Below are positions 1 to 35,265 of a DNA stretch of 35,265 nt, piece by piece. A program made the position numbers and the translations under genes. The stretch comes from Nanobdellota archaeon (GTDB lineage: Archaea; Nanobdellota; Nanobdellia; Pacearchaeales; GW2011-AR1). Numbering within the stretch: position 1 is the stretch's first letter; every line of letters starts with the position of its first letter. The stretch is taken from positions 1 to 35,265 of the forward strand of contig JAUYDD010000011.1 in NCBI GenBank assembly GCA_030704765.1, read 5' to 3'. The notes beneath the pieces were generated by a model. It saw only the letters and a list, made by a program, of their open reading frames with translations. It was not told where the DNA came from and ran no database searches.

Positions 1-56
1 TTTTTGCCACAGCTAAAAAATCGCCTGCTGGCGAGTGTGGTTTGATTGGCCCTTGT

Positions 57-139
57 TTTTAGGATGCTCGAGAATTGAAAACTGTAACATTTGCTACGAC
101 CACATGATAAATCATGAGGTTTTCAATTCTCGACATAAT
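57..139. repeat. Left copy of an inverted repeat whose partner is at the right window edge (35063-35265). The core is a hairpin at 68-133 with a 15-bp stem and 36-nt loop.
   Basis: The reverse complement of 65-139 matches 35063-35137 with one mismatch (130 vs 35072). 57-64 matches 35258-35265 on the far side of a 120-bp insertion in the right copy. Stem TCGAGAATTGAAAAC (68-82) pairs with GTTTTCAATTCTCGA (119-133). Confidence 0.85.
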
Positions 140-265
140 AAAAGTTTTTTTAGATGGATAAAAGCGGAAGCTCAACAACCGACCTTTTTGTGAACTAGCC
201 ATTTTGTCTTGGCGAAGGGCAGCAGCATCGAACACTTCAGTTAGCTTTTTACAGAAACTTTATTA

Positions 266-1162
266 TTAGAATCTCAACTTATCTTTTTTTAGAATGTTAA
301 TTAAGGAGCTAATAAAAGGCTTTAAGTCTTCCTGATATTGTGCTTTTTGAAGAACTTCATAATATTTGAATCTTCTTCTTTTTGGAATATTTATCATAGG
401 ATATTTATTTTTATGCAATATAAAATTTATTAATAATCTTCCAACTCTTCCATTTCCATCAACAAAAGGATGAATTTTTTCAAATTCAGTATGAAAGTAT
501 GAGGCTAAAACAATAGGATTCAATTTACTTTTATTTGTTGAACACCATTTTAACAAATGAGCCATTTTATTAGGTACCTCTGATGCGTTTGGAGGAACAC
601 TCCCACCTACAAATACTTGAACATTCCTGTATTTTCCTATTTGAGAAACTAAATCTTCTCTTAAGGTATTAAACACAACCAATCTATGCAGTTCTAATAT
701 AAATTCCTTGGTTAATTCTCTATTATAATTCAGCATGTAATCAAATGCTTTTTTATGATTTATGGTCTCATTAATCTCTCTTAAAGATTTTTCTTTAGGA
801 ACAATTCCTTCAAATAATAAAAAGGATGTTTCAGATAAAGTCAAAGTATTTCCTTCTATACCTGTTGAATCATAAGTAAAAAGTGAACAAAATGCTTCAT
901 ATCTATTTTCAAAATTTTCTTTTGGTTCTTTAGAAAAATCTTTTTTTATTTCTTCTAAAAACTTTATTTCTTCAACAGAAAGCATTGCCTCAAAAATTTT
1001 TAATTTTTTATCTGCATCTTTTTCCTTTTTTTTAAGTTCTTCTTTGTTTAGATTAACTCCTAAGTAAATTCTTTCTTTTCTTACTTTTTCCCCTTTTCTA
1101 ATTACCCTTACCCTGTAAAAATACTCTCTTCCTTTTTTTTCCTGAATTTCAGTATGTACCAT
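266..1162 (-). CDS. Fic/DOC-family protein (probable AMPylase-type Fic domain)
   Basis: 298-aa ORF with the canonical Fic motif HPFVDGNGRVGRLL (HxFx[DE]GNGRxxR). ATG start with a TATA-like box about 27 nt upstream. Confidence 0.85.
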   Translation of the reverse strand: MVHTEIQEKKGREYFYRVRVIRKGEKVRKERIYLGVNLNKEELKKKEKDADKKLKIFEAMLSVEEIKFLEEIKKDFSKEPKENFENRYEAFCSLFTYDSTGIEGNTLTLSETSFLLFEGIVPKEKSLREINETINHKKAFDYMLNYNRELTKEFILELHRLVVFNTLREDLVSQIGKYRNVQVFVGGSVPPNASEVPNKMAHLLKWCSTNKSKLNPIVLASYFHTEFEKIHPFVDGNGRVGRLLINFILHKNKYPMINIPKRRRFKYYEVLQKAQYQEDLKPFISSLINILKKDKLRF

Positions 1163-1170
1163 GAGCTTAT

Positions 1171-1212
1171 TATGACTACATGGTTTATATATTTTTCTAT
1201 CATGTAGTCATA
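1171..1212. promoter_or_regulatory. 12-bp perfect inverted repeat bracketing the TATA-like box of the Fic gene (putative operator)
   Basis: TATGACTACATG (1171-1182) and CATGTAGTCATA (1201-1212) flank an 18-nt spacer, GTTTATATATTTTTCTAT, located 9-50 nt upstream of the Fic ATG (1162, minus strand). Confidence 0.5.
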
Positions 1213-1268
1213 AAGAATTGTAGAAACAAATAGTTTTTATTCGCTTATGTGAAGCGGCGTTCTACCTT

Positions 1269-2453
1269 TCAAATATCAGAAGCGATTATAAATCCTTTTT
1301 TATCAACAAATTCTTTTGAAATTACATAAAATTCCCTTAATTTTAAACTATTTGCAATTCTTTTTAATTTTTTATAATCTTTTTCATCTCCCTTATTTTT
1401 AACTTCTAATGCTATGTTTTTTTCAGATAAAATAAAATCAATCTCTCCTCCGCTCCTTTTTTCATAGTATTTTATCTCTCCGTAATCCCTGAGGTTTGTA
1501 AAAATAGCATTTTCTAAAAGATTTCCCTCTTCGCATTTTCCAATATATCTTCCCATTCCATTATCACATATATAAATTTTTTTTGTCCCGCTTACTTCCC
1601 TATCTATACTTTTTGTTAATGGTGAGATTAGATTAATAAAATAAGTTTTCTCTAAAAAAGAGATATATGAGTAAATTGTTTCTCTTGAAACCCCAAGTTC
1701 GGATGATAATTTAGAGATGTCTAGTTTTGTTCCTATTCTTCTTAACAAAAGCAATAATAAATCTCTAAACTTATTTATTTCTTTAAAATCTGCTAAACCT
1801 TGTACGTCTTTTTCAAAATAAGATTTAAAAATATCTAGCAATAATTCTTTTTTCTTTTCAATGTTCTCTGCCAAAACAACCTGCGGAAATCCTCCAAACT
1901 CAAGGTATTCTTCATAAAGCTTTTTTGTTTTTTCGTATATTATTTTGTTTTTGTTTTTTTCTTTTTCCCTGAATTTTTCATAAAATTCCTTTTTATAATC
2001 TTTAAATAATAAAAATTCTTCAAAATCAAGTGGAAAAAGTTCAAAGATAATTTTTCTGCCAGATAGGCTTTCTGGAAATAAGTTCTTAAGATAAAAACTA
2101 CTTGAGCCTGTCAAAAAAAATTTCACATTATAATGGTCGTAGAGATATTTTACCACTTTAACAATATCCGGTTTTGCCTGAATTTCATCAAGGAAAATAA
2201 AAGCCTTGGTTTTATTGTCTATACCAAAAGATTTTAAATTTGCCCAGATATTATTATAGTCTTCTTCTTCGAAAATCTTTTGATTAAGAGGATTTTCCAT
2301 ATCGAAAAATCCTTTATTTTTAGTTTCTATTCTATCAAAAATCATACTAAAAAGAGTTGTTTTTCCAACTCTTCTCATTCCAGTTACAACTATAATCTCC
2401 TTATCCTTGATTCTTTGCATGAGTTTTTCAAAAAGCTTTCTCTTATATAACAT
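1269..2453 (-). CDS. AAA+ superfamily ATPase (AAA_14 + DUF4143-like architecture, from memory)
   Basis: 394-aa ORF with Walker A GMRRVGKTT and Walker B-like FIFLDEIQ. The C-terminal half resembles the wHTH/nuclease-like tail of archaeal DUF4143 ATPases. Not verified by search. Confidence 0.7.
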   Translation of the reverse strand: MLYKRKLFEKLMQRIKDKEIIVVTGMRRVGKTTLFSMIFDRIETKNKGFFDMENPLNQKIFEEEDYNNIWANLKSFGIDNKTKAFIFLDEIQAKPDIVKVVKYLYDHYNVKFFLTGSSSFYLKNLFPESLSGRKIIFELFPLDFEEFLLFKDYKKEFYEKFREKEKNKNKIIYEKTKKLYEEYLEFGGFPQVVLAENIEKKKELLLDIFKSYFEKDVQGLADFKEINKFRDLLLLLLRRIGTKLDISKLSSELGVSRETIYSYISFLEKTYFINLISPLTKSIDREVSGTKKIYICDNGMGRYIGKCEEGNLLENAIFTNLRDYGEIKYYEKRSGGEIDFILSEKNIALEVKNKGDEKDYKKLKRIANSLKLREFYVISKEFVDKKGFIIASDI

Positions 2454-2681
2454 TTTATACCTTACATATTTATATTAATTATGTAAGCTAATACCTTACA
2501 CTTTTTAAATGTTAGTATATATTTTATAAAAAGATATACTAGGAAAAGATGATTATTCATCAAAGACAGCAAATACTCCCTTGAGAAAATATAGTGGATG
2601 TTCAGGCCAAGGTTGCAGAGGGAAATATTAGGGAAATTAATTGATTGTTCTTTGGATATATTTATTATAGAAAAAGGGCAT

Positions 2682-2699
2682 GATTCCGGGCAGGAGGCG
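2682..2699 (+). repeat. Third, degenerate copy of the tRNA-Ser 3' end / att core, located upstream of the tRNA
   Basis: GATTCCGGGCAG (2682-2693) is identical to tRNA positions 4289-4300. It is followed by GAGGCGG, versus CGGCGT in the tRNA. This is a GC-rich 12-mer in a very AT-rich window. Confidence 0.6.
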
Positions 2700-2783
2700 G
2701 ATTTTTTATTTTCCTAAGAAAGGTGACCAAGAAGGTTCTCCATCAAAAGAAGCAAAATGATTTGTCAAGTTTTTTTGCTCACT

Positions 2784-4100
2784 TCAATCAGCATTCATGA
2801 AATAAATTTCATTATTAATATATCTCCAATTATTCCCTCTACTTGAAGAAAAGGCTATTTTCCTGCCATCAGGTGACCAAGAAGGTTTTTCCTCAAGAAA
2901 TGGAGTGTTTGTCAGTCTTTTTTGCTCACTTCCATCAGAGTTCATTACATAAATTTCATCATTTCCATCCCTATTTGATGTAAAAGCTATTTTCTTGCCA
3001 TCAGGTGACCATGAAGAAGATGAATCATGAGCTGGATTGTTTGTCAATCTCCTAGGTTCACTTCCATCTGAGTTCATGACATAAATTTCATAATTTCCGT
3101 CTCTATGTGATGTAAAAACTATTTTCTTCCCATCAGGTGACCAAGAATGAAATGCATCCCAAGCAGGATTATTTGTCAAGTTTTTCTGTTCAGTTCCATC
3201 AGAGTTCATGACATAAATTTCATGTTCACTATCTTTATATGACATAAAAGCTATTTTCTTCCCATCAGGAGAGCAAGAAGGAAGTTTATCTTCAACAGGA
3301 TTATTTGTCAATCTTTTCTGTTCAGTTCCATCAGAGTTCATGACATAAATTTCATAATTTCCATCTCTATGTGATGTGAAAACTATTTTCTTGCCATCAG
3401 GTGACCAAGAAGGAGATCCATCAAAAGCAGAGTTTTTTGTCAATCTTTTCTGATCACTTCCATTTGGATTCATAACATAAATTTCAAGATTTCTATCTCT
3501 ACCTGACATAAAAACTATTTTCTTGCCATCAGGTGACCAAGAAGTAGATACATCCCAATCAGGATTGTATGTCAATCTCTCCTGCACACTTCCATCAGCA
3601 TTCATAACATAAGCTTCATAATGTCCATCTCTTTTTGATTCAAAAGCTATTTTCTTGCCATCAGGTGACCAAGAAGGATATCCATTATAAGGAGGATTTT
3701 TTGTCAATCTTTTCAACATACTTCCATCCGAATTCATAACATAAATTTCATCAATTCCATCTCTATTTGAATCAAAAGCTATTTTCTTGCCATCAGGTGA
3801 CTAAGAAGGATGTCCATTATATATCGTTGGAAAATAAACAGGATTTTTTGTCAATCTTTTTTGCTCACTTCCATCAGCATTCATGAAATAAATTTCATCA
3901 ATTCTATCTATATTTGAATCAAAAGCTATTTTGGATTGTTTATATGATTTCTCTACCAAAAATGTAGATTCTCTTGATAAAGGTTCTTTTGCTACTTGTT
4001 GTGAATAAGTATTATAACCTGAAGCAACAGTTACTGCAAGCATTGCTGCTAAACCAAAATTTCTTAATCCTCTAACTAATTTTTCAAGACATCTTACCAT
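2784..4100 (-). pseudogene. PD40/TolB-like beta-propeller repeat protein with an N-terminal membrane anchor, interrupted by an in-frame TAG
   Basis: ORFs 3801-4100 and 2784-3737 are in the same frame. There are at least eight ~44-aa repeats (SWSPDGKKIAF..S.RDGN.EIYVMN.DGS..) with a 131-nt DNA period. The TAG at 3801-3803 sits exactly where the other repeats have the Trp codon (PSWSPDGKK becomes PS*SPDGKK). The N-terminus contains the hydrophobic stretch FGLAAMLAVTVASG. Confidence 0.7.
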
Positions 4101-4223
4101 TGATTGTCAATTATTCTATATTTTAAATATTTATTTGTGTTTTAGTGATATTATTCTTTCAACAATAATACTTAATATCATTTAAATATTAAGATGAAAC
4201 ACTGTTAAGTTGAAAAATCATCT

Positions 4224-4305
4224 GCCGCTGTGTGGGACAATGGTACTCCAACCGCTTTGAGAGCGGTGCCTTAACGGCCTCCCGGTTCGATTCCGGGCAG
4301 CGGCG
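4224..4305 (+). tRNA. tRNA-Ser: tRNA-Ser (anticodon UGA), class II with a long variable arm, no encoded CCA
   Basis: Acceptor stem GCCGCTG / CAGCGGC with discriminator G. Anticodon stem ACCGC/GCGGT with loop TTTGAGA (anticodon TGA). Variable arm GCC-TTAAC-GGC. T arm CCCGG-TTCGATT-CCGGG. Total length 82 nt. Confidence 0.9.
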
Positions 4306-4306
4306 T
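4294..4306 (+). repeat. attL core (overlaps the tRNA-Ser 3' end)
   Basis: CGGGCAGCGGCGT is identical to 34995-35007. Confidence 0.8.
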
Positions 4307-4369
4307 CCTAATAAAGTTCTATGCCGTTTTCGAGGGCGGTTTTAATAGCAGAAAAAAACGCTATTAAAC

Positions 4370-5566
4370 ATGGAACAGAAAATAGACATACATAATTATA
4401 AGGGTAGATTTGATAGTACAGTTAAAAGAATAAATGGATCTTTAGATATTTCTGATCAGGATAAACTAGCTATTAATAGGCTTAAGGATTATTGTATTTG
4501 CCAAGGTATCACCTATGGAAAGATTGATGCTTATCTTTTCTATGCTTCAAGGCTTGCTAGAATGCTCCATAAACCAATCGAACAAGCCACAAAAGAAGAT
4601 CTTATGAAAGTTGTAGCAGAACTTAATCAATCACATTATAGTGAGGAAACAAAAGTTTGTTTTAAAATTATGATCAGAAAGTTTTACAAAATGCTTAAGG
4701 GCATTGAAGAAAAAGGAAAATACCCTCCTGAGGTTGATTGGATAAATACTACAATTTCTAAAAATCATGAAAAACTGCCTGAAGAACTTTTAACAGAGGA
4801 AGAGGTTGAAAAAATAATTAGGTCTGCTCGAACTGTAAGAGATAAAGCGCTTCTTGCAGTTATTGCAGAATCTGGTTGTAGGGTTTCTGAAATAGGAACA
4901 ATGAAAATCAGACAAATCACATTTGAACAACACGGAGCTAGATTAACTGTTTCAGGAAAAACTGGAACTAGAAAAATTCTTGTTATTAGCACTACTCCTT
5001 ATTTAAGAGAGTGGCTAAACCAACATCCTTTAAATGACAATTCTGATGCTTATTTATGGTATAATTCTGGGAAAAATTCTTTTTTATCCTATGCAAGAAT
5101 AGCCCATATATTAAAAGCTGCAGCTAGTAAGGCTGGAATAAAAAAAAGAGTCTATCTTCATTTACTAAGACATACAAGAGCAACAAGAATGGCTAATATG
5201 ATGAGCGAAGCAGCAATGAAACAATATTTTGGATGGACTCAGAGTTCAAAGATGGCAAGTATTTATGTTCATATGTCTGGAAAAGATACTGATGATGCAA
5301 TATTAAAAGCAAATGGAATTGAAATTAAAAAAGAAGAATTCAAACAATGTTTAAAACCTCTTAATTGTGAAGGTTGCAAAACAATAAATGAGGCTACAAA
5401 CAGATTCTGCAAAGTATGTGGACTTCCATTAGTAAAAGAGGAAGCTCAAGAGATAATAAAAACAGATACAGAAAGAAAACAATATGATGAAATGATGATG
5501 AAAGCCTTAGCTGATCCAAGAATATTGGAGATTATTAAAGAGAAAATGAAAGGGATACAAAATTAA
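4370..5566 (+). CDS. Tyrosine recombinase / integrase with a C-terminal zinc ribbon
   Basis: 398 aa. Box I Arg in AESGCRVSEI, the HLLRHTRAT (HxxR) motif, and the catalytic Tyr in ASIYVHM. The C-terminus has CEGC...CKVC. The gene lies directly next to the tRNA/attL. Confidence 0.85.
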   Translation: MEQKIDIHNYKGRFDSTVKRINGSLDISDQDKLAINRLKDYCICQGITYGKIDAYLFYASRLARMLHKPIEQATKEDLMKVVAELNQSHYSEETKVCFKIMIRKFYKMLKGIEEKGKYPPEVDWINTTISKNHEKLPEELLTEEEVEKIIRSARTVRDKALLAVIAESGCRVSEIGTMKIRQITFEQHGARLTVSGKTGTRKILVISTTPYLREWLNQHPLNDNSDAYLWYNSGKNSFLSYARIAHILKAAASKAGIKKRVYLHLLRHTRATRMANMMSEAAMKQYFGWTQSSKMASIYVHMSGKDTDDAILKANGIEIKKEEFKQCLKPLNCEGCKTINEATNRFCKVCGLPLVKEEAQEIIKTDTERKQYDEMMMKALADPRILEIIKEKMKGIQN

Positions 5567-5573
5567 GGTTTTT

Positions 5574-5897
5574 TTAATCTTTTGTTTTATTTTCAACTAA
5601 CAATGAGATATAAGCAATTAAGCCACTTAGTCCAATTAAAGCCCAACCTAAAAAAATGTAAGGTTTATTTTGAAGTATCATTTCTTGAGTTAGTTGATCT
5701 GTCCAAGTAAAATATAATAATTTTGACATTGTTCCAATCATTATTGCTGTTGTAAAAGAAAATATGCAGTAACCTAAAAAGGTTACAAGATGTGACCTAT
5801 CAAAAAATTTACTTTTAAGTTTTATTACTCTAATAATTAAAGTTATAATCAGAAAAATAATACCAAGTACTATTGATAAATTATCAAATCTTATCAT
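5574..5897 (-). CDS. Small integral membrane protein (3-4 predicted TM segments), unknown function
   Basis: 107-aa ORF made of hydrophobic helices. It is tightly packed with the next small ORF upstream. Confidence 0.5.
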   Translation of the reverse strand: MIRFDNLSIVLGIIFLIITLIIRVIKLKSKFFDRSHLVTFLGYCIFSFTTAIMIGTMSKLLYFTWTDQLTQEMILQNKPYIFLGWALIGLSGLIAYISLLVENKTKD

Positions 5898-5899
5898 TT

Positions 5900-6067
5900 T
5901 TATCTTGAGGTAGCAAGTTTATATCCAAAAAATCCTGCTAGAAATCCTCCTATAACTGAGAATAATAATTTATATTGATAATCGTTGGGAAGTATCATAT
6001 TTATAAATATAAAACCACCAAAAAAACCTACTATTGAATATAAAAATTTCCTTTCTTGTCTATTCAT
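5900..6067 (-). CDS. Small membrane protein (55 aa), not in the supplied ORF track
   Basis: My own translation: MNRQERKFLYSIVGFFGGFIFINMILPNDYQYKLLFSVIGGFLAGFFGYKLATSR. The stop TAA at 5900-5902 lies 2 nt before the ATG of the 5574-5897 gene. Confidence 0.4.
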   Translation of the reverse strand: MNRQERKFLYSIVGFFGGFIFINMILPNDYQYKLLFSVIGGFLAGFFGYKLATSR

Positions 6068-6111
6068 AATATTCTAATGAATATTTAATTTAAAAATCCT
6101 TGCAATAATGA

Positions 6112-6381
6112 CTAATTCTCTTTATCTTCATATAAAAACATGAGTATAGGCAATACTTCTTTATTCATCTTCATCCTCTTTAATGTCTTTTCAAGTTCTT
6201 CGGATGACCGATGATAAATCATCTGATATGAAAAAGATGAGCGTTTTTCTTTTAATTTTGTAAATTCATTAAGAATTTCATTTTTCAATCTTATTGTATT
6301 CCAAGCCCTATTATTTTCATTATAACAGATTTTTCCATCTATATTAATTATTGTCTTAGGGATTAGAGGTTTTCTTTCCAT
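6112..6381 (-). CDS. Hypothetical protein (89 aa)
   Basis: ORF only, with no recognisable motif. It is divergent from the TrmB-led operon. Confidence 0.4.
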   Translation of the reverse strand: MERKPLIPKTIINIDGKICYNENNRAWNTIRLKNEILNEFTKLKEKRSSFSYQMIYHRSSEELEKTLKRMKMNKEVLPILMFLYEDKEN

Positions 6382-6540
6382 GTTCAGAGTATCACCCCTA
6401 ATAGCTATGATTTAAAATATATGAAATAATATAGTATATAAGTTAATAGCACTACTTCAGTAGTTCTATCCAAAGGTTTAAAAATACCATTTTTCTGCTT
6501 AGATTATCCCTGCGGGAAAATGAGTTCTGTGATAATTTAA

Positions 6541-7251
6541 ATGGAAAACGAAGCAAAATTACTAGGGCTAAATAGCTATGAATTCAGGGCATATCAAGCC
6601 TTGATTAGGTTAGGGAAAGCCACAGCACAAAAGATAAGCAAACTAAGTAGTGTTCCATCCAGTAGAATATATGATATATTATCTTCTCTTGAATCAAAGG
6701 GATATATTAAAACAATAAATGATAGGGTAAAGTATTTTATTGCCTCTGATCCTAAAGAAGTCATAAAATTTATTCAAAACAAAAAGAAAGAACTAGATAA
6801 TCTTGAGGTTGAATTTGGAAGGCTTGAACAGATTTATGATATTCAGGAAGAAGAACCTATACTCATTGTAAAAGGAAACAGAAATTTTCATAGACTTCTA
6901 AAGGAAAAACCAGAAGCTAAAAAATATAGATATACAATAAAATATAATTCTGTTGTAAATCCTGAATGGGTAAAAGGATATAAAAATAAATTAAAGAAAA
7001 AAGTTGATATTAAAAATCTAGTAAGATTTGATGAAAAAACCAGGAAAAATGTATTAAAATGGAAAGATGTTCTTCCTGAAATAAAGGCAATTGAAAATGA
7101 AGGAGTTTTGATGTCTTTAATTGATGATCATTATGTTATGATTGGATTAATTACTTCTAATTGTACCGTGGTAATAAAAAATGAAGCTTTTTGTAAGATC
7201 CTAAAAAAAATGTATCTTGCAACATATGAGAAAGCTGAGGTAATAAAATAA
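6541..7251 (+). CDS. TrmB-family transcriptional regulator
   Basis: N-terminus LGLNSYEFRAYQALIRLGKATAQKISKLSSVPSSRIYDILSSLESKGYI is a typical TrmB wHTH. It is the first gene of a 5-gene coupled operon. Confidence 0.75.
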   Translation: MENEAKLLGLNSYEFRAYQALIRLGKATAQKISKLSSVPSSRIYDILSSLESKGYIKTINDRVKYFIASDPKEVIKFIQNKKKELDNLEVEFGRLEQIYDIQEEEPILIVKGNRNFHRLLKEKPEAKKYRYTIKYNSVVNPEWVKGYKNKLKKKVDIKNLVRFDEKTRKNVLKWKDVLPEIKAIENEGVLMSLIDDHYVMIGLITSNCTVVIKNEAFCKILKKMYLATYEKAEVIK

Positions 7252-7252
7252 A

Positions 7253-8428
7253 ATGCAAACACAAAAATTTAAACTAAAACAACTGAATCAAAATATTTCT
7301 TGGAGTAAATTAAATGCAGTTTCAAAGGTTTATTTATTAGGAATTTATAGAGATATTTTAGCAAATGAGCAAATAAAAAAATGTCAGCTATTAAATGATA
7401 GAGATGTTTATTTTAAAGATTCAAATATGACTCTCCAAGGAACTTCTATCTCAGGGCTAAGTTCCCCATCTATTTTAGATAAACCTATTATTTTTGATAA
7501 AAATAATTCAGTTGAACAAAATTTAGATGATTTTACTACAATTTTAGCAGAGTGTTATTTAAAAAATATGAAAGAAGATCTAAAAGTTTTCAAAAAAGCT
7601 TTTCCAGATGATCTCGAGCAGTTTAGAAAAATAGGCACTTACTGGGTCGGTCATATAAGTGCTAAAATGTTAGGCTTAATTTTTAAACTTGATATTGATA
7701 TGGATAAAATAGACCCAAAAATATATGGAATTAATGTTCCATTTTATCAATTAATGAATAACTCTAAATATAATAAATTGAAAAAACAATATTTAGAAAA
7801 AACTGATAATCATTCAATTAAATTAATAACCAAAAAAAGTTTTATTTTATCAGATTCAACCGGAGCAAGAGGAATTGTAAATGATGTTAATTCAAAAGAA
7901 ATGAATAGAATAAGAATCCTGGTTCCTTCAAATATCAATAACATACTTTTGTTTATTTCTAAATTAACTGTTAAGAAAATTAATCTTTTAAAGAGTAAAT
8001 ATAAAGAAACTGAAAAATTAAATCTGAGATCATTGGCTTTAATCTGTAGTGATACAGATTCTCCTGATGGAATTTATAGAGAACTTGGATGGCACCCAAT
8101 TGAAGGTTATCCTTTAACTCCTGGTTGCTTTATTCTAGGGTCAACTGGTTCACTAGATTTATATTGTTTGCAAGCAAAATATATCTATAGATTATCTCTA
8201 GCTGCACAAGAAGAAATGAAAAATAGTATAACAAGCAACATAAAAGGAAAATATACTCCGGTAGTCTGGTTTGGAGCATTAAGCCTTCATGCCTTAACAG
8301 AACATAAAATAGTTGATACTAAAAAATTATCTGAATTAAGATATGATGGAGACTTTGATCCTAAAAAAGAATTCTTACACTGGTTAAATAAAGAAGGAAA
8401 AGAATATCTTAGAGGAGGATTAAAATGA
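7253..8428 (+). CDS. Hypothetical protein (391 aa), no recognisable motif
   Basis: Starts 1 nt after the TrmB stop. Its TGA overlaps the ATG of the next gene (ATGA). I could not find a KxDG ligase motif or a nucleotidyltransferase motif. Confidence 0.6.
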   Translation: MQTQKFKLKQLNQNISWSKLNAVSKVYLLGIYRDILANEQIKKCQLLNDRDVYFKDSNMTLQGTSISGLSSPSILDKPIIFDKNNSVEQNLDDFTTILAECYLKNMKEDLKVFKKAFPDDLEQFRKIGTYWVGHISAKMLGLIFKLDIDMDKIDPKIYGINVPFYQLMNNSKYNKLKKQYLEKTDNHSIKLITKKSFILSDSTGARGIVNDVNSKEMNRIRILVPSNINNILLFISKLTVKKINLLKSKYKETEKLNLRSLALICSDTDSPDGIYRELGWHPIEGYPLTPGCFILGSTGSLDLYCLQAKYIYRLSLAAQEEMKNSITSNIKGKYTPVVWFGALSLHALTEHKIVDTKKLSELRYDGDFDPKKEFLHWLNKEGKEYLRGGLK

Positions 8429-9009
8429 GTAGACAGGAATATTGGAATTGTAACACTGCATGCACTAAACGATTTTCAGAAACCTTTCCAAGAAGTATAT
8501 TACCAAGAATATCTTTAGGTATGATTTTAGATTTAGGATGTTCATCAGGACAAACTACCCAACATATCGCAGATATTTATCCAGATTCAGCTGTAATTGG
8601 AATTGATATTAATTATAAAAAAATAAAAGAAGCAAGAGAAATAAATACAAATCCAAACATAGAATTTTTATTAGCTGATGGATACCAAATGCCTTTCTCA
8701 AATTTAACATTTGATGCGGCTTTTTGCATGAATAATTTAAATCAAGCTATAGGGTGTGAAATGATTTCAAAAGAAAGAATCGTTGAAATAGCTAATGAAA
8801 TTGCAAGAGTAATAAAACCAAGAGGCTACCTAATGTTCTCAGGACAAGATAAATCAATTATGCAAAAGATGCATTCTGGTTTTGAAATGAGATATTATTA
8901 CTTTGATAGTAGTCCTCAACCTTCTCAAACTTTATTTGAGGCATTAAATAATAAAACAAGAAGAAGATTAAGAAAGAAATCTTTTAAAGCCGAGGTGGTT
9001 TTAAAATGA
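8425..9009 (+). CDS. Class I SAM-dependent methyltransferase
   Basis: Motif I ILDLGCSSGQ, the acidic loop VIGIDIN, the ADGYQMPF motif, and IKPRGYLMFSG. Confidence 0.8.
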   Translation: MSRQEYWNCNTACTKRFSETFPRSILPRISLGMILDLGCSSGQTTQHIADIYPDSAVIGIDINYKKIKEAREINTNPNIEFLLADGYQMPFSNLTFDAAFCMNNLNQAIGCEMISKERIVEIANEIARVIKPRGYLMFSGQDKSIMQKMHSGFEMRYYYFDSSPQPSQTLFEALNNKTRRRLRKKSFKAEVVLK

Positions 9010-9839
9010 AAATTTTAGTAATAGGCGATTTACATGGAGAATTTCCTGAAAATGTTAAAGAGGTAATAAACAAAGAAAAAATAGATTTAATTCTATCTAC
9101 AGGAGATTTTGCTAATTTCGATAATTATAGAAAAATAAAGTTTGAAAAAATGGATAAGACAAAATTCTCCAATAAAGTAAAAGATAGTGTAAATAATGAA
9201 GATTACAATAAGATGATTAATGAAATTATTAAATCAATGGAAAAACCTCTAGATGCTTTGGATTCTTTTAATATTCCAGTTTATACAATCTATGGAAATC
9301 TCGACTATACAAATTATGAAGTAAACAAACATAAAATAAGGACAAACAGCTTAAACAGAATTGTTAAGAAATCTAAGAATATTAAATTATTTCGGGAGGG
9401 GTATGTTGACCTAGGTAGTCTTCAGATTTTATTATTTTCTGGGTATAGAAAGAATGCTCTAAAGTATGCTCCTAAGAAAACTAAAAAAGTTGATAGATTA
9501 AATAAAGGGTGGAGAGACAGGCTGAATAAAATATTTTCACAAATAAAACCAGATAAACCTGTTTTATTCTTATTCCACGATCCTCCAAAAGATACTAAAT
9601 TAGATTTAATCAATAATCCAACCAGTCCAATGAATGGTAAGCATGTTGGAGATGAGATCAATAGAGAATTTATAGAAAAATATCAGCCTCAAATTGCTGT
9701 TTGTGGACACATGCATGAAACACAAGGAACTGACAAAATCGGAAAATCTCTAATAATCAATGCAGGTTATGGCAGAGCAGGTCAATTCTTAATTTTAGAT
9801 ATAAATGGAAATGATGTTAAATATGATTTGAGGAAATAA
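9006..9839 (+). CDS. Calcineurin-like metallophosphoesterase
   Basis: Motifs in order: VIGDLHGE (DxH), TGDF (GD), YGNLD (GNxD), FHDPP (H), CGHMHE (GHxH). Confidence 0.85.
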   Translation: MKILVIGDLHGEFPENVKEVINKEKIDLILSTGDFANFDNYRKIKFEKMDKTKFSNKVKDSVNNEDYNKMINEIIKSMEKPLDALDSFNIPVYTIYGNLDYTNYEVNKHKIRTNSLNRIVKKSKNIKLFREGYVDLGSLQILLFSGYRKNALKYAPKKTKKVDRLNKGWRDRLNKIFSQIKPDKPVLFLFHDPPKDTKLDLINNPTSPMNGKHVGDEINREFIEKYQPQIAVCGHMHETQGTDKIGKSLIINAGYGRAGQFLILDINGNDVKYDLRK

Positions 9840-9840
9840 A

Positions 9841-10374
9841 ATGGTAAAAACAAATTTAGTTTTATTAACAGGACTTCCAGCAGGAGGAAAAAGCACAGTT
9901 GCACAAAGATTAGTTAGTGAATATGGTTTTGCAGTTTTATCTACAGATGATTTAAGACAATCGTTATTTCAACAAACTTATGAGGAACTAGCAAAAGATG
10001 GAAAAAGAAAAGATGAAGTGATAAGAAAAATTATTGATTATTCAAAATTTCAAATTTTAAGTGCAGGTTGCGATCTAGTTATTGACTCCACTGCACCAAC
10101 TGAAAAATTTAGAAGAAGAATGCTAGAATTACCTGAATATCTTGAACAGGCAGTTAAAAAATCCGTTTTATATCTAAGGAGTGAAGAACAAACAAGACAT
10201 TCAAGACACATGGCTCGTGGTGGTTCAGAGGTTTCTTTAAAGACTATTCAAGGGTTTTGGAAGGAGCCACAAGATGGATTTTGCGGGGCAAGTTTGTATT
10301 CAATTGAGAATAATGGAAATCAAGATCAATTGTTTAAAGAAGTTGCTAAGTTTTATGAGTGGTTGAAAAGATAG
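9841..10374 (+). CDS. P-loop kinase resembling the polynucleotide 5'-kinase domain (T4 Pnk / Pnkp type)
   Basis: Walker A GLPAGGKST. LSTDDLRQS resembles T4 Pnk INRDDYRQS, which carries the general-base Asp and an Arg. VIDSTAPT resembles ISDTNL, and there is an Arg-rich lid, RHSRHMARGG. The comparison is with the T4 and Clostridium Pnkp sequences as I remember them. Confidence 0.65.
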   Translation: MVKTNLVLLTGLPAGGKSTVAQRLVSEYGFAVLSTDDLRQSLFQQTYEELAKDGKRKDEVIRKIIDYSKFQILSAGCDLVIDSTAPTEKFRRRMLELPEYLEQAVKKSVLYLRSEEQTRHSRHMARGGSEVSLKTIQGFWKEPQDGFCGASLYSIENNGNQDQLFKEVAKFYEWLKR

Positions 10375-10403
10375 TATAAGTTAAGATTATAAGTAAGAAT
10401 TTC

Positions 10404-10928
10404 TTAGTCATATTGGTGTATTATCTCCATAATTTTGTCAATACTAATTGGTTTATATCTAGTTTGTTCTGTACTTACATTTATTCTCTTATTTTCCCTA
10501 TCAACAAAAATCCCCTTATTATGTGTATGACCAAATATTGCCCAACTTTTCCAATCATTAGGAATTTCATAAGGTCTATGGACAAGATAAAAACTTTCAC
10601 CTTTATATTTTAATATAAAATGATGTCTTCCTTTGATATATTTGTCGTGATTTCCTTTTATGAATATTTTTTTACCATTAAGGGCATTAATAAGTTTACC
10701 AACTCTGCTTCTATTTTTTCTACAAAAACAAAAATCTCCTAAAAAATATACAATATCATTTTTTCCAACAGTTTTATTCCAATTACTAATAAGCACTCTG
10801 TTCATTGTTTGTACATTTTTAAAAGGTCGGTTACAATATTTGATAATATTTGTATGATCTAAATGCAAATCAGAAGTTAAAAATATTTTAGACTCTGTCC
10901 CGAATAATCTTTTTAGGAAATTAAACAT
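10404..10928 (-). CDS. Small metallophosphoesterase (second copy of the fold, different subfamily)
   Basis: Motifs LTSDLHLDH, FLGDF, KGNHD, VHRP, FGHTH. Confidence 0.8.
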   Translation of the reverse strand: MFNFLKRLFGTESKIFLTSDLHLDHTNIIKYCNRPFKNVQTMNRVLISNWNKTVGKNDIVYFLGDFCFCRKNRSRVGKLINALNGKKIFIKGNHDKYIKGRHHFILKYKGESFYLVHRPYEIPNDWKSWAIFGHTHNKGIFVDRENKRINVSTEQTRYKPISIDKIMEIIHQYD

Positions 10929-10944
10929 TTTATTAGTGAAGAAT

Positions 10945-11682
10945 TCATTTAGTTTTTTCTTTAGAATATTCTTTTTCTGTATCTTCTACTTCTTTCTTTA
11001 GCTGTTGAATTGTCTTTTCAAATTCATCTATTCTATAATACAACGTATGGATATTTACTTTCATTCTTTCTTTTTCACTTGCTAATTTATAAAACATGCT
11101 CCTTAGATACCTCATATTGTTTAGTTTCTCTGTTCCTTCTTTCAATTGCTTTCTGAACACATTTATTTTATCTTCAGATTCCATTATAACTCTTGGGAAA
11201 TATTCTAATTCTCTAAGCACAATAGAAACTTGTTCATTATATTTTTTCTTAGTGTTTTTTATACCTTCTTCAATTTCACTAATTCTATCTAAAATTCTCT
11301 TAAAACTTGATTTTGTAGCATATTCAGGATATTTATCCAAATAATCTCGCATAGCAATATTAACATCATCCACATCCTTATTCTTAATTTTAATAGTTGT
11401 TGCTTTTTTTCCTTTCTGTGATGTTTGCATCATTTCTTTTTCAAAATTAGTTTCTTTATTCAATAAATTTCCTAGAGATTCATATAACTTGACTTTTTCT
11501 TCTTCGTCAGCAACCATATTATCCTTAAACTTTTTTGCATCTGCCTTTGCATATTTTAGTTTATGGTTCATCTCATATAGATGCTTGACATTACTCTTAA
11601 CTTTCTCGTGAGCGTAATCTAATGCCTTTTGATATTCATCCTTTATAGCAATTGCATCTTGTTTTCCAGTTACATCTACCAT
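10945..11682 (-). CDS. Coiled-coil protein of unknown function (245 aa)
   Basis: Lys/Glu-rich heptad-like sequence throughout. Its ATG lies 1 nt after the stop of the small upstream ORF (11684-11851). Confidence 0.55.
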   Translation of the reverse strand: MVDVTGKQDAIAIKDEYQKALDYAHEKVKSNVKHLYEMNHKLKYAKADAKKFKDNMVADEEEKVKLYESLGNLLNKETNFEKEMMQTSQKGKKATTIKIKNKDVDDVNIAMRDYLDKYPEYATKSSFKRILDRISEIEEGIKNTKKKYNEQVSIVLRELEYFPRVIMESEDKINVFRKQLKEGTEKLNNMRYLRSMFYKLASEKERMKVNIHTLYYRIDEFEKTIQQLKKEVEDTEKEYSKEKTK

Positions 11683-11683
11683 T

Positions 11684-11851
11684 TTATTTAAAATACTCCC
11701 TATCTTTTAAGTTCTTTGGTTTAATTTCAGCTTCAAAATATTTTACCATTTTCTTAATTGCATCTTGTTTTGTTTTTAATCGATTTGTAAGTTTATATAT
11801 CTCTACAATTCTGTCTTCTTCCTCGTCTAAGTCTATTTGTATTTTTGTCAT
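11684..11851 (-). CDS. Small (55 aa) RHH/antitoxin-like protein, not in the ORF track
   Basis: My own translation: MTKIQIDLDEEEDRIVEIYKLTNRLKTKQDAIKKMVKYFEAEIKPKNLKDREYFK. The beta-strand then helix-helix pattern is typical of CopG/RHH or DUF2683-like proteins. It is coupled to the downstream coiled-coil gene. Confidence 0.4.
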   Translation of the reverse strand: MTKIQIDLDEEEDRIVEIYKLTNRLKTKQDAIKKMVKYFEAEIKPKNLKDREYFK

Positions 11852-11952
11852 CTTGTATCATTATGATATATGGCAATACATGGTAGTATATAAATGTTTC
11901 GTTTTGATAAAAAGAAACTTTTATTATGTTCTAATTAATTATAAATAACTGA

Positions 11953-12462
11953 ATGAAAATATCAATAATTCAAGGAGACATAACAAAAGTAAAAGCAGAT
12001 GCAATTGTAAATGCTGCTCATCATACACTTATGGGTGGTGGAGGTGTTGATGGGGCAATTCATAAAAATGCAGGAAGTGAGTTAATTGAAGAATGTATCA
12101 AGTTAAGAAATGAAGAATTTCCACATGGACTTAATACAGGAGAAGCAGTCGCAACTAAATCTTATGGAATAAATCAAGCAAAGATATTAATCCATACTGT
12201 TGGACCTAGATATTATTCAGATGACTTAAATAAACTAAAAGATTGTTATATTAATTCATTAAAAATTGCAGAAGAAAATGATTGCAAATCCATAGCTTTT
12301 CCTGCAATTGCAACAGGTGCTTATGGTACTCCAATAGAAAAATCAGCTGAAATTGTTAAAGAGGTTTTAAGTAATTACAATTCTAAAATAATTGAGGAAG
12401 TTATTTTAGTTCTTTTTACTGAAGAAGATAAAGAGGTTTATAATAAAATATTTACCATATAA
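11953..12462 (+). CDS. Macro-domain protein (MacroD/YmdB-like ADP-ribose hydrolase)
   Basis: Motifs IIQGDITKVKADAIVNAA, GGGGVDGAIH, ILIHTVGP, SIAFPAIATGAYG. Confidence 0.9.
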   Translation: MKISIIQGDITKVKADAIVNAAHHTLMGGGGVDGAIHKNAGSELIEECIKLRNEEFPHGLNTGEAVATKSYGINQAKILIHTVGPRYYSDDLNKLKDCYINSLKIAEENDCKSIAFPAIATGAYGTPIEKSAEIVKEVLSNYNSKIIEEVILVLFTEEDKEVYNKIFTI

Positions 12463-12520
12463 CTAGAGACTGTCCACTAGGATAAAAACTTAAAAGTAAA
12501 TGTTCTTTAAAGAAATATGG

Positions 12521-12700
12521 CTATTTGCCAATTAGCCAAGGATTCCAAACAAGAAGTATTGCAACAGAAACAGCAGTCAATAAACAACTCCAGACAGCAG
12601 TTGTAAACTGATCTACATCTTGAGCACTTCTGAAAAATATGATAAAGCTAACTACTACAACAATTACAAGTATAATACTTAATATGCCTTTGATTTTCAT
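12521..12700 (-). CDS. Small membrane protein (59 aa), not in the ORF track
   Basis: My own translation: MKIKGILSIILVIVVVVSFIIFFRSAQDVDQFTTAVWSCLLTAVSVAILLVWNPWLIGK. Two hydrophobic segments. Confidence 0.35.
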   Translation of the reverse strand: MKIKGILSIILVIVVVVSFIIFFRSAQDVDQFTTAVWSCLLTAVSVAILLVWNPWLIGK

Positions 12701-12736
12701 ATTTATTTTAAGATCTTGAACTTTTTATATTTTTGT

Positions 12737-13282
12737 TTAATTCTTTTTCTCTCTTTCTATTATTTGATAATTTATTTTATCAATAACTTGTAGATATTCA
12801 TCTAATCTTTGTAGTTCAAAATTTTTATACTCTTTTTTGTTCAAGATGTATCCTTTTCTATAATCTCTAAAATCAAATTTTATTCTTTTTACTAGGCCAT
12901 TTAGATCTTCTTCTTGGAATTCTACAAGTTTCAAATGTTGTAAGAATCTTAGGACAATTTCTAAACTAATTTTTTTGCTAAAATAATGTTTATAGTCTTT
13001 CCAATCAAAATAGATATGATGAAATATAGAATACAATAAAGTTACAATTAGGGAAAATATCATTATCTGAATATAATTGCCAAACTGAGGGAAAATAAGC
13101 ATCCATTCAAGAGACAGAAAAACTTGGACTAATGCTGCTACCAATACTATAAACCCTGAAAACATTAAAATAGATGTATTAAATGTAAATCTTCTTCCCT
13201 CAACATTTTTAGAATACTCTTGATTAAGTAATTCTAATTCTGTTTTAAAATACTCTATAATATTATCTAATTTTTTTAACAT
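12737..13282 (-). CDS. Membrane protein (181 aa), unknown function
   Basis: Has a central pair of TM segments. Begins 1 nt after the stop of the upstream 74-aa ORF. Confidence 0.5.
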   Translation of the reverse strand: MLKKLDNIIEYFKTELELLNQEYSKNVEGRRFTFNTSILMFSGFIVLVAALVQVFLSLEWMLIFPQFGNYIQIMIFSLIVTLLYSIFHHIYFDWKDYKHYFSKKISLEIVLRFLQHLKLVEFQEEDLNGLVKRIKFDFRDYRKGYILNKKEYKNFELQRLDEYLQVIDKINYQIIEREKKN

Positions 13283-13283
13283 A

Positions 13284-13508
13284 TTAATTAAAAAATTCTT
13301 TTGTTTCTTCTACTAATTTAATTATTACAAAGTAGCTGTAGAATAATAAACAGATTATCAAAACAAATCCAATAAAAATCTGATATCCTATTGTTGCAGT
13401 TTCAAAAGTATGCTGTATTGAAGCAAATAACAGAATATAAGTTAGTGTAGGAACCCCGATTAAGACGAAGAGCCATTTAATTGCTAATTGAAACCAGTTT
13501 TCAGCCAT
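13284..13508 (-). CDS. Small membrane protein (74 aa)
   Basis: Two hydrophobic helices. Coupled to the 12737-13282 gene. Confidence 0.45.
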   Translation of the reverse strand: MAENWFQLAIKWLFVLIGVPTLTYILLFASIQHTFETATIGYQIFIGFVLIICLLFYSYFVIIKLVEETKEFFN

Positions 13509-13619
13509 TTCATTTTTCCAGTTATTTTATATAAAAAGTTAATAGGCTGGAACTATATCAATTTTTCTATTAGACACTTAAATTTTTATATGTGGCTTTT
13601 ATTAGATTTATATAAGAAA

Positions 13620-14813
13620 ATGACAACATATTCCCACTCAAGAATTTCAACTTATGAAAACTGTCCTTATCAATATAAGCTAAGATATGTCGATAAGATA
13701 GAGCCTGAGATTGCAGAAACTATTGAAATTTTTATGGGTAAAAGAGTTCATGAAACTCTAGAAAAATTATACAAGGATAAAAAGTTCAAAAAACTTGTTT
13801 CTAAAGCAACATTGCTAAAATTCTATAAAGATAATTGGGAGAAAGAGTATTCTGATGATATTTTAGTTGTTAAAGAAGGTTTGACAGGAGAAAACTATCG
13901 TAAGATGGGCATTAAGTTTATTGAGGATTACTATAACAAATACAAACCATTTGATCAATTAACAATATTGGGACTAGAGACACAAGATAGAATGACCTTG
14001 AAGGATGGAAACCAGTGGCACGTAAGAATAGATAAATTTGCTTGCGATAATAAAGGAAATTATTATGTTTGTGATTACAAGACTAATGCTTCTATGAAAG
14101 ATCAAGAAGAAGCTGATGCCGATAGGCAACTTGCAATGTATTCTATATGGGTAAAAGACAAATTCAAGGATGCTAAATCTGTAAAACTTGTTTGGCATAT
14201 GCTCGCATTTAATAAAGAAGCAATTTCAGAAAGAAGCGAAGAGCAATTAGAAAAATTGCAGGACGAAACTATTGCTCAAATAAAACAAATTGAAAGAGCC
14301 GAGAAAGAAAAAGATTTTCCAACTCATATTACAGCACTATGCAACTATTGCGGTTTTAAATCTCAATGTCCTTCTTTTAAACATCAAATAGAGGTAGAAG
14401 CAAAAGAAGATATTAAAGAATTTAAAGAGGATGATGGAGTTAAATTAGTTGATGAATTTTCAGAGGTTAAATTAAAGAAAAAAGAAATTGAAGAAAAAGA
14501 AGAAAAGCTTAAATCAGATTTGATAGAATTTGCCAAGCAAAAGGGAATAGACATTGTTTATGGAAGTAATATGAAAGCAGGTGTTAAAGAATTTGATAAG
14601 ATTGTAATGCCTGAAGATCCGGAAGAAAAAGAAAAATTCATTAAATTAATGAAAGATAAAGGAATCTATGAGGAGTGTTCAATGATATGTTATCCTAAAT
14701 TAAATAGTAAGGTTCTCAAGGGAGATATAGATAAAGAAATTAAAAACAAAGTTCAGATTGAAAAAGATTTTAGGATAAGTCTGAGCAAAAGGAAGGATGT
14801 TGAGGAGGAATAA
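13620..14813 (+). CDS. Cas4-like / RecB-family PD-(D/E)XK nuclease with an Fe-S cysteine cluster and a charged C-terminal extension
   Basis: N-terminal Cys in YENCPYQY, the VCDYKT (D/ExK) motif, QLAMYSIW (QxxxY), and the C-terminal cluster CNYCGFKSQC. I place the start at ATG 13620. The track ORF begins at 13488, but that extension is hydrophobic and overlaps the divergent gene. Confidence 0.75.
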   Translation: MTTYSHSRISTYENCPYQYKLRYVDKIEPEIAETIEIFMGKRVHETLEKLYKDKKFKKLVSKATLLKFYKDNWEKEYSDDILVVKEGLTGENYRKMGIKFIEDYYNKYKPFDQLTILGLETQDRMTLKDGNQWHVRIDKFACDNKGNYYVCDYKTNASMKDQEEADADRQLAMYSIWVKDKFKDAKSVKLVWHMLAFNKEAISERSEEQLEKLQDETIAQIKQIERAEKEKDFPTHITALCNYCGFKSQCPSFKHQIEVEAKEDIKEFKEDDGVKLVDEFSEVKLKKKEIEEKEEKLKSDLIEFAKQKGIDIVYGSNMKAGVKEFDKIVMPEDPEEKEKFIKLMKDKGIYEECSMICYPKLNSKVLKGDIDKEIKNKVQIEKDFRISLSKRKDVEEE

Positions 14814-14814
14814 A

Positions 14815-15225
14815 ATGATAAAAATTATAGTAAATGGTTTGCCTCCAAAAAAAGATGGAGCAAATTCTATGTGGAATAAGGATTTGGAGGCAGATAGATT
14901 AATTAGCTTGAGAAATGAAGCATTAAACAAGATAATTAATAAACCATTAAAAAAGAACCTTCAATTAAATCTTAAGATTTATTTAAAAATAAATAACAAA
15001 TCTCAGGGGGATTTAGACAATTTTATTACAGGCATTTGTGATGGTTTAATGCGAGCACATGATAGAGCCGAAATAAGCCCAAAATTTAATGGGTTTCCCA
15101 AAATCAACCCTCAGTCTGTAAACTTCATTGAAGATGATTATAAAATTTTAAATATTAATGCTAAAAAGATTATAAACAGAAATCTAGAAAAGGAATATTA
15201 TGAATTGGAAATTATTGAGATATAG
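14815..15225 (+). CDS. RusA-like Holliday junction resolvase
   Basis: IKIIVNGLPPKK N-terminus, GDLDNFITGICDGL (RusA DLDN motif), and a later FIEDDYKI acidic pair. GAGGAGG lies 6 nt upstream of ATG 14815. Confidence 0.6.
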   Translation: MIKIIVNGLPPKKDGANSMWNKDLEADRLISLRNEALNKIINKPLKKNLQLNLKIYLKINNKSQGDLDNFITGICDGLMRAHDRAEISPKFNGFPKINPQSVNFIEDDYKILNINAKKIINRNLEKEYYELEIIEI

Positions 15226-15259
15226 ATAAACTTAAAATCTAAAGAATTCTAGTAAAATT

Positions 15260-17602
15260 ATGGCTTTAAATAAGAAACAAATGTCTGAAACTGAAATATG
15301 TACTAATTTTATTACTCCTGCACTTGAAAAGTCAAGTTGGACTAAAAAGCAAGTAAGAATGAATGTATATTTTACTGATGGAAGAATAATAGTTGCAGGA
15401 AAAACTGTAAAAAGAGGAAGAAGAAACTTTGCAGATTATATTTTAGAATATAAGCCCAATGTTCCTTTAGCAGTAATAGAGGCAAAAGATAACAACTATT
15501 CTATGGGCGATGGCATGCAACAGGGTTTGGGATATGCAGAAAAACTGGATTTGCCTTTTGTTTTTAGTTCTAATGGCGATGGGTTTGTTTTTCATGACAG
15601 GGAAACAGGAAAAGAAACAAATTTGTCTTTAGATAATTTCCCCTCTCCAAAAGAATTATGGGAGAAATATAAAAAATATAAAGGAATTACAGAAAAGATT
15701 GAAGATACGGTGACATCTGATTATTTTTACGAGCCAGGATTCAAACAACCAAGATATTATCAAAGAATTGCAATTAATAGAACAATCGAAGCTGTTGCAA
15801 AAGGCATTAAAAGAGCGCTTCTTGTTATGGCGACAGGAACAGGAAAAACCTATGTAGCTTTTCAAACTATCTGGAGATTAAGAGAAGCAGGACTTGCAAA
15901 AAGAGTTTTATATCTGGCTGATAGAAATATTTTAATTGACCAACCAAAGAATAATGATCTAAAACCTTTATCTAAGGTTATAACTAAAATATCCAAAAGG
16001 AAAGCAGATCCAGCTTATGAAGTTTATCTTGCATTATATCAGGCTGTCTCAGGAGAAGAAGATATTAAAAATATCTATAAACAATTCTCTCCAGAGTTTT
16101 TTGATTTAATAATCGTTGATGAATGTCATAGGGGAAGTGCAAAAGCAGACTCTCAATGGAGAGAAATTTTAGATTACTTTAAACCAGCAGTTCAAGTTGG
16201 TATGACTGCAACTCCTAAAGAAACTAAAGATACTTCAAATATAGATTATTTTGGAAAACCTCTTTATACTTATTCATTAAGAGAAGGAATCGAAGATGGT
16301 TTTCTTGCACCCTATAAGGTTGTAAAAGTTGCAATAGATAAAGATGTTCATGGATACAGACCAAAGAAAGGAGAAACAGATAAATTTGGACATGAGATAC
16401 CTGACTTTGTTTATACAAATCGAGAGTTTGATAAAACTTTAGTCATTGATGAAAGAACAGAAGTCGTGGCTAAAAAGATTACAGAGTTCCTAAAGAATAC
16501 TGATAGATTTTCTAAAACAATTGTTTTCTGTGTAGATATTGAACATGCAGAAAGAATGAGACAAGCATTAGTGAATGAAAATTCAGATTTATACAAAGAA
16601 AATTCAAAATATATTATGAGAATTACTGGAGATAACAATATTGGTAAAAAACAGTTAGGTAATTTTATTGATCCTGCTGAAAAATATCCAGTAATTGTAA
16701 CAACTTCTAAACTGATGAACACTGGAGTTGATGCACAAACATGTAAATTGATAGTTTTAGATTCACCTATCCAATCAATGACAGAATTTAAACAAATTAT
16801 TGGAAGAGGAACAAGAATTAAAGAAGATTATGGTAAACACTATTTCACAATTATGGATTTTAGAAATGTTACAAATAAGTTTGCTGATCCTGATTTTGAC
16901 GGAGAGCCTGTTCAAATCTACACTATAAAAGATAATCAAGAAGTCAAAGAACAAGAAACAAAAGATCAAAAATTAGAAGATGGAGAAAGGATTCTCGTTT
17001 CTCCAAGTATTGCTTATTCTGAGGAAGAAGAGAAGGTAAGAAAGTTTTATGTCAGGGGTACAGAAGTTAATGTCATAAATGAAAGAGTTCAATACCATGA
17101 TCCTCAAGGAAAACTTATAACAGAATCATTGACAGACTATACTAAAAAAAATGTTAACAAAGAATTTAGAAGTTTAAATGAATTTATCCAAAAATGGAAT
17201 ATAGTTGATCAAAAGAAAGTTATTATTGAAGAGCTTGAAAATCAAGGGCTTTTAATTGATGCTTTAAGGGAAGAAATTCCTAATGGAAAAGAATTTGATC
17301 CTTTTGATTTAATTGCTCATATTGCTTATGGGCAAAAACCTTTAACAAGAAGTCAAAGAGCATTAAAGGTTCAGAAAGACGCTTACTTCAATAAATATGG
17401 AGAAAAAGCAAGAAAAGTTATTGAAGTTCTCCTAACAAAGTATGAAGATGAAGGTATAGAAGAAATGGAGAACTCAGAAATCTTAAAAGTCTCTCCTATT
17501 AACAAATTAGGAAGACCATTAGAAATAATGAAACTCTTTGGGGGAGTTGTTGGTTATAAGAAGATGATTAAAGAGATTGAAGCGAGATTATATAAAAGTT
17601 AA
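15260..17602 (+). CDS. hsdR: Type I restriction enzyme R subunit (EcoAI/EcoEI-like, COG4096-type)
   Basis: N-terminal nuclease motif ADYIL...VIEAKD. Helicase motifs MATGTGKT, DECHRG and MTATP. The C-terminus FDPFDLIAHIAYGQKPLTRSQRA resembles the EcoEI R C-terminal domain. Confidence 0.9.
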   Translation: MALNKKQMSETEICTNFITPALEKSSWTKKQVRMNVYFTDGRIIVAGKTVKRGRRNFADYILEYKPNVPLAVIEAKDNNYSMGDGMQQGLGYAEKLDLPFVFSSNGDGFVFHDRETGKETNLSLDNFPSPKELWEKYKKYKGITEKIEDTVTSDYFYEPGFKQPRYYQRIAINRTIEAVAKGIKRALLVMATGTGKTYVAFQTIWRLREAGLAKRVLYLADRNILIDQPKNNDLKPLSKVITKISKRKADPAYEVYLALYQAVSGEEDIKNIYKQFSPEFFDLIIVDECHRGSAKADSQWREILDYFKPAVQVGMTATPKETKDTSNIDYFGKPLYTYSLREGIEDGFLAPYKVVKVAIDKDVHGYRPKKGETDKFGHEIPDFVYTNREFDKTLVIDERTEVVAKKITEFLKNTDRFSKTIVFCVDIEHAERMRQALVNENSDLYKENSKYIMRITGDNNIGKKQLGNFIDPAEKYPVIVTTSKLMNTGVDAQTCKLIVLDSPIQSMTEFKQIIGRGTRIKEDYGKHYFTIMDFRNVTNKFADPDFDGEPVQIYTIKDNQEVKEQETKDQKLEDGERILVSPSIAYSEEEEKVRKFYVRGTEVNVINERVQYHDPQGKLITESLTDYTKKNVNKEFRSLNEFIQKWNIVDQKKVIIEELENQGLLIDALREEIPNGKEFDPFDLIAHIAYGQKPLTRSQRALKVQKDAYFNKYGEKARKVIEVLLTKYEDEGIEEMENSEILKVSPINKLGRPLEIMKLFGGVVGYKKMIKEIEARLYKS

Positions 17603-17611
17603 ATTGCGATT

Positions 17612-18415
17612 TTATTCTAATTTTCTTGGATTTGCCATCCCATTATACATTCTAGTATCTATGCCCTCTAAAATTGTTTCAATCTCCTGAGAGCTTAAAG
17701 CATGATATTGGGCTTTGAATTTCTGATTTACACAATCTTCTATTGTTTTATGATTTTCTATATCAAAAACAAAATTAAATAATTCAATCGGTTCTTGAGG
17801 TTCATCCAAATAATTTTTAAATACAATAGAACAATCTATTCCAAAAAACCTCTTATTATTCTTTTTCATTATTTCAATTAATTGATCAAATGTTAGAGAT
17901 CTGCCATTAGTTCCTAAGATGAATTTGCCTTCTTCATAATAAAAAAAATTAAATTTAGGTTTGAATTCTAGTGAAATTATTTCTTTGGATCTAAGTACTA
18001 TCCTATTCTTATCAGTATTCCAATTAACAAATCCATTATCAATTATTTTTTTCTTTTTTCCATCAAAATCATCTATTAATTGGGAAGGATCAAAACTAAA
18101 TGAAATAAAATCTTGTTTGCCATGTTTTTCAACATGAGGAACCGCAAGAGTAAATCTAGTTTCAAGACCTATTTGAAAAATTGATTGCTCACCAATATTT
18201 TCTAAGTCCAATTTTATATGATTTTTCTCAACTTTATATCTAATTAACTTCAAAAGTAGTGGTTTATCATGTTTTAGTCTTCTAGTTTGTTCTTTCAATA
18301 GTTTTAATTGCTCTTTACTCTGCCTTACAGTTTTATAGGTGACTCCTGCAAGAATTAATGTTCCAATTGCAGTTGCAATTTGTGATCCTATTAAAAGATT
18401 ATTTTCTAGAGTCAT
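17612..18415 (-). CDS. Hypothetical protein (267 aa) with an N-terminal TM anchor, last gene of the hsdM operon
   Basis: N-terminal helix IGSQIATAIGTLILAGVTY. ATGA start/stop overlap with the upstream gene. No recognisable catalytic motif. Confidence 0.55.
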   Translation of the reverse strand: MTLENNLLIGSQIATAIGTLILAGVTYKTVRQSKEQLKLLKEQTRRLKHDKPLLLKLIRYKVEKNHIKLDLENIGEQSIFQIGLETRFTLAVPHVEKHGKQDFISFSFDPSQLIDDFDGKKKKIIDNGFVNWNTDKNRIVLRSKEIISLEFKPKFNFFYYEEGKFILGTNGRSLTFDQLIEIMKKNNKRFFGIDCSIVFKNYLDEPQEPIELFNFVFDIENHKTIEDCVNQKFKAQYHALSSQEIETILEGIDTRMYNGMANPRKLE

Positions 18416-18981
18416 TTTAATAAGCTAAAAAACAATGGAACATATTTTAAAGCAATTCCTCCAACTTTTTTTATTAACTCTAGAGCATTTTCTCCACCTT
18501 CTTTTAAGGTATTAAATTTTTCAAGAATATCTAATAATTTCTTTTTTTTAGGTTCATCTAAATCTTCATCCTCTTCGATTAATTTTTTAAGAACATTAAT
18601 TTGGGAATTATCTATAATTTGGGATACCTGAGAATTGTCTCCAGTCTGGGCTACTTGAACTTGGGAACTATTTGTGACATTAGTTTGATTATGGATAGTT
18701 TGAGTAGCCTTTTCAGTCTCATCAAAATATTCTCTTTTACCTAAAACAACTTCCATACCCTTATGAGATAGTTTTATCTCGTCATCAGAAATATGATGTT
18801 CATTAATAAATAAGGCACTCTTCCAAAGGATATAATCCTTTTTTACTAAATATTTTAATAGTTCTCGCAAGGTTTCCCCTTTTATTAAGGAGTCTTTTTC
18901 TAACCCTTTAAAATCAATTTCTCTGATTTCATTTAAATTAGTTAATATGACTTTCCCATAATCTAAACTTTCTGCTTTCAT
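18412..18981 (-). CDS. Hypothetical protein (189 aa): YjcQ-like wHTH N-terminus, Gln/Asn/Ser-rich linker, C-terminal hydrophobic tail
   Basis: ATGA overlaps with hsdS upstream and with the 267-aa gene downstream. The N-terminal ~80 aa resemble small phage YjcQ-type wHTH proteins (from memory). The protein ends in IALKYVPLFFSLL. Confidence 0.5.
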   Translation of the reverse strand: MKAESLDYGKVILTNLNEIREIDFKGLEKDSLIKGETLRELLKYLVKKDYILWKSALFINEHHISDDEIKLSHKGMEVVLGKREYFDETEKATQTIHNQTNVTNSSQVQVAQTGDNSQVSQIIDNSQINVLKKLIEEDEDLDEPKKKKLLDILEKFNTLKEGGENALELIKKVGGIALKYVPLFFSLLK

Positions 18982-20312
18982 TTTTCAAAACTCTCCTTCA
19001 AAACAGCTACCATTAACTTCTCACTATTTCTTTGATTGTCTTTGACTTGCTTTTCCAGCTCATTACAATAACCCATTAACTTATCTACTTTTTCAACAAT
19101 TCTTTTTTGTTCGTCGATTGAAGGAAGAGGAAACTCTAAATCTATTAAATCTCCCATTTTTAAATTTGGTTGTAATCCTGCCTTACCAAATCGTGATTTA
19201 AACTTATTCAAAACATAATTAGTCCTTAAAAAGAGATATAAATAATTAAAGTCAATTTTTTCTGTTTTTTTTATACTTGCAACTCTTTGGTTTAGCAAAG
19301 ATAAATCATAACTTTCAGGGCAGATACATACTTTTAATCCTGCTGAAATATATGGACGAGTCAAAGAAATTATTATATCTCCCTTGTTTACTTTAAAATC
19401 CTCATATTTTTTTAAAAAACTTTCTGGCAAATAGTCCTCAGTCTCAATAAATTCTCCAACACCAACATTTGTTATTTTTATTGCCTTTACTCCTTTTTGA
19501 TCGTTGAAATCATAACTATCAAAACTGTTCCCTGCAAAGACTTTTACAAGCTCTCCAAGTCTCACCCATTCCCAACCCTTCGGCAAGTCATAAGGAATCT
19601 CGTCTTCGGAAATAGGTTTAAGAGGTTTTTCTTTTCTTATTTTACCTTCTTTAACGAGTTTATCTTTTCCTGCTTTAATCTTCTTTAATAATTCAGATGC
19701 AGGTTCGTCTTTCGGATCTTGCTTGACTAATTTTCCTTGAACAGCTTCCAGTAGAATTTGCTGTTTTAATTTAACAATATAATTTTTGTTTTTATTATTA
19801 ATAATATCTAATTCTGAAATATTATCTGAATTAGATTTTAGCAACTTGACAATTTCTTCTTGTTCTTTAGGTGATGGAAGAAAAATTTCTATTTCTAATA
19901 ACTGTCTTTCATGAATTGCTTTTTGTGCTGTTCCTAAAGGAACTAATTTATCTACTTCTTTTTTAAACTGTGGACTTTTTAGATAATAAATTAAATATTC
20001 TGGATTAATATTAACAATATCAAACATAGGCATATTTTCAGTAACTAAACAACCATCTACTTCTTTTGGGCATATACCTATTCCGCCATTAAAAACTCCT
20101 TGTCTAATAAAAATTAAAGTGTTTGGGTGATTTTTTAAGTCTATAATAAATTGTCTCTTTCTCCCTATCTGAGAACCATGTTTTGTTCCCCTATATGAAA
20201 CTTCACCAGTTTGTGAAATTGTTACTTGTTTGTAATTTTTATCTTCTACCCAATGAGTATTTCTATATTGATTTAGTACTTCTTTTAGTTTAACTTTTTT
20301 CCATTCAGCCAT
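18978..20312 (-). CDS. hsdS: Type I R-M specificity subunit
   Basis: Two target-recognition halves, each followed by the conserved LPS..EQ..IV motif (FLPSPKEQEEIV and PLPSIDEQKRIV), with a central coiled-coil spacer. Confidence 0.85.
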   Translation of the reverse strand: MAEWKKVKLKEVLNQYRNTHWVEDKNYKQVTISQTGEVSYRGTKHGSQIGRKRQFIIDLKNHPNTLIFIRQGVFNGGIGICPKEVDGCLVTENMPMFDIVNINPEYLIYYLKSPQFKKEVDKLVPLGTAQKAIHERQLLEIEIFLPSPKEQEEIVKLLKSNSDNISELDIINNKNKNYIVKLKQQILLEAVQGKLVKQDPKDEPASELLKKIKAGKDKLVKEGKIRKEKPLKPISEDEIPYDLPKGWEWVRLGELVKVFAGNSFDSYDFNDQKGVKAIKITNVGVGEFIETEDYLPESFLKKYEDFKVNKGDIIISLTRPYISAGLKVCICPESYDLSLLNQRVASIKKTEKIDFNYLYLFLRTNYVLNKFKSRFGKAGLQPNLKMGDLIDLEFPLPSIDEQKRIVEKVDKLMGYCNELEKQVKDNQRNSEKLMVAVLKESFEK

Positions 20313-21303
20313 TTTTAATCCTCTCTAAACGTTTTTCATGAGTCATCTTTTTAAAAGATGTTCTATTTTTTTGTAAATATTGAGGATCTTCCTTTATTTT
20401 TTTTACAATCAAATTTATTAGTTCATTAGAATAAGTATTTGAGCCTGTTGTTTTGAAGCAATAATGATATTTGCTATTACCTCTGATTTTTTCTTTATAC
20501 AGTATCGCTTGAAAATCATATTGATTAAAAATAATGTTCTTGTCGATTTGTTCTCTTGTTCTATTGATGCAATCTCCGCCTAAATAAGGATGGGTGCTAG
20601 CTGGATCTTTTGGAACTTCGATGAATATTCCTCTTGTTGTTCCCTCTTGTCCTGAAGATAAAACTATATCTGCATCTTTTGGATTCTTGACTAAAGCAAC
20701 TTTATACTCGATTGAAATGCTATACTTTTTATCTTTTAAATTTGCTGAATTATCAATAATTTCCTTTTGTTTTTGTAAAAAGAAATTTATTATTTCTTTG
20801 TTGTACTTCTTTTTTAAAATAGTTGTATTAATATCTCCTAGGTCAAAAATTAAACTTAACATTGCGGGAGAAGTCTTTTTTATAATATCTATATCAAACC
20901 ACTCCTTGAGTAGGTTAACATAATTTAAAACTCCTGCCTGAAAAAGTCCTGTGTAAATAATATCTAGTTCTTCAATAATTAAATGAGTTGCACTGTCTCT
21001 CAATTTTTCAATATCTTCTATATTCTTTCTTATAGGATCATTTTCATTTATGAATATTTTTCCAATAGAATCACGCAAACTTAAAGATCTTCTCTGGATT
21101 CCCCTACTTTTTTTGTAAAATATTGAAGAGGTATTTTTTTTATTTTCAATAATTTTAGCTTTCAGTAATAGTTCCCAAGCATTTGTAAAGAAAAAACAGA
21201 ATGATTCTATTCTATATTTTATTGTAGGTTTATTGTATATTTCTAAACTTAGTAAAAAGGCATCTTGACTTTTTATTAAAAGCCTCTTCGTTAGCTTTTT
21301 CAT
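20305..21303 (-). CDS. Hypothetical protein inserted between hsdM and hsdS (DUF3644-like, from memory)
   Basis: N-terminus SQDAFLLSLEIYNKPTIKYRIESFCFFFTNAWELLLKAKII. ATG 21303 lies 2 nt after the hsdM TGA and is preceded by GGGGAGTGGTGA. Its own stop overlaps the hsdS ATG (ATGGCTGA). Confidence 0.6.
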   Translation of the reverse strand: MKKLTKRLLIKSQDAFLLSLEIYNKPTIKYRIESFCFFFTNAWELLLKAKIIENKKNTSSIFYKKSRGIQRRSLSLRDSIGKIFINENDPIRKNIEDIEKLRDSATHLIIEELDIIYTGLFQAGVLNYVNLLKEWFDIDIIKKTSPAMLSLIFDLGDINTTILKKKYNKEIINFFLQKQKEIIDNSANLKDKKYSISIEYKVALVKNPKDADIVLSSGQEGTTRGIFIEVPKDPASTHPYLGGDCINRTREQIDKNIIFNQYDFQAILYKEKIRGNSKYHYCFKTTGSNTYSNELINLIVKKIKEDPQYLQKNRTSFKKMTHEKRLERIKNG

Positions 21304-21305
21304 CT

Positions 21306-22739
21306 TCACCACTCCCCTTTAATCTCTTTCAAAATATCACTTGTCCTCTTAATATTGACTTCAATCTTGCCTATAATTTCTTCCTTAGATAACTCCTTTT
21401 CTTCTTCGGGTTTAGTTGGATTATTTATATCTAGATTATAATTTTTCTTTTGAATGTCAGCTAAAGAAACCTTCCAACAATACTGCTTAAACTTAGGATC
21501 TTCTCTGTTATTCCACCACTCTTTCTCTAATTGGAACTCCTCGTGCCTTACTGGTTTTGTTTTGTTGTATATTTTATAACCTTCTGGCAATGGATGTTCA
21601 AAATACCAGACATCTTTAGTTCCTTTAGAGTTTTTTTCAAAAAATAAAAGATTTGTTCTTATTCCAGTATAGGGACTAAATACACCATTAGGCAATCTTA
21701 CAATAGTATGCAAATTAAACTCTGTTAGAAGTTTTTCTTTTATTCTTGTTTTGATACCTTCTCCAAATAAAAATCCGTCGGGTAAAACTAAGCCACACTT
21801 TCCTCCATCTCTTAAAAGTTTTGTAATTAAAACTAAAAACAGATCTGCTGTTTCTCTTGTTCTAAATTCTGCTGGAAAATTATTTTCTATGCCATCTTCT
21901 TCTGCTCCACCAAAAGGAGGATTAGTTACAACCACATTAACCTTATCTTTATCAGTGTAATCAATTAATGGCCGAGATAGTGAATTATCTCTCTTAATAC
22001 TAGGAACTTCTATATCATGCAGAATAAGATTAGTCATACAAAGAAGATGTGGAAGAGGCTTCTTTTCAATTCCCCTTAATGTTTTTTCTAACACCTTTTG
22101 ATCTTCAGTTGTCTTAACATTCTTTTTTAAGTGGTTTAATGTAGAAATTAAAAACCCTCCAGTTCCGCATGCAGGATCTAAAACAATATCTCCGAGCTTT
22201 GGATTAACCATATCAACTATAAACTGAGTTACAGGACGAGGAGTATAGAATTCACCAGCACTACCTGCATTCTGCAATTCTTTTAAAATTGTTTCATAAA
22301 TGTCATTAAATTGATGTCTGTCTTCAGCAGTTGTAAAATCAAGCTCATTTATCTTATTAACTACCTGTCTTACTAAGATACCATTTTTCATATAGTTGTA
22401 TGCGTCTTCAAAAACTTGTTTTATAATATAACCCCTCTGATCACTTTTCTCATCCAGTTTTAAACTTTTTAGAGTCTTAAACAAATTATTATTAACAAAA
22501 TCAAGTAGTTCTTCTCCAGTCATTCCTTCAGGATTTACTGCCCAGTTTCTCCATCTTATTTTTTCGGGCAAGGGAGACTTATATTTATCATCTTCTGCTT
22601 CTCTTTCTTCTTCCATTGCATCAAAAACTTTTAAGAATATCATCCAAACCATTTGAGAAATTCTTTGAGCATCACCATCTACACCTGCGTCTTTTCTCAT
22701 TATGTCTCTTACAGATTTTATTATATTGCTTAAGGTCAT
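21306..22739 (-). CDS. hsdM: Type I R-M N6-adenine DNA methyltransferase subunit
   Basis: Motif I VLDPACGTGGFL and motif IV VVTNPPFGG, plus an HsdM N-terminal-type helix bundle. I prefer ATG 22739 (GAGGA lies 6 nt upstream) over the TTG at 22751 used by the track. Confidence 0.9.
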   Translation of the reverse strand: MTLSNIIKSVRDIMRKDAGVDGDAQRISQMVWMIFLKVFDAMEEEREAEDDKYKSPLPEKIRWRNWAVNPEGMTGEELLDFVNNNLFKTLKSLKLDEKSDQRGYIIKQVFEDAYNYMKNGILVRQVVNKINELDFTTAEDRHQFNDIYETILKELQNAGSAGEFYTPRPVTQFIVDMVNPKLGDIVLDPACGTGGFLISTLNHLKKNVKTTEDQKVLEKTLRGIEKKPLPHLLCMTNLILHDIEVPSIKRDNSLSRPLIDYTDKDKVNVVVTNPPFGGAEEDGIENNFPAEFRTRETADLFLVLITKLLRDGGKCGLVLPDGFLFGEGIKTRIKEKLLTEFNLHTIVRLPNGVFSPYTGIRTNLLFFEKNSKGTKDVWYFEHPLPEGYKIYNKTKPVRHEEFQLEKEWWNNREDPKFKQYCWKVSLADIQKKNYNLDINNPTKPEEEKELSKEEIIGKIEVNIKRTSDILKEIKGEW

Positions 22740-22790
22740 CTTTTTCCTCAAGTTTCCTAATAAATCCTACTATAAAAAGACTGCTCTAAT

Positions 22791-22840
22791 AAAAAGTCAC
22801 TTCTATTTTACATGCTTATTATTGTTGGTGACTTTTTTTT
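22791..22840. terminator. Hairpin plus T-tracts between the VirB4-like stop and the hsdM promoter region
   Basis: AAAAAGTCAC (22791-22800) pairs with GTGACTTTTT (22829-22838). T-runs follow on both strands. A third copy of GTGACTTTTT lies at 22894-22903, at the coding end of the VirB4-like gene. Confidence 0.35.
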
Positions 22841-22889
22841 ATTTTAAGGCTATTTTATATTATATAAACTAGATAAAATAGCTAAAAAG

Positions 22890-25800
22890 CTAAGTGACTT
22901 TTTTACTGTTTTTTATAAGCTTTCTTAAAATATTGAATAGATACCTTGATTCAGTCGTTTTACCTAGCTTAGAATATTTTGAAGCAATTTTTCTATCAGT
23001 TACAACAAAAAACCAGTTATTTTCATACTCTTTATTTAATCCATTTATCTTTTCTAATAAAAGTTTCTTATGATGTGTTAATGCTATTCCTGTTTCAACT
23101 TCAATTGCATATTTTTTCTTATTTATTTCAAAAACTAAATCCGGTTTTACAGTTTGATAGATTTCAACTTTAATTTTATTCTTTTCCAAAAATCTTTTTA
23201 TATCCTGAACTAAAAAGAAATGAGGAATTCCTTCATTTGATCTTGGTCTTAAAATATATTTTTCTTTTTTGTTTGATAAAATACTTTTATGCTCTGAGAT
23301 TTTATATCCTAATTTTAACAAATAATCCCTTTCATCTTTGCTTATATTATTGTATTTGAAAAAACCAATACTAGTATCTACATTAATTGTAATATTTTTT
23401 CCATTCTTAACTATTGTAGGTTTTGATTTTTCTTTATCTTTATCTAGATTTAATTCATCAGGATTAGTTGTAATTAGCTTATGTTCTTCAGGGGATGCAA
23501 TAACTTTTATTTTACTATGATCGTCTTCCATAATTAAAAGTCCTTCTCCAACAGCAGCTGTTAAAAGATGCTGTCTTTCAGACTGGCTTAGATTAAAAGT
23601 CTTGCAGATATTATCAATTACCGCTGGCTTTTGCCTCATTAACATTGTATAGGCTGAATTTGCTAGAATTGATTTTCCTGCTTGACTTGCAAACAATCCT
23701 TCAACTTCCTGATTAATTAAAAGTAAGCCCATGTTGAATTTTCTACAAGTCTTAACTATCTCAAAGATATAACCAGCGTCTTCTGTTCTTGAAAGTAATG
23801 ACCATGATTCGTCAATCAAAAGAAGTTTTCTATCTAAATTAGACCTCATTTTCATATAAACATAATCCAAAACTAAAAACATAATTGCAGGCTTTACTTG
23901 TTTTGGCAAATTTCCAATATCAAAACAAACAAACCGATTATCAAAATCAATGTTTGTATGTTTATTCATAAAACTAAAAACTCCATCAACATACATCTCG
24001 AGTCTATTAGTTAGGCTTTGTAATGTTGGTCTTTCTATTTGTACTGCTTTCTTTTCCATAGCCCTTAGAACTTTCAGTAAATCTCCTAATATTGGGGGAG
24101 TATTGTTCCAGGTACTAGGGTCTTTATTTATGCCTTTATCTTTATAGGCTTGAGAAATTGCCTTATCAATTATAGATTTTTGAGGATCTGTTAATTTTCC
24201 TAGCATTACTTGCATTAAATCCATCAAAGCAAGTCTTTTTTCAGCATAATCATGCCCCATTAAATCAAATGGATTAATCATTGTATCAGAATCTCTTGAA
24301 AGGTCTATTCTTTGACCATTGAACTTATCAACTAAACCCCTATACTCTCCTTGTGGATCAATAACCATAACCTTTGTTCCATTAAGTAAATATCTTGTAA
24401 TAAGTAGCTTGCAAAAATAAGACTTTCCTCCTCCAGATTGTGCCAGAACAAGCCCATTTGGGTTTGGGAGCTTGAAAATGTCTTTTATTATAGGGATGTT
24501 GTTCTTATTTAGTCCCAACCAAATTCCACTATTATCAACTTGTAAAAATTGACTCGTAAATGGAAAGAAAGCTGAAAGAGCATCTGTTGTAATGTTTCTA
24601 TTAATATTTAATTCATCAACCCCCAAGGGAGCTGTAGCCTTAAATCCTTGAAGCATTCTTAATCTAGCTGTTCTTGGAAGAATCATTAGACTATTTAATT
24701 CAGATTCTATTTTTTTAGTAAGTAAATCCAGTTCTTTTATTGAATCTGCTTTGCAATTAATGTATAAGCTTACATTAAACAGCCTTTCTTCTCCTTTTTG
24801 TAAGTTTTCTAAAGTCCCTCTTGTATCTTGATATTGAATTTCTAAAGAAGGATTAAATATGCCTTTCATTTTCATAGCATAGAGATCTGCCTGTTGTTTT
24901 TGAAGTTCTCTTGTTAAATCTACAAGCATATTTTCTATAGGATAGGGTTTGATATAAATGCTTAAATCAAAATCTGCGAGAGAACTAACAATTTTATCTA
25001 AAAATCCGGGTTCAACATTTCTAGGATAACCATTTGCATAAATTGTTCTATAAAATTTCTGATTAACCTTTATTTTTCTCCCTTCTTTTGACTTTTTATC
25101 CTCTTCTAAATTATAAATTTCTAAATGATCTGAGTTATTTTCTATATTTTCAGGAGACATTGCATCCCTTATATCTTTTCCTTTGCCATCTCCTGAAAAA
25201 TGATTTATTAAAAGTTTTTTTAATTCTATTGAATTAAGCCGGTCTACTTTCATATTTAATGCATGCAATCTTTCAATACAAATTTCAGTTTGAATTTCAA
25301 TATCTCCGGATTCAGGGATAATAATATAGAAAACTCTGTTCATTATCTTTTTTGTTGAAATCACATCTTCGAGATGTTTTTTATAGCTCTCAAAAATATT
25401 CATGAAATTTTCATCTTGTATCTTTGATTTAAGAGTATCTAGATAACTATCGAGCTTTATGCTTTCGGTTTTCATTAAAATCTGAGTTGGAAAATCCAGA
25501 GAGTTAAGAAACCTTTGAAATGAAAACATAATAGCTTCTCTTTCATTCTTTGGCTTTATGCTAAAATTAATAGGCTGAATTTTTAAAACAGAAACTTTTT
25601 TATTGTTTGATAAAACTATAAGATCTTTATCTATATCTTTAACTCCTATGAATTTTTTAAGTTTATAATCTCCTTTGGATAATTTTCTATATTTTAAATA
25701 AATCCTATAATTTTTAATTAATGTGTCAAGATTTAGAAACATAAAACATATCCCTAGTCCTGAGGATAAAAACATGAGTGTAAATTTTATGTAACTATTG

Positions 25801-25925
25801 GATATATTCTTAAAAAATAATAAAGCTAAGATTCCAAATACAAATCCATAGGATAATTGTTTAAAGGTCAAACCAAACATTATTTTTTCTTTATACTCTA
25901 ATTGTTGTGGAATTTGGTAGCTCAT
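22890..25925 (-). CDS. VirB3/PrgI-like membrane domain fused to a VirB4/TrbE-type conjugation ATPase, with an extra C-terminal PD-(D/E)XK-like domain
   Basis: N-terminus LEYKEKIMFGLTFKQL plus two TM helices (PrgI/VirB3-like). Walker A LAQSGGGKSY (about 24419-24442) and Walker B LLLIDESW. The last ~155 aa contain HFFLVQDI...KPDLVFE...YAIEVETG. Confidence 0.8.
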   Translation of the reverse strand: MSYQIPQQLEYKEKIMFGLTFKQLSYGFVFGILALLFFKNISNSYIKFTLMFLSSGLGICFMFLNLDTLIKNYRIYLKYRKLSKGDYKLKKFIGVKDIDKDLIVLSNNKKVSVLKIQPINFSIKPKNEREAIMFSFQRFLNSLDFPTQILMKTESIKLDSYLDTLKSKIQDENFMNIFESYKKHLEDVISTKKIMNRVFYIIIPESGDIEIQTEICIERLHALNMKVDRLNSIELKKLLINHFSGDGKGKDIRDAMSPENIENNSDHLEIYNLEEDKKSKEGRKIKVNQKFYRTIYANGYPRNVEPGFLDKIVSSLADFDLSIYIKPYPIENMLVDLTRELQKQQADLYAMKMKGIFNPSLEIQYQDTRGTLENLQKGEERLFNVSLYINCKADSIKELDLLTKKIESELNSLMILPRTARLRMLQGFKATAPLGVDELNINRNITTDALSAFFPFTSQFLQVDNSGIWLGLNKNNIPIIKDIFKLPNPNGLVLAQSGGGKSYFCKLLITRYLLNGTKVMVIDPQGEYRGLVDKFNGQRIDLSRDSDTMINPFDLMGHDYAEKRLALMDLMQVMLGKLTDPQKSIIDKAISQAYKDKGINKDPSTWNNTPPILGDLLKVLRAMEKKAVQIERPTLQSLTNRLEMYVDGVFSFMNKHTNIDFDNRFVCFDIGNLPKQVKPAIMFLVLDYVYMKMRSNLDRKLLLIDESWSLLSRTEDAGYIFEIVKTCRKFNMGLLLINQEVEGLFASQAGKSILANSAYTMLMRQKPAVIDNICKTFNLSQSERQHLLTAAVGEGLLIMEDDHSKIKVIASPEEHKLITTNPDELNLDKDKEKSKPTIVKNGKNITINVDTSIGFFKYNNISKDERDYLLKLGYKISEHKSILSNKKEKYILRPRSNEGIPHFFLVQDIKRFLEKNKIKVEIYQTVKPDLVFEINKKKYAIEVETGIALTHHKKLLLEKINGLNKEYENNWFFVVTDRKIASKYSKLGKTTESRYLFNILRKLIKNSKKVT

Positions 25926-26806
25926 ATAAAATATTTTCCAACTGCCATGGCTATTCCTGCTGTTTTTTCTCCTGTCTTAACTGCAGATTTTAAAGCTGAA
26001 AATATAATAAAATAAAACATAAGAAAATTGACAATGCCAAAAGCAGTAATCATGACTAAAATCTTAAAGTTTTGAAATACAGGTATATCAATTAATTTTG
26101 AACATACTAATAGTATTAATGAATCAAAGAATGTTATGAAAATGCAAGTTCCAAGAAAATTAAGAATAAGTTTCCCATAATTATTAATAGGGGGTATGAA
26201 ATAAAGAAATATTCCTATTGGAAGAAAAACAACTCCTCCTGCAACTATAATATATCTAAATGTAAGCATTATTACAGTTAGGATTAAAGTTATAACATAG
26301 AGAAAAGCAAAAAAGAACTGCAAGCCTATGTTTACAATATTATCTGCTGTAATTAAAAAGAATTTTTGATCAACTAAACTAATAACTCCTGCAGTCAATA
26401 AACTATTAACATCAATGACCGCTGAATAAATAAAGTATGAAGCCTGAACTAAAACAATCATAACAAAAATGTTTCTGAACCACTCTTTTGCTTTTGTTCT
26501 TTTTGCAGCATCATAACCTGAAATCATAAAGTTAAATCCTGAATATAACATTAAGAGTCCATAAAATATAGAAAGAACATAAAGAATAATTGCCCAGAGT
26601 GAAACAAACATCTCTAGTTTTATTGGCTCGGTCATTAGAGCCTTTGTTAATGTAAGTAATGGTTGGATGGGTGAGTTAAGAATATTTATGAAAAAATCAT
26701 ATAACTTTTGAGGAAGGCAAGCTGACAGATTTAAAAGACCACATTCTTCTTCTGCACTTACTAATGGAATTAAAAATAAAGGTAATCCAAACAAAGCTTT
26801 CTTCAT
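25922..26806 (-). CDS. Polytopic membrane protein, VirB6/TrbL-like by position and topology
   Basis: Signal-like N-terminus MKKALFGLPLFLIPLVSA followed by at least six hydrophobic helices. ATG 26806 is preceded by GGAGG and forms an ATGA overlap with the upstream gene. Its stop overlaps the VirB4-like start. Confidence 0.55.
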   Translation of the reverse strand: MKKALFGLPLFLIPLVSAEEECGLLNLSACLPQKLYDFFINILNSPIQPLLTLTKALMTEPIKLEMFVSLWAIILYVLSIFYGLLMLYSGFNFMISGYDAAKRTKAKEWFRNIFVMIVLVQASYFIYSAVIDVNSLLTAGVISLVDQKFFLITADNIVNIGLQFFFAFLYVITLILTVIMLTFRYIIVAGGVVFLPIGIFLYFIPPINNYGKLILNFLGTCIFITFFDSLILLVCSKLIDIPVFQNFKILVMITAFGIVNFLMFYFIIFSALKSAVKTGEKTAGIAMAVGKYFI

Positions 26807-28173
26807 ATTATTCCTCCAAAACACTTTCTTAATGCAACATAAAAGAAATAGTTCAGAATTCCAAATATTGAAAGACTCCAGATAGTGTTTGTTTTTTCTT
26901 TATCTTCTACAAAGATTATTTTTTCAGAATGATAATCACTTACATCTGCAGAGACTTTATTATTCTGCAAATTAGCAATAAAACTTGAATTTCCTTTTGC
27001 TATCTTGCTTTGATTTCCATAGCTTAGACTTACTGAAATATTATTTGGATAAACATAAACTTGTATTGTTTCATTTGGATCATAGGTTAATTTATCAGTC
27101 TCCACATAAATAGAAATATTTGAATTTTCAGAAGTACAATTTTTATCAATTACCTTAAAAAAATCAAATGCTTTTATCTTGCAATTATTTGTATTTTTTA
27201 CAATTAAGTCGTTCCCATTTTTTAATAGGTTATTCGATGTTTCCTGATTATAATCATAAGCCCTTAAAGTATAAACATAATAAGGCTCTTTTGAATAATT
27301 AATATTATAAGTAAATTTATTGTACTTAAAATAAGAATCATTAAAAATAAGATAAAATGAATCTGAGTAATTGGGTCTTATTCTGTTTGTTCCACCATAA
27401 GAATCTATTGTTTTAATATCTCCAGTTAAATTATTTGAATAATGTTTTACTTTAAGAGTATCTTCTATACTTATGCTATCTTGCTGAATTTCATTATAAT
27501 TAAAACTGCATCGATAGGAATAAACGCATTTTCCATTTCTTCTGTAAGCACAATATTTCTCCCACTTATAATGATCTATATTAAATCCTACATTTATTCG
27601 ATATTGTGCTTTTATTTCAGAGTCTGAATTAATGTTTACTTCAACTAACTTTCCACTTCCATGGTAGATATTATTTACATAAATTCTATTTTCAGAGTAA
27701 TTTTGAATTAAAGTATAAATTCTCTTGCAATCTCCTTGGTTATTTTGAGGATAATAAGATGAATAATAATTTTGAGGGGTATTTGTTTTATAATTAAATG
27801 CTGAAAGAACCTTTGTCTTGTCAGGAACATATAAATTATCATTATAAATAATAGAAGGCATTGATGTAAAAATACTAAGCCAAGCATCTCTTACAAACTG
27901 TCCATTATAGGTTTTAACTCCTGTTGGAGGATTTATTATTTTAATATTAGTATTTCTTTGAAAAATATAATCCTGATCTGGAAAGAACTTATTTTTATAA
28001 TCTAAGTTTGAAACAAGAATATCTTTTTCTTGTAAAGTTAAGTTAGAATTAATTATATTTATACAGGTATTATAATTAGCAGAAGAAACAGAATTACAAT
28101 CTAAAGAAAAAATAAAAGGGGTTTGCACTAAGAATATCAGTGCAAACACCCAAAATAAAAAATATTTTGTCAT
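26803..28173 (-). CDS. Secreted Asn/Tyr-rich protein with a C-terminal TM anchor, unknown function
   Basis: N-terminal signal MTKYFLFWVFALIFLVQTPFIFS and C-terminal helix IWSLSIFGILNYFFYVAL. ATG 28173 lies 1 nt after the pilin-like gene stop. The track uses TTG 28185. Confidence 0.55.
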   Translation of the reverse strand: MTKYFLFWVFALIFLVQTPFIFSLDCNSVSSANYNTCINIINSNLTLQEKDILVSNLDYKNKFFPDQDYIFQRNTNIKIINPPTGVKTYNGQFVRDAWLSIFTSMPSIIYNDNLYVPDKTKVLSAFNYKTNTPQNYYSSYYPQNNQGDCKRIYTLIQNYSENRIYVNNIYHGSGKLVEVNINSDSEIKAQYRINVGFNIDHYKWEKYCAYRRNGKCVYSYRCSFNYNEIQQDSISIEDTLKVKHYSNNLTGDIKTIDSYGGTNRIRPNYSDSFYLIFNDSYFKYNKFTYNINYSKEPYYVYTLRAYDYNQETSNNLLKNGNDLIVKNTNNCKIKAFDFFKVIDKNCTSENSNISIYVETDKLTYDPNETIQVYVYPNNISVSLSYGNQSKIAKGNSSFIANLQNNKVSADVSDYHSEKIIFVEDKEKTNTIWSLSIFGILNYFFYVALRKCFGGII

Positions 28174-28174
28174 G

Positions 28175-28513
28175 CTAACCCACAATAAAGTTAACTACCA
28201 ATGGAGCTGCCCAGATTATGATCAGTCCTATGATAACATACATGCCAATGTTCTTTGCCTGTTCTCTTTTTCCAGGATTTCCAGCAGAAGTTATAAAGCC
28301 GATTCCTGCAAATAAGAGAACAACTACTGCAATAGCTGTTGACAGATATTTAGCCATATTATAGATCTTCATTACAGGCGTAAGTATCTGATCAAACGTT
28401 GCCTTATCCTGTGTAGATATTGGCTGATTAAAGTCAACAGCTAAAACAAACTGGATAGCAATTACTGTTACAAAGAATACTAAACCAAGCAGTGCTAGAT
28501 GTTTTTGTTTCAT
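28175..28513 (-). CDS. VirB2/TrbC-like conjugative pilin candidate (112 aa)
   Basis: Signal peptide ending in VLA, then two hydrophobic helices joined by a short polar loop, SAGNPGKREQAKN. This is the topology of VirB2/TrbC and of the archaeal CedA1/TedC-type pilins. Confidence 0.55.
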   Translation of the reverse strand: MKQKHLALLGLVFFVTVIAIQFVLAVDFNQPISTQDKATFDQILTPVMKIYNMAKYLSTAIAVVVLLFAGIGFITSAGNPGKREQAKNIGMYVIIGLIIIWAAPLVVNFIVG

Positions 28514-28764
28514 TTTTTCCTCCTGAATTTAATTGAGCCAGAGTCTTTATTTTCCAATTTCCTAAATTCTCTTATTTTCTCAAAATACTTTTTCTTGTGT
28601 TTCCACTTAAGAAACTGAAAACAAGACTCACAGACTTCTCCTTCATTTATTTCGCTTTTGCAAACAATACAATTTTTCATGGAAGGTTGATTTAGAACAT
28701 GCTTAAATAGGGCTAGGTTAAAACTTGTGTACACAATTGTGTACACAAATAGGTACACAATCAT
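28510..28764 (-). CDS. Small zinc-ribbon protein, start uncertain (28764 or ATG 28680)
   Basis: Contains CIVC...CESC. The N-terminal 28 codons of the track ORF are encoded by three tandem 12-bp DNA repeats and may be regulatory DNA rather than coding. Confidence 0.45.
   Translation of the reverse strand: MIVYLFVYTIVYTSFNLALFKHVLNQPSMKNCIVCKSEINEGEVCESCFQFLKWKHKKKYFEKIREFRKLENKDSGSIKFRRKK
28726..28761. promoter_or_regulatory. Three tandem 12-bp repeats with a palindromic core (TGTGTACACAAT / TGTGTACACAAA / TAGGTACACAAT)
   Basis: Read directly from the sequence. TGTGTACACA is self-complementary. The repeats sit at the head of the T4SS-like operon, in the divergent region facing the methyltransferase gene. 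Confidence 0.6.
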
Positions 28765-28925
28765 TATCCTTTGAATATTTAAGAAAAGATTTTATGAATC
28801 TTTTATGGAAAACAAAAATTCAATACAGAATACTGATGATAAAAACTATAGACAGAATCAAGAAAAAAGAATTGAGTTGCCTCAGTGGATTCAAATTTTA
28901 AAGAAATCTTTGGAGGAATCAAAAA

Positions 28926-29963
28926 ATGATGCAAGTAAATAAAGTGCATCAAATAGAGGTTTTAGAAGGCTTGAAAGAACTACCTGATAATTCTATTGAT
29001 TGCATTGTTACAAGTCCGCCTTATTGGAATTTAAGAGATTATAATGTCAAAGACCAGATAGGCTTGGAAAAAGATCCAGAAGATTTTGTTAATAAAATAG
29101 TTGAAATAATGAAGGAATGTAAAAGGGTTATAAAACCTACTGGAACAATCTGGTTAAACTTAGGAGACTCTTATTTTAAAAGTAATAGTAATAATTGCAA
29201 ATCTAACTGGTTACAACAAAAACAAAGATTGCTAATTCCATTTAGAATAGCAATAAAATGCCAAAATGAATTGGGACTAATATTAAGAAATGATATTACT
29301 TGGGTTAAGCAGTTATGGAATTGTAAAACTAAAGAATCTTTTGGATCTTCAATGCCGACAGGGGTTAAAGACAGATTAAATACAACGTCTGAATCACTTT
29401 TCTTTTTTGTTAAGTCTAATAAATATTATTTTAATTTAGATAATATAAGGATACCTTATCGAGATAAAAAAATAACAAATTCTCAAGGCAAAAATCCAGG
29501 TGATTGCATAATGTTTCCATTAGAACCTAGCAGAGAAAAGCATATTGCAATGTTTCCTAAAACTCTCCCAGAATTTTGTATTAAAGCGGGCTGTCCTAAA
29601 CAAATATGCAAAAAATGCAGTACTCCTAAATTAATAATAAAAAAGTCAGATAGCCCATATTCTTTTAATATTAGAGTAAGAGATGTTAAAAATGGAAGAA
29701 TTAAAAGTTTAGATAGAAAAGCTTCACTAAAAGAAACTAAAGATTATAATGAAAAAAACTATGTCTCTAAAAAAGAAGATCAAATTATTTTAAGCTGCAA
29801 TTGCAAAGCAGGATTTAATTCAGGTATTGTTTTAGACCCTTTCATGGGTTCTGGAACTACTGCTATTGTAGCCAAAAAACTCGGTATGAATTTTATTGGT
29901 TTTGATTTGAATAAAAATTATATCAAAATAGCTAATAGGAGGATTTCTCAAATTGGCAATTGA
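28926..29963 (+). CDS. Beta-class N4-cytosine/N6-adenine DNA methyltransferase, with no adjacent endonuclease
   Basis: Motif IV IVTSPPYW lies near the N-terminus, HIAMFPKTLPEF is present, and motif I VLDPFMGSGTT lies near the C-terminus (the IV-before-I order is the beta class). A ~75-aa Cys-containing insertion precedes motif I. Confidence 0.85.
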   Translation: MMQVNKVHQIEVLEGLKELPDNSIDCIVTSPPYWNLRDYNVKDQIGLEKDPEDFVNKIVEIMKECKRVIKPTGTIWLNLGDSYFKSNSNNCKSNWLQQKQRLLIPFRIAIKCQNELGLILRNDITWVKQLWNCKTKESFGSSMPTGVKDRLNTTSESLFFFVKSNKYYFNLDNIRIPYRDKKITNSQGKNPGDCIMFPLEPSREKHIAMFPKTLPEFCIKAGCPKQICKKCSTPKLIIKKSDSPYSFNIRVRDVKNGRIKSLDRKASLKETKDYNEKNYVSKKEDQIILSCNCKAGFNSGIVLDPFMGSGTTAIVAKKLGMNFIGFDLNKNYIKIANRRISQIGN

Positions 29964-30204
29964 AACTGAAACAAAATCTAGAGGATTATATTCTTTATTA
30001 TTAAGAAGATTGGAAGAAGCAAGAAGAAAATGCAATAAAGAAACAATTCCGTTTCCAAATGTTTTTTCTAAAATTTGCAGTAATTTTTCTATAACTAAAA
30101 AAGAGTGCTGGGAGCTGTTATATTTTGTAAGAGAAATGGGCTTGATTGAGATTGTTCCTTATCATGGGGTGAGAATAGTTGATTTAAAGGAGGTTAAAAA
30201 ATGA
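29953..30204 (+). CDS. Small wHTH-like protein (83 aa)
   Basis: Overlaps the methyltransferase stop by 11 nt. The helix-rich segment ITKKECWELLYFVREMGLIEIV suggests a winged helix. Assignment is weak. Confidence 0.4.
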   Translation: MAIETETKSRGLYSLLLRRLEEARRKCNKETIPFPNVFSKICSNFSITKKECWELLYFVREMGLIEIVPYHGVRIVDLKEVKK

Positions 30205-30250
30205 TAAATTTTTTCAAATCATTATTTAGGAGAAATTTTATTCCCTCAAA

Positions 30251-30263
30251 AATAGATTTATAT
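30251..30263 (+). promoter_or_regulatory. Archaeal-type promoter motif AATAGATTTATAT, ending 23 nt before ATG 30286
   Basis: An identical 13-mer lies at 30616-30628 with identical spacing to ATG 30651. It contains a TATA box, TTTATAT. Confidence 0.5.
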
Positions 30264-30285
30264 ACTTTATTATTCTTAGTTTAAG

Positions 30286-30576
30286 ATGAAGAAATATCTT
30301 TCATTTGGGATTGTAGGATTTATTTTAAGTTTAATTTTAGCCTATTTTGGTTATTCATTAGGCAATAAACCAAATGACATTCTATTCCCATTTTACCAAG
30401 TTTTACTATTTGCAATGTTATTATATTTCATTCCATTGCTATTAGTAGGATTGTTTTTAGATATGTCAAAAAAGAGAAAAATTTTCAAGATATTAGCTAT
30501 AATAATCTTAATTCTTGTGGCATTAATAACAGCTTTTTTAGTTCTTTTGAGTTTTTCTTTTAAATTTATTTCCTGA
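30286..30576 (+). CDS. Small membrane protein (96 aa, three TM segments)
   Basis: Hydrophobic ORF with a promoter motif at -23. Confidence 0.5.
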   Translation: MKKYLSFGIVGFILSLILAYFGYSLGNKPNDILFPFYQVLLFAMLLYFIPLLLVGLFLDMSKKRKIFKILAIIILILVALITAFLVLLSFSFKFIS

Positions 30577-30615
30577 TTATTTTATTTACTACTGATTCTT
30601 AATAAATTTTTTTGC

Positions 30616-30628
30616 AATAGATTTATAT
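30616..30628 (+). promoter_or_regulatory. Second copy of the AATAGATTTATAT promoter motif, ending 23 nt before ATG 30651
   Basis: Exact 13-nt identity and identical spacing to the copy at 30251-30263. Confidence 0.5.
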
Positions 30629-30650
30629 CTAACTACTATGTCTAAATATT

Positions 30651-33600
30651 ATGAAAAGATATGGTGTTATCAGTCTAGGTATTGTAGTAATACTACTCTG
30701 TGTCGGATTTATTTTTGCAGAAAATATTGAAGAATATAATTTAGACAACACACAAAAACTGACTATTCCTGAATTTTTTTCTAATGTAACAAGTTTTTTT
30801 AATAAAGAATATTCAAATAATAATTCAATTGTTCATTTTATTCAATTAGATTTTCAAGATACTTCTGTTTTAGCAGATAATATTAATCGTACATTAGATA
30901 ATGTAGATTTAGAACATGTCCAGGAGATTGGGGGGAAAATTTATGTTATTTACCCCAATTATATTGAATGGACAAGCCAGAGTAAAATAATTCATATAGA
31001 AATTTATTCTGGAAATGCTGAATTATTAAATAATTCTATTTTTAATTATTATAGTAGTTTATATCCTAGTGATTTAGATAACTATGCGAGTCCTCCAGTC
31101 CAATCAAAATCGATGAATATGTTAATATTAGCTTTACAATCTAGTAGTCAGTGTGATAGATGTGGTGAAGGTTTATTTAATAATTGTGATAAAGATGAAT
31201 GTTATGGTTTAGGGTCTTCTTGTTATCTAGGTTGGGCTTCATGTACTGGATGGGGAGATTGTTGGTGTTATGATGGTTCAAATATCTTTAATGGAAATGA
31301 CGATTACTGCAAATATAAGGGACAGAGAAAAAATGGATGTTCAAGAAATGAATATGATTGTGATTGGGACTCTGAATGTGCTTATGGACTTTCCTGTAAA
31401 GGTCCTATAGGCGGAGCTGCAGATGGATGTTGTTATTCTTATGAGGCATGGGATACTAATTCTATGTCTTGTTATGACCCAAGATTAAGTCATGGTCAAT
31501 ATGACTGTGATTGGGACTCTGAATGTAAACCTGGATTAGTCTGTGATGGTAAAACTGCAACAACTGACTTTAATGATGAAGGTTGTTGTTATAATTATGA
31601 AAATTGGAATAACAATGCTAAAGTTTGTAATTATGCGATTTATGGAACTGTTTATAATTCTGTATTAAATTCCAATGGAGCTTTTACTCAAACACCTTAT
31701 TCTAACTTGAAATTAGTTATTAAGATAAGTAATCATGAGGCTTCATGGTTAACAACTAATTATGTTGAGACATCGACAGATTCAAGCGGAAATTTCTATT
31801 TTAATCCTGAAAGATATATTTCTAGTTGGAATTCATTAGCATTTGGAGTTAACCTATTTAATTGGAAAGTTGATAATATCTATGCAGTTCAAGGAAATGA
31901 AGTTATTGGTGAATGGACCAATGATTTTAATAATGGTTTTTGGGGAGGAGAAGATTCTGGTTATCAATCAGGTTTAAGGTCAAGACATCAGATAGTTATG
32001 ATACATACAAATATGCCTTATTGGAGGATAAGTGAATTTTCAAGTAATACTGCGATGGTTAAATCTATGGCGATTCAAACAAATGAGCAACAGCAGAATA
32101 TAATAAATCCTCCAACAAATATGCTCTCAAATGAAAAAATGACTTCAAATAAAATTGTAGGAACTCTTATAATAAAAGATGAGGGAGATTATAACTTTAA
32201 AGTTTCTTCTAGTGGAGGAGTTAAATTATTAATAGATGGCAAGGAAATTATTAATGACTGGAATGACCCTATAAATAATACTTATGAAAGATATGGTAAA
32301 GTTTATCTTTATAATGGAAATCACACCTTATCTCTTGATTATTATGAATATGAAAATAATCAAAGATTGAATATTGATTGGGAAACACCTAAACCAATTA
32401 AAGTAAATCAGCTATATGAAGTTTTTATTCCAAGTGATATTAATCAAAAAGACTATCCAAATCCTTCGGAAGGACAAAAACTAATGGCTACAGCTCAAGT
32501 CCTTTCAGCATCTTCTTCGTATACTGATAATCAAGATAATTATCAAGTATCTTTTATTGAAGACCCAAAAGTATACGAGACATCAAAATCTTATACTCCT
32601 TCCAGAAGACCTCTCTTGTTAGTTCATGGAATGGGTGGAACTGATGGATATTGGGATAATTTGTATCCCTATTTTTCAAATGATTTTGATGTATGGCAAT
32701 TTTATTATCCAAATGACCAAGAGATAAAATATTCATCTGCATTACTAAGAGAAGGAACTGATTTTATTTTAAAAAATTATAATTCTAATTCTGTGGATAT
32801 TGTTTCTCATAGTATGGGTGGATTAGTCTCACATGGATATAGTTCAAATTTAGGACAAAGTCCAAGTGGAATTAGAGTTAGTTATGGAAATAATGTAAAT
32901 AAAATTATAACCTTAGCATCTCCTCTTTATGGTTCTCATCTTGCAAATGTTATTTCTGAAACAACAGACTTTGGATTTGGTTGTAAAGCTACAGAATTTG
33001 TTAATAATATAAGAGAAGGTATATTTGGTGGAGTTCGAAGTGATGCTCCTGCATATAGGGATATAGCTGTAGGAAGTAATTTTACTTTCCAATTAGGAAA
33101 TAAAAATTTGAATGCAAATATTAAATATTATACTATAGCCGGTACAGATGCTTATACTCTTGTAAAAGTCTGTAGAGAGGCTGATGATAATACCATGGAT
33201 GGTTTAGTATCAACATCAAGTGCTAGTTTATTAAATAAAAACATAGATTTATACACGATCTATACAACACATTCAGGATTTACATATACTTGTTCTGATA
33301 CTTTAGCTTATTTGTTTGCCTGTATTCCATTAGTATCAACACCTTCTCCATTACAACAGATTTCAAACATGGTCTATTCATTTACAAAAGGAACAAACCT
33401 TAGTTCTAGTAATTATCAATATAAATTGACAAATCTTAACTATAATCCTTATACTGAAGGCGCAGTTCTAATAAAGACCAAAGAAAATGTATCTGGTGTA
33501 AAATTAAAATTTATATCTACAAACAAAACATATTATCTTTATAGAAATCAATTTAACCCTATCTGGTACTTCTGGGGAAATTCCGGTCAAGATGGATTAA

Positions 33601-34865
33601 ATATTCCTCAAGGAAAATATGAGGTTTTGGTTGGTAATGCAACAAAAGGAAAGGAAATATCGATATACCCTGCTCAAACATCTATATACGATTTATCAAT
33701 CTGTACACCTAATTGGACTTTAATGAATAATTGGAGCTCATGCCAGAAAAACAATCAAACAAACAAAGATTGGATAGATACCAATTATTGCGGTGATAAT
33801 TCAACAAAACCTTCTAAAGTTATCCAAACTTGTGATTATTGCCAACCCAATATATCAAACCCTCTTTATACAGAATGGTCTATTTGTTCAAATCATTTAA
33901 GGACTAAAATAAAATATTATAAAGATTTGAATTATAATTCTTGTTGCATCATAACTAACCTAAGCTCCGATTGTATAATAAATAATAAATCTTATCAGAA
34001 TATTACTGAAACCGAAGATTGTGATATTCCCTCCCTTAGTTTAAGTATACTTGAGCCACAAGACAAGATTTACGATTCTGGGAAGTTAAATTTGAAAACA
34101 AATTCAGATAGTAACATAATCAAATTAGAAACTATAGATTATTATAGTGGAAATAAAAATCCAAGATGGACTACATTATGTTCTAAGAACTGCAAGACTT
34201 ATGAGAAGAAAATTAACTTTAATGATGGAAATCATAGTCTAATTGTAAGGGGAACTTCAGATAAAGGACTGATTTATACTAGTAATGTTTCTTTCATAAT
34301 TGATACAAAAGATCCACAAATATCAACTACAAAACCTTCAAGCAATAAATATACAAATGGCTCGAATTTCTATATTAAATATACTGAAGCTAATTGCCAA
34401 ACATTAAAGATATTAATAAATGGGCAAGAAGTTCTATCACAGGGCTGCACATCAGGAAAGAATATTGAAAAAGTTATTCCCTTAGATATAAGTTCATTTA
34501 ATGGGCAATTGGTTAGATATCAATTTATTATTTCAGATATTGCTAGTAACACATATCAATCAAACCCTACAAAAATAAAAGTCGATACAACTGCTCCTGA
34601 AATAAAGAATCTAAATGTTTCAGTTTCTGGAAGATATGCTTATTTTAAGATGACTGTTTTAAATGAAAATAAAGACAGTTTTAATAAGGTTGAATACAAA
34701 GACAACTCTGATTCAAGACCTTCCTGGAAATCTTTATGTACAAATTTAAAGAATGAAATTTGTGAGAAAAAAATATCATTCAGAACTGGAAATCATGATA
34801 TGATTATAAGAGCATTGGATGATGCTGGAAACAGCGATACTAAAAATATTAGTTTTATGATTTAA
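30651..34865 (+). CDS. Giant secreted multidomain protein: signal peptide, Cys-rich repeats, PA14-like domain, alpha/beta-hydrolase (lipase-like) domain, Cys-rich region, C-terminal Ig-like repeats
   Basis: Signal ISLGIVVILLCVGFIFA. A 50-aa repeat YDCDWDSEC..GL.C.G...GCCY.YE.W occurs twice (DNA near 31352 and 31500). PA14-like EGDYNFKVSSSGGVKLLIDGKEIINDWN...LDYYEYENNQRLNIDW. Lipase motifs LLVHGMGG and the nucleophile elbow SHSMGG. Repeated IDTKDPQIS and VDTTAPEIK modules are present. Confidence 0.8.
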   Translation: MKRYGVISLGIVVILLCVGFIFAENIEEYNLDNTQKLTIPEFFSNVTSFFNKEYSNNNSIVHFIQLDFQDTSVLADNINRTLDNVDLEHVQEIGGKIYVIYPNYIEWTSQSKIIHIEIYSGNAELLNNSIFNYYSSLYPSDLDNYASPPVQSKSMNMLILALQSSSQCDRCGEGLFNNCDKDECYGLGSSCYLGWASCTGWGDCWCYDGSNIFNGNDDYCKYKGQRKNGCSRNEYDCDWDSECAYGLSCKGPIGGAADGCCYSYEAWDTNSMSCYDPRLSHGQYDCDWDSECKPGLVCDGKTATTDFNDEGCCYNYENWNNNAKVCNYAIYGTVYNSVLNSNGAFTQTPYSNLKLVIKISNHEASWLTTNYVETSTDSSGNFYFNPERYISSWNSLAFGVNLFNWKVDNIYAVQGNEVIGEWTNDFNNGFWGGEDSGYQSGLRSRHQIVMIHTNMPYWRISEFSSNTAMVKSMAIQTNEQQQNIINPPTNMLSNEKMTSNKIVGTLIIKDEGDYNFKVSSSGGVKLLIDGKEIINDWNDPINNTYERYGKVYLYNGNHTLSLDYYEYENNQRLNIDWETPKPIKVNQLYEVFIPSDINQKDYPNPSEGQKLMATAQVLSASSSYTDNQDNYQVSFIEDPKVYETSKSYTPSRRPLLLVHGMGGTDGYWDNLYPYFSNDFDVWQFYYPNDQEIKYSSALLREGTDFILKNYNSNSVDIVSHSMGGLVSHGYSSNLGQSPSGIRVSYGNNVNKIITLASPLYGSHLANVISETTDFGFGCKATEFVNNIREGIFGGVRSDAPAYRDIAVGSNFTFQLGNKNLNANIKYYTIAGTDAYTLVKVCREADDNTMDGLVSTSSASLLNKNIDLYTIYTTHSGFTYTCSDTLAYLFACIPLVSTPSPLQQISNMVYSFTKGTNLSSSNYQYKLTNLNYNPYTEGAVLIKTKENVSGVKLKFISTNKTYYLYRNQFNPIWYFWGNSGQDGLNIPQGKYEVLVGNATKGKEISIYPAQTSIYDLSICTPNWTLMNNWSSCQKNNQTNKDWIDTNYCGDNSTKPSKVIQTCDYCQPNISNPLYTEWSICSNHLRTKIKYYKDLNYNSCCIITNLSSDCIINNKSYQNITETEDCDIPSLSLSILEPQDKIYDSGKLNLKTNSDSNIIKLETIDYYSGNKNPRWTTLCSKNCKTYEKKINFNDGNHSLIVRGTSDKGLIYTSNVSFIIDTKDPQISTTKPSSNKYTNGSNFYIKYTEANCQTLKILINGQEVLSQGCTSGKNIEKVIPLDISSFNGQLVRYQFIISDIASNTYQSNPTKIKVDTTAPEIKNLNVSVSGRYAYFKMTVLNENKDSFNKVEYKDNSDSRPSWKSLCTNLKNEICEKKISFRTGNHDMIIRALDDAGNSDTKNISFMI

Positions 34866-34994
34866 TCTCGCTTTATTAATTTCCATATTCATTTATAGAG
34901 CTCTTTAAATACTAATTTCTCCTCGGTAAATTAGCTAAAAATAATTTGCTATTAAATACCGCACACAAAAAGGAATAGAACTTTTCCATTGAAT

Positions 34995-35007
34995 CGGGCA
35001 GCGGCGT
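34995..35007 (+). repeat. attR core (displaced partial tRNA-Ser 3' end)
   Basis: CGGGCAGCGGCGT is identical to 4294-4306. The upstream GAAT resembles the tRNA GATTC with an indel. Confidence 0.8.
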
Positions 35008-35062
35008 ATTACTATTCTAATCTCAAATAACCGGCTTACCTTTCGTTGATTTAATCGCATTA

Positions 35063-35137
35063 ATTATGTCGGGAATTGAAAACCTCATGATTTATCATGT
35101 GGTCGTAGCAAATGTTACAGTTTTCAATTCTCGAGCA
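35063..35137. repeat. Right copy of the edge inverted repeat (hairpin element)
   Basis: Reverse complement of 65-139. The single difference (G at 35072) keeps the stem paired as a G:T(U) wobble on the plus strand. Confidence 0.85.
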
Positions 35138-35257
35138 CAAGAAAATTCTTTCAGATGAATTTTCTGTGCAGAAAATCTTTCTGAAAAGATTTTCTTGCCA
35201 TCAAAATTTTTCAGAAAATTTTGTGGCGCCGAAAACTTCTGAAAGTTTTCGTGCGCA
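35138..35257. repeat. Array of four tandem hairpins/palindromes inserted into the right copy of the edge repeat
   Basis: The four hairpins are GAAAATTC-TTTCAGAT-GAATTTTC, GAAAATCTTT-CTGA-AAAGATTTTC, CAAAATTTT-TCAG-AAAATTTTG and GAAAACTT-CTGA-AAGTTTTC. Their centres are 30, 30 and 28 nt apart. The array is absent from the left copy and flanked by GCA on both sides. Confidence 0.8.
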
Positions 35258-35265
35258 TCCTAAAA

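What the first reader, a model, noticed from the sequence alone, without database searches (positions are those of the whole stretch)
4224..35007. A ~30.7-kb integrated element in tRNA-Ser(UGA) with no recognisable replication, relaxase or capsid genes
An intact tRNA is followed by an integrase and then 30 kb of accessory genes. A 13-bp exact repeat of the tRNA 3' end (CGGGCAGCGGCGT) lies at 34995-35007.

The cargo combines defence (type I R-M, orphan methyltransferase), recombination (Cas4-like and RusA-like), a minimal T4SS-like operon, an RNA-end-processing-like operon and a giant adhesin/lipase.

I see no Rep, MCM or primase, no relaxase, no VirD4/TraG, and no virion genes. If the host is a small-genome archaeon, this would be an unusual integrative, possibly conjugative, element.
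Basis: partly seen in the sequence, partly recalled or inferred. Interest (0 to 1): 0.6.

Follow-up and report, generated by a model that had tools for sequence, protein, structure and literature searches.

The report
Integrated DNA-transfer element in tiny archaeon
A 30.7-kb mobile element sits next to a serine tRNA gene of an ultra-small (DPANN) archaeon; it belongs to a widespread family, undescribed in the papers I could search, that carries a stripped-down conjugation-type machine whose motor is fused to a nuclease-like domain and has none of the usual DNA-nicking or coupling proteins.

Summary
A tRNA-Ser(UGA) gene is followed 63 bp later by an intact tyrosine integrase. The last 13 bases of the tRNA region (CGGGCAGCGGCGT) recur exactly once, at 34995-35007 (0 of 100 shuffles).

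The host is a Pacearchaeota-type DPANN archaeon, and the window is one whole contig of its MAG.

Related elements exist in about 10% of genomes of the order and in 188 loci of GTDB species genomes. They share a fixed core: VirB2-like pilin, a secreted ~460-aa protein, a VirB6-like membrane protein and a VirB3-VirB4 ATPase, often with an 89-aa protein and a DNA methylase. Their cargo varies. They use different integrases and different tRNA targets. In four relatives they are bounded by 12-14-bp direct repeats.

No Rep, relaxase, VirD4 or virion gene was found here or beside the relatives examined. The VirB4 ends in a domain modelled with a PD-(D/E)XK nuclease fold.

Limits:
- The adjoining tRNA is an aberrant second copy.

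Verdict: a real integrated element and a new variant of archaeal ICE-like or Ced-like systems. Conjugative transfer is inferred, not shown.

The parts
4224..4305 (+). tRNA-Ser(UGA), an aberrant second copy with a 2-nt insertion after the acceptor stem and C32T. Its 3' end carries attL.
   Evidence: ARAGORN. Alignment with 10 other tRNA-Ser(UGA) genes of the genus. A canonical copy lies on C126 behind L10/L12.
4294..4306 (+). attL core, CGGGCAGCGGCGT
   Evidence: One of two exact copies; 0 of 100 shuffles. It lies 63 bp before the integrase start, the same spacing as in G278 and close to that in G022.
4370..5566 (+). Tyrosine integrase of the classical type (the gene stays whole after integration), with a C-terminal zinc ribbon
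   Evidence: Pfam Phage_integrase E 5.6e-24. NCBIfam XerA_Arch 119.9 bits, below its cut-off. R171, K197, H264-x-x-R267 and Y299 seen by eye in the translation. Homologues: 63% beside tRNA-Ser(UGA) in G022, 62.5% in G278, 51% in G058.
5574..5897 (-). 107-aa membrane protein, unknown
   Evidence: Three hydrophobic segments; no family.
6112..6381 (-). p89, a small conserved backbone protein of the family; function unknown
   Evidence: Homologues lie within 10 kb of VirB4 in 20 of 48 long loci and in 7 of 10 relatives examined. No Pfam or PDB match.
6541..10374 (+). Cargo operon: TrmB regulator, p391 (unknown), SAM methyltransferase, metallophosphoesterase, P-loop kinase
   Evidence: Pfam. The same operon without the methyltransferase lies in G278 at 78-89% identity. 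The p391 family has only 11 members, and its AF2 model is poor (pLDDT 53.6).
10404..13508 (.). Mixed cargo: metallophosphoesterase, LemA-like coiled coil, macro domain, two small membrane proteins
   Evidence: Pfam; TM scan.
13488..15225 (+). Cas4-like PD-(D/E)XK exonuclease (441 aa) with a 142-aa partner that is only weakly RusA-like
   Evidence: PDDEXK_1 E 6.6e-25. PHROG exonuclease families. PADLOC Cas4 E 1.7e-6. RusA E 0.033 only. L078 has the same arrangement, a 142-aa gene beside a PDDEXK_1 gene.
15260..22751 (.). Type I restriction-modification system: HsdR (+); HsdM, PDC-S19/DUF3644, HsdS and two unknown genes (-)
   Evidence: Pfam. PADLOC REase_I 1105 bits, MTase_I, Specificity_I, PDC-S19.
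22890..25925 (-). VirB3-like anchor, VirB4 ATPase and a C-terminal PD-(D/E)XK-fold domain (about aa 842-1011)
   Evidence: NCBIfam CD1110-family VirB4 340.6 bits against a cut-off of 325. PDB 4AG5 E 7.5e-34. PrgI 24.3 bits, below cut-off. C-terminal domain: AF2 pLDDT 86.9; the top Foldseek matches are PD-(D/E)XK-type nucleases; E898, D929, E942, E944 and K959 invariant in 19 homologues.
25922..26824 (-). VirB6-like polytopic membrane protein (300 aa)
   Evidence: At least 5 hydrophobic helices. Present next to VirB4 in 47 of 48 long loci. No HMM match, so the name rests on topology and position.
26803..28185 (-). Secreted 460-aa Asn/Tyr-rich protein of the T4SS operon
   Evidence: N-terminal signal-like segment. 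Homologues detectable in 23 of 48 loci. No family.
28175..28513 (-). VirB2/TrbC-type pilin (112 aa)
   Evidence: Pfam T4SS_pilin E 4.7e-15 and TrbC at its cut-off. Signal segment plus two hydrophobic helices. Present in 45 of 48 loci.
28510..28764 (-). 84-aa zinc-ribbon protein, first gene of the T4SS operon
   Evidence: ORF; weak DZR_2 hit; homologue in G278.
28926..30204 (+). N6/N4 DNA methyltransferase and the 83-aa protein p83
   Evidence: Pfam N6_N4_Mtase E 2.6e-47. The two travel with the T4SS block in L078, G278, G125, G222 and G058.
30286..34865 (+). 96-aa membrane protein and a 1404-aa surface protein (PA14, PGAP1-like alpha/beta hydrolase, Big_13): cargo particular to this copy
   Evidence: Pfam. 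Absent from all 80 related loci. Paralogous segments lie on at least 8 other contigs of the genome.
34903..34933 (+). Conserved non-coding block CTTTAAATACTAATTTCTCCTCGGTAAATTA near the right end; a candidate integrase arm site or promoter
   Evidence: 30 of 31 bases identical in G278 at the equivalent place before its right repeat, although the upstream genes differ.
34995..35007 (+). attR core, CGGGCAGCGGCGT
   Evidence: Second exact copy. Four relatives have the same 13-mer at the end of their tRNA-Ser(UGA).

Best explanation
Window 4294-35007 is an integrated mobile element of a Pacearchaeota-type DPANN archaeon.

A classical, lambda/pNOB8-style tyrosine integrase recombined a 13-bp core shared by the element and the 3' end of a tRNA-Ser(UGA) gene. 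That left the core as a direct repeat at both ends.

The element belongs to a large family with a fixed backbone: a minimal conjugation-type (MPF-FATA-like) apparatus, often with an 89-aa protein and a DNA methylase. The apparatus consists of a VirB2-like pilin, a secreted ~460-aa protein, a VirB6-like channel protein, and one polypeptide joining a VirB3-like anchor, the VirB4 motor and a PD-(D/E)XK-fold domain.

The space between these genes is filled with exchangeable cargo. Here the cargo is a type I R-M system with a PDC-S19 gene, a Cas4-like nuclease, a methyltransferase/phosphoesterase/kinase operon, a macro-domain protein and a giant surface protein.

Proposed life cycle (inferred): the integrase excises the element as a circle, and the pilus/VirB4 apparatus moves DNA to another cell without a relaxase or coupling protein. 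The nuclease-like domain on VirB4 would do the DNA cutting. The new host's tRNA end serves as attB.

- **Shown:** anatomy, repeats, family distribution, modularity, fold prediction.
- **Inferred:** excision, DNA transfer, and the role of the nuclease-like domain.
For: **Ends**
- Exact 13-bp repeat, 0 of 100 shuffles, unique in the assembly.
- Core-to-integrase spacing is 63 bp, as in G278.
- A 31-nt block before attR is 30/31 identical in the G278 element, whose own ends are a 14-bp direct repeat 23.5 kb apart.
- Relatives are bounded in the same way by tRNA-end repeats. G092 has 12 bp, 18.4 kb apart, at tRNA-Asp. G222 has 12 bp, 22.5 kb apart, at tRNA-Asp. G058 has 13 bp, 26.2 kb apart, next to a 51%-identical integrase.
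- A 13-bp att is within the known archaeal range of 8-60 bp (PMC8371274).

**Mobility of the family**
- VirB4 matches occur in 52 of 301 genomes of the order, about 30 of them full-length. Some genomes have two copies.
- There are 188 loci in GTDB species genomes.
- 14 loci show a tRNA followed by an integrase within 10 kb of VirB4, at five different tRNAs.
- In the same genus, G004 has an 80%-identical VirB4 behind tRNA-Cys with a different integrase (28% identity over the matched 174 residues).
- The T4SS block (22769-30236) is 87-94% identical in DNA on other contigs whose flanks are unrelated.
- In genus g32 the SerRS/tRNA-Asp site holds such an element in G092 and G099 and an integrase in G202. 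It holds no homologue of the G092 integrase in G333.

**Apparatus**
- VirB4 passes the CD1110-family cut-off and matches PDB 4AG5.
- The pilin matches PF18895.
- Across 48 long loci the core is present in 45-48.

**Nuclease-like domain**
- AF2 pLDDT 86.9.
- The top Foldseek matches are PD-(D/E)XK-type nucleases, with probability up to 1.0.
- The acidic residues and a lysine are invariant.
- The same domain ends ~360-aa proteins (some with N-terminal membrane-like matches); in six of eight loci fetched these lie beside an integrase or integrase-sized ORF, four of them confirmed by Pfam.

**Integrase**
- The gene looks intact, with catalytic R, K, HxxR and Y present.
Against: - No excised circle, empty site or attP was found for this copy. 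Junction patterns are absent from metagenome and viral contigs, and reads could not be examined.
- Only about 55 unique bases follow attR, so the right flank cannot be compared with relatives.
- The tRNA at attL is an aberrant second copy in a non-conserved neighbourhood. The insertion history is therefore more complex than one integration into the housekeeping gene.
- None of 27 fully held related contigs is circular.
- There is no coupling ATPase, and no transfer has ever been shown for this kind of apparatus.
- The nuclease-like domain has E-x-E where the canonical motif has E-x-K. Foldseek E-values are modest (3e-3 and weaker), so catalysis is unproven.
- Composition does not differ from the host. 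That fits a long-resident element, but it gives no independent sign of foreign origin.
- In relatives the flanks beyond the repeats are themselves poorly conserved, so precise empty sites could not be aligned.
Confidence: 0.6

Rival explanations
1. The element is integrative, but the T4SS-like module is not for its own transfer. Instead it would serve one of two purposes. It could be a Ced/Ted-like DNA-import device, or a cell-contact/secretion device that the episymbiotic archaeon uses on its host cell, as proposed for Patescibacteria T4SS and for the nanohaloarchaeal VirB4-containing giant proteins. In either case the module is carried as beneficial cargo.
For: - Like Ced/Ted, the module has only a pilin, a VirB6-like protein and a VirB4-like protein, with no VirD4 or relaxase (PMC9905601 as summarised in PMC12102498).
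- Relaxase-less MPF-FATA-derived T4SSs in Patescibacteria are thought to have non-conjugative roles (PMC12102498).
- VirB4-type ATPases are linked to host interaction in nanohaloarchaea (PMC10266531).
- This copy also carries a giant PA14/lipase-like surface protein.
Against: - The distribution is patchy: about 10% of genomes have a full-length copy.
- Some genomes hold two copies.
- The module is constantly linked with integrases, tRNA ends and defence cargo.
- These three features are those of a selfish element, not of a host-interaction organelle. The Patescibacteria system, by contrast, is near-universal and chromosomal.
- A nuclease-fold domain on the motor points to DNA, not protein, as the substrate.
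Confidence: 0.27
2. The region is a fossil or composite genomic island rather than one active element. On this view accessory and defence genes accumulated next to a degenerate tRNA copy. The 13-bp repeat would be a remnant of an older event, or the boundary with a neighbouring element. The 7-kb T4SS block would be a separately exchanged cassette.
For: - The tRNA is aberrant and is not in the conserved tRNA-Ser locus.
- A third, 66-nt tRNA-Ser fragment lies on C192.
- Only the block 22769-30236 is shared with near-identical contigs.
- The left flank (Fic, AAA_14/DUF4143, PD40) also looks accessory.
- Composition equals that of the host.
- No junction evidence was found.
Against: - All backbone ORFs, including the integrase and the 1011-aa VirB4, are intact.
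- The repeat sits exactly where relatives have theirs: 63 bp before the integrase, and just after a conserved 31-nt end block.
- Four relatives show the same end-to-end architecture.
Confidence: 0.1
3. The region is a provirus whose structural genes are too divergent to recognise.
For: - An integrase lies next to a tRNA.
- Several ORFs are unassigned (p391, p460, p267, p189).
- A Cas4-like exonuclease of a kind also found in PHROGs is present.
Against: - No capsid, portal, terminase or packaging ATPase was hit in Pfam, or in PHROGs for the unassigned ORFs.
- The VirB4 scan of viral contigs found no relative.
- The conserved core is a pilin/VirB6/VirB4 set.
Confidence: 0.03

Closest known systems
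Integrative-conjugative elements of Thaumarchaeota and conjugative plasmids of Sulfolobus (pNOB8 type)
   Same: - Archaeal elements with a tyrosine integrase, short att repeats at tRNA or other sites, a VirB4/TrbE-type ATPase, VirB6- and VirB3-like membrane proteins, R-M cargo and no relaxase (PMC6563490).
- The integrase gene stays whole after integration, as in the pNOB8 class (PMC8371274).
   Different: - Those elements carry a VirD4/TraG partner ATPase, usually a replication module, and TFIIB/ParB genes. None of these was found here or beside the relatives examined.
- Here VirB4 is of the bacterial monoderm CD1110 type. It is fused to a VirB3-like anchor and to a nuclease-fold domain, and a VirB2-type pilin is present.
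Ced (Sulfolobales) and Ted (Thermoproteales) DNA-import systems
   Same: A minimal set of VirB2-like pilin, VirB6-like membrane protein and VirB4-like ATPase, with no relaxase and no coupling protein (PMC9905601; PMC12102498).
   Different: - Ced and Ted are described as cellular DNA-import systems used for genome repair. This module lies inside integrase-bounded, patchily distributed, sometimes multi-copy elements.
- No direct sequence comparison with CedB or TedB was made here. The best named matches are bacterial MPF-FATA VirB4s.
T4SS of Patescibacteria (CPR)
   Same: An MPF-FATA-derived VirB4 with VirB2-like pilins in ultra-small episymbionts, mostly without a relaxase (PMC12102498).
   Different: The CPR system is chromosomal and present in about 80% of genomes (2,417 of 3,035). 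Here it is on integrative elements in about 10% of genomes of the order, and VirB4 carries the extra nuclease-fold domain.
MPF-FATA conjugation systems of monoderm bacteria (C. difficile CD1110-type ICEs, Mycoplasma ICE)
   Same: VirB4 scores above the NCBIfam CD1110-family cut-off and matches the Mycoplasma ICE model. It also matches the Thermoanaerobacter VirB4 structure 4AG5. It has a PrgI/VirB3-like N-terminus.
   Different: The bacterial systems have a relaxase, a T4CP, a VirB8-like protein and a cell-wall hydrolase. None of these was found here.
PYG1 genomic island of Pyrococcus, and the SNJ2 provirus att site
   Same: PYG1 has an integrase but no identified replication module, yet it is found as a circle. 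The SNJ2 att site is 13 bp (PMC8371274). Both lack of a Rep and a 13-bp att therefore have precedents.
   Different: Neither carries a T4SS-like module.

Membership tests
Archaeal integrative-conjugative element (as defined for Thaumarchaeota ICEs and Sulfolobus conjugative plasmids) | Integrase with flanking att direct repeats | tested here: met
   Integrase E 5.6e-24. The 13-bp repeat appeared in 0 of 100 shuffles.
Archaeal integrative-conjugative element (as defined for Thaumarchaeota ICEs and Sulfolobus conjugative plasmids) | VirB4/TrbE-type ATPase | tested here: met
   NCBIfam CD1110 VirB4 340.6 bits against a cut-off of 325. PDB 4AG5 E 7.5e-34.
Archaeal integrative-conjugative element (as defined for Thaumarchaeota ICEs and Sulfolobus conjugative plasmids) | VirD4/TraG coupling ATPase paired with VirB4 | tested here: not met
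   No second FtsK/HerA-type ATPase in the window. None appears in the Pfam lists of neighbours of six related VirB4 genes.
Archaeal integrative-conjugative element (as defined for Thaumarchaeota ICEs and Sulfolobus conjugative plasmids) | Excision to a circle and cell-to-cell transfer | not testable with these tools
Junction patterns are absent from public contigs.
Ced/Ted-type DNA import system | VirB2-like pilin, VirB6-like membrane protein and VirB4-like ATPase, with no relaxase or T4CP | tested here: met
   Pilin matches PF18895 at E 4.7e-15. A polytopic 300-aa protein is present. VirB4 is confirmed. No relaxase or T4CP was found.
Ced/Ted-type DNA import system | Chromosomal host system, not part of a mobile element | tested here: not met
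   The module is bounded by an integrase and att repeats, is patchy in distribution, and is multi-copy in some genomes.
Ced/Ted-type DNA import system | Sequence kinship of the ATPase with CedB/TedB | not tested
   No CedB or TedB sequence was compared. The best named matches are bacterial MPF-FATA VirB4s.
MPF-FATA class conjugative T4SS | VirB4 of the FATA clade | tested here: met
   Above the curated cut-off of NF045971. No phylogeny was made.
MPF-FATA class conjugative T4SS | Relaxase, T4CP, VirB8-like protein and cell-wall hydrolase | tested here: not met
   No Pfam, NCBIfam or PHROG match in any ORF.
Classical (class II, lambda/pNOB8-like) archaeal tyrosine integrase | The integrase gene is intact after integration, and att lies outside the gene at a tRNA 3' end | tested here: met
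   A full 398-aa ORF begins 63 bp after the core.
Classical (class II, lambda/pNOB8-like) archaeal tyrosine integrase | Catalytic R, K, HxxR and Y residues | tested here: met
   R171, K197, H264/R267 and Y299 read from the translation. The Pfam match covers profile positions 3-168 of 172.
PD-(D/E)XK nuclease superfamily (VirB4 C-terminal domain) | Restriction-endonuclease-like alpha/beta fold | tested here: met
   AF2 pLDDT 86.9, pTM 0.83. The top Foldseek matches are Cdn1, YaeQ, NucS, PspGI, Hjc and the splicing endonuclease, with probability 0.84-1.0.
PD-(D/E)XK nuclease superfamily (VirB4 C-terminal domain) | Canonical D...(D/E)-x-K catalytic motif | tested here: inconclusive
   P-D and E-x-E are invariant, and a lysine 15 residues later is also invariant. 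The motif lysine is replaced, so activity is unknown.
Type I restriction-modification system | HsdR, HsdM and HsdS all present | tested here: met
   PADLOC REase_I 1105 bits, MTase_I 691.6 bits, Specificity_I 266.6 bits.
Provirus | Capsid, portal or terminase genes | tested here: not met
   None in Pfam for all ORFs, or in PHROGs for ten ORFs (nine unassigned plus the Cas4-like exonuclease).

The most novel reading that the evidence does not exclude
These DPANN elements conjugate with a one-polypeptide engine: a VirB3 anchor, the VirB4 motor and a PD-(D/E)XK nuclease. This engine would replace both the relaxase and the coupling protein. The nuclease would cut the excised element, or chromosomal DNA, at the channel. 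The same nuclease module working beside integrases elsewhere in these genomes would be part of one DNA-mobilisation toolkit. If the recipient can be the host cell of the episymbiont, this would be a route of gene flow between DPANN archaea and their hosts.
Probability: 0.3. Interest if true: 0.85.

Novelty: new variant of a known kind. Interest (0 to 1): 0.62.

Why it matters
How archaea conjugate without relaxases is an open question, and almost nothing is known about the mobile elements of DPANN archaea. The review of archaeal tyrosine recombinases that I searched does not mention them, and six literature searches found no description of this family.

This family offers three things:
- a compact, repeatedly sampled model of 18-31 kb with defined ends and a five-gene apparatus;
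- a concrete candidate for the missing DNA-processing activity, the nuclease-fold domain on VirB4;
- a vehicle that visibly shuffles defence systems (type I and II R-M, PDC-S19, diversity-generating retroelements) and surface proteins among ultra-small archaea.

It also gives testable integrase/att pairs with 12-14-bp cores. These could become genetic tools for organisms that have none.

Tried and rejected

**Junction scans.**
- The reconstructed attB pattern and the attR pattern gave 0 hits in metagenome contigs.
- The attP junction gave 0 hits in viral contigs.

**Exact-protein look-up of the left-flank 99-aa protein.** Not on record.

**Empty site through the same-genus element of G278.** Its right-flank gene has no homologue in 49 genomes of the genus, and its left flank is not syntenic in G000. 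No aligned empty site was obtained.

**Empty site through G092.**
- Orthologous SerRS/tRNA-Asp sites are occupied in G099 and G202.
- In G333 the site holds no homologue of the G092 integrase, but the right flanks do not align.

**G024 tRNA-Ser.** The downstream sequence matches the window's attR flank for only 2 extra bases, so it is not an empty site.

**rRNA for host identity.** None is in the MAG. Identity rests instead on the archaeal L12/P1 operon and on record names of homologues.

**Rfam.** The tRNA-Ser genes, canonical ones included, do not reach any gathering score. Rfam therefore could not judge the aberrant copy.

**Cryptic Rep or relaxase.**
- Lenient Pfam, NCBIfam, PHROGs and PDB sequence searches of unassigned ORFs gave nothing.
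- The AF2 model of p391 was too poor (pLDDT 53.6) to search by fold.

**Other checks.**
- VirB4 single-sequence scan of viral contigs: no relatives.
- Circularity of 27 fully held related contigs: none.
- Compositional contrast: none.

**Rejected readings.** A provirus, because there are no structural genes. A chance repeat, because of the shuffle result and the matching architecture in relatives.

Full report
**1. What is in the window**

The window is the whole 35,265-base contig C113, the longest of a 244-contig, 1.71-Mb MAG that is 87.6% complete. ARAGORN finds one tRNA, tRNA-Ser(UGA), at 4223-4308.

A 398-aa tyrosine recombinase gene starts 63 bases after the tRNA (Pfam Phage_integrase E 5.6e-24; nearest NCBIfam model archaeal XerA). 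R171, K197, H264-x-x-R267 and Y299 are all present in its translation.

The 13-mer CGGGCAGCGGCGT covers the 3' side of the T stem, the acceptor strand, the discriminator and one more base.
- It occurs at 4294-4306 and again at 34995-35007.
- It occurs nowhere else in the window, even with one mismatch, and in none of 100 shuffles.
- It occurs nowhere else in the assembly.

**2. The host**

No rRNA is in the bin. Contig C126 carries an L1-L10-L12 operon with an archaeal-type L12/P1. Homologues of the element's VirB4 are named Candidatus Pacearchaeota, Woesearchaeota or Nanoarchaeota in their records.

Earlier notes of this scan also call the genome Pacearchaeota; I treat that as a lead that agrees.

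G+C is 28.6% in the island and 30.2% in the rest of the genome. The island's tetranucleotide profile lies inside the spread of other 10-kb pieces. The contig therefore fits its bin, and the element is compositionally at home.

**3. Gene content**

After the integrase, in order:
- a small membrane protein;
- an 89-aa protein (p89);
- an operon of TrmB regulator, unknown 391-aa protein, SAM methyltransferase, metallophosphoesterase and P-loop kinase;
- a second phosphoesterase, a LemA-like protein and a macro-domain protein;
- a Cas4-like PD-(D/E)XK exonuclease with a 142-aa partner whose RusA match is weak (E 0.033);
- a complete type I R-M system, with HsdR on one strand and hsdM, a PDC-S19/DUF3644 gene, hsdS and two unknown genes on the other;
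- a five-gene operon: zinc-ribbon protein, VirB2/TrbC-type pilin (PF18895, E 4.7e-15), a secreted 460-aa protein, a polytopic 300-aa VirB6-like protein and a 1011-aa VirB4;
- an N6/N4 DNA methyltransferase, an 83-aa protein and a 96-aa membrane protein;
- a 1404-aa surface protein with PA14, PGAP1-like hydrolase and Ig-like parts.

No ORF matches a replication initiator, MCM, primase, relaxase, VirD4/T4CP or virion protein in Pfam (all ORFs). The unassigned ORFs also gave nothing in NCBIfam or PHROGs.

The 'P-loop_TraG' hit on VirB4 refers to the VirB4-like TraG of Bacteroides conjugative transposons, not to a coupling protein.

**4. The VirB4**
- It passes the curated cut-off of the NCBIfam CD1110-family model (340.6 against 325 bits) and matches the Mycoplasma ICE VirB4 model.
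- Its ATPase core (aa 464-819) matches the Thermoanaerobacter VirB4 structure 4AG5 at E 7.5e-34.
- Its N-terminus has a PrgI/VirB3-like membrane segment (24.3 bits, below cut-off).
- Its last ~170 residues match no Pfam or PDB sequence.

That last domain was modelled with seven homologues and folds confidently (pLDDT 86.9, pTM 0.83). The top Foldseek matches in the PDB are PD-(D/E)XK-type nucleases: Cdn1/Can2, YaeQ, NucS/EndoMS, PspGI, Ecl18kI, Hjc, RecU, splicing endonuclease and the R2 endonuclease. Probabilities reach 1.0 but E-values are modest, 3e-3 and weaker.

E898, H902, P928-D929, E942, E944 and K959 are invariant in 19 homologues of 58-82% identity. The motif reads D...E-x-E rather than D...E-x-K, so activity is open.

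A profile of the domain finds 645 cluster representatives among 1.84 billion proteins. In the order it also forms the C-terminus of ~360-aa proteins, some with weak N-terminal membrane-domain matches. In six of eight loci fetched these lie directly beside an integrase or integrase-sized ORF. Four of these were confirmed by Pfam, and one (L089) has the zinc-ribbon architecture of the window's integrase.

**5. It is one of a family**

A six-frame search of 301 genomes of the order finds VirB4 matches in 52. About 30 of these are full-length close homologues, some genomes have two copies, and only 2 of 16 other sampled genomes of the genus have one.

The large protein collection holds 779 homologues at E below 1e-20. 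A scan of GTDB species genomes gives 188 loci.

In the 48 loci with at least 15 kb held, the following are present beside VirB4:

| Gene | Loci of 48 |
|---|---|
| VirB6-like protein | 47 |
| pilin | 45 |
| 460-aa protein (detectable) | 23 |
| p89 | 20 |
| HsdM-like methylase | 15 |
| N6/N4 methylase | 10 |

Most other genes of the window have no counterpart in these loci, and the rest only a few. They are cargo.

Pfam lists for the neighbours of six related VirB4 genes show integrases, R-M systems of several types, a diversity-generating retroelement (RT plus bAvd) and toxin-antitoxin genes. They show no VirD4, relaxase or Rep.

**6. Ends in relatives**
- **G092:** the element starts at tRNA-Asp, followed by an integrase. 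The last 12 bases of the tRNA recur 18.4 kb away, just after p89.
- **G222:** a 12-bp repeat of the tRNA-Asp end brackets 22.5 kb, in the same gene order as the window.
- **G058:** a 13-bp repeat brackets 26.2 kb. One copy lies in a tRNA-Asp-like 3' fragment next to an integrase 51% identical to the window's.
- **G278 (same genus):** the order is integrase (62.5% identical), p89, TrmB, p391, phosphoesterase, kinase ... VirB4 ... methylase, p83, as in the window. A 14-bp repeat (TCGTGGGGGCGTTT) lies 63 bp before the integrase and again 23.5 kb away. The left neighbour is the exosome/proteasome operon, and there is no tRNA.

A 31-nt non-coding block at window 34903-34933, 61 bp before attR, is 30/31 identical in G278 at the same relative place, although the preceding genes differ. 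This shared end sequence, together with the equal core-to-integrase spacing, is the strongest internal support that 34995-35007 is the true right end. It also places the PA14 gene inside the element.

Att cores of 8-13 bp are documented for other archaeal elements (PMC8371274).

**7. Modularity and recent exchange**

The block 22769-30236, which runs from VirB4 to p83, is 87-94% identical in DNA to contigs from other samples. Their sequence on both sides is unrelated.

In the same genus, G004 has an 80%-identical VirB4 in an element behind tRNA-Cys, with a different integrase (28% identity over the matched 174 residues) placed at the pilin end.

Fourteen GTDB loci show a tRNA followed by an integrase upstream of the pilin operon. 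Ten are at tRNA-Asp, and the others are at Cys, Glu, Ser(GGA) and Gly. Integration modules and cargo are therefore swapped around a constant transfer core.

**8. Presence or absence at orthologous sites**

In the genus of G092, the SerRS ... tRNA-Asp locus carries the T4SS element in G092 and G099 and an integrase in G202. In G333 it carries no homologue of the G092 integrase or the other G092 element ORFs in the 2.8 kb downstream. The sequences beyond do not align, so this is polymorphism of occupancy, not a base-exact empty site.

For the window's own site:
- Nine relatives have tRNA-Ser(UGA) behind the L10/L12 operon, without an integrase.
- Four relatives have the identical 13-mer at the tRNA end, three of them with no integrase within 1.5 kb.
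- G022 has a 63%-identical integrase behind its tRNA-Ser(UGA).

**9. An unresolved complication**

The genome has two tRNA-Ser(UGA) genes and a fragment.
- The copy on C126 is canonical and sits in the conserved place.
- The copy at attL has GCCGCTG-TGTG-GGA where all ten others have GCCGCTG-TG-GGA, plus a unique C-to-T change 5' of the anticodon.
- A 66-nt 3' fragment lies on C192. It shares that T and the bases that follow the discriminator in the attL copy.

The left flank (Fic, AAA_14/DUF4143, PD40 proteins) is not syntenic with relatives. The element therefore did not simply enter the housekeeping gene. Repeated or tandem integrations, a duplicated target, or strain mixture in the bin are all possible, and I could not decide among them.

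Both contig ends are copies of a dispersed ~75-200-nt repeat present on most contigs. This is why the assembly stops about 55 bases beyond attR.

**10. What could not be shown**
- Exact scans for the reconstructed attB, the attR flank and the attP junction found nothing in public metagenome or viral contigs.
- None of 27 fully held related contigs is circular.
- The largest unassigned cytoplasmic protein, p391, belongs to a family of only 11 sequences. Its model was too poor to search by fold.

**11. Interpretation**

Best reading: an integrated, ICE-like element whose backbone is a minimal MPF-FATA-type apparatus. I put the integrated element with these ends at about 0.8, and self-transfer of DNA by the apparatus at about 0.4.

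The family behaves as a selfish element. It is patchy, sometimes duplicated, tied to integrases and tRNA ends, and loaded with defence genes. That argues against a purely host-serving organelle such as the near-universal chromosomal T4SS of Patescibacteria (PMC12102498).

The nuclease fold on the motor argues for DNA as the substrate. The absence of a relaxase is normal for archaeal conjugative elements (PMC6563490). The absence of VirD4 and of any replication module, together with the VirB3-VirB4-nuclease fusion, is what sets this family apart.

Main rival (about 0.27): the module imports DNA like Ced/Ted, or mediates contact with the symbiont's host, as proposed for VirB4-containing giant proteins of nanohaloarchaea (PMC10266531), and merely rides on an integrative element.

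**12. Novelty**

Six full-text searches found no paper describing these elements. The review of archaeal tyrosine recombinases does not mention DPANN.

Other agents of this scan have noted the same family in other genomes. I re-derived their main points here: the nuclease fold, the integrase neighbourhood and the tRNA-end repeats. Their notes are not independent evidence.

I class it as a new variant of a known kind (archaeal ICE-like / Ced-like systems), with interest 0.62.

Noticed in passing
window 65-139 and 35060-35265: Both contig ends are copies of a dispersed ~75-200-nt repeat found on most contigs of the assembly, often at contig ends. It evidently breaks the assembly. Earlier notes call it a palindromic MITE-like repeat.
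   Followed up: partly
window 4224-4305; G000 C126:9355-9436; G000 C192:2951-3015: The genome holds two tRNA-Ser(UGA) genes and a 66-nt 3' fragment. The window's copy has a unique 2-nt insertion between the acceptor and D stems and a unique C-to-T change next to the anticodon. The C192 fragment shares that T and the downstream TCCTA.
   Followed up: partly
window 34903-34933: A 31-nt block with a TATA-like TTTAAATA is 30/31 identical at the same place in the G278 element. Weaker copies lie near tRNA-Glu in G125 and on G000 contig C23. It may be an arm site, or a promoter reading across the att site.
   Followed up: partly
window 17612-22751: The hsdM-hsdS operon has three extra genes inserted in it: a PDC-S19 candidate defence gene (DUF3644 + EC042_2821 nuclease-like domain) and two unknown proteins of 189 and 267 aa.
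   Followed up: no
window 7253-8428: p391 is 89% identical in G278 but has only 11 homologues in 5.8 billion proteins. It always sits between a TrmB regulator and a phosphoesterase/kinase pair. No family, and the AF2 model is poor.
   Followed up: partly
L074 10499-19962 (JGI 3300029286, Ga0247841_10003632): A T4SS block 88% identical in DNA to the window's is followed there by two reverse-transcriptase genes and a bAvd gene (a diversity-generating retroelement) instead of the type I R-M system.
   Followed up: no
window 30651-34865; G000 contigs C150, C74, C100, C137, C186, C203, C73, C140: The 1404-aa PA14/lipase-like surface protein has 27-39% identical segments on at least eight other contigs. 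It belongs to a multigene family of the host.
   Followed up: no
L085 3221-4351, L086 5033-7370, L087 149-2504, L089 2631-4885, L091 2811-5293: The VirB4 C-terminal nuclease-fold domain also ends ~360-aa proteins, some with N-terminal membrane-like matches. These mostly lie directly beside integrases, or integrase-sized ORFs, of about 390-424 aa.
   Followed up: partly
L110, L120, L148, L153, L157, L161, L162, L179: Some GTDB records holding close VirB4 homologues are labelled Methanosarcinales, Bdellovibrionales, Bacteroides or 'bacterium'. These are probably mislabelled or mis-binned DPANN contigs, but cross-domain presence was not excluded.
   Followed up: no
window 266-1162; G000 C192:530-1462; L024 (G006): Fic/DOC genes recur near tRNA-Ser(UGA) copies or fragments, and in 5 of 80 VirB4 loci. 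This hints that the window's left flank is itself accessory or part of another element.
   Followed up: no

Follow-up and report, generated by a model that had tools for sequence, protein, structure and literature searches.

Positions 6112-10374 of the window (the whole 35,265-nt stretch of DNA analysed) make up the integrase-proximal part of a ~30.7-kb conjugative element that has inserted at tRNA-Ser in a tiny symbiotic archaeon of the DPANN group (Nanoarchaeota/Pacearchaeota) (Table 1). The 3′ end of the tRNA-Ser gene (CGGGCAGCGGCGT, positions 4294-4306) recurs as an identical 13-nt copy at 34995-35007, and the element also encodes a VirB4/TraG ATPase and a type IV secretion pilin; together with the XerA-type integrase, these features bear out the mobile-element location given in the original prediction. 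Further cargo comprises type I restriction-modification (R-M), extra DNA methyltransferases, and nucleases, and in the window, as in two related loci (L001 and L006), the operon has type I R-M loci nearby in which further genes are embedded. In relatives L001 and L008, too, an integrase precedes the operon.

Table 1. Features of the operon and of the element that carries it
Feature	Position	Strand	Length	Basis or remark
tRNA-Ser(TGA)	4223-4308	+		ARAGORN; integration target, attL side of element
XerA-type tyrosine recombinase (integrase)	4370-5566	+		Phage_integrase 5.6e-24; recomb_XerA_Arch 1.4e-34
Divergent 89-aa ORF	6112-6381	-	89 aa	Homologous and divergent in 6/6 relatives retaining the upstream region
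Divergent intergenic region	6382-6540			Position only; presumed promoters/operator for 89-aa ORF and operon
TrmB-like regulator	6541-7251	+	236 aa	First operon gene
X	7253-8428	+	391 aa	Undescribed enzyme family
SAM methyltransferase	8425-9009	+	194 aa	Class I
Metallophosphoesterase	9006-9839	+	277 aa	Binuclear, Metallophos_3/aq_1956 type
P-loop kinase	9841-10374	+	177 aa	Polynucleotide kinase (T4 Pnkp / PSTK / KTI12) clade
Putative attR	34995-35007	+		13-nt exact repeat of tRNA-Ser 3′ end; distal element boundary

The five genes of the operon are coupled, as had been predicted: gaps of 1 nt separate TrmB from X and the phosphoesterase from the kinase, and 4-nt ATGA overlaps join the methyltransferase to X on one side and to the phosphoesterase on the other. 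All five share the start context TAAAATG(A), and a GAGG Shine-Dalgarno-like motif lies 8-12 nt before each of the four genes 3′ of TrmB. The order TrmB–X–phosphoesterase–kinase, along with the divergent small ORF, recurs in five independent relatives (X identity, 76-93%), and a sixth (L010) is truncated inside X; TrmB, X, the phosphoesterase, the kinase, and the 89-aa ORF are the conserved core. The order and coupling of X, phosphoesterase, and kinase are kept in 7/7 DPANN loci, at 55-93% protein divergence and amid differing flanking cargo, and every X-carrying relative with the kinase has the phosphoesterase beside it. Given this invariable coupling, the three proteins may act on a common substrate. 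The same constancy argues against the genes being independent, co-transcribed cargo, with TrmB and the 89-aa ORF serving as an element switch and the enzymes unrelated in role. Insertions are indeed tolerated at every junction (219-aa, 215-aa, and 277-aa Sigma70_r4 ORFs in the operon of L008, the methyltransferase in the window), and X occurs elsewhere without phosphoesterase or kinase, but we hold such a lack of any common pathway to be very unlikely.

The product of the first gene belongs to the winged-helix TrmB family (Pfam TrmB, 6.7e-19; the TrmB/TrmBL models of NCBIfam match at ~1e-13, far under cut-off), a family of sugar regulators, and occupies the same position in all relatives retaining the operon 5′ end. 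The 89-aa ORF, which shares 50-60% identity and 26 invariant columns with its homologues in the relatives, has no family match in Pfam, NCBIfam, or PHROGs and may encode a small regulator or an excision-control protein. A sigma-70 promoter scan of the intergenic region is uninformative for an archaeal host.

The original prediction read the operon as a disaggregated Pnkp/Hen1 repair system serving the element as counter-defence: kinase and phosphoesterase would heal ribotoxin-cut RNA, X would seal it, and the methyltransferase would immunise the junction by 2′-O-methylation. A split architecture of this kind is known (Pnkp1-Rnl-Hen1; PMC4411300). The methyltransferase fits the scheme poorly, and its proposed identity as Hen1 does not hold. 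It is a bare class I core (Methyltransf_25, 7.7e-18; also Methyltransf_11/31) whose best named matches, all under cut-off, are the metabolite enzymes DVU1556, BioC, and UbiE, and its best 25 NCBIfam matches do not include the bacterial Hen1 model. Nor does the full gene set co-occur: the remaining genes stay together, but the methyltransferase is missing from 6/6 relatives with an intact X-phosphoesterase junction (L001/L002, L005, L006, L007, L008/L009, and L010). Because it is absent from all six of these operons, the gene, a singleton cluster at 90% identity whose 3′ end restores the GAGG...TAAAATGA junction, is a strain-specific accessory cassette placed exactly at the boundary between X and the phosphoesterase.

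The kinase fares differently and, as judged from sequence and profile comparisons, is a T4-Pnkp-type enzyme of the polynucleotide kinase clade. It matches AAA_33 (4.3e-14), and its best PHROG is phrog_505, "polynucleotide kinase" (3.9e-13); the motif LSTDDLRQS is present, and D36, R39, D82, R122, and R126 are invariant in 16 family members. Aligned by hhalign with the T4-type Pnkp of Bacillus phage pW2, whose gene adjoins an Rnl1 RNA ligase, it reaches a probability of 97.5% across 128 columns (E 7e-12), and the catalytic Asp and Arg fall in register, whereas similarity to the E. coli adenylate kinase Adk is confined to a 34-column P-loop stretch. Its best PDB profile matches include PSTK and T4 Pnk, and Pnkp1 (PDB 4xrp) is matched at 2.3e-5. 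Phage proteins matched by tblastn are mostly annotated as polynucleotide kinases, relatives in IMG/VR are two-domain Pnkp proteins next to Rnl1, and no sugar or metabolite kinase family in Pfam, NCBIfam, or PDB profiles scores comparably. The predicted likeness to T4 Pnk, as opposed to nucleotide or small-molecule kinases, is thereby upheld. The clade also includes enzymes with non-polynucleotide substrates, namely PSTK, KTI12, and zeta toxin.

For the phosphoesterase, the predicted calcineurin-type metallophosphoesterase character stands (Metallophos, 6.2e-19; Metallophos_3, 7.1e-19; aq_1956, PDB 2yvt, 1e-6), and the motifs GDLHG, GDF, GNLD, FHDPP, and GHMHE, an intact binuclear-metal set, are invariant in seven orthologues. 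Its equation with the Pnkp enzyme does not stand: the bacterial Pnkp phosphoesterase is of the lambda-phosphatase type with a GNHE motif, in contrast to the Metallophos_3/aq_1956 type with GNLD found here, and the bacterial Pnkp model in NCBIfam returned no match.

X defines a previously undescribed enzyme family. It has no match in Pfam, NCBIfam, PHROGs, PADLOC, or PDB sequences, and only 21 relatives were found among 1.84 billion (1.84e9) representative proteins, which makes the family very rare; phage and IMG/VR collections yielded no relatives of either X or the phosphoesterase. We take X to be an enzyme with a putative acidic, metal-type active site because 17 residues are invariant in 41 sequences, including D201, D267, D269, K138, R313, R363, and E373. 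In its AF2 model, a confident one (pLDDT, 82.4; pTM, 0.87), the fold weakly resembles that of CofE, the F420:gamma-glutamyl ligase, which is the sole consistent structural neighbour and provides the top five Foldseek matches in the PDB (E 0.15-1.3; TM 0.30-0.47 by target; probability at most 0.54). With hhalign, residues 216-270 of X align with residues 110-150 of CofE such that a strand-helix-strand unit of X, ending in DTD, lies over the ITDT of CofE, and this DTD/TDT strand closes the alignment; the score of 21.0 was matched or exceeded in 4/300 shuffles (P 0.03-0.04; overall p≈0.01-0.04), at an hhalign probability of 1-2%. The P0033 clade of X alone gives the same alignment at greater length (63 columns, E 0.029), and an intermediate clade matches the same segment, although Pfam F420_ligase is matched by none of the 41 family members.

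CofE is a GTP/Mn2+-dependent enzyme that forms an amide bond by way of an acyl-phosphate intermediate (PMC8498797, PMC10861534). It does not form phosphodiester bonds. The suggestion that X supplies the missing sealing or targeting function gains weak and unexpected support, different in kind, from a CofE-type amide-ligase fold; profile searches and the family alignment revealed no nucleotidyltransferase or RtcB similarity or motif. Set against the PNK-type kinase, the match to Pnkp1, and the nearby R-M loci with embedded genes, these properties of X, the generic and accessory methyltransferase, and the type of the phosphoesterase make Pnkp/Hen1-like repair a decidedly unlikely account of the operon. 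The company that X keeps elsewhere also counts against it.

At ~40 loci of mixed GC content, X forms a triad with a B12-type radical SAM gene and a SAM methyltransferase; many of these loci add AMP-binding (AMP-ligase)/ACP genes, and some add genes for NeuB, a CMP-sugar cytidylyltransferase, a DegT-like aminotransferase, or an acetyltransferase. Other clusters run TyrRS/TrpRS paralogue–PLP decarboxylase–AstE/AspA deacylase–X and formyltransferase–methyltransferase–M20–X. Non-orthologous SAM methyltransferases accompany X in four lineages (the window, L003, L012, and ~30/39 loci of the P0033 clade). Outside DPANN archaea, these gene contents point to small-molecule or glycan tailoring rather than RNA repair.

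This raises the possibility that the operon itself is a tailoring cassette with no nucleic-acid substrate, in which X would act as an amino-acid or amide ligase on a metabolite, nucleotide-sugar, or surface glycan, kinase and phosphoesterase would cycle a phosphate on that compound (to activate it, as self-protection, or to give a pro-form), the methyltransferase would cap it, and TrmB would sense it. Every non-DPANN X homologue lies in a biosynthetic-looking cluster, as this explanation would have it, and the metabolite-type matches of the methyltransferase and the sugar-regulator affinity of TrmB agree with it, as does the fact that CofE is a small-molecule ligase (PMC8498797). Yet phosphoesterase and kinase are both missing from those clusters; the kinase resembles T4-type Pnkp kinase domains across its whole domain, polynucleotide-contacting catalytic Asp and Arg included, viral relatives of the kinase adjoin RNA ligases, and no sugar or metabolite kinase family in Pfam, NCBIfam, or PDB profiles comes close. 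The operon also sits amid defence and anti-defence cargo, and DPANN archaea have little biosynthetic capacity. On balance, we regard a tailoring cassette as somewhat unlikely.

Tailoring could instead be directed at nucleic acid, in the form of hypermodified bases that would counter restriction or immunise tRNA. A modified base or nucleotide of DNA or tRNA would have a hydroxyl activated by the kinase; X would attach an amino acid or an amine, phosphate would be cleared by the phosphoesterase, and the methyltransferase would tailor the product. The element during transfer, or the tRNAs of the host, would in this way be shielded from nucleases. Phage thymidine hypermodification, with its P-loop kinase and amino-acid transferase, offers an analogy. 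The idea is in keeping with a conjugative element that combines a PNK-type kinase with a ligase-like, conjugating X and, as an option, a methyltransferase, and that also carries type I R-M, extra DNA methyltransferases, and nucleases. Elsewhere, the neighbours of X are partly of tailoring types (radical SAM, PLP decarboxylase, methyltransferase) and partly tRNA-related (a class I aaRS paralogue and a B3/4 domain protein). We nonetheless find it highly improbable: the window has no precursor-base enzyme (dUMP hydroxymethylase or TET/JBP-type oxygenase), X shows no similarity to the aGPT-Pplase or TGT/DpdA families, and X homologues occur in NeuB-type chromosomal clusters.

The reading that we tentatively prefer, at a probability of roughly 35%, is that kinase and phosphoesterase remodel termini and that X conjugates, with no sealing step. 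The kinase would phosphorylate a 5′-OH-type hydroxyl and the phosphoesterase would remove a cyclic or monophosphate, a form of end healing, on a nucleic-acid or nucleotide-linked molecule for which RNA or tRNA is the leading candidate. X, on its CofE-like scaffold, would use an NTP and a divalent metal held at the invariant carboxylates D201, D267, and D269 for the activation of an acid group, which would then be coupled to an amine; its step would be conjugation or tailoring, not classical 3′-OH/5′-P strand sealing. The methyltransferase, where present, would cap the product, and TrmB would autoregulate the operon.

With respect to known systems, the operon is not a copy of Pnkp/Hen1 RNA repair, and X represents an enzyme family that has not been described. 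What remains of that comparison is the kinase and the pairing: bacterial Pnkp heals ends by means of a kinase domain and a binuclear phosphoesterase domain (PMC2190708), and a PNK-type kinase beside a binuclear metallophosphoesterase mirrors this healing half. Homology between the operon and the Pnkp/Hen1 system ends at the kinase.

The five genes of the operon all lie on the forward strand, and their junctions are those of the original prediction: two 1-nt gaps and two ATGA overlaps. A TAAAATG(A) context is shared by all five starts, and GAGG is found 8 to 12 nt upstream of each of the four genes that follow the TrmB regulator gene, which makes translational coupling of the operon credible. 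Searches of NCBIfam, PHROGs, and PADLOC agree with the Pfam domain assignments (see the table). The second gene product, a 391-aa protein, is referred to here as X.

Features of the contig and of the element that carries the operon
Feature	Position	Strand	Description
Fic/DOC protein	266-1162	-	
AAA_14/DUF4143 ATPase	1269-2453	-	
PD40 beta-propeller protein	2784-3737	-	
tRNA-Ser	4223-4308		followed by XerA-type integrase
89-aa ORF	6112-6381	-	no family match; divergent, upstream of TrmB
TrmB regulator	6541-7251	+	236 aa; Pfam TrmB 6.7e-19
X	7253-8428	+	391 aa; no Pfam match
SAM methyltransferase	8425-9009	+	194 aa; Pfam Methyltransf_25/11 ~1e-17
Metallophosphoesterase	9006-9839	+	277 aa; Metallophos and Metallophos_3 ~7e-19
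P-loop kinase	9841-10374	+	177 aa; AAA_33 4.3e-14
Second metallophosphoesterase	10404-10928	-	174 aa; convergent with operon
LemA-like coiled-coil protein	10945-11682	-	7.5e-6
Stand-alone macro-domain protein	11953-12462	+	Pfam Macro 3e-35; 1.6 kb downstream of operon
181-aa protein	12737-13282	-	weak match to CTD10 of ABC-3C systems, 4.7e-5
Type I R-M locus	15260-22751		HsdR +; HsdM-HsdS -
DUF3644 and EC042_2821 restriction-endonuclease-like gene	20305-21312		between hsdM and hsdS
1404-aa protein	30651-34865	+	PA14, Big_13, and PGAP1-like alpha/beta-hydrolase domains; distal end of element

The whole operon is kept in five DPANN relatives (loci L001/L002, L005, L006, L007, and L008/L009), in which a divergent ORF of 87 to 95 aa is followed by TrmB–X–phosphoesterase–kinase; a further locus, L010, which begins within X, reads X–phosphoesterase–kinase. 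Because the methyltransferase is missing from all of these relatives, the conserved unit consists of four genes plus the small divergent ORF. X directly overlaps the start of the phosphoesterase in five relatives, the exception being L008, with its inserted ORFs. In that locus (3296-7441, with an X that is 93% identical), every operon junction has an extra ORF inserted exactly in it: one of 219 aa separates TrmB from X, one of 215 aa separates X from the phosphoesterase, and one of 277 aa, a Sigma70_r4 protein, separates the phosphoesterase from the kinase. These ORFs and the methyltransferase cassette of the window suggest that genes are inserted preferentially at the TAAAATGA junctions.

The operon regulator has a TrmB winged-helix domain (67.9 bits against a Pfam cut-off of 25.6); it scores 43 to 50 bits with the full-length TrmB, TrmBL1, and TrmBL2 equivalog models, whose cut-offs are 500 to 650, and its length leaves no room for the complete sugar-binding domain of sugar-sensing TrmB members. 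The 89-aa ORF is kept, and remains divergent, in the six relatives, with 26 invariant residues that include a KEKRSxFSY motif, and may serve the element as a small regulator.

The location of the operon on a mobile element, which was part of the original prediction, is sound given the combination of a tRNA-Ser gene, an integrase, an att repeat, and a conjugation ATPase and pilin. A 13-nt sequence from the 3′ end of the tRNA, CGGGCAGCGGCGT, occurs as an exact direct repeat at 4294-4306 and 34995-35007 (partial similarity continues upstream), and the two copies probably represent attL and attR, which would bound an integrated element ~30.7 kb long that covers nearly the whole contig. The element also encodes a pilin for type IV secretion and a VirB4/TraG-type P-loop ATPase that contains a PrgI domain, and no relaxase was identified; it is integrative and probably conjugative. 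Its host is a DPANN archaeon, and the sequence of X is the same as that of a hypothetical protein in a Nanoarchaeota MAG. On the chromosomal side of the tRNA, outside the element, there are three flanking genes (266-3737, all on the reverse strand).

Other cargo genes of the element encode a type I R-M system, DNA methyltransferases, a PD-(D/E)XK nuclease, a protein with a macro domain, and another phosphoesterase, this one of phage type. Relatives L001 and L006 likewise have type I R-M loci, in which other genes are embedded. In the window, the gene between hsdM and hsdS occupies a position that resembles that of the anticodon nuclease gene prrC in E. coli prr loci, and is followed within the locus by two ORFs without family match (17612-18981). 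Macro domains remove ADP-ribose or ADP-ribose-1''-phosphate, and the macro-domain protein could be tied to by-products of RNA repair or to the reversal of ADP-ribosylating toxins. The LemA-like and 181-aa proteins are candidate components of a defense island between the operon and the R-M locus, and the 1404-aa protein, perhaps an adhesin or lipase on the cell surface, could matter for the cell-cell contact of an episymbiont. The 174-aa phosphoesterase matches the phage “phosphoesterase” family phrog_547 strongly (6.5e-50) and PdeM, a ligase-associated DNA-damage endonuclease, weakly (1.9e-7), which ties it to DNA repair-type phosphoesterases (PMC7826289); in the relatives, none of the ORFs at the corresponding position is annotated as a phosphoesterase.

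Within the operon, the kinase had been credited with a T4 Pnk signature that extends beyond the Walker A motif, and this reading is upheld. Its Pfam score is 53.5 bits with AAA_33 (cut-off, 27) versus 23.5 bits with ADK; its best PHROG is polynucleotide kinase (phrog_505, 3.9e-13); and most annotated matches from tblastn searches of phage genomes are labeled polynucleotide kinase, and several adjoin an RNA ligase. In hhalign comparisons, it aligns with the T4-type Pnkp of Bacillus phage pW2 over 128 columns (97.5%, E of 7e-12, 30% identity), pairing D36/R39 (LSTDDLRQS) and D82 (VIDST) with Pnkp positions, whereas its alignment with E. coli Adk covers 34 P-loop columns only. On these four lines of evidence, the kinase, by its sequence, belongs to the polynucleotide-kinase clade (T4 Pnkp/PSTK/KTI12), although the same clade includes members with other substrates (PSTK, KTI12, and zeta toxins). 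All parts of the clade signature are present (Walker A, D-x-x-R, D-x-T, an R-x-x-x-R lid, and whole-domain similarity), and the invariant residues (G11-K17-S18, D36, R39, D82, R122, and R126) align with phage Pnkp positions. PDB searches with the single sequence were ambiguous and weak (adenylate kinases over the P-loop; T4 Pnk at 2.5e-3). A 16-member profile recovered UMP kinase, PSTK, AK1, and T4 Pnk at 1e-9 to 1e-7, Pnkp1 (4xrp) at 2.3e-5, and the CthPnkp kinase domain (4jst) at 2.6e-4. The bacterial Pnkp model TIGR04075, whose cut-off is 750 bits, gives a weak match (17.9 bits, 6.7e-4), and relatives in IMG/VR are ~300 aa long and mostly two-domain Pnkp, some next to Rnl1.

The phosphoesterase had been assigned to the Pnkp type, and here the assignment stands in part: the protein is a binuclear metallophosphoesterase with full motifs (GDLHG, GDF, GNLD, FHDPP, and GHMHE, invariant in seven orthologs), but it groups with Metallophos_3 and Aquifex aq_1956. 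The Pnkp phosphoesterase domain is of the lambda-phosphatase type (PMC2190708), and the operon enzyme, with its GNLD motif, shares only superfamily membership with it. There was no match to TIGR04075 in NCBIfam, and no relatives were found in phage genomes or IMG/VR. The protein could in principle be an end-healing enzyme.

Hen1 identity, originally proposed for the methyltransferase, does not hold: this 194-aa protein is a bare class I Rossmann core of generic type, without Hen1 features. Its best NCBIfam matches are of the DVU1556, BioC, and UbiE types, all far under cut-off, and a Hen1 model is absent from the 25 best; its PDB neighbors are PH0226 and RlmA, and its best PHROG is “tRNA methyltransferase” (1.3e-8). 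The gene forms a singleton cluster, and each of the six related operons in which the X–phosphoesterase junction is intact lacks it, so that the predicted co-occurrence of the gene set fails for its supposed Hen1 component. It is a strain-specific cassette and not part of the conserved unit.

X is rare. Among 5.8 billion clustered proteins, it has ten close relatives at 76 to 93% identity and one at 31%; 1.84 billion representatives, scanned in full with HMMER, contained only 21 relatives, and a repeat search using the X alignment added a single new protein. There was no match in Pfam, NCBIfam, PHROGs, PADLOC, or PDB sequences (with single, 11-, 17-, and 41-member queries), nor in phage genomes, BFVD, or IMG/VR, and the literature searched describes neither an X-like family nor this operon.

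Homologs of X elsewhere have other neighbors. For P0011, the homolog at 31% identity, the gene immediately upstream encodes a SAM methyltransferase; P0040 is overlapped by a Methyltransf_24 gene; P0032 is preceded by formyltransferase–methyltransferase–M20 peptidase, and P0031 by a TyrRS/TrpRS paralog–PLP decarboxylase–AstE/AspA deacylase; and P0035 is upstream of a B3/4-domain ORF (for several X clades, the context is that of one short contig each). For the P0033 clade, whose X homologs are ~22 to 28% identical to X and have the same invariant residues, a metagenome scan provided 47 loci (GC, 0.27 to 0.63; contigs up to 800 kb). A B12-type radical SAM gene (~607 aa) is upstream in 40 of these and a SAM methyltransferase gene (~261 aa) downstream in 30, with AMP-binding genes nearby in 19 and ACP genes in 13; fewer loci have rSAM/SPASM, AAC(3)-like and hexapeptide acetyltransferase, DUF4910, NeuB, or CMP-sugar cytidylyltransferase genes. 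None of them contains the phosphoesterase, kinase, or TrmB, and the window methyltransferase does not match the methyltransferase partner of this clade. Since such neighbors occur across X lineages, X with a nonorthologous SAM methyltransferase constitutes a recurrent pair, seen in four lineages. The triad of radical SAM, X homolog, and SAM methyltransferase, not described in the literature searched, appears to be a tailoring cassette in glycan-type clusters of diverse taxa, and the usual habitat of the X family is amino-acid, amide, or glycan tailoring.

Across 41 sequences, X has 17 invariant residues (E39, K42, G63, S65, K138, D201, N229, D267, D269, G291, G296, R313, S328, P336, R363, Y364, and E373), a carboxylate-rich set whose pattern, as far as sequence can tell, is enzyme-like. 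X had been put forward as a candidate for the missing sealing or targeting function, and with a sealing role its features disagree: K42 and K138, invariant in full-length members, lie outside any KxDG context; the invariant residues form no nucleotidyltransferase motifs; neither X nor any other ORF of the window matches RNA/DNA ligase families; and the fold comparison leads, weakly, to the amide-bond enzyme CofE. The usable model of X, obtained with AlphaFold from a 27-sequence alignment, has a pLDDT of 82.4 and a pTM of 0.87 (a first AF2 model from 11 sequences, with a pLDDT of 53.6 and meaningless Foldseek matches, was discarded). In Foldseek, this model has no significant match in the PDB and none in BFVD, and the top five PDB matches are all CofE (2g9i, 2phn, and 7uld; E of 0.15 to 1.3, probability up to 0.54, TM of 0.30 to 0.47 normalized by target).

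Sequence comparisons were made with the Af-CofE sequence, obtained through a PDB search. In hhalign, X 216-270 aligns with CofE 110-150 (score, 21.0; P = 0.039), which pairs RILVPSN–helix–LALICSDTDS of X with LLLPPLD–helix–VGVIITDTNG of CofE; the score is reached by 4 of 300 shuffled CofE sequences, and P lies at about 0.01 to 0.04. At a permissive threshold, the alignment is colinear over X 71-339 and CofE 3-214, pairing ISAK with VISKAEG, LGSTG with AIGISG, and TPVVW with IPAVV. The P0033 clade alone recovers the same CofE core (63 columns, E of 0.029), and an intermediate clade matches the same segment. None of the 41 family members matches Pfam F420_ligase (PF01996), even at E up to 10; CofE was not found in PDB sequence-profile searches with X; and ~60 X-family loci contain no cofC-, cofD-, cofG-, or cofH-type neighbors. 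On balance, we lean toward a genuine CofE-like scaffold in X. Motif-based ideas were dropped: a TGT/DpdA-like TIM barrel gave an hhalign probability of 0.17% (score, 15.3) against E. coli TGT, and PEP-mutase/isocitrate-lyase, GT-A, Toprim, HAD, and family-B polymerase (“DTDS”) assignments were set aside once the model gave CofE. CofE is a GTP/Mn2+-dependent enzyme that converts a carboxylate via an acyl phosphate to an amide bond; published accounts call its fold novel and its origin unclear (PMC8498797, PMC10861534).

How these enzymes might work together can be outlined as follows: the kinase and phosphoesterase would remodel termini, and X would carry out an NTP-dependent conjugation. Because their coupling is invariant across 55 to 93% divergence, we infer that all three enzymes have a common substrate. 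This would be a nucleic acid or a nucleotide-linked molecule according to the kinase, the context on the element, and the Pnkp-like pairing of domains, a reading to which we assign a probability of roughly 0.35; a metabolite or glycan, to which the contexts of X elsewhere and CofE chemistry point, is almost equally likely. The original model, with X as sealing ligase and the methyltransferase as Hen1, is unlikely in view of the features of both proteins. It also seems improbable that X is a new class of NTP-dependent ligase derived from a CofE-like amide-ligase scaffold, which with the Pnk-type kinase and binuclear phosphoesterase would form a new RNA/tRNA repair-or-conjugation pathway on DPANN conjugative elements; X might then join RNA ends once they are healed, or it might add an amino acid to such ends or to a moiety linked to tRNA, with methyltransferases as optional “immunizing” add-ons. 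That the genes have no shared pathway, despite their invariant coupling, is slightly less probable, and a role in base hypermodification less probable again.

Whichever reading holds, X defines a new enzyme family, possibly a distant branch of CofE, whose own evolutionary origin has been stated to be unclear (PMC8498797), and DPANN conjugative elements, a nearly unstudied group, carry the operon as a conserved module of cargo genes under regulation. If the kinase and phosphoesterase truly heal nucleic-acid ends, then end-healing modules can couple to a third enzyme unlike known RNA ligases. For annotation, the labels [quoted passage not shown] are insufficient for inferring a Pnkp/Hen1 system.

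Among known systems, the closest are Pnkp1-Rnl-Hen1 and Pnkp/Hen1, in the logic of kinase plus phosphoesterase only, and T4-type Pnkp with Rnl1, in kinase homology. As in the first two, a P-loop polynucleotide-kinase-type kinase and a binuclear metallophosphoesterase share one operon, and separate polypeptides are already known from Pnkp1-Rnl-Hen1 (PMC4411300; for CthPnkp, see PMC2190708). Unlike in bacterial Pnkp/Hen1, kinase and phosphoesterase are encoded by separate genes, no adenylyltransferase (KxDG) ligase or Rnl is present in the operon, the third conserved enzyme comes from an unrelated and undescribed family, a TrmB regulator is included, and the host is a DPANN archaeon. Of the four defining features of Pnkp/Hen1, the operon has the kinase module and lacks the phosphoesterase type, the ligase, and a (conserved) Hen1. 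T4-type Pnkp with Rnl1 (pW2_48/49 of Bacillus phage pW2) has a clearly related kinase domain and is likewise found on mobile elements, but there the kinase is fused to a HAD (DxDxT) phosphatase and paired with Rnl1, whereas here the phosphatase is a separate metallophosphoesterase and the window has no Rnl-type ligase.

For X, the closest known protein is CofE (or the FbiB N-terminal domain), the sole consistent structural neighbor of its model, on a weak resemblance of fold and motifs. The motifs are colinear (ISxK/VISKAEG, LVPSN/LLPPLD, hhhSDTD/VIITDTN, LGSTG/AIGISG, and PVVWFG/IPAVVVRG for X/CofE), and X has a putative acidic, metal-type active site like that of CofE; unlike CofE, X is ~140 residues longer, with long helical insertions, lacks nearby F420 biosynthesis genes, and goes undetected by Pfam F420_ligase. 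The radical SAM triads have the X enzyme family in common with the operon and, as in the window, a class I SAM methyltransferase directly downstream, but they are chromosomal, accompanied by AMP-ligase/ACP, NeuB, and cytidylyltransferase genes in place of TrmB, phosphoesterase, and kinase. There is a minority chance that the operon is something categorically new; what it is, in terms of known systems, is an end-healing-type pair of kinase and phosphoesterase joined to a new enzyme family.

Follow-up and report, generated by a model that had tools for sequence, protein, structure and literature searches.

A type I restriction-modification (R-M) locus from a DPANN archaeon probably represents a complete type IB system on a conjugative-type mobile element, in which the hsdM-hsdS unit has become a landing pad for three unrelated, coupled passenger genes that we call X, Y and Z. 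The locus lies in a window of 35,265 nucleotides (the whole stretch of DNA that was analysed) from a Nanobdellota archaeon, a tiny symbiotic member of the DPANN group, directly downstream of a VirB4/TraG-like gene that is also conserved in the closest relative locus, L001. According to this model, which was built from sequence comparisons, the passengers would have been acquired one at a time, each exactly at a gene junction. Because they occupy junctions and are translationally coupled, they would be expressed from the hsd promoter. The locus is thus a further case of the known pattern of 'genes embedded in defence operons'. The family of X and the embedding pattern itself are already known; the families of Y and Z are undescribed.

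The genes hsdM, X, hsdS, Y and Z follow one another on the minus strand, each abutting or overlapping its neighbour. This arrangement, which was proposed in a preliminary description of the locus, is borne out by the list of open reading frames and by inspection of the minus-strand sequence itself. The features are as follows.

22740–22902, minus strand: region upstream of hsdM, with TATA-like A/T-rich boxes, repeats, and an SD-like GAGGA ahead of the start codon
22739–21306, minus strand: hsdM, 477 amino acids, type I N6-adenine DNA methyltransferase subunit
21303–20305, minus strand: X, 332 amino acids, HEPN (DUF3644) plus EC042_2821 REase-like domain
20312–18978, minus strand: hsdS, 444 amino acids, type I specificity subunit with two target-recognition domains
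18981–18412, minus strand: Y, 189 amino acids, winged helix plus C-terminal module
18415–17612, minus strand: Z, 267 amino acids, N-terminal transmembrane anchor
15260–17602, plus strand: hsdR, 780 amino acids, EcoAI-family (type IB) restriction subunit

On the minus strand, the junction between hsdM and X reads TGA-AG-ATG, that between X and hsdS reads ATGGCTGA, with the X stop codon (TGA) falling inside hsdS codons 2–3, and the hsdS–Y and Y–Z junctions each read ATGA. The hsdR gene is convergent with the five-gene operon, its stop codon 9 nt from that of Z as originally reported, and is complete and of EcoAI type. The suggested coupling of the extra genes to the hsd genes also proves to be real. 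The 4-nt overlap between hsdS and Y is seen again in 10 of the 11 type I loci that carry Y, and the hsdS–Z junctions of two additional loci, L006 and L047, have the identical 4-nt overlap, which indicates coupling beyond chance. Reading of the sequence found no SD sequence close to the Z start codon, and thus translation of Z probably depends on its ATGA overlap with Y.

Both Pfam and PADLOC models recognize the R-M core. HsdM matches HsdM_N and N6_Mtase (N6_Mtase at 7.8e-75) and the PADLOC model MTase_I (2e-208), and HsdS matches Methylase_S in two stretches and Specificity_I (PADLOC, 1.3e-79). HsdR matches the NCBIfam EcoAI/FtnUII equivalog NF046051 over profile positions 1–768 of 768 (E = 0, 1150.7 bits versus a cut-off of 550), together with ResIII and EcoEI_R_C (Pfam) and REase_I (PADLOC, E = 0). 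An EcoAI/FtnUII-family HsdR, an HsdM and an HsdS with two target-recognition domains are therefore present in one unit, and the locus qualifies by these matches as a complete type IB (EcoAI-family) R-M system. HsdS is only 30–44% identical to its counterparts in most related loci, where HsdM and HsdR are 55–98% identical; the exception is L070, whose HsdS is 68% identical. From these identities we read the divergence of HsdS as the usual allele swapping.

Upstream of hsdM, the sequence AAAAGTCAC occurs three times, in sense orientation at 22902–22894 and 22836–22828 and inverted at 22792–22800, and has no further copy in the 35 kb window (expected number 0.49; 0 of 100 shuffles reach three). 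These copies are possible candidate operator sites. A search upstream of hsdM across 7 loci found no operator common to them, and the repeats are locus-specific: at the corresponding place, L001 carries two copies of a different repeat, AAAAGTGCCAGT.

The passenger X was initially taken to be DUF3644-like, an assignment that is confirmed by Pfam (PF12358, 3.1e-48, 164.2 bits versus a gathering score of 27.6). Its C-terminus matches the EC042_2821 REase-like family (PF18740, 3.4e-11, 44.0 bits versus 24.9), and its HEPN motif RDSATH, of the form Rx4H, is intact at residues 102–107. Furthermore, X matches phrog_9605 (PHROG, 3.1e-83) and the PADLOC candidate PDC-S19 (2.8e-95), the alignment with model PDLC04952 covering residues 1–313 of 332 and profile positions 1–320 of 328. 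PADLOC uses the PDC-S label for a single-gene class. Hence the family to which X belongs is not an uncharacterized one: the EC042_2821/DUF3644 HEPN family is known from R-M operons (Anantharaman et al. 2013, PMC3710099), and X shares with that family the HEPN domain, the Rx4H motif, the REase-like C-terminus and the position in an R-M operon. Comparable known systems are Ishtar (bioRxiv 10.64898/2026.07.06.735840) and HEC-08, a DUF3644 HEPN protein whose phage defence needs the motif histidine (bioRxiv 10.1101/2024.01.29.577857). HEC-08, however, has zinc-finger-like C-terminal domains where X has the EC042_2821 REase-like domain, and Pfam searches found no zinc ribbon in X, which rules out the HEC-08 type. 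We consider it rather likely that X would act as a stand-alone abortive-infection RNase by means of its Rx4H site.

DUF3644 matches number three in 401 genomes of the phylum (X and two others), all adjoining hsdM-like genes. On bacterial plasmids, homologues of X are mostly standalone genes, which suggests that 'embedded' need not mean 'functionally coupled'. A comparison at the DNA level reveals that X is an exact cassette between the hsdM stop codon and the hsdS start codon that is missing from L001.

The locus resembles the 'guilt-by-embedding' candidates described from type I R-M, BREX, DISARM and Hma operons (Payne et al., bioRxiv 10.1101/2024.01.29.577857) in that extra genes are nested at type I R-M junctions, that X matches PDC-S19 over its full length, and that the passengers of sister loci are of nuclease or defence type (HEPN, NYN, GmrSD_N, PIN and DUF3800). 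It differs from them in its host, a DPANN archaeon, in the lack of any PADLOC, Pfam or NCBIfam match for Y and Z, and in having passengers that also follow hsdS rather than lying only between hsdM and hsdS. The preliminary description had drawn a parallel with PrrC and the Rlo genes, and an accessory gene inside a type I hsd operon is the right frame. The extra genes are coupled to the hsd genes and each is R-M-associated. The known systems of this kind are PrrC in the EcoprrI locus, RloC and the rlo genes of Campylobacter hsd loci, and Y is, like PrrC, nearly restricted to such a position. PrrC and RloC are proteins that combine an ABC ATPase with an anticodon nuclease, whereas X, Y and Z carry no ATPase domain. 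None of the three matches PrrC or an ATPase in Pfam, PADLOC or NCBIfam, and we have rejected a PrrC/RloC-type anticodon nuclease as an identity for any of them.

The same description had suggested that the three genes may form a single R-M-linked abortive-infection or sensor-effector module; in the version weighed here, Y would sense, X would be the effector and Z the membrane partner. Several observations fit such a unit. All three genes are translationally chained in the window, and the homologues of each are enriched beside R-M genes rather than randomly distributed, as had been anticipated. L001 is closely related (amino-acid identities of 98% for HsdM, 97% for HsdR and 94% for Z), and both it and L002 have the order hsdM-hsdS-Y-170-aa gene-Z facing hsdR, without X. 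The 170-aa gene of L001 encodes an Rx4H-like RNKVAH motif and could stand in for X in a recurring trio, but this motif is its sole HEPN feature, and it matches nothing in Pfam or PADLOC. Moreover, X and the 170-aa gene of L001 are exact indels at start/stop junctions in the DNA comparison. None of the other loci with Y or Z that were examined contains X, whose homologues work as single genes elsewhere. At least 14 loci have Y but no Z, and in L006 and L047 Y is missing and Z directly follows hsdS. L030 and L047 share a common backbone (a PIN_3 protein 54% identical and a winged-helix protein 62% identical) in which a single slot is occupied by Y in one locus and by Z in the other. A single module is therefore already largely refuted by gene distribution, and we judge it very improbable. 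The preferred reading is instead that of separate passengers, and by these comparisons X, Y and Z are gained and lost independently of one another among related loci.

Y belongs to an undescribed family that, judged by its sequences, has two modules. Residues 3–80 form a winged helix, a conserved Q/N/S-rich segment spans roughly residues 95–125, and a helical C-terminal module (C-module) occupies residues 121–187, with the conserved signature QVAQ-TGDNS...KFNTLKESGENA...KYVPLFF and the terminal sequence KYVPLFFSLLK. No match was found in Pfam (E ≤ 0.01), NCBIfam or PADLOC, and no recognizable enzymatic or toxic domain; the protein does match phrog_21028 (PHROG, 1e-6), and its 49 homologues all come from DPANN-type metagenomes. 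In the AlphaFold2 model (pLDDT 71.5), the Q/N/S-rich segment is disordered though conserved. Fold comparisons return PadR, VanR, LmrR and AspA, including full-length PadR-like matches, at weak scores (E 0.027–0.15, TM 0.28–0.36). The winged helix first likened to YjcQ is thus retained as a generic PadR/MarR-type domain, and the YjcQ label is ruled out since no Pfam family matches at E ≤ 0.01. An action of Y at the membrane, also suggested at first, finds no support, as its hydrophobic tail is below transmembrane grade (Kyte-Doolittle 19-residue maximum 1.25). Across loci the C-module is 64–97% identical, and the winged helix is swappable, with three unrelated types that are 20–28% identical to the type in the window. 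In L012 and L044, a winged helix of the same type is joined to a PIN-like domain at the place of the C-module, although in L012 the PIN domain scores below threshold (E 0.02).

Of 20 distinct loci, 16 place Y behind a specificity or adenine-methylase gene, in most cases overlapping it by 4 nt: in 11 loci this gene is hsdS, and in five it encodes a type IIG or large Eco57I-type methylase. The systems it trails are of three R-M types, namely type I, type IIG and a methylase-helicase system (methylase-PLD/SNF2). The remaining loci (L003, L005, L015 and L031) have no adjoining methylase, and Y can thus persist alone. The gene downstream of Y may be Z, a 170-aa gene, PIN_3, a 164-aa gene or GmrSD_N, and there is none in L022, L008 and L009. 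A role as the type II antitoxin of its downstream gene was rejected, because this partner varies or is absent while the C-module stays constant.

In size (189 amino acids) and in its modelled layout of an N-terminal winged helix with a C-terminal helical domain, Y is similar to PadR subfamily 1, but it has no sequence match to PadR models. Our tentative interpretation, suggested by the modelled fold, is that Y would act on the R-M module ahead of it as an adaptor or a PadR-like controller, binding DNA by the winged helix and self-associating or docking by the C-module. The strong conservation of the C-module beside highly diverged partners argues against direct methylase binding. As a small protein of DNA-binding type that is expressed together with R-M genes, Y also resembles the C proteins of type II systems, but it lacks an Xre-type match, follows the specificity gene rather than preceding the nuclease gene, and also trails fused type IIG enzymes, where restriction cannot lag methylation. 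A winged helix encoded after hsdS, with no operator conserved across the 7 loci, excludes Y as a controller (C) protein. For such fused enzymes there is little sense in a controller by which restriction is delayed.

Y might alternatively be a guard-type, R-M-dependent defence protein like PrrC, silenced by the co-translated methylase/specificity module. If that module is inhibited, or if the variable winged helix senses foreign DNA, the C-module would assemble and harm the cell or block the invader. That Y is found nearly always after a methylase or specificity gene, and this in three R-M types, agrees with this scheme, as do its combination of a constant module with a variable domain that resembles a sensor, which is typical of conflict systems, the PIN-like replacement in L012 and L044, and a conserved segment that is modelled as disordered and could become ordered only on assembly. 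Nonetheless, the lack of a recognizable toxic or enzymatic domain, the non-transmembrane tail, the sub-threshold PIN match and the four methylase-free loci make such a guard somewhat unlikely. A broader formulation, which we regard as unlikely, is that Y founds a new family of R-M-dependent accessory proteins with a conserved C-module and exchangeable winged-helix sensors. Joined by a 4-nt overlap to the 3′ end of the gene for the target-recognition domain of an adenine methylase, be it type I, type IIG or methylase-PLD/SNF2, Y would either stand guard in the manner of PrrC or connect the modification module with a conserved host machine, and Z could occupy the same socket instead.

Z carries an N-terminal segment of transmembrane grade (residues 7–27, hydropathy 1.89), in agreement with the anchor initially proposed, followed by a basic helix and then a beta-rich plus alpha/beta region. 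Most of the protein is predicted to be cytoplasmic by the positive-inside rule. Z has no match in Pfam, NCBIfam or PADLOC, and its AlphaFold2 model is unusable (pLDDT 44). An exhaustive phmmer search yielded relatives in 82 cluster representatives at E < 1e-3, and by its sequence Z is anchored in the membrane and belongs to a family that has not been described. DPANN copies sit behind hsdS, sometimes replacing Y. Distant relatives (20–26% identity, GC ~50%) are standalone, away from R-M genes, and lie among transposases and a TrwB-like gene. It is quite possible, if still doubtful, that Z would be an independent membrane-tethered defence or exclusion factor.

These mobile surroundings raise another interpretation, in which Y and Z are maintenance or regulatory genes of the element (for instance, Y a DNA-binding or partition-type protein resembling PadR or AspA, and Z a membrane protein of entry-exclusion type) that borrow the hsd promoter and are not for defence. 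The whole locus is on a conjugation-type element whose VirB4/TraG-like gene persists in L001, Y adjoins a tyrosine integrase in L015, its fold matches include the plasmid centromere-binding protein AspA, and the distant Z relatives keep the company described above. Yet Y trails methylase and specificity genes in loci with no conjugation genes in the flanks examined, as well as across three R-M types, and the family-matched passengers in those slots are mostly of nuclease or defence type, which leaves element maintenance improbable. Passenger exchange at an R-M landing pad, the reading that we prefer, can also be viewed across the HsdM lineage of this locus, which was found in 16 of 391 genomes. 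Both slots in these 16 genomes hold varied genes, including DUF3800, NYN, GmrSD_N, HEPN and many membrane proteins, with Y in only two genomes and Z in one.

The preliminary description placed three extra genes, called X, Y and Z (332, 189 and 267 amino acids), in an unbroken series with hsdM and hsdS, with hsdR converging on its end. A list of open reading frames, combined with a read of the minus strand, reproduces this arrangement in its coordinates and junctions:

22739..21306, minus strand, hsdM
21303..20305, minus strand, X
20312..18978, minus strand, hsdS
18981..18412, minus strand, Y
18415..17612, minus strand, Z
15260..17602, plus strand, hsdR, convergent, ending 9 nt from the Z stop at 17612

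Read on the minus strand, the junctions are TGA-AG-ATG (hsdM/X), ATGGCTGA (X/hsdS), ATGA (hsdS/Y) and ATGA (Y/Z). X lacks a stop codon of its own, and its frame closes at a TGA drawn from hsdS codons 2 and 3 (ATGGCTGA, window 20305-20312). An SD-like purine run precedes the ATG of hsdM, X, hsdS and Y. The same read reveals no such run close to the Z ATG, so the ATGA overlap with Y is probably what allows Z to be translated.

HsdR matches NF046051 over the full profile (E=0), HsdM carries the Pfam domains HsdM_N and N6_Mtase, and HsdS matches Methylase_S in two stretches. Judged by sequence, the R-M system is complete and belongs to the EcoAI/type IB family. Immediately upstream of hsdM is a gene for a VirB4/TraG-like ATPase, GC content is roughly 29% across the window, and homologues indicate that the window belongs to a mobile element of conjugation type in a DPANN archaeon. 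The assembly measures 1.71 Mb in 244 contigs and genomes of the same genus 0.7-1.2 Mb, and Y occurs in none of four sampled genomes of that genus; the assembly may be a composite bin, or the element may be a recent acquisition.

Tight translational coupling is not equivalent to membership in one functional module, and this locus corrects the tempting reading, put forward earlier as a possibility, that X, Y and Z form a single abortive-infection or sensor-effector unit. The closest relative locus (L001/L002) shares 98% amino acid identity in HsdM, 97% in HsdR, 94% in Z and 90% in VirB4, and has the order hsdM-hsdS-Y-170aa-Z opposite hsdR, with X absent. DNA alignment and the junctions of the two loci reveal that X is an exact indel running from the hsdM stop to an unaltered hsdS start, ATGGCTGAATGGAAAA; the hsdS start is identical in L001, where X is absent. 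The 170-amino-acid gene of L001 is likewise an exact 512-nt indel, from the Y stop to the Z ATG. Between the same two loci the flanks are approximately 92% identical in DNA, but hsdS (42% amino acid identity) and the 5′ portion of Y have been swapped.

Z is also found without Y, both in locus L006 (hsdS-Z-228aa-725aa, then convergent hsdR) and in locus L047 (hsdS-Z-PIN_3). Furthermore, L047 (441-3979) and L030 (1175-4427) have a common backbone made up of hsdS and the genes for a PIN_3 protein (54% identity between the loci) and for a divergent wHTH protein of ArsR type (62%), and the same position behind hsdS is occupied by Y in L030 and by Z in L047. X, Y and Z are therefore mutually independent genes, and we reject the single-module interpretation. 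The 170-amino-acid gene (L001:6531-7043) contains an Rx4H-like motif, RNKVAH, and may encode a minimal HEPN protein; profile searches gave no match for it, and BLAST showed no similarity with the HEPN protein of locus L017.

Each of the three genes is nevertheless associated with R-M genes rather than randomly distributed, as the preliminary description had anticipated: an hsdM-like gene adjoins X-type genes in three of three cases within the phylum, Y trails a methylase-type gene at 16 of 20 loci, and Z lies behind hsdS in three DPANN lineages.

X had been likened to DUF3644 proteins, and Pfam bears this out (DUF3644, 3.1e-48), with an additional EC042_2821 REase-like domain (3.4e-11). The protein also matches the PADLOC candidate PDC-S19 along its full length (2.8e-95) and phrog_9605 in PHROGs, and carries the HEPN motif Rx4H as RDSATH at residues 102-107. 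Its description as uncharacterised does not hold, since the family is already in the literature. The PDC set goes back to genes nested in type I R-M, BREX and DISARM loci, and the DUF3644 protein HEC-08 confers phage defence that requires the motif histidine (bioRxiv 10.1101/2024.01.29.577857). A 2026 preprint describes 'Ishtar', anti-plasmid proteins with DUF3644 or DUF4145 HEPN domains (bioRxiv 10.64898/2026.07.06.735840). DUF3644 occurs in 3 of 401 genomes of the phylum, and homologues of X on bacterial plasmids are mostly solitary; in one case a methylase and a DUF262 gene are the neighbours. These matches, the literature and the solitary plasmid homologues indicate that X is a catalogued single-gene candidate and not a new family; it provides an archaeal example of PDC-S19. 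X would act as a HEPN RNase effector.

Sister loci vary in what fills these positions. In the slot between hsdM and hsdS they carry DUF3800, NYN, an M48-like fragment or pairs of small membrane proteins, and in the slot after hsdS they carry GmrSD_N together with a RiboL-PSP HEPN gene, PIN_3 or many unknowns. Approximately half of the passengers in both slots have predicted transmembrane segments (L067-L079, L006-L009, L017, L019, L023, L024 and L030). Such contents fit the 'guilt-by-embedding' pattern, of which the window locus is a further case; a type IB R-M lineage in DPANN archaea serves here as a two-socket platform for cassettes. No source currently yields more new immune functions than the genes nested within defence operons, and the defences of DPANN archaea have been little charted.

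The N-terminal transmembrane anchor attributed to Z is supported by a hydropathy of 1.89. Because a run of basic residues trails this helix, the bulk of the protein should be cytoplasmic. The anchor is followed by a beta-rich region and then by alpha/beta regions. An exhaustive search returned 82 cluster representatives of similar length, in which near-invariant positions are few and not catalytic-looking. Z has no match in Pfam, NCBIfam or PADLOC and none among PDB sequence profiles, and an AlphaFold2 model built from four sequences is unusable (pLDDT 44). In three DPANN lineages (the window with L001; L006; L047), Z follows hsdS and overlaps it by 4 nt. Four remote relatives (20-26% identity, GC around 50%) are solitary, in surroundings with transposases, a zeta-toxin-like kinase gene and a TrwB-like gene. 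Z would be an independent, membrane-tethered factor. A lone N-terminal anchor like that of Z is present in several other passengers (for example, L067:4054-4482 and L070:7472-8071).

What merits pursuit in this locus is the Y family. Its 49 homologues come without exception from metagenomes or MAGs of DPANN type, and about 1% of genomes of the phylum carry Y. Phage and plasmid collections contain no relatives of Y or Z, IMG/VR contains none of Y, and a second, class-level genome sample added no Y loci. Alignment was made of 20 distinct loci, at 16 of which Y lies immediately behind (at most one gene from) a gene with an adenine-methylase specificity domain.

Genomic contexts of Y:
Directly behind hsdS, 11 loci, with a 4-nt overlap in 10 of 11
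Behind type IIG enzymes, L026 and L029
Behind an Eco57I-type methylase with a TaqI_C domain, L012
Within a large-methylase and PLD-SNF2-helicase system, L018 and L032
Without an adjoining methylase, L003, L005, L015 and L031

Among the last group, L003 keeps a homologue of the gene that intervenes between Y and hsdR in L009 and so resembles the remnant of an R-M locus. L015 (JAJFLV010000025.1; GC 35%) carries a Y homologue 63% identical to that of the window beside a tyrosine integrase; the contig is labelled as an Opitutales bacterium MAG but was probably binned wrongly and stems from DPANN or from a mobile element. In L031, Y is followed by an M78-peptidase/DUF4411 pair. At L018:632-11119 and L032:479-9997, cargo consisting of Y, a 164/185-aa gene, an HTH-M78 peptidase and DUF4411 sits between a large Eco57I/MmeI-type methylase and the PLD-SNF2 helicase, which is PADLOC 'HKD+Snf2' and DrmD-like.

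R-M systems as a class are reported to be under-represented in DPANN (PMC12988326), and the R-M lineage of the window occurs in about 4% of sampled phylum genomes. In an unbiased sample, its HsdM lineage is present in 16 of 391 genomes, and Y only in that of the window and one other (G108). The dependence of Y on R-M genes is one-sided.

Y has no match in Pfam, NCBIfam or PADLOC, and PHROG searches with Y and Z gave nothing useful. Its AlphaFold2 model (pLDDT 71.5) has a winged helix at residues 3-80, a low-confidence stretch at 88-124 and four C-terminal helices. Fold searches (PDB and BFVD) returned weak matches only, to generic winged helices of the PadR/MarR/AspA type and some full-length PadR-like proteins, and PDB sequence profiles gave only weak MarR matches and an armadillo match. 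The latter aligns residues 112-152 with the designed armadillo-repeat proteins 4rv1 and 4hxt, in a segment that AlphaFold2 leaves disordered, and may reflect composition or hint at a helical repeat. Despite low model confidence, the Q/N/S-rich segment is conserved, with Q112, G114, I119, Q121 and N125 invariant or nearly so. The hydrophobic tail noted earlier does not have transmembrane hydropathy, and on this ground a tail-anchored membrane protein is rejected. A role as antitoxin of the downstream gene is also rejected, as downstream genes are variable or absent.

Across the 20 loci, the C-terminal module (residues ~105-189) is 64-97% identical, and three types of N-terminal winged helix occur, just 20-28% identical to the type in the window. 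A 244-amino-acid protein (L012:1501-2235, the same as L044:8327-9061) joins a window-type Y winged helix (55% identity) to a C-terminal domain that is PIN-like, with a Pfam PIN match only at E 0.02. Its gene lies behind the Eco57I-type methylase, and an HTH-Peptidase_M78 gene and a DUF4411 gene come after it.

We propose that Y would bind DNA and serve the module that it trails as a PadR-like controller or adaptor. A simple controller role is disfavoured by its presence behind fused type IIG enzymes, and direct binding to the methylase by the conservation of the C-terminal module while the partners have diverged. Y might instead be a PrrC-like, R-M-dependent defence protein. Its location is almost as restricted to R-M loci as that of PrrC, although Y has no recognisable effector domain. 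If Y does turn out to be a regulator or guard of methylase modules in three R-M types, it would represent an R-M accessory of a new kind and a compact experimental target.

A candidate operator may exist upstream of hsdM, where three copies of AAAAGTCAC, two of them direct and one inverted, lie within 110 bp (22792-22902); the window has no others. The same place in L001 has a different repeat, AAAAGTGCCAGT, twice, and the Y winged helix of L001 also differs; with two loci, this parallel is a lead, not evidence. Upstream regions of hsdM from seven loci share no k-mer common to at least four loci, and any repeats are locus-specific. The repeats may be operators or, alternatively, terminator elements of the upstream VirB4 operon. 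An 18-nt direct repeat lies upstream of hsdM in locus L024.

What the first reader, a model, noticed from the sequence alone, without database searches (positions are those of the whole stretch)
22890..28764. Minimal five-gene conjugation/T4SS-like operon without relaxase or coupling protein
Five overlapping minus-strand genes make up the operon:
1. A small zinc-ribbon protein.
2. A VirB2/TrbC-topology pilin candidate (signal peptide plus two TM helices with a short basic loop).
3. A 456-aa secreted, C-terminally anchored Asn/Tyr-rich protein.
4. A VirB6-like polytopic membrane protein.
5. A 1011-aa VirB3(PrgI)-VirB4 fusion.

This VirB2 + VirB6 + VirB4 core is also what the archaeal Ced/Ted DNA-transfer systems share with bacterial conjugation. 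The PrgI-like N-terminus points to the Firmicutes/Actinobacteria/Tenericutes/Archaea-type VirB4 clade.

No VirD4/TraG, relaxase or VirB11-like gene is visible anywhere in the element. How DNA is processed and recruited is therefore open, and so is whether this is export, import or a host-contact device.

The operon lies 2 kb from a giant adhesin/lipase gene, which fits a cell-cell contact island.
Basis: partly seen in the sequence, partly recalled or inferred. Interest (0 to 1): 0.75.

Follow-up and report, generated by a model that had tools for sequence, protein, structure and literature searches.

The report
Minimal DNA-transfer module with built-in nuclease
A mobile element integrated in the genome of a tiny symbiotic (DPANN) archaeon carries a stripped-down conjugation-type machine whose motor protein is fused to a DNA-cutting domain, which may explain how such archaea handle DNA for transfer without the usual relaxase enzyme.

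Summary
The five-gene minus-strand operon at 22890-28764 is real. The window is a Nanoarchaeota (Woese-/Pacearchaeota, DPANN) contig.

**What holds up**
- The pilin passes Pfam T4SS_pilin.
- The 1011-aa ATPase passes NCBIfam's VirB4 CD1110 model, which fits the monoderm MPF_FATA type.
- Its N-terminus is a VirB3/PrgI-like membrane module. In relatives this module is a separate gene.

- The last ~180 residues of the ATPase form an extra PD-(D/E)xK nuclease-fold domain. E898, D929, E942, E944 and K959 are 97-100% conserved, and the domain is present in 73/73 complete homologues.
- The same domain also occurs as a free-standing gene. In 4/4 cases checked it lies directly after a tyrosine integrase of the family that flanks many cassettes.
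- The cassette lies inside a ~30.7-kb element integrated in tRNA-Ser. The element is bounded by a 13-nt direct repeat (4294-4306 and 34995-35007) and has an integrase at 4370-5566.
- Relatives repeat the order tRNA, integrase, DNA methyltransferase, cassette.

**What does not hold up**
- VirB6 homology of the 300-aa protein is unproven.
- The link to the giant adhesin gene is not conserved.

**Verdict**
No coupling protein or relaxase was found. The most likely reading is a minimal conjugation-type DNA translocator in which the fused nuclease processes the DNA. The direction of transfer is unresolved. I class it as a new variant of a known kind.

The parts
4223..4308 (+). tRNA-Ser(tga). Its 3' end (4294-4306, CGGGCAGCGGCGT) is the attL core of the integrated element.
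   Evidence: ARAGORN. A 13-nt exact repeat of the 3' end lies at 34995-35007, and 0 of 100 shuffles give two copies.
4370..5566 (+). Tyrosine recombinase/integrase next to attL.
   Evidence: Pfam Phage_integrase 5.6e-24. NCBIfam XerA_Arch-like 1.4e-34, below that model's cutoff.
13488..22751 (.). Cargo of the element: a PDDEXK_1 nuclease (13488-14813) and a type I R-M system. The R-M system comprises the R subunit (15260-17602), the S subunit (18978-20312), the M subunit (21306-22751) and embedded genes, including DUF3644/EC042_2821 (20305-21312).
   Evidence: Pfam. HsdR matches PDB 3H1T at 9.7e-172. HsdM/HsdS assignments rest on homologues that carry Pfam annotation in L001.
22890..25925 (-). 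1011-aa VirB3(PrgI-like)-VirB4 ATPase with an added C-terminal nuclease-fold domain.
   Evidence: NCBIfam CD1110 VirB4 340.6 > 325. PDB 4AG5 7.5e-34. More than 760 homologues, and the 120 listed are 55-100% identical.
25626..25925 (-). N-terminal ~100 aa of the ATPase: a VirB3/PrgI-like membrane hairpin.
   Evidence: PrgI 24.3-26.7 bits against a cutoff of 27. A hydrophobic segment lies at aa 46-70. It is a separate ~104-141-aa ORF in about 15 related loci.
22893..23423 (-). C-terminal ~177 aa (aa ~835-1011): a small beta/alpha subdomain followed by a PD-(D/E)xK nuclease-fold domain. The motif is E898...H902...P-D929...E942-x-E944-T-G946...K959.
   Evidence: VirB4 models stop at aa ~800-826 and plasmid VirB4 matches at ~797-849. 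AF2 model pLDDT 89. Foldseek hits in the PDB and BFVD are almost all PD-(D/E)xK nucleases: Hjc probability 0.97-1.0, Cdn1, NucS, MUS81, RecU, restriction enzymes and VRR-NUC. The domain is present in 73/73 complete homologues, with catalytic-type residues 97-100% conserved.
25922..26806 (-). 294-aa polytopic membrane protein in the 'VirB6 position'. It has a signal peptide, a two-Cys motif, a pilin-like TM hairpin and further TM helices.
   Evidence: No Pfam or NCBIfam hit for the window protein. T4SS_pilin hairpin hits occur in 16/47 family members and 9/25 distant members. AF2 pLDDT 71, with no Foldseek match. Conserved in 70/83 loci.
26803..28173 (-). 456-aa secreted, C-terminally anchored, Asn/Tyr-rich protein. 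In many relatives it is replaced by a ~120-138-aa version that shares only the signal peptide, the N-terminal Cys motif and the C-terminal anchor.
   Evidence: No Pfam or NCBIfam hit.
28175..28513 (-). 112-aa VirB2-type pilin: signal peptide plus two TM helices joined by a basic loop.
   Evidence: Pfam T4SS_pilin 55.9 bits (cutoff 26.6), TrbC 27.9. NCBIfam Mbov_0395 pilin-like 1.4e-5, below cutoff.
28510..28680 (-). 56-aa zinc-ribbon protein, the first gene of the operon. The 84-aa ORF reaching 28764 is an over-extension.
   Evidence: The MKxCxxC...CxxC..F.KWKY motif is conserved in 30/55 loci. It is called as 56-58 aa in L086 and L088.
28702..28760 (-). Divergent promoter region. Three direct repeats of TTGTGTAC(AC) (28727-28760, 12-nt spacing) lie upstream of a TATA-like TATTTAAG (28702-28709), about 22 nt before the ATG at 28680.
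   Evidence: Relatives carry different repeats at the same position.
28926..29963 (+). N6/N4 DNA methyltransferase, transcribed divergently from the cassette. It is preceded by a conserved 45-aa ORF (28805-28942) and followed by an 83-aa ORF (29953-30204).
   Evidence: Pfam N6_N4_Mtase 2.6e-47. A DNA methyltransferase lies within 1.5 kb upstream of the pilin in 26/48 loci, mostly divergent. It forms part of the block shared with near-identical cassettes.
30651..34865 (+). 1404-aa secreted PA14 / Ig-like / PGAP1-like alpha/beta-hydrolase protein. It is element cargo, not a conserved partner of the cassette.
   Evidence: Pfam. No homologue in 83 related loci.
34995..35007 (+). attR core: a direct repeat of the tRNA-Ser 3' end.

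Best explanation
The operon is the DNA-transfer module of a ~30.7-kb mobile element integrated into tRNA-Ser of a Woese-/Pacearchaeota (DPANN) archaeon. It belongs to a large family of such modules.

**Shown**
- The module contains a VirB2-type pilin, a VirB3-VirB4 ATPase of the monoderm (MPF_FATA-like) type, two further conserved membrane/surface proteins and a small zinc-ribbon protein.
- A DNA methyltransferase is transcribed divergently from it.
- The ATPase carries a conserved C-terminal nuclease-fold domain.
- The same nuclease domain also occurs free-standing. It was directly downstream of an integrase in all four cases checked; in the two with retrievable DNA the integrase is of the cassette-linked family.
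- The element has att repeats and an integrase.

**Inferred mechanism**
1. The pilin and the surface-anchored protein build a short conjugative-type pilus or contact structure.
2. The polytopic protein forms the membrane channel.
3. The membrane-anchored VirB4 hexamer powers both assembly and, because no coupling protein is present, DNA movement.
4. Its cytoplasmic nuclease domain nicks or cuts the DNA at the channel entrance, doing the job that a relaxase does in bacteria.
5. The methyltransferase marks the element's or the cell's DNA.

I favour export, that is self-transfer of the element. Integrase-plus-nuclease elements without a cassette would then be mobilisable hitch-hikers. The direction of transport is not established.
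For: **Identity of the parts**
-.
- The closest plasmid VirB4 proteins are from Firmicutes, Actinobacteria and Mollicutes at 23-32% identity. None of the 25 listed matches reaches beyond residue 849, and no match covers 80% of the query.

**Nuclease domain**
- AF2 pLDDT 89.
- Fold matches are coherent and of the PD-(D/E)xK type.
- Present in 73/73 homologues, with D929, E942 and E944 at 100%, K959 at 99% and E898 at 97%.
- Free-standing versions exist, soluble at ~167-180 aa or TM-anchored at ~280-300 aa, and the motif is visibly kept in the sequences inspected.
- In 4/4 look-ups the free-standing gene lies 15-27 nt downstream of a ~385-400-aa gene. That gene has a Phage_integrase hit in two cases. 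In the two with DNA (L118, L119) it is 57-64% identical to the cassette-linked integrases.

**Mobile-element context**
- 13-nt att repeat in the window, with an integrase next to attL.
- The order tRNA, integrase, cassette (with a methyltransferase between them in most) recurs in at least 9 loci.
- att repeats bracket the cassette in L033, L069 and L003.
- An integrase lies within 10 kb in 25 (+6) of 83 loci, and its divergence correlates with that of VirB4 (r=0.6).
- Two or three copies occur in some genomes.
- Near-identical cassettes (87-94% nt) share only the methyltransferase-plus-cassette block and have different cargo.
- A 14.7-kb element (L033) holds little beyond integrase, methyltransferase, cassette, a reverse-transcriptase homologue and a MoxR/VWA-like pair (assigned from sequence motifs).

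**Literature**
- Archaeal conjugative plasmids lack recognisable relaxases (PMC9905601).
Against: - No coupling ATPase (VirD4/TcpA type) was found in the window or recurrently in the 83 flanks. Every known conjugative T4SS has one (PMC12102498). The one-ATPase layout instead matches DNA importers (Ced/Ted; ComB from my own knowledge).
- VirB4 itself is not known to translocate DNA.
- VirB4 is more conserved than neighbouring housekeeping genes: mean pairwise identity 60% against TFB's 41%, and 58-77% against SerRS's 46-73%. In three genomes it tracks SerRS divergence. This looks like a cellular function under strong selection.
- In L091 an 85-97% identical cassette sits 4.7 kb from the same tRNA-Ser with no recognisable integrase between them.
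- The nuclease assignment rests on fold and motif only. Foldseek E-values are modest (7e-4 to 0.2), sequence-profile searches of the PDB and Pfam found nothing, and hhalign against an Hjc protein was not significant.
- VirB6 homology is unproven.
- No empty attB site and no excised circle were found.
Confidence: 0.45

Rival explanations
1. DNA (or nucleic-acid) import machine, Ced/Ted- or ComB-like. The cell that makes the pilus pulls DNA in from a partner or host cell. The VirB4-fused nuclease cuts the incoming DNA in the cytoplasm, either for recombination or for nucleotide salvage in an organism that probably cannot make nucleotides. The adjacent methyltransferase and R-M systems tell self DNA from imported DNA.
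For: - The layout has a single ATPase with no coupling protein and no relaxase. This is the layout of the Ced/Ted importers (PMC9905601) and of ComB (my own knowledge).
- VirB4 is under strong purifying selection and co-diverges with SerRS.
- A DNA methyltransferase lies at a fixed position upstream in 54% of loci, and R-M systems are frequent neighbours.
- One free-standing homologue has a precomputed hit to CoiA, a competence-protein family, and a BFVD 'competence protein' is among the fold matches.
- Ultrasmall Patescibacteria carry a chromosomal, relaxase-less T4SS that is essential for epibiotic growth (PMC12102498).
Against: - The cassette lies inside att-bounded, integrase-bearing elements with changing cargo and occurs in several copies per genome.
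- The nuclease domain travels with an integrase even where no cassette is present, which fits an element function better than a cellular uptake function.
- Two unrelated methyltransferase families occupy the same position next to one conserved nuclease, which argues against a matched restriction-modification pair.
Confidence: 0.3
2. Host-contact or effector-delivery device, as proposed for the Patescibacteria T4SS and the nanohaloarchaeal SPEARE/VirB4 proteins. The pilus and the variable surface protein mediate attachment to the host cell and move proteins or other molecules. The nuclease domain would be an accessory or a toxin-like activity.
For: - The middle surface protein has a highly variable ectodomain (about 60 to 400 aa), as expected for host-specific adhesion.
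- The window element also carries a giant PA14/lipase-like surface protein.
- There is precedent in PMC12102498 and PMC10266531.
Against: - The nuclease domain follows the cytoplasmic ATPase domain on the same chain, so it should act inside the producing cell.
- The giant protein is not conserved next to the cassette (0/83).
- No effector-like genes are conserved around the cassette. What recurs is DNA-related: integrases, methyltransferases, R-M systems and, in a few loci, a UvrD helicase.
Confidence: 0.12
3. Decayed remnant of a bacterial-type conjugation system that no longer transports anything. Alternatively, an assembly or binning artefact of bacterial origin.
For: It has few components compared with bacterial systems. 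A few related contigs carry bacterial or Methanosarcinales labels.
Against: - More than 760 intact homologues exist with very high conservation and invariant Walker and nuclease residues.
- Gene order is conserved across 83 loci.
- The context is archaeal: a TrmB regulator in the window, TFB genes in related loci, an archaeal XerA-like integrase, and promoter features that look archaeal to me.
Confidence: 0.03

Closest known systems
MPF_FATA conjugation systems of monoderm bacteria (pCF10 Prg, ICE CTn2/CD1110 family, Mycoplasma ICE Mbov_039x)
   Same: - VirB4 scores above the curated cutoff of the CD1110 family, and the next-best model is the Mycoplasma ICE VirB4.
- The N-terminus is PrgI/VirB3-like.
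- The pilin matches T4SS_pilin/TrbC and, weakly, the Mbov_0395 pilin-like family.
- It is carried on an integrative element.
   Different: - No coupling protein, relaxase, VirB1-type hydrolase or VirB8-like protein was detected.
- VirB4 carries a C-terminal PD-(D/E)xK nuclease-fold domain. None of the 5000 best-scoring VirB4-carrying plasmid records covers 80% of the query, the listed matches stop by residue 849, and the nuclease region alone finds no plasmid match.
- The host is archaeal.
- Identity is only 23-32%.
Archaeal Ced (Sulfolobales) and Ted (Thermoproteales) DNA-import systems (PMC9905601)
   Same: A minimal set of VirB2-like pilin, polytopic membrane protein and a single VirB4-family ATPase. 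No relaxase and no coupling protein.
   Different: - The paper does not describe Ced/Ted as lying on integrative elements. It reports Ted next to HerA/Rad50/ParA-like genes, and no fused nuclease is mentioned.
- Here the module sits in att-bounded elements with an integrase and a methyltransferase.
- Sequence homology to CedA/A1/B or TedA/B/C was not tested.
- That paper does not mention DPANN.
Patescibacteria (CPR) chromosomal T4SS (PMC12102498)
   Same: - The host is an ultrasmall episymbiont.
- The VirB4 is related to MPF_FATA.
- It has T4SS_pilin-type pilins.
- A relaxase is generally absent.
   Different: - The CPR system is chromosomal, in some genomes near dnaA. It has TrsD and a separate VirB3, and no VirB3-VirB4 fusions were found there.
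- 'Nuclease' does not occur in that paper.
- Here there is a VirB3-VirB4-nuclease fusion in integrase-linked elements of archaea.
Integrative and conjugative / integrative mobilisable elements (ICE/IME)
   Same: - Integration in a tRNA 3' end with short direct repeats.
- A tyrosine integrase at one end.
- A conserved transfer backbone with variable, defence-rich cargo.
- A smaller relative consisting of an integrase plus a DNA-processing gene only.
   Different: The DNA-processing enzyme is a PD-(D/E)xK-fold domain rather than a HUH or other known relaxase, and it is fused to VirB4. Transfer has never been observed.
PD-(D/E)xK nucleases (Hjc, NucS/EndoMS, restriction enzymes; MOB_C-type relaxases as a conceptual precedent, from my own knowledge)
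   Same: - The fold matches.
- The signature is E...PD...ExE plus a downstream Lys. BamHI likewise has Glu in place of the usual Lys (my own knowledge).
   Different: - No significant sequence similarity to any Pfam, NCBIfam or PDB family.
- It is attached to a secretion ATPase or to a TM anchor.
- Its relation to MOB_C was not tested.

Membership tests
Type IV secretion / conjugation system (VirB4-based) | VirB4-family ATPase | tested here: met
   NCBIfam CD1110 VirB4 340.6 bits > 325 cutoff. Pfam P-loop_TraG 6.3e-29. PDB 4AG5 7.5e-34.
Type IV secretion / conjugation system (VirB4-based) | VirB2-type pilin | tested here: met
   Pfam T4SS_pilin 55.9 bits > 26.6; TrbC 27.9 bits, equal to its cutoff.
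Type IV secretion / conjugation system (VirB4-based) | VirB3-like membrane partner of VirB4 | tested here: inconclusive
   PrgI scores 24.3-26.7 bits against a cutoff of 27. Several homologues have a precomputed PrgI hit. The segment is a separate ~104-141-aa ORF in about 15 relatives.
Type IV secretion / conjugation system (VirB4-based) | VirB6/TrbL-family polytopic channel protein | tested here: inconclusive
   No Pfam or NCBIfam TrbL/VirB6 hit in 47 close and 25 distant members. Foldseek E > 4. No PDB profile hit. The only support is a precomputed 'weak' TrbL_3 hit in about 10% of homologues. Topology and gene position fit.
Conjugative (DNA-exporting) T4SS | Type IV coupling protein (VirD4/TraG/TcpA) | tested here: not met
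   None found in the window by Pfam or NCBIfam. None occurs among the recurrent gene families (three or more loci) in the flanks of 83 loci. The rest of the genome was not available.
Conjugative (DNA-exporting) T4SS | Relaxase (MOB family) | tested here: not met
   No relaxase family hit in the window. MOBscan was not available. The nuclease-fold domain is a candidate functional substitute only.
Integrative (conjugative) element | Site-specific integrase plus direct repeats at a tRNA gene | tested here: met
   Integrase at 4370-5566. A 13-nt repeat of the tRNA-Ser 3' end lies 30.7 kb apart, with 0/100 shuffles reaching two copies. Analogous repeats occur in L033, L069 and L003.
Integrative (conjugative) element | Demonstrated excision or transfer (attP circle, empty attB) | tested here: inconclusive
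   One exact-match scan for the predicted empty site found nothing. Reads could not be examined.
PD-(D/E)xK nuclease superfamily | Restriction-endonuclease-like fold with acidic catalytic residues on the core strands | tested here: met
   AF2 pLDDT 89. Foldseek PDB and BFVD matches are almost exclusively members of this superfamily. D929, E942 and E944 are 100% conserved, K959 99% and E898 97%. Sequence-profile searches were negative.
PD-(D/E)xK nuclease superfamily | Nuclease activity | not testable with these tools
   Requires biochemistry.
Ced/Ted archaeal DNA-import systems | Sequence or structural homology to CedA/CedA1/CedB or TedA/TedB/TedC | not tested
   No Ced/Ted sequences were at hand. 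Only the component list was compared.
Ced/Ted archaeal DNA-import systems | Imports DNA into the pilus-bearing cell | not testable with these tools
   Direction of transport cannot be inferred from sequence.

The most novel reading that the evidence does not exclude
The PD-(D/E)xK-fold domain is the long-missing archaeal counterpart of the conjugative relaxase. It occurs either fused to VirB4 or encoded next to the integrase, sometimes with its own membrane anchor. Woese-/Pacearchaeota would then host a two-tier network:
- self-transmissible elements (integrase + methyltransferase + minimal T4SS with a VirB4-nuclease);
- mobilisable elements (integrase + nuclease only).

In this network a single VirB4 motor does the work of VirB4, coupling protein and relaxase.
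Probability: 0.25. Interest if true: 0.85.

Novelty: new variant of a known kind. Interest (0 to 1): 0.68.

Why it matters
How archaea process DNA for conjugation-like transfer is an open question. Archaeal conjugative plasmids and the Ced/Ted systems have no recognisable relaxase (PMC9905601).

This locus offers a concrete, testable candidate: a conserved nuclease-fold domain physically attached to the only motor of a minimal T4SS. The same domain is paired with the integrase in related elements that lack a T4SS.

It also shows that the very abundant, uncultured Woese-/Pacearchaeota carry a widespread family of integrative elements with a transfer-type apparatus. I found no description of these in the searchable literature.

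The elements are defence-rich, carrying R-M systems and, in relatives, a retroelement. They therefore bear on gene flow and host interaction in DPANN archaea.

If the machine imports rather than exports, it would be a candidate route for nucleic-acid acquisition by organisms that I understand to lack nucleotide synthesis.

Tried and rejected
**Nuclease domain, sequence searches**
- Pfam and NCBIfam on the C-terminal domain alone found nothing.
- An HMM of the domain against PDB sequences found nothing.
- tblastn of the domain against 72,556 plasmids found nothing.
- hhalign against an Hjc protein from L084 was not significant, although it aligned PD...ExE with D...EVK.

**VirB6 test**
- Pfam on 8 + 47 + 9 + 25 family members gave only T4SS_pilin hairpin hits.
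- Profile searches of the PDB gave nothing.
- The AF2 model (pLDDT 71) gave no Foldseek match.
- A profile search of 1.84 billion representatives returned 425 clusters (150 listed); the 25 distant listed members scanned link to no named family.

**Element boundaries and relatives**
- The first att search with the 25-nt tRNA end and 3 mismatches found nothing. The 13-nt core was found only by an exact-word scan.
- The empty-site search in metagenomes gave 0 hits.
- Two scans of IMG/VR found no relatives, so the element is not a recognised virus.

**Other checks**
- Rfam: no RNA family in the window.
- Cargo proteins of the small L033 element, and the window's 391-aa ORF, had no PDB hits.
- Literature searches for DPANN or Woesearchaeota with VirB4/T4SS found no description of this cassette. 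One search failed on syntax.

**Ideas considered and dropped**
- The contig is a circular plasmid. The two ends share only a 76%-identical 41-nt stretch, and tRNA/PD40/Fic flanks lie on both sides of the att sites.
- The methyltransferase and the fused nuclease form a matched R-M pair. This is unlikely because two unrelated methyltransferase families sit next to one conserved nuclease.

Full report
**1. Observation**

The window is AT-rich (about 25-33% G+C in 1-kb windows). It is identical to a 35,265-bp contig of a 'Nanoarchaeota archaeon' MAG. Five overlapping minus-strand ORFs occupy 22890-28764.

- Pilin (28175-28513): passes Pfam T4SS_pilin at 55.9 bits (cutoff 26.6) and reaches the TrbC cutoff.
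- 1011-aa protein: passes NCBIfam's curated cutoff for 'VirB4-like conjugal transfer ATPase, CD1110 family' (340.6 > 325). The Mycoplasma ICE VirB4 is the second-best model, and F-type, VirB4_CagE and TrbE models score far lower. It matches the solved VirB4 C-terminal domain 4AG5 at 7.5e-34.
- Plasmid relatives: the closest plasmid-borne VirB4 proteins are from Firmicutes, Actinobacteria and Mollicutes, at 23-32% identity. The VirB4 call and the monoderm (MPF_FATA-like) affinity therefore hold.
- N-terminus of the ATPase: about 100 residues score just under the PrgI cutoff. In about 15 related loci this part is a separate 104-141-aa ORF. The window protein is thus a VirB3-VirB4 fusion.
- Third gene: encodes a signal-peptide protein with 22.6% Asn+Tyr.
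- First gene: a CxxC...CxxC protein. Its conserved form is 53-63 aa, so the true gene is probably 28510-28680. The rest of the 84-aa ORF covers the promoter.

**2.

The NCBIfam VirB4 models and the solved VirB4 domain stop at residue ~800-826, and the listed plasmid VirB4 matches at 797-849. The remaining ~180 residues are conserved in every relative.

- An alignment of 20 homologues has invariant E, H, D, E-x-E and G positions.
- An AlphaFold2 model has pLDDT 89.
- Foldseek against the PDB returns almost only PD-(D/E)xK nucleases: Cdn1, YaeQ, NucS/EndoMS, archaeal Hjc (probability 0.97-1.0), splicing endonuclease, MUS81, RecU, Ecl18kI and TnsA.
- Foldseek against BFVD returns restriction enzymes, endonucleases, Holliday-junction resolvases, VRR-NUC and a 'competence protein'.
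- The E-values are modest (7e-4 to 0.2). Sequence profiles find nothing in Pfam, NCBIfam or the PDB, and hhalign against an Hjc protein is not significant. The assignment therefore rests on fold plus motif.
- The motif is strong. All 73 complete VirB4 homologues from related loci have the domain. H902, D929, E942, E944 and G946 are 100% conserved, K959 and Y984 99%, and E898 97%.
- No plasmid in PLSDB matches the domain.

**3. The domain also exists on its own, next to an integrase**

A profile search with the domain found many proteins much shorter than VirB4, some of them on long contigs. They fall into two size groups: about 167-180 aa, and about 280-300 aa with an N-terminal hydrophobic segment. 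The NES..H / PD / ExE motif is visibly kept in the sequences inspected.

All four that I looked up lie 15-27 nt downstream of a 385-400-aa gene. That gene has a Pfam Phage_integrase hit in two of the four. In the two with retrievable DNA (L118, L119) it is 57-64% identical to the integrases that flank many cassette loci.

The domain is therefore linked to integrative elements whether or not a secretion cassette is present. It sits on the cytoplasmic side of a membrane anchor, which is either VirB4 or its own TM segment.

**4. The other two membrane proteins**

*The 294/300-aa polytopic protein.*
- It is conserved in 70/83 loci, but VirB6 homology could not be shown.
- The Pfam and NCBIfam scans run here gave no TrbL/VirB6 hit for the window protein, for 47 close relatives or for 25 distant relatives.
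- No PDB profile hit was found.
- A pLDDT-71 model has no Foldseek match.
- The recurrent signal is a T4SS_pilin-like hairpin near the N-terminus. It appears in 16/47 and 9/25 members, and one member exceeds the cutoff.
- A precomputed TrbL_3 hit, marked 'weak', exists in about 10% of homologues.
- I treat it as the probable channel subunit by position and topology only.

*The 456-aa protein.*
- It is one of two forms. Many loci have a 120-138-aa version instead.
- The short version shares only the signal peptide, an N-terminal two-Cys motif and the C-terminal anchor.
- The Asn/Tyr-rich ectodomain is therefore a variable insert, as expected for a surface-exposed, possibly adhesive part.

**5. 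Context: an integrated element**

tRNA-Ser(tga) lies at 4223-4308 and is followed by a tyrosine integrase at 4370-5566. The last 13 nt of the tRNA (CGGGCAGCGGCGT, 4294-4306) recur as a direct repeat at 34995-35007. No shuffle gives two copies, and the word has 11 G/C in an AT-rich sequence. This defines a ~30.7-kb element that contains:
- the integrase;
- assorted cargo (TrmB regulator, phosphoesterases, macro domain, PDDEXK_1 nuclease);
- a type I R-M system, with the R subunit matching PDB 3H1T;
- the cassette;
- the divergent N6/N4 methyltransferase;
- the giant PA14/lipase-like protein.

Outside the repeats, PD40-repeat sequences occur on both sides. In relatives, a Fic gene like the one at 266-1162 lies just downstream of the same tRNA-Ser.

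**6. The family**

A scan of one genome per species found 103 relatives (80 kept). By record title nearly all are Woese-/Pacearchaeota/Nanoarchaeota MAGs or unclassified archaea; about a dozen are labelled Methanosarcinales and one Bacteroides. Identity is 43-93%, and some genomes have two or three copies.

- Gene order is zinc-ribbon, pilin, middle protein, polytopic protein, VirB4.
- A DNA methyltransferase (N6_N4 or the unrelated MT-A70) lies within 1.5 kb upstream of the pilin in 26/48 loci. 23 of the 27 methyltransferase genes found there are divergent, and only three lie elsewhere in the flanks.
- The commonest flanking family is a ~385-aa tyrosine integrase, present in 25 loci, with a second integrase family in six more. 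Its pairwise divergence correlates with that of VirB4 (r=0.6).
- The order tRNA(+), integrase, cassette (with a methyltransferase between them in most) recurs with tRNA-Asp, Gly and Glu.
- Direct repeats of the tRNA end bracket the cassette in L033 (15 nt, 14.7 kb), L069 (19 nt, 16.7 kb) and L003 (24 nt, 20.2 kb).
- Cassettes 87-94% identical in DNA to the window share only window positions ~22770-29600/30236, that is, the methyltransferase plus the cassette. Downstream they have different cargo: type I R-M here, a reverse transcriptase with a bAvd-like gene (DGR-like) in L086, and a 987-aa methyltransferase in L088.
- No coupling ATPase or relaxase recurs in the flanks.
- The 14.7-kb L033 element has little beyond integrase, methyltransferase, cassette, a reverse-transcriptase homologue and a MoxR/VWA-like pair (assigned from sequence motifs).
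- IMG/VR holds no relatives.

**7. Interpretation**

Identity is well supported. This is a conjugation-type (VirB2/VirB3/VirB4) module that forms the backbone, together with an integrase and a methyltransferase, of tRNA-integrating elements in DPANN archaea.

Mechanism is inferred. With a single ATPase and no coupling protein or relaxase, the fused nuclease is the obvious DNA-processing activity.

*For export (self-transfer) as the slightly more likely direction:*
- the cassette lives in att-bounded elements with changing cargo;
- the nuclease accompanies the integrase even without a cassette. This mirrors bacterial mobilisable elements, which carry an integrase and a relaxase and borrow a T4SS.

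*Against export:*
- all known conjugative T4SSs have a coupling protein (PMC12102498);
- the one-ATPase layout is that of the importers Ced/Ted;
- VirB4 is more conserved than neighbouring SerRS or TFB and tracks SerRS divergence in three genomes, which suggests a function valuable to the cell;
- L091 has a near-identical cassette beside the same tRNA with no integrase.

Import, for recombination or nucleotide salvage, is therefore a serious rival. A pure adhesion or effector role is less likely, because the recurrent neighbours are DNA enzymes and the nuclease is cytoplasmic.

**8. Literature**

In the searchable library I found the following:
- the Patescibacteria T4SS study (PMC12102498): relaxase-less, chromosomal, no VirB3-VirB4 fusion, and no mention of a nuclease;
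- the Ced/Ted paper (PMC9905601): no DPANN, and no relaxase in archaeal plasmids;
- a report that nanohaloarchaeal giant SPEARE proteins contain a VirB4-like domain (PMC10266531).

I found no description of this Woese-/Pacearchaeota cassette, of a VirB4-nuclease fusion or of integrase-nuclease pairs. Database annotations already call the ATPase 'VirB4 component/TraC', so the presence of a VirB4 homologue is not new. The architecture and its element context appear to be.

**9. Verdict**

This is a new variant of a known kind: a minimal T4SS on an integrative element, with a VirB4-fused nuclease.

Confidence by claim:
- T4SS-type module in an integrated element: about 0.9.
- The extra domain is a PD-(D/E)xK-fold nuclease: about 0.8.
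- It processes DNA for transport: about 0.6.
- Export rather than import: about 0.45 against 0.30.

Noticed in passing
window 28702-28760; L004, L086, L088, L016, L003, L014, L018 at the equivalent position: Two or three direct repeats lie just upstream of a TATA-like box in the divergent promoter between the methyltransferase and the cassette. The repeat sequence differs between loci: TTGTGTACAC x3 here and in L088, TGAGTAC x3 in L004/L086, AAGTAC x3 in L016, TTACGTAA x2 in L003 and TGATATCA x2 in L014. Many contain short palindromes (GTAC, TACGTA, GATATC). These could be operator sites or methylation targets.
   Followed up: partly
window 29600-29822 (inside the methyltransferase gene 28926-29963): This stretch does not align with the otherwise 87-88% identical L004 and L086, where the methyltransferase is 268-271 aa instead of 345. 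It looks like a swapped target-recognition region, and it co-varies with the promoter repeat sequence (window/L088 against L004/L086).
   Followed up: partly
window 28805-28942 (+): A 45-aa ORF overlaps the start of the methyltransferase gene. Gene callers also call it in L086 and L088. It may be a small controller protein. No family hit was sought.
   Followed up: no
window 2721-4100 (-): A PD40 (WD40-like beta-propeller) gene is built of eight or nine 132-nt tandem repeats that are 66-88% identical. The reading frame is broken into two ORFs (2784-3737 and 3801-4100). A further PD40-like repeat unit lies at 35184-35203, beyond attR.
   Followed up: no
window 119-159 and 35120-35160: The two contig ends share a 41-nt stretch at 76% identity. 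In relatives (L096, L107, L110) a Fic gene like the one at 266-1162 lies just downstream of the same tRNA-Ser. This suggests a second Fic-type locus beyond the right end, not a circular contig.
   Followed up: partly
window 17612-21312 (-): The type I R-M operon has extra genes between its subunits. Two unknown ORFs (267 aa and 189 aa) lie next to HsdS. A DUF3644 + EC042_2821 restriction-endonuclease-like protein (335 aa) lies between HsdS and HsdM. Similar insertions occur in the R-M operon of L001.
   Followed up: no
L086 10499-20422 and L086 13617-13811: Downstream of a 96%-identical VirB4 there are two reverse-transcriptase genes with a bAvd-like gene (DGR-like). There is also a second, 82%-identical copy of the last 195 nt of virB4 about 3 kb downstream. 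This looks like a footprint of cargo exchange by recombination at the 3' end of virB4.
   Followed up: no
L010, L011, L012, L017, L031, L034, L040, L041, L059: Genes are inserted between the polytopic protein and VirB4: DNA methyltransferases in L010/L011 and a UvrD-type helicase in L059. In L059, L060, L066, L080 and L081 the polytopic protein is about 660-704 aa, with its family domain in the C-terminal half. These variants may point to accessory functions.
   Followed up: partly
L084 4212-5337: A different (274-aa) tyrosine integrase is immediately followed by a Pfam Hjc-family nuclease (104 aa), near another cassette. Integrase plus PD-(D/E)xK nuclease pairs may be a general feature of these elements.
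   Followed up: no
window 6112-6381 (-): An 89-aa protein with no family hit lies near the integrase. It has homologues in 15 of 83 cassette loci, usually a few genes from VirB4. It may be another backbone gene of the element, for example a regulator or excision factor.
   Followed up: no
L091 (Ga0265297_10003314): The same tRNA-Ser is followed 4.7 kb later by an 85-97% identical cassette, in the opposite orientation relative to the tRNA. Two unknown genes (385 aa and 800 aa) lie between them, with no recognisable integrase. A C5-methyltransferase/EcoRII-like pair lies downstream.
   Followed up: partly
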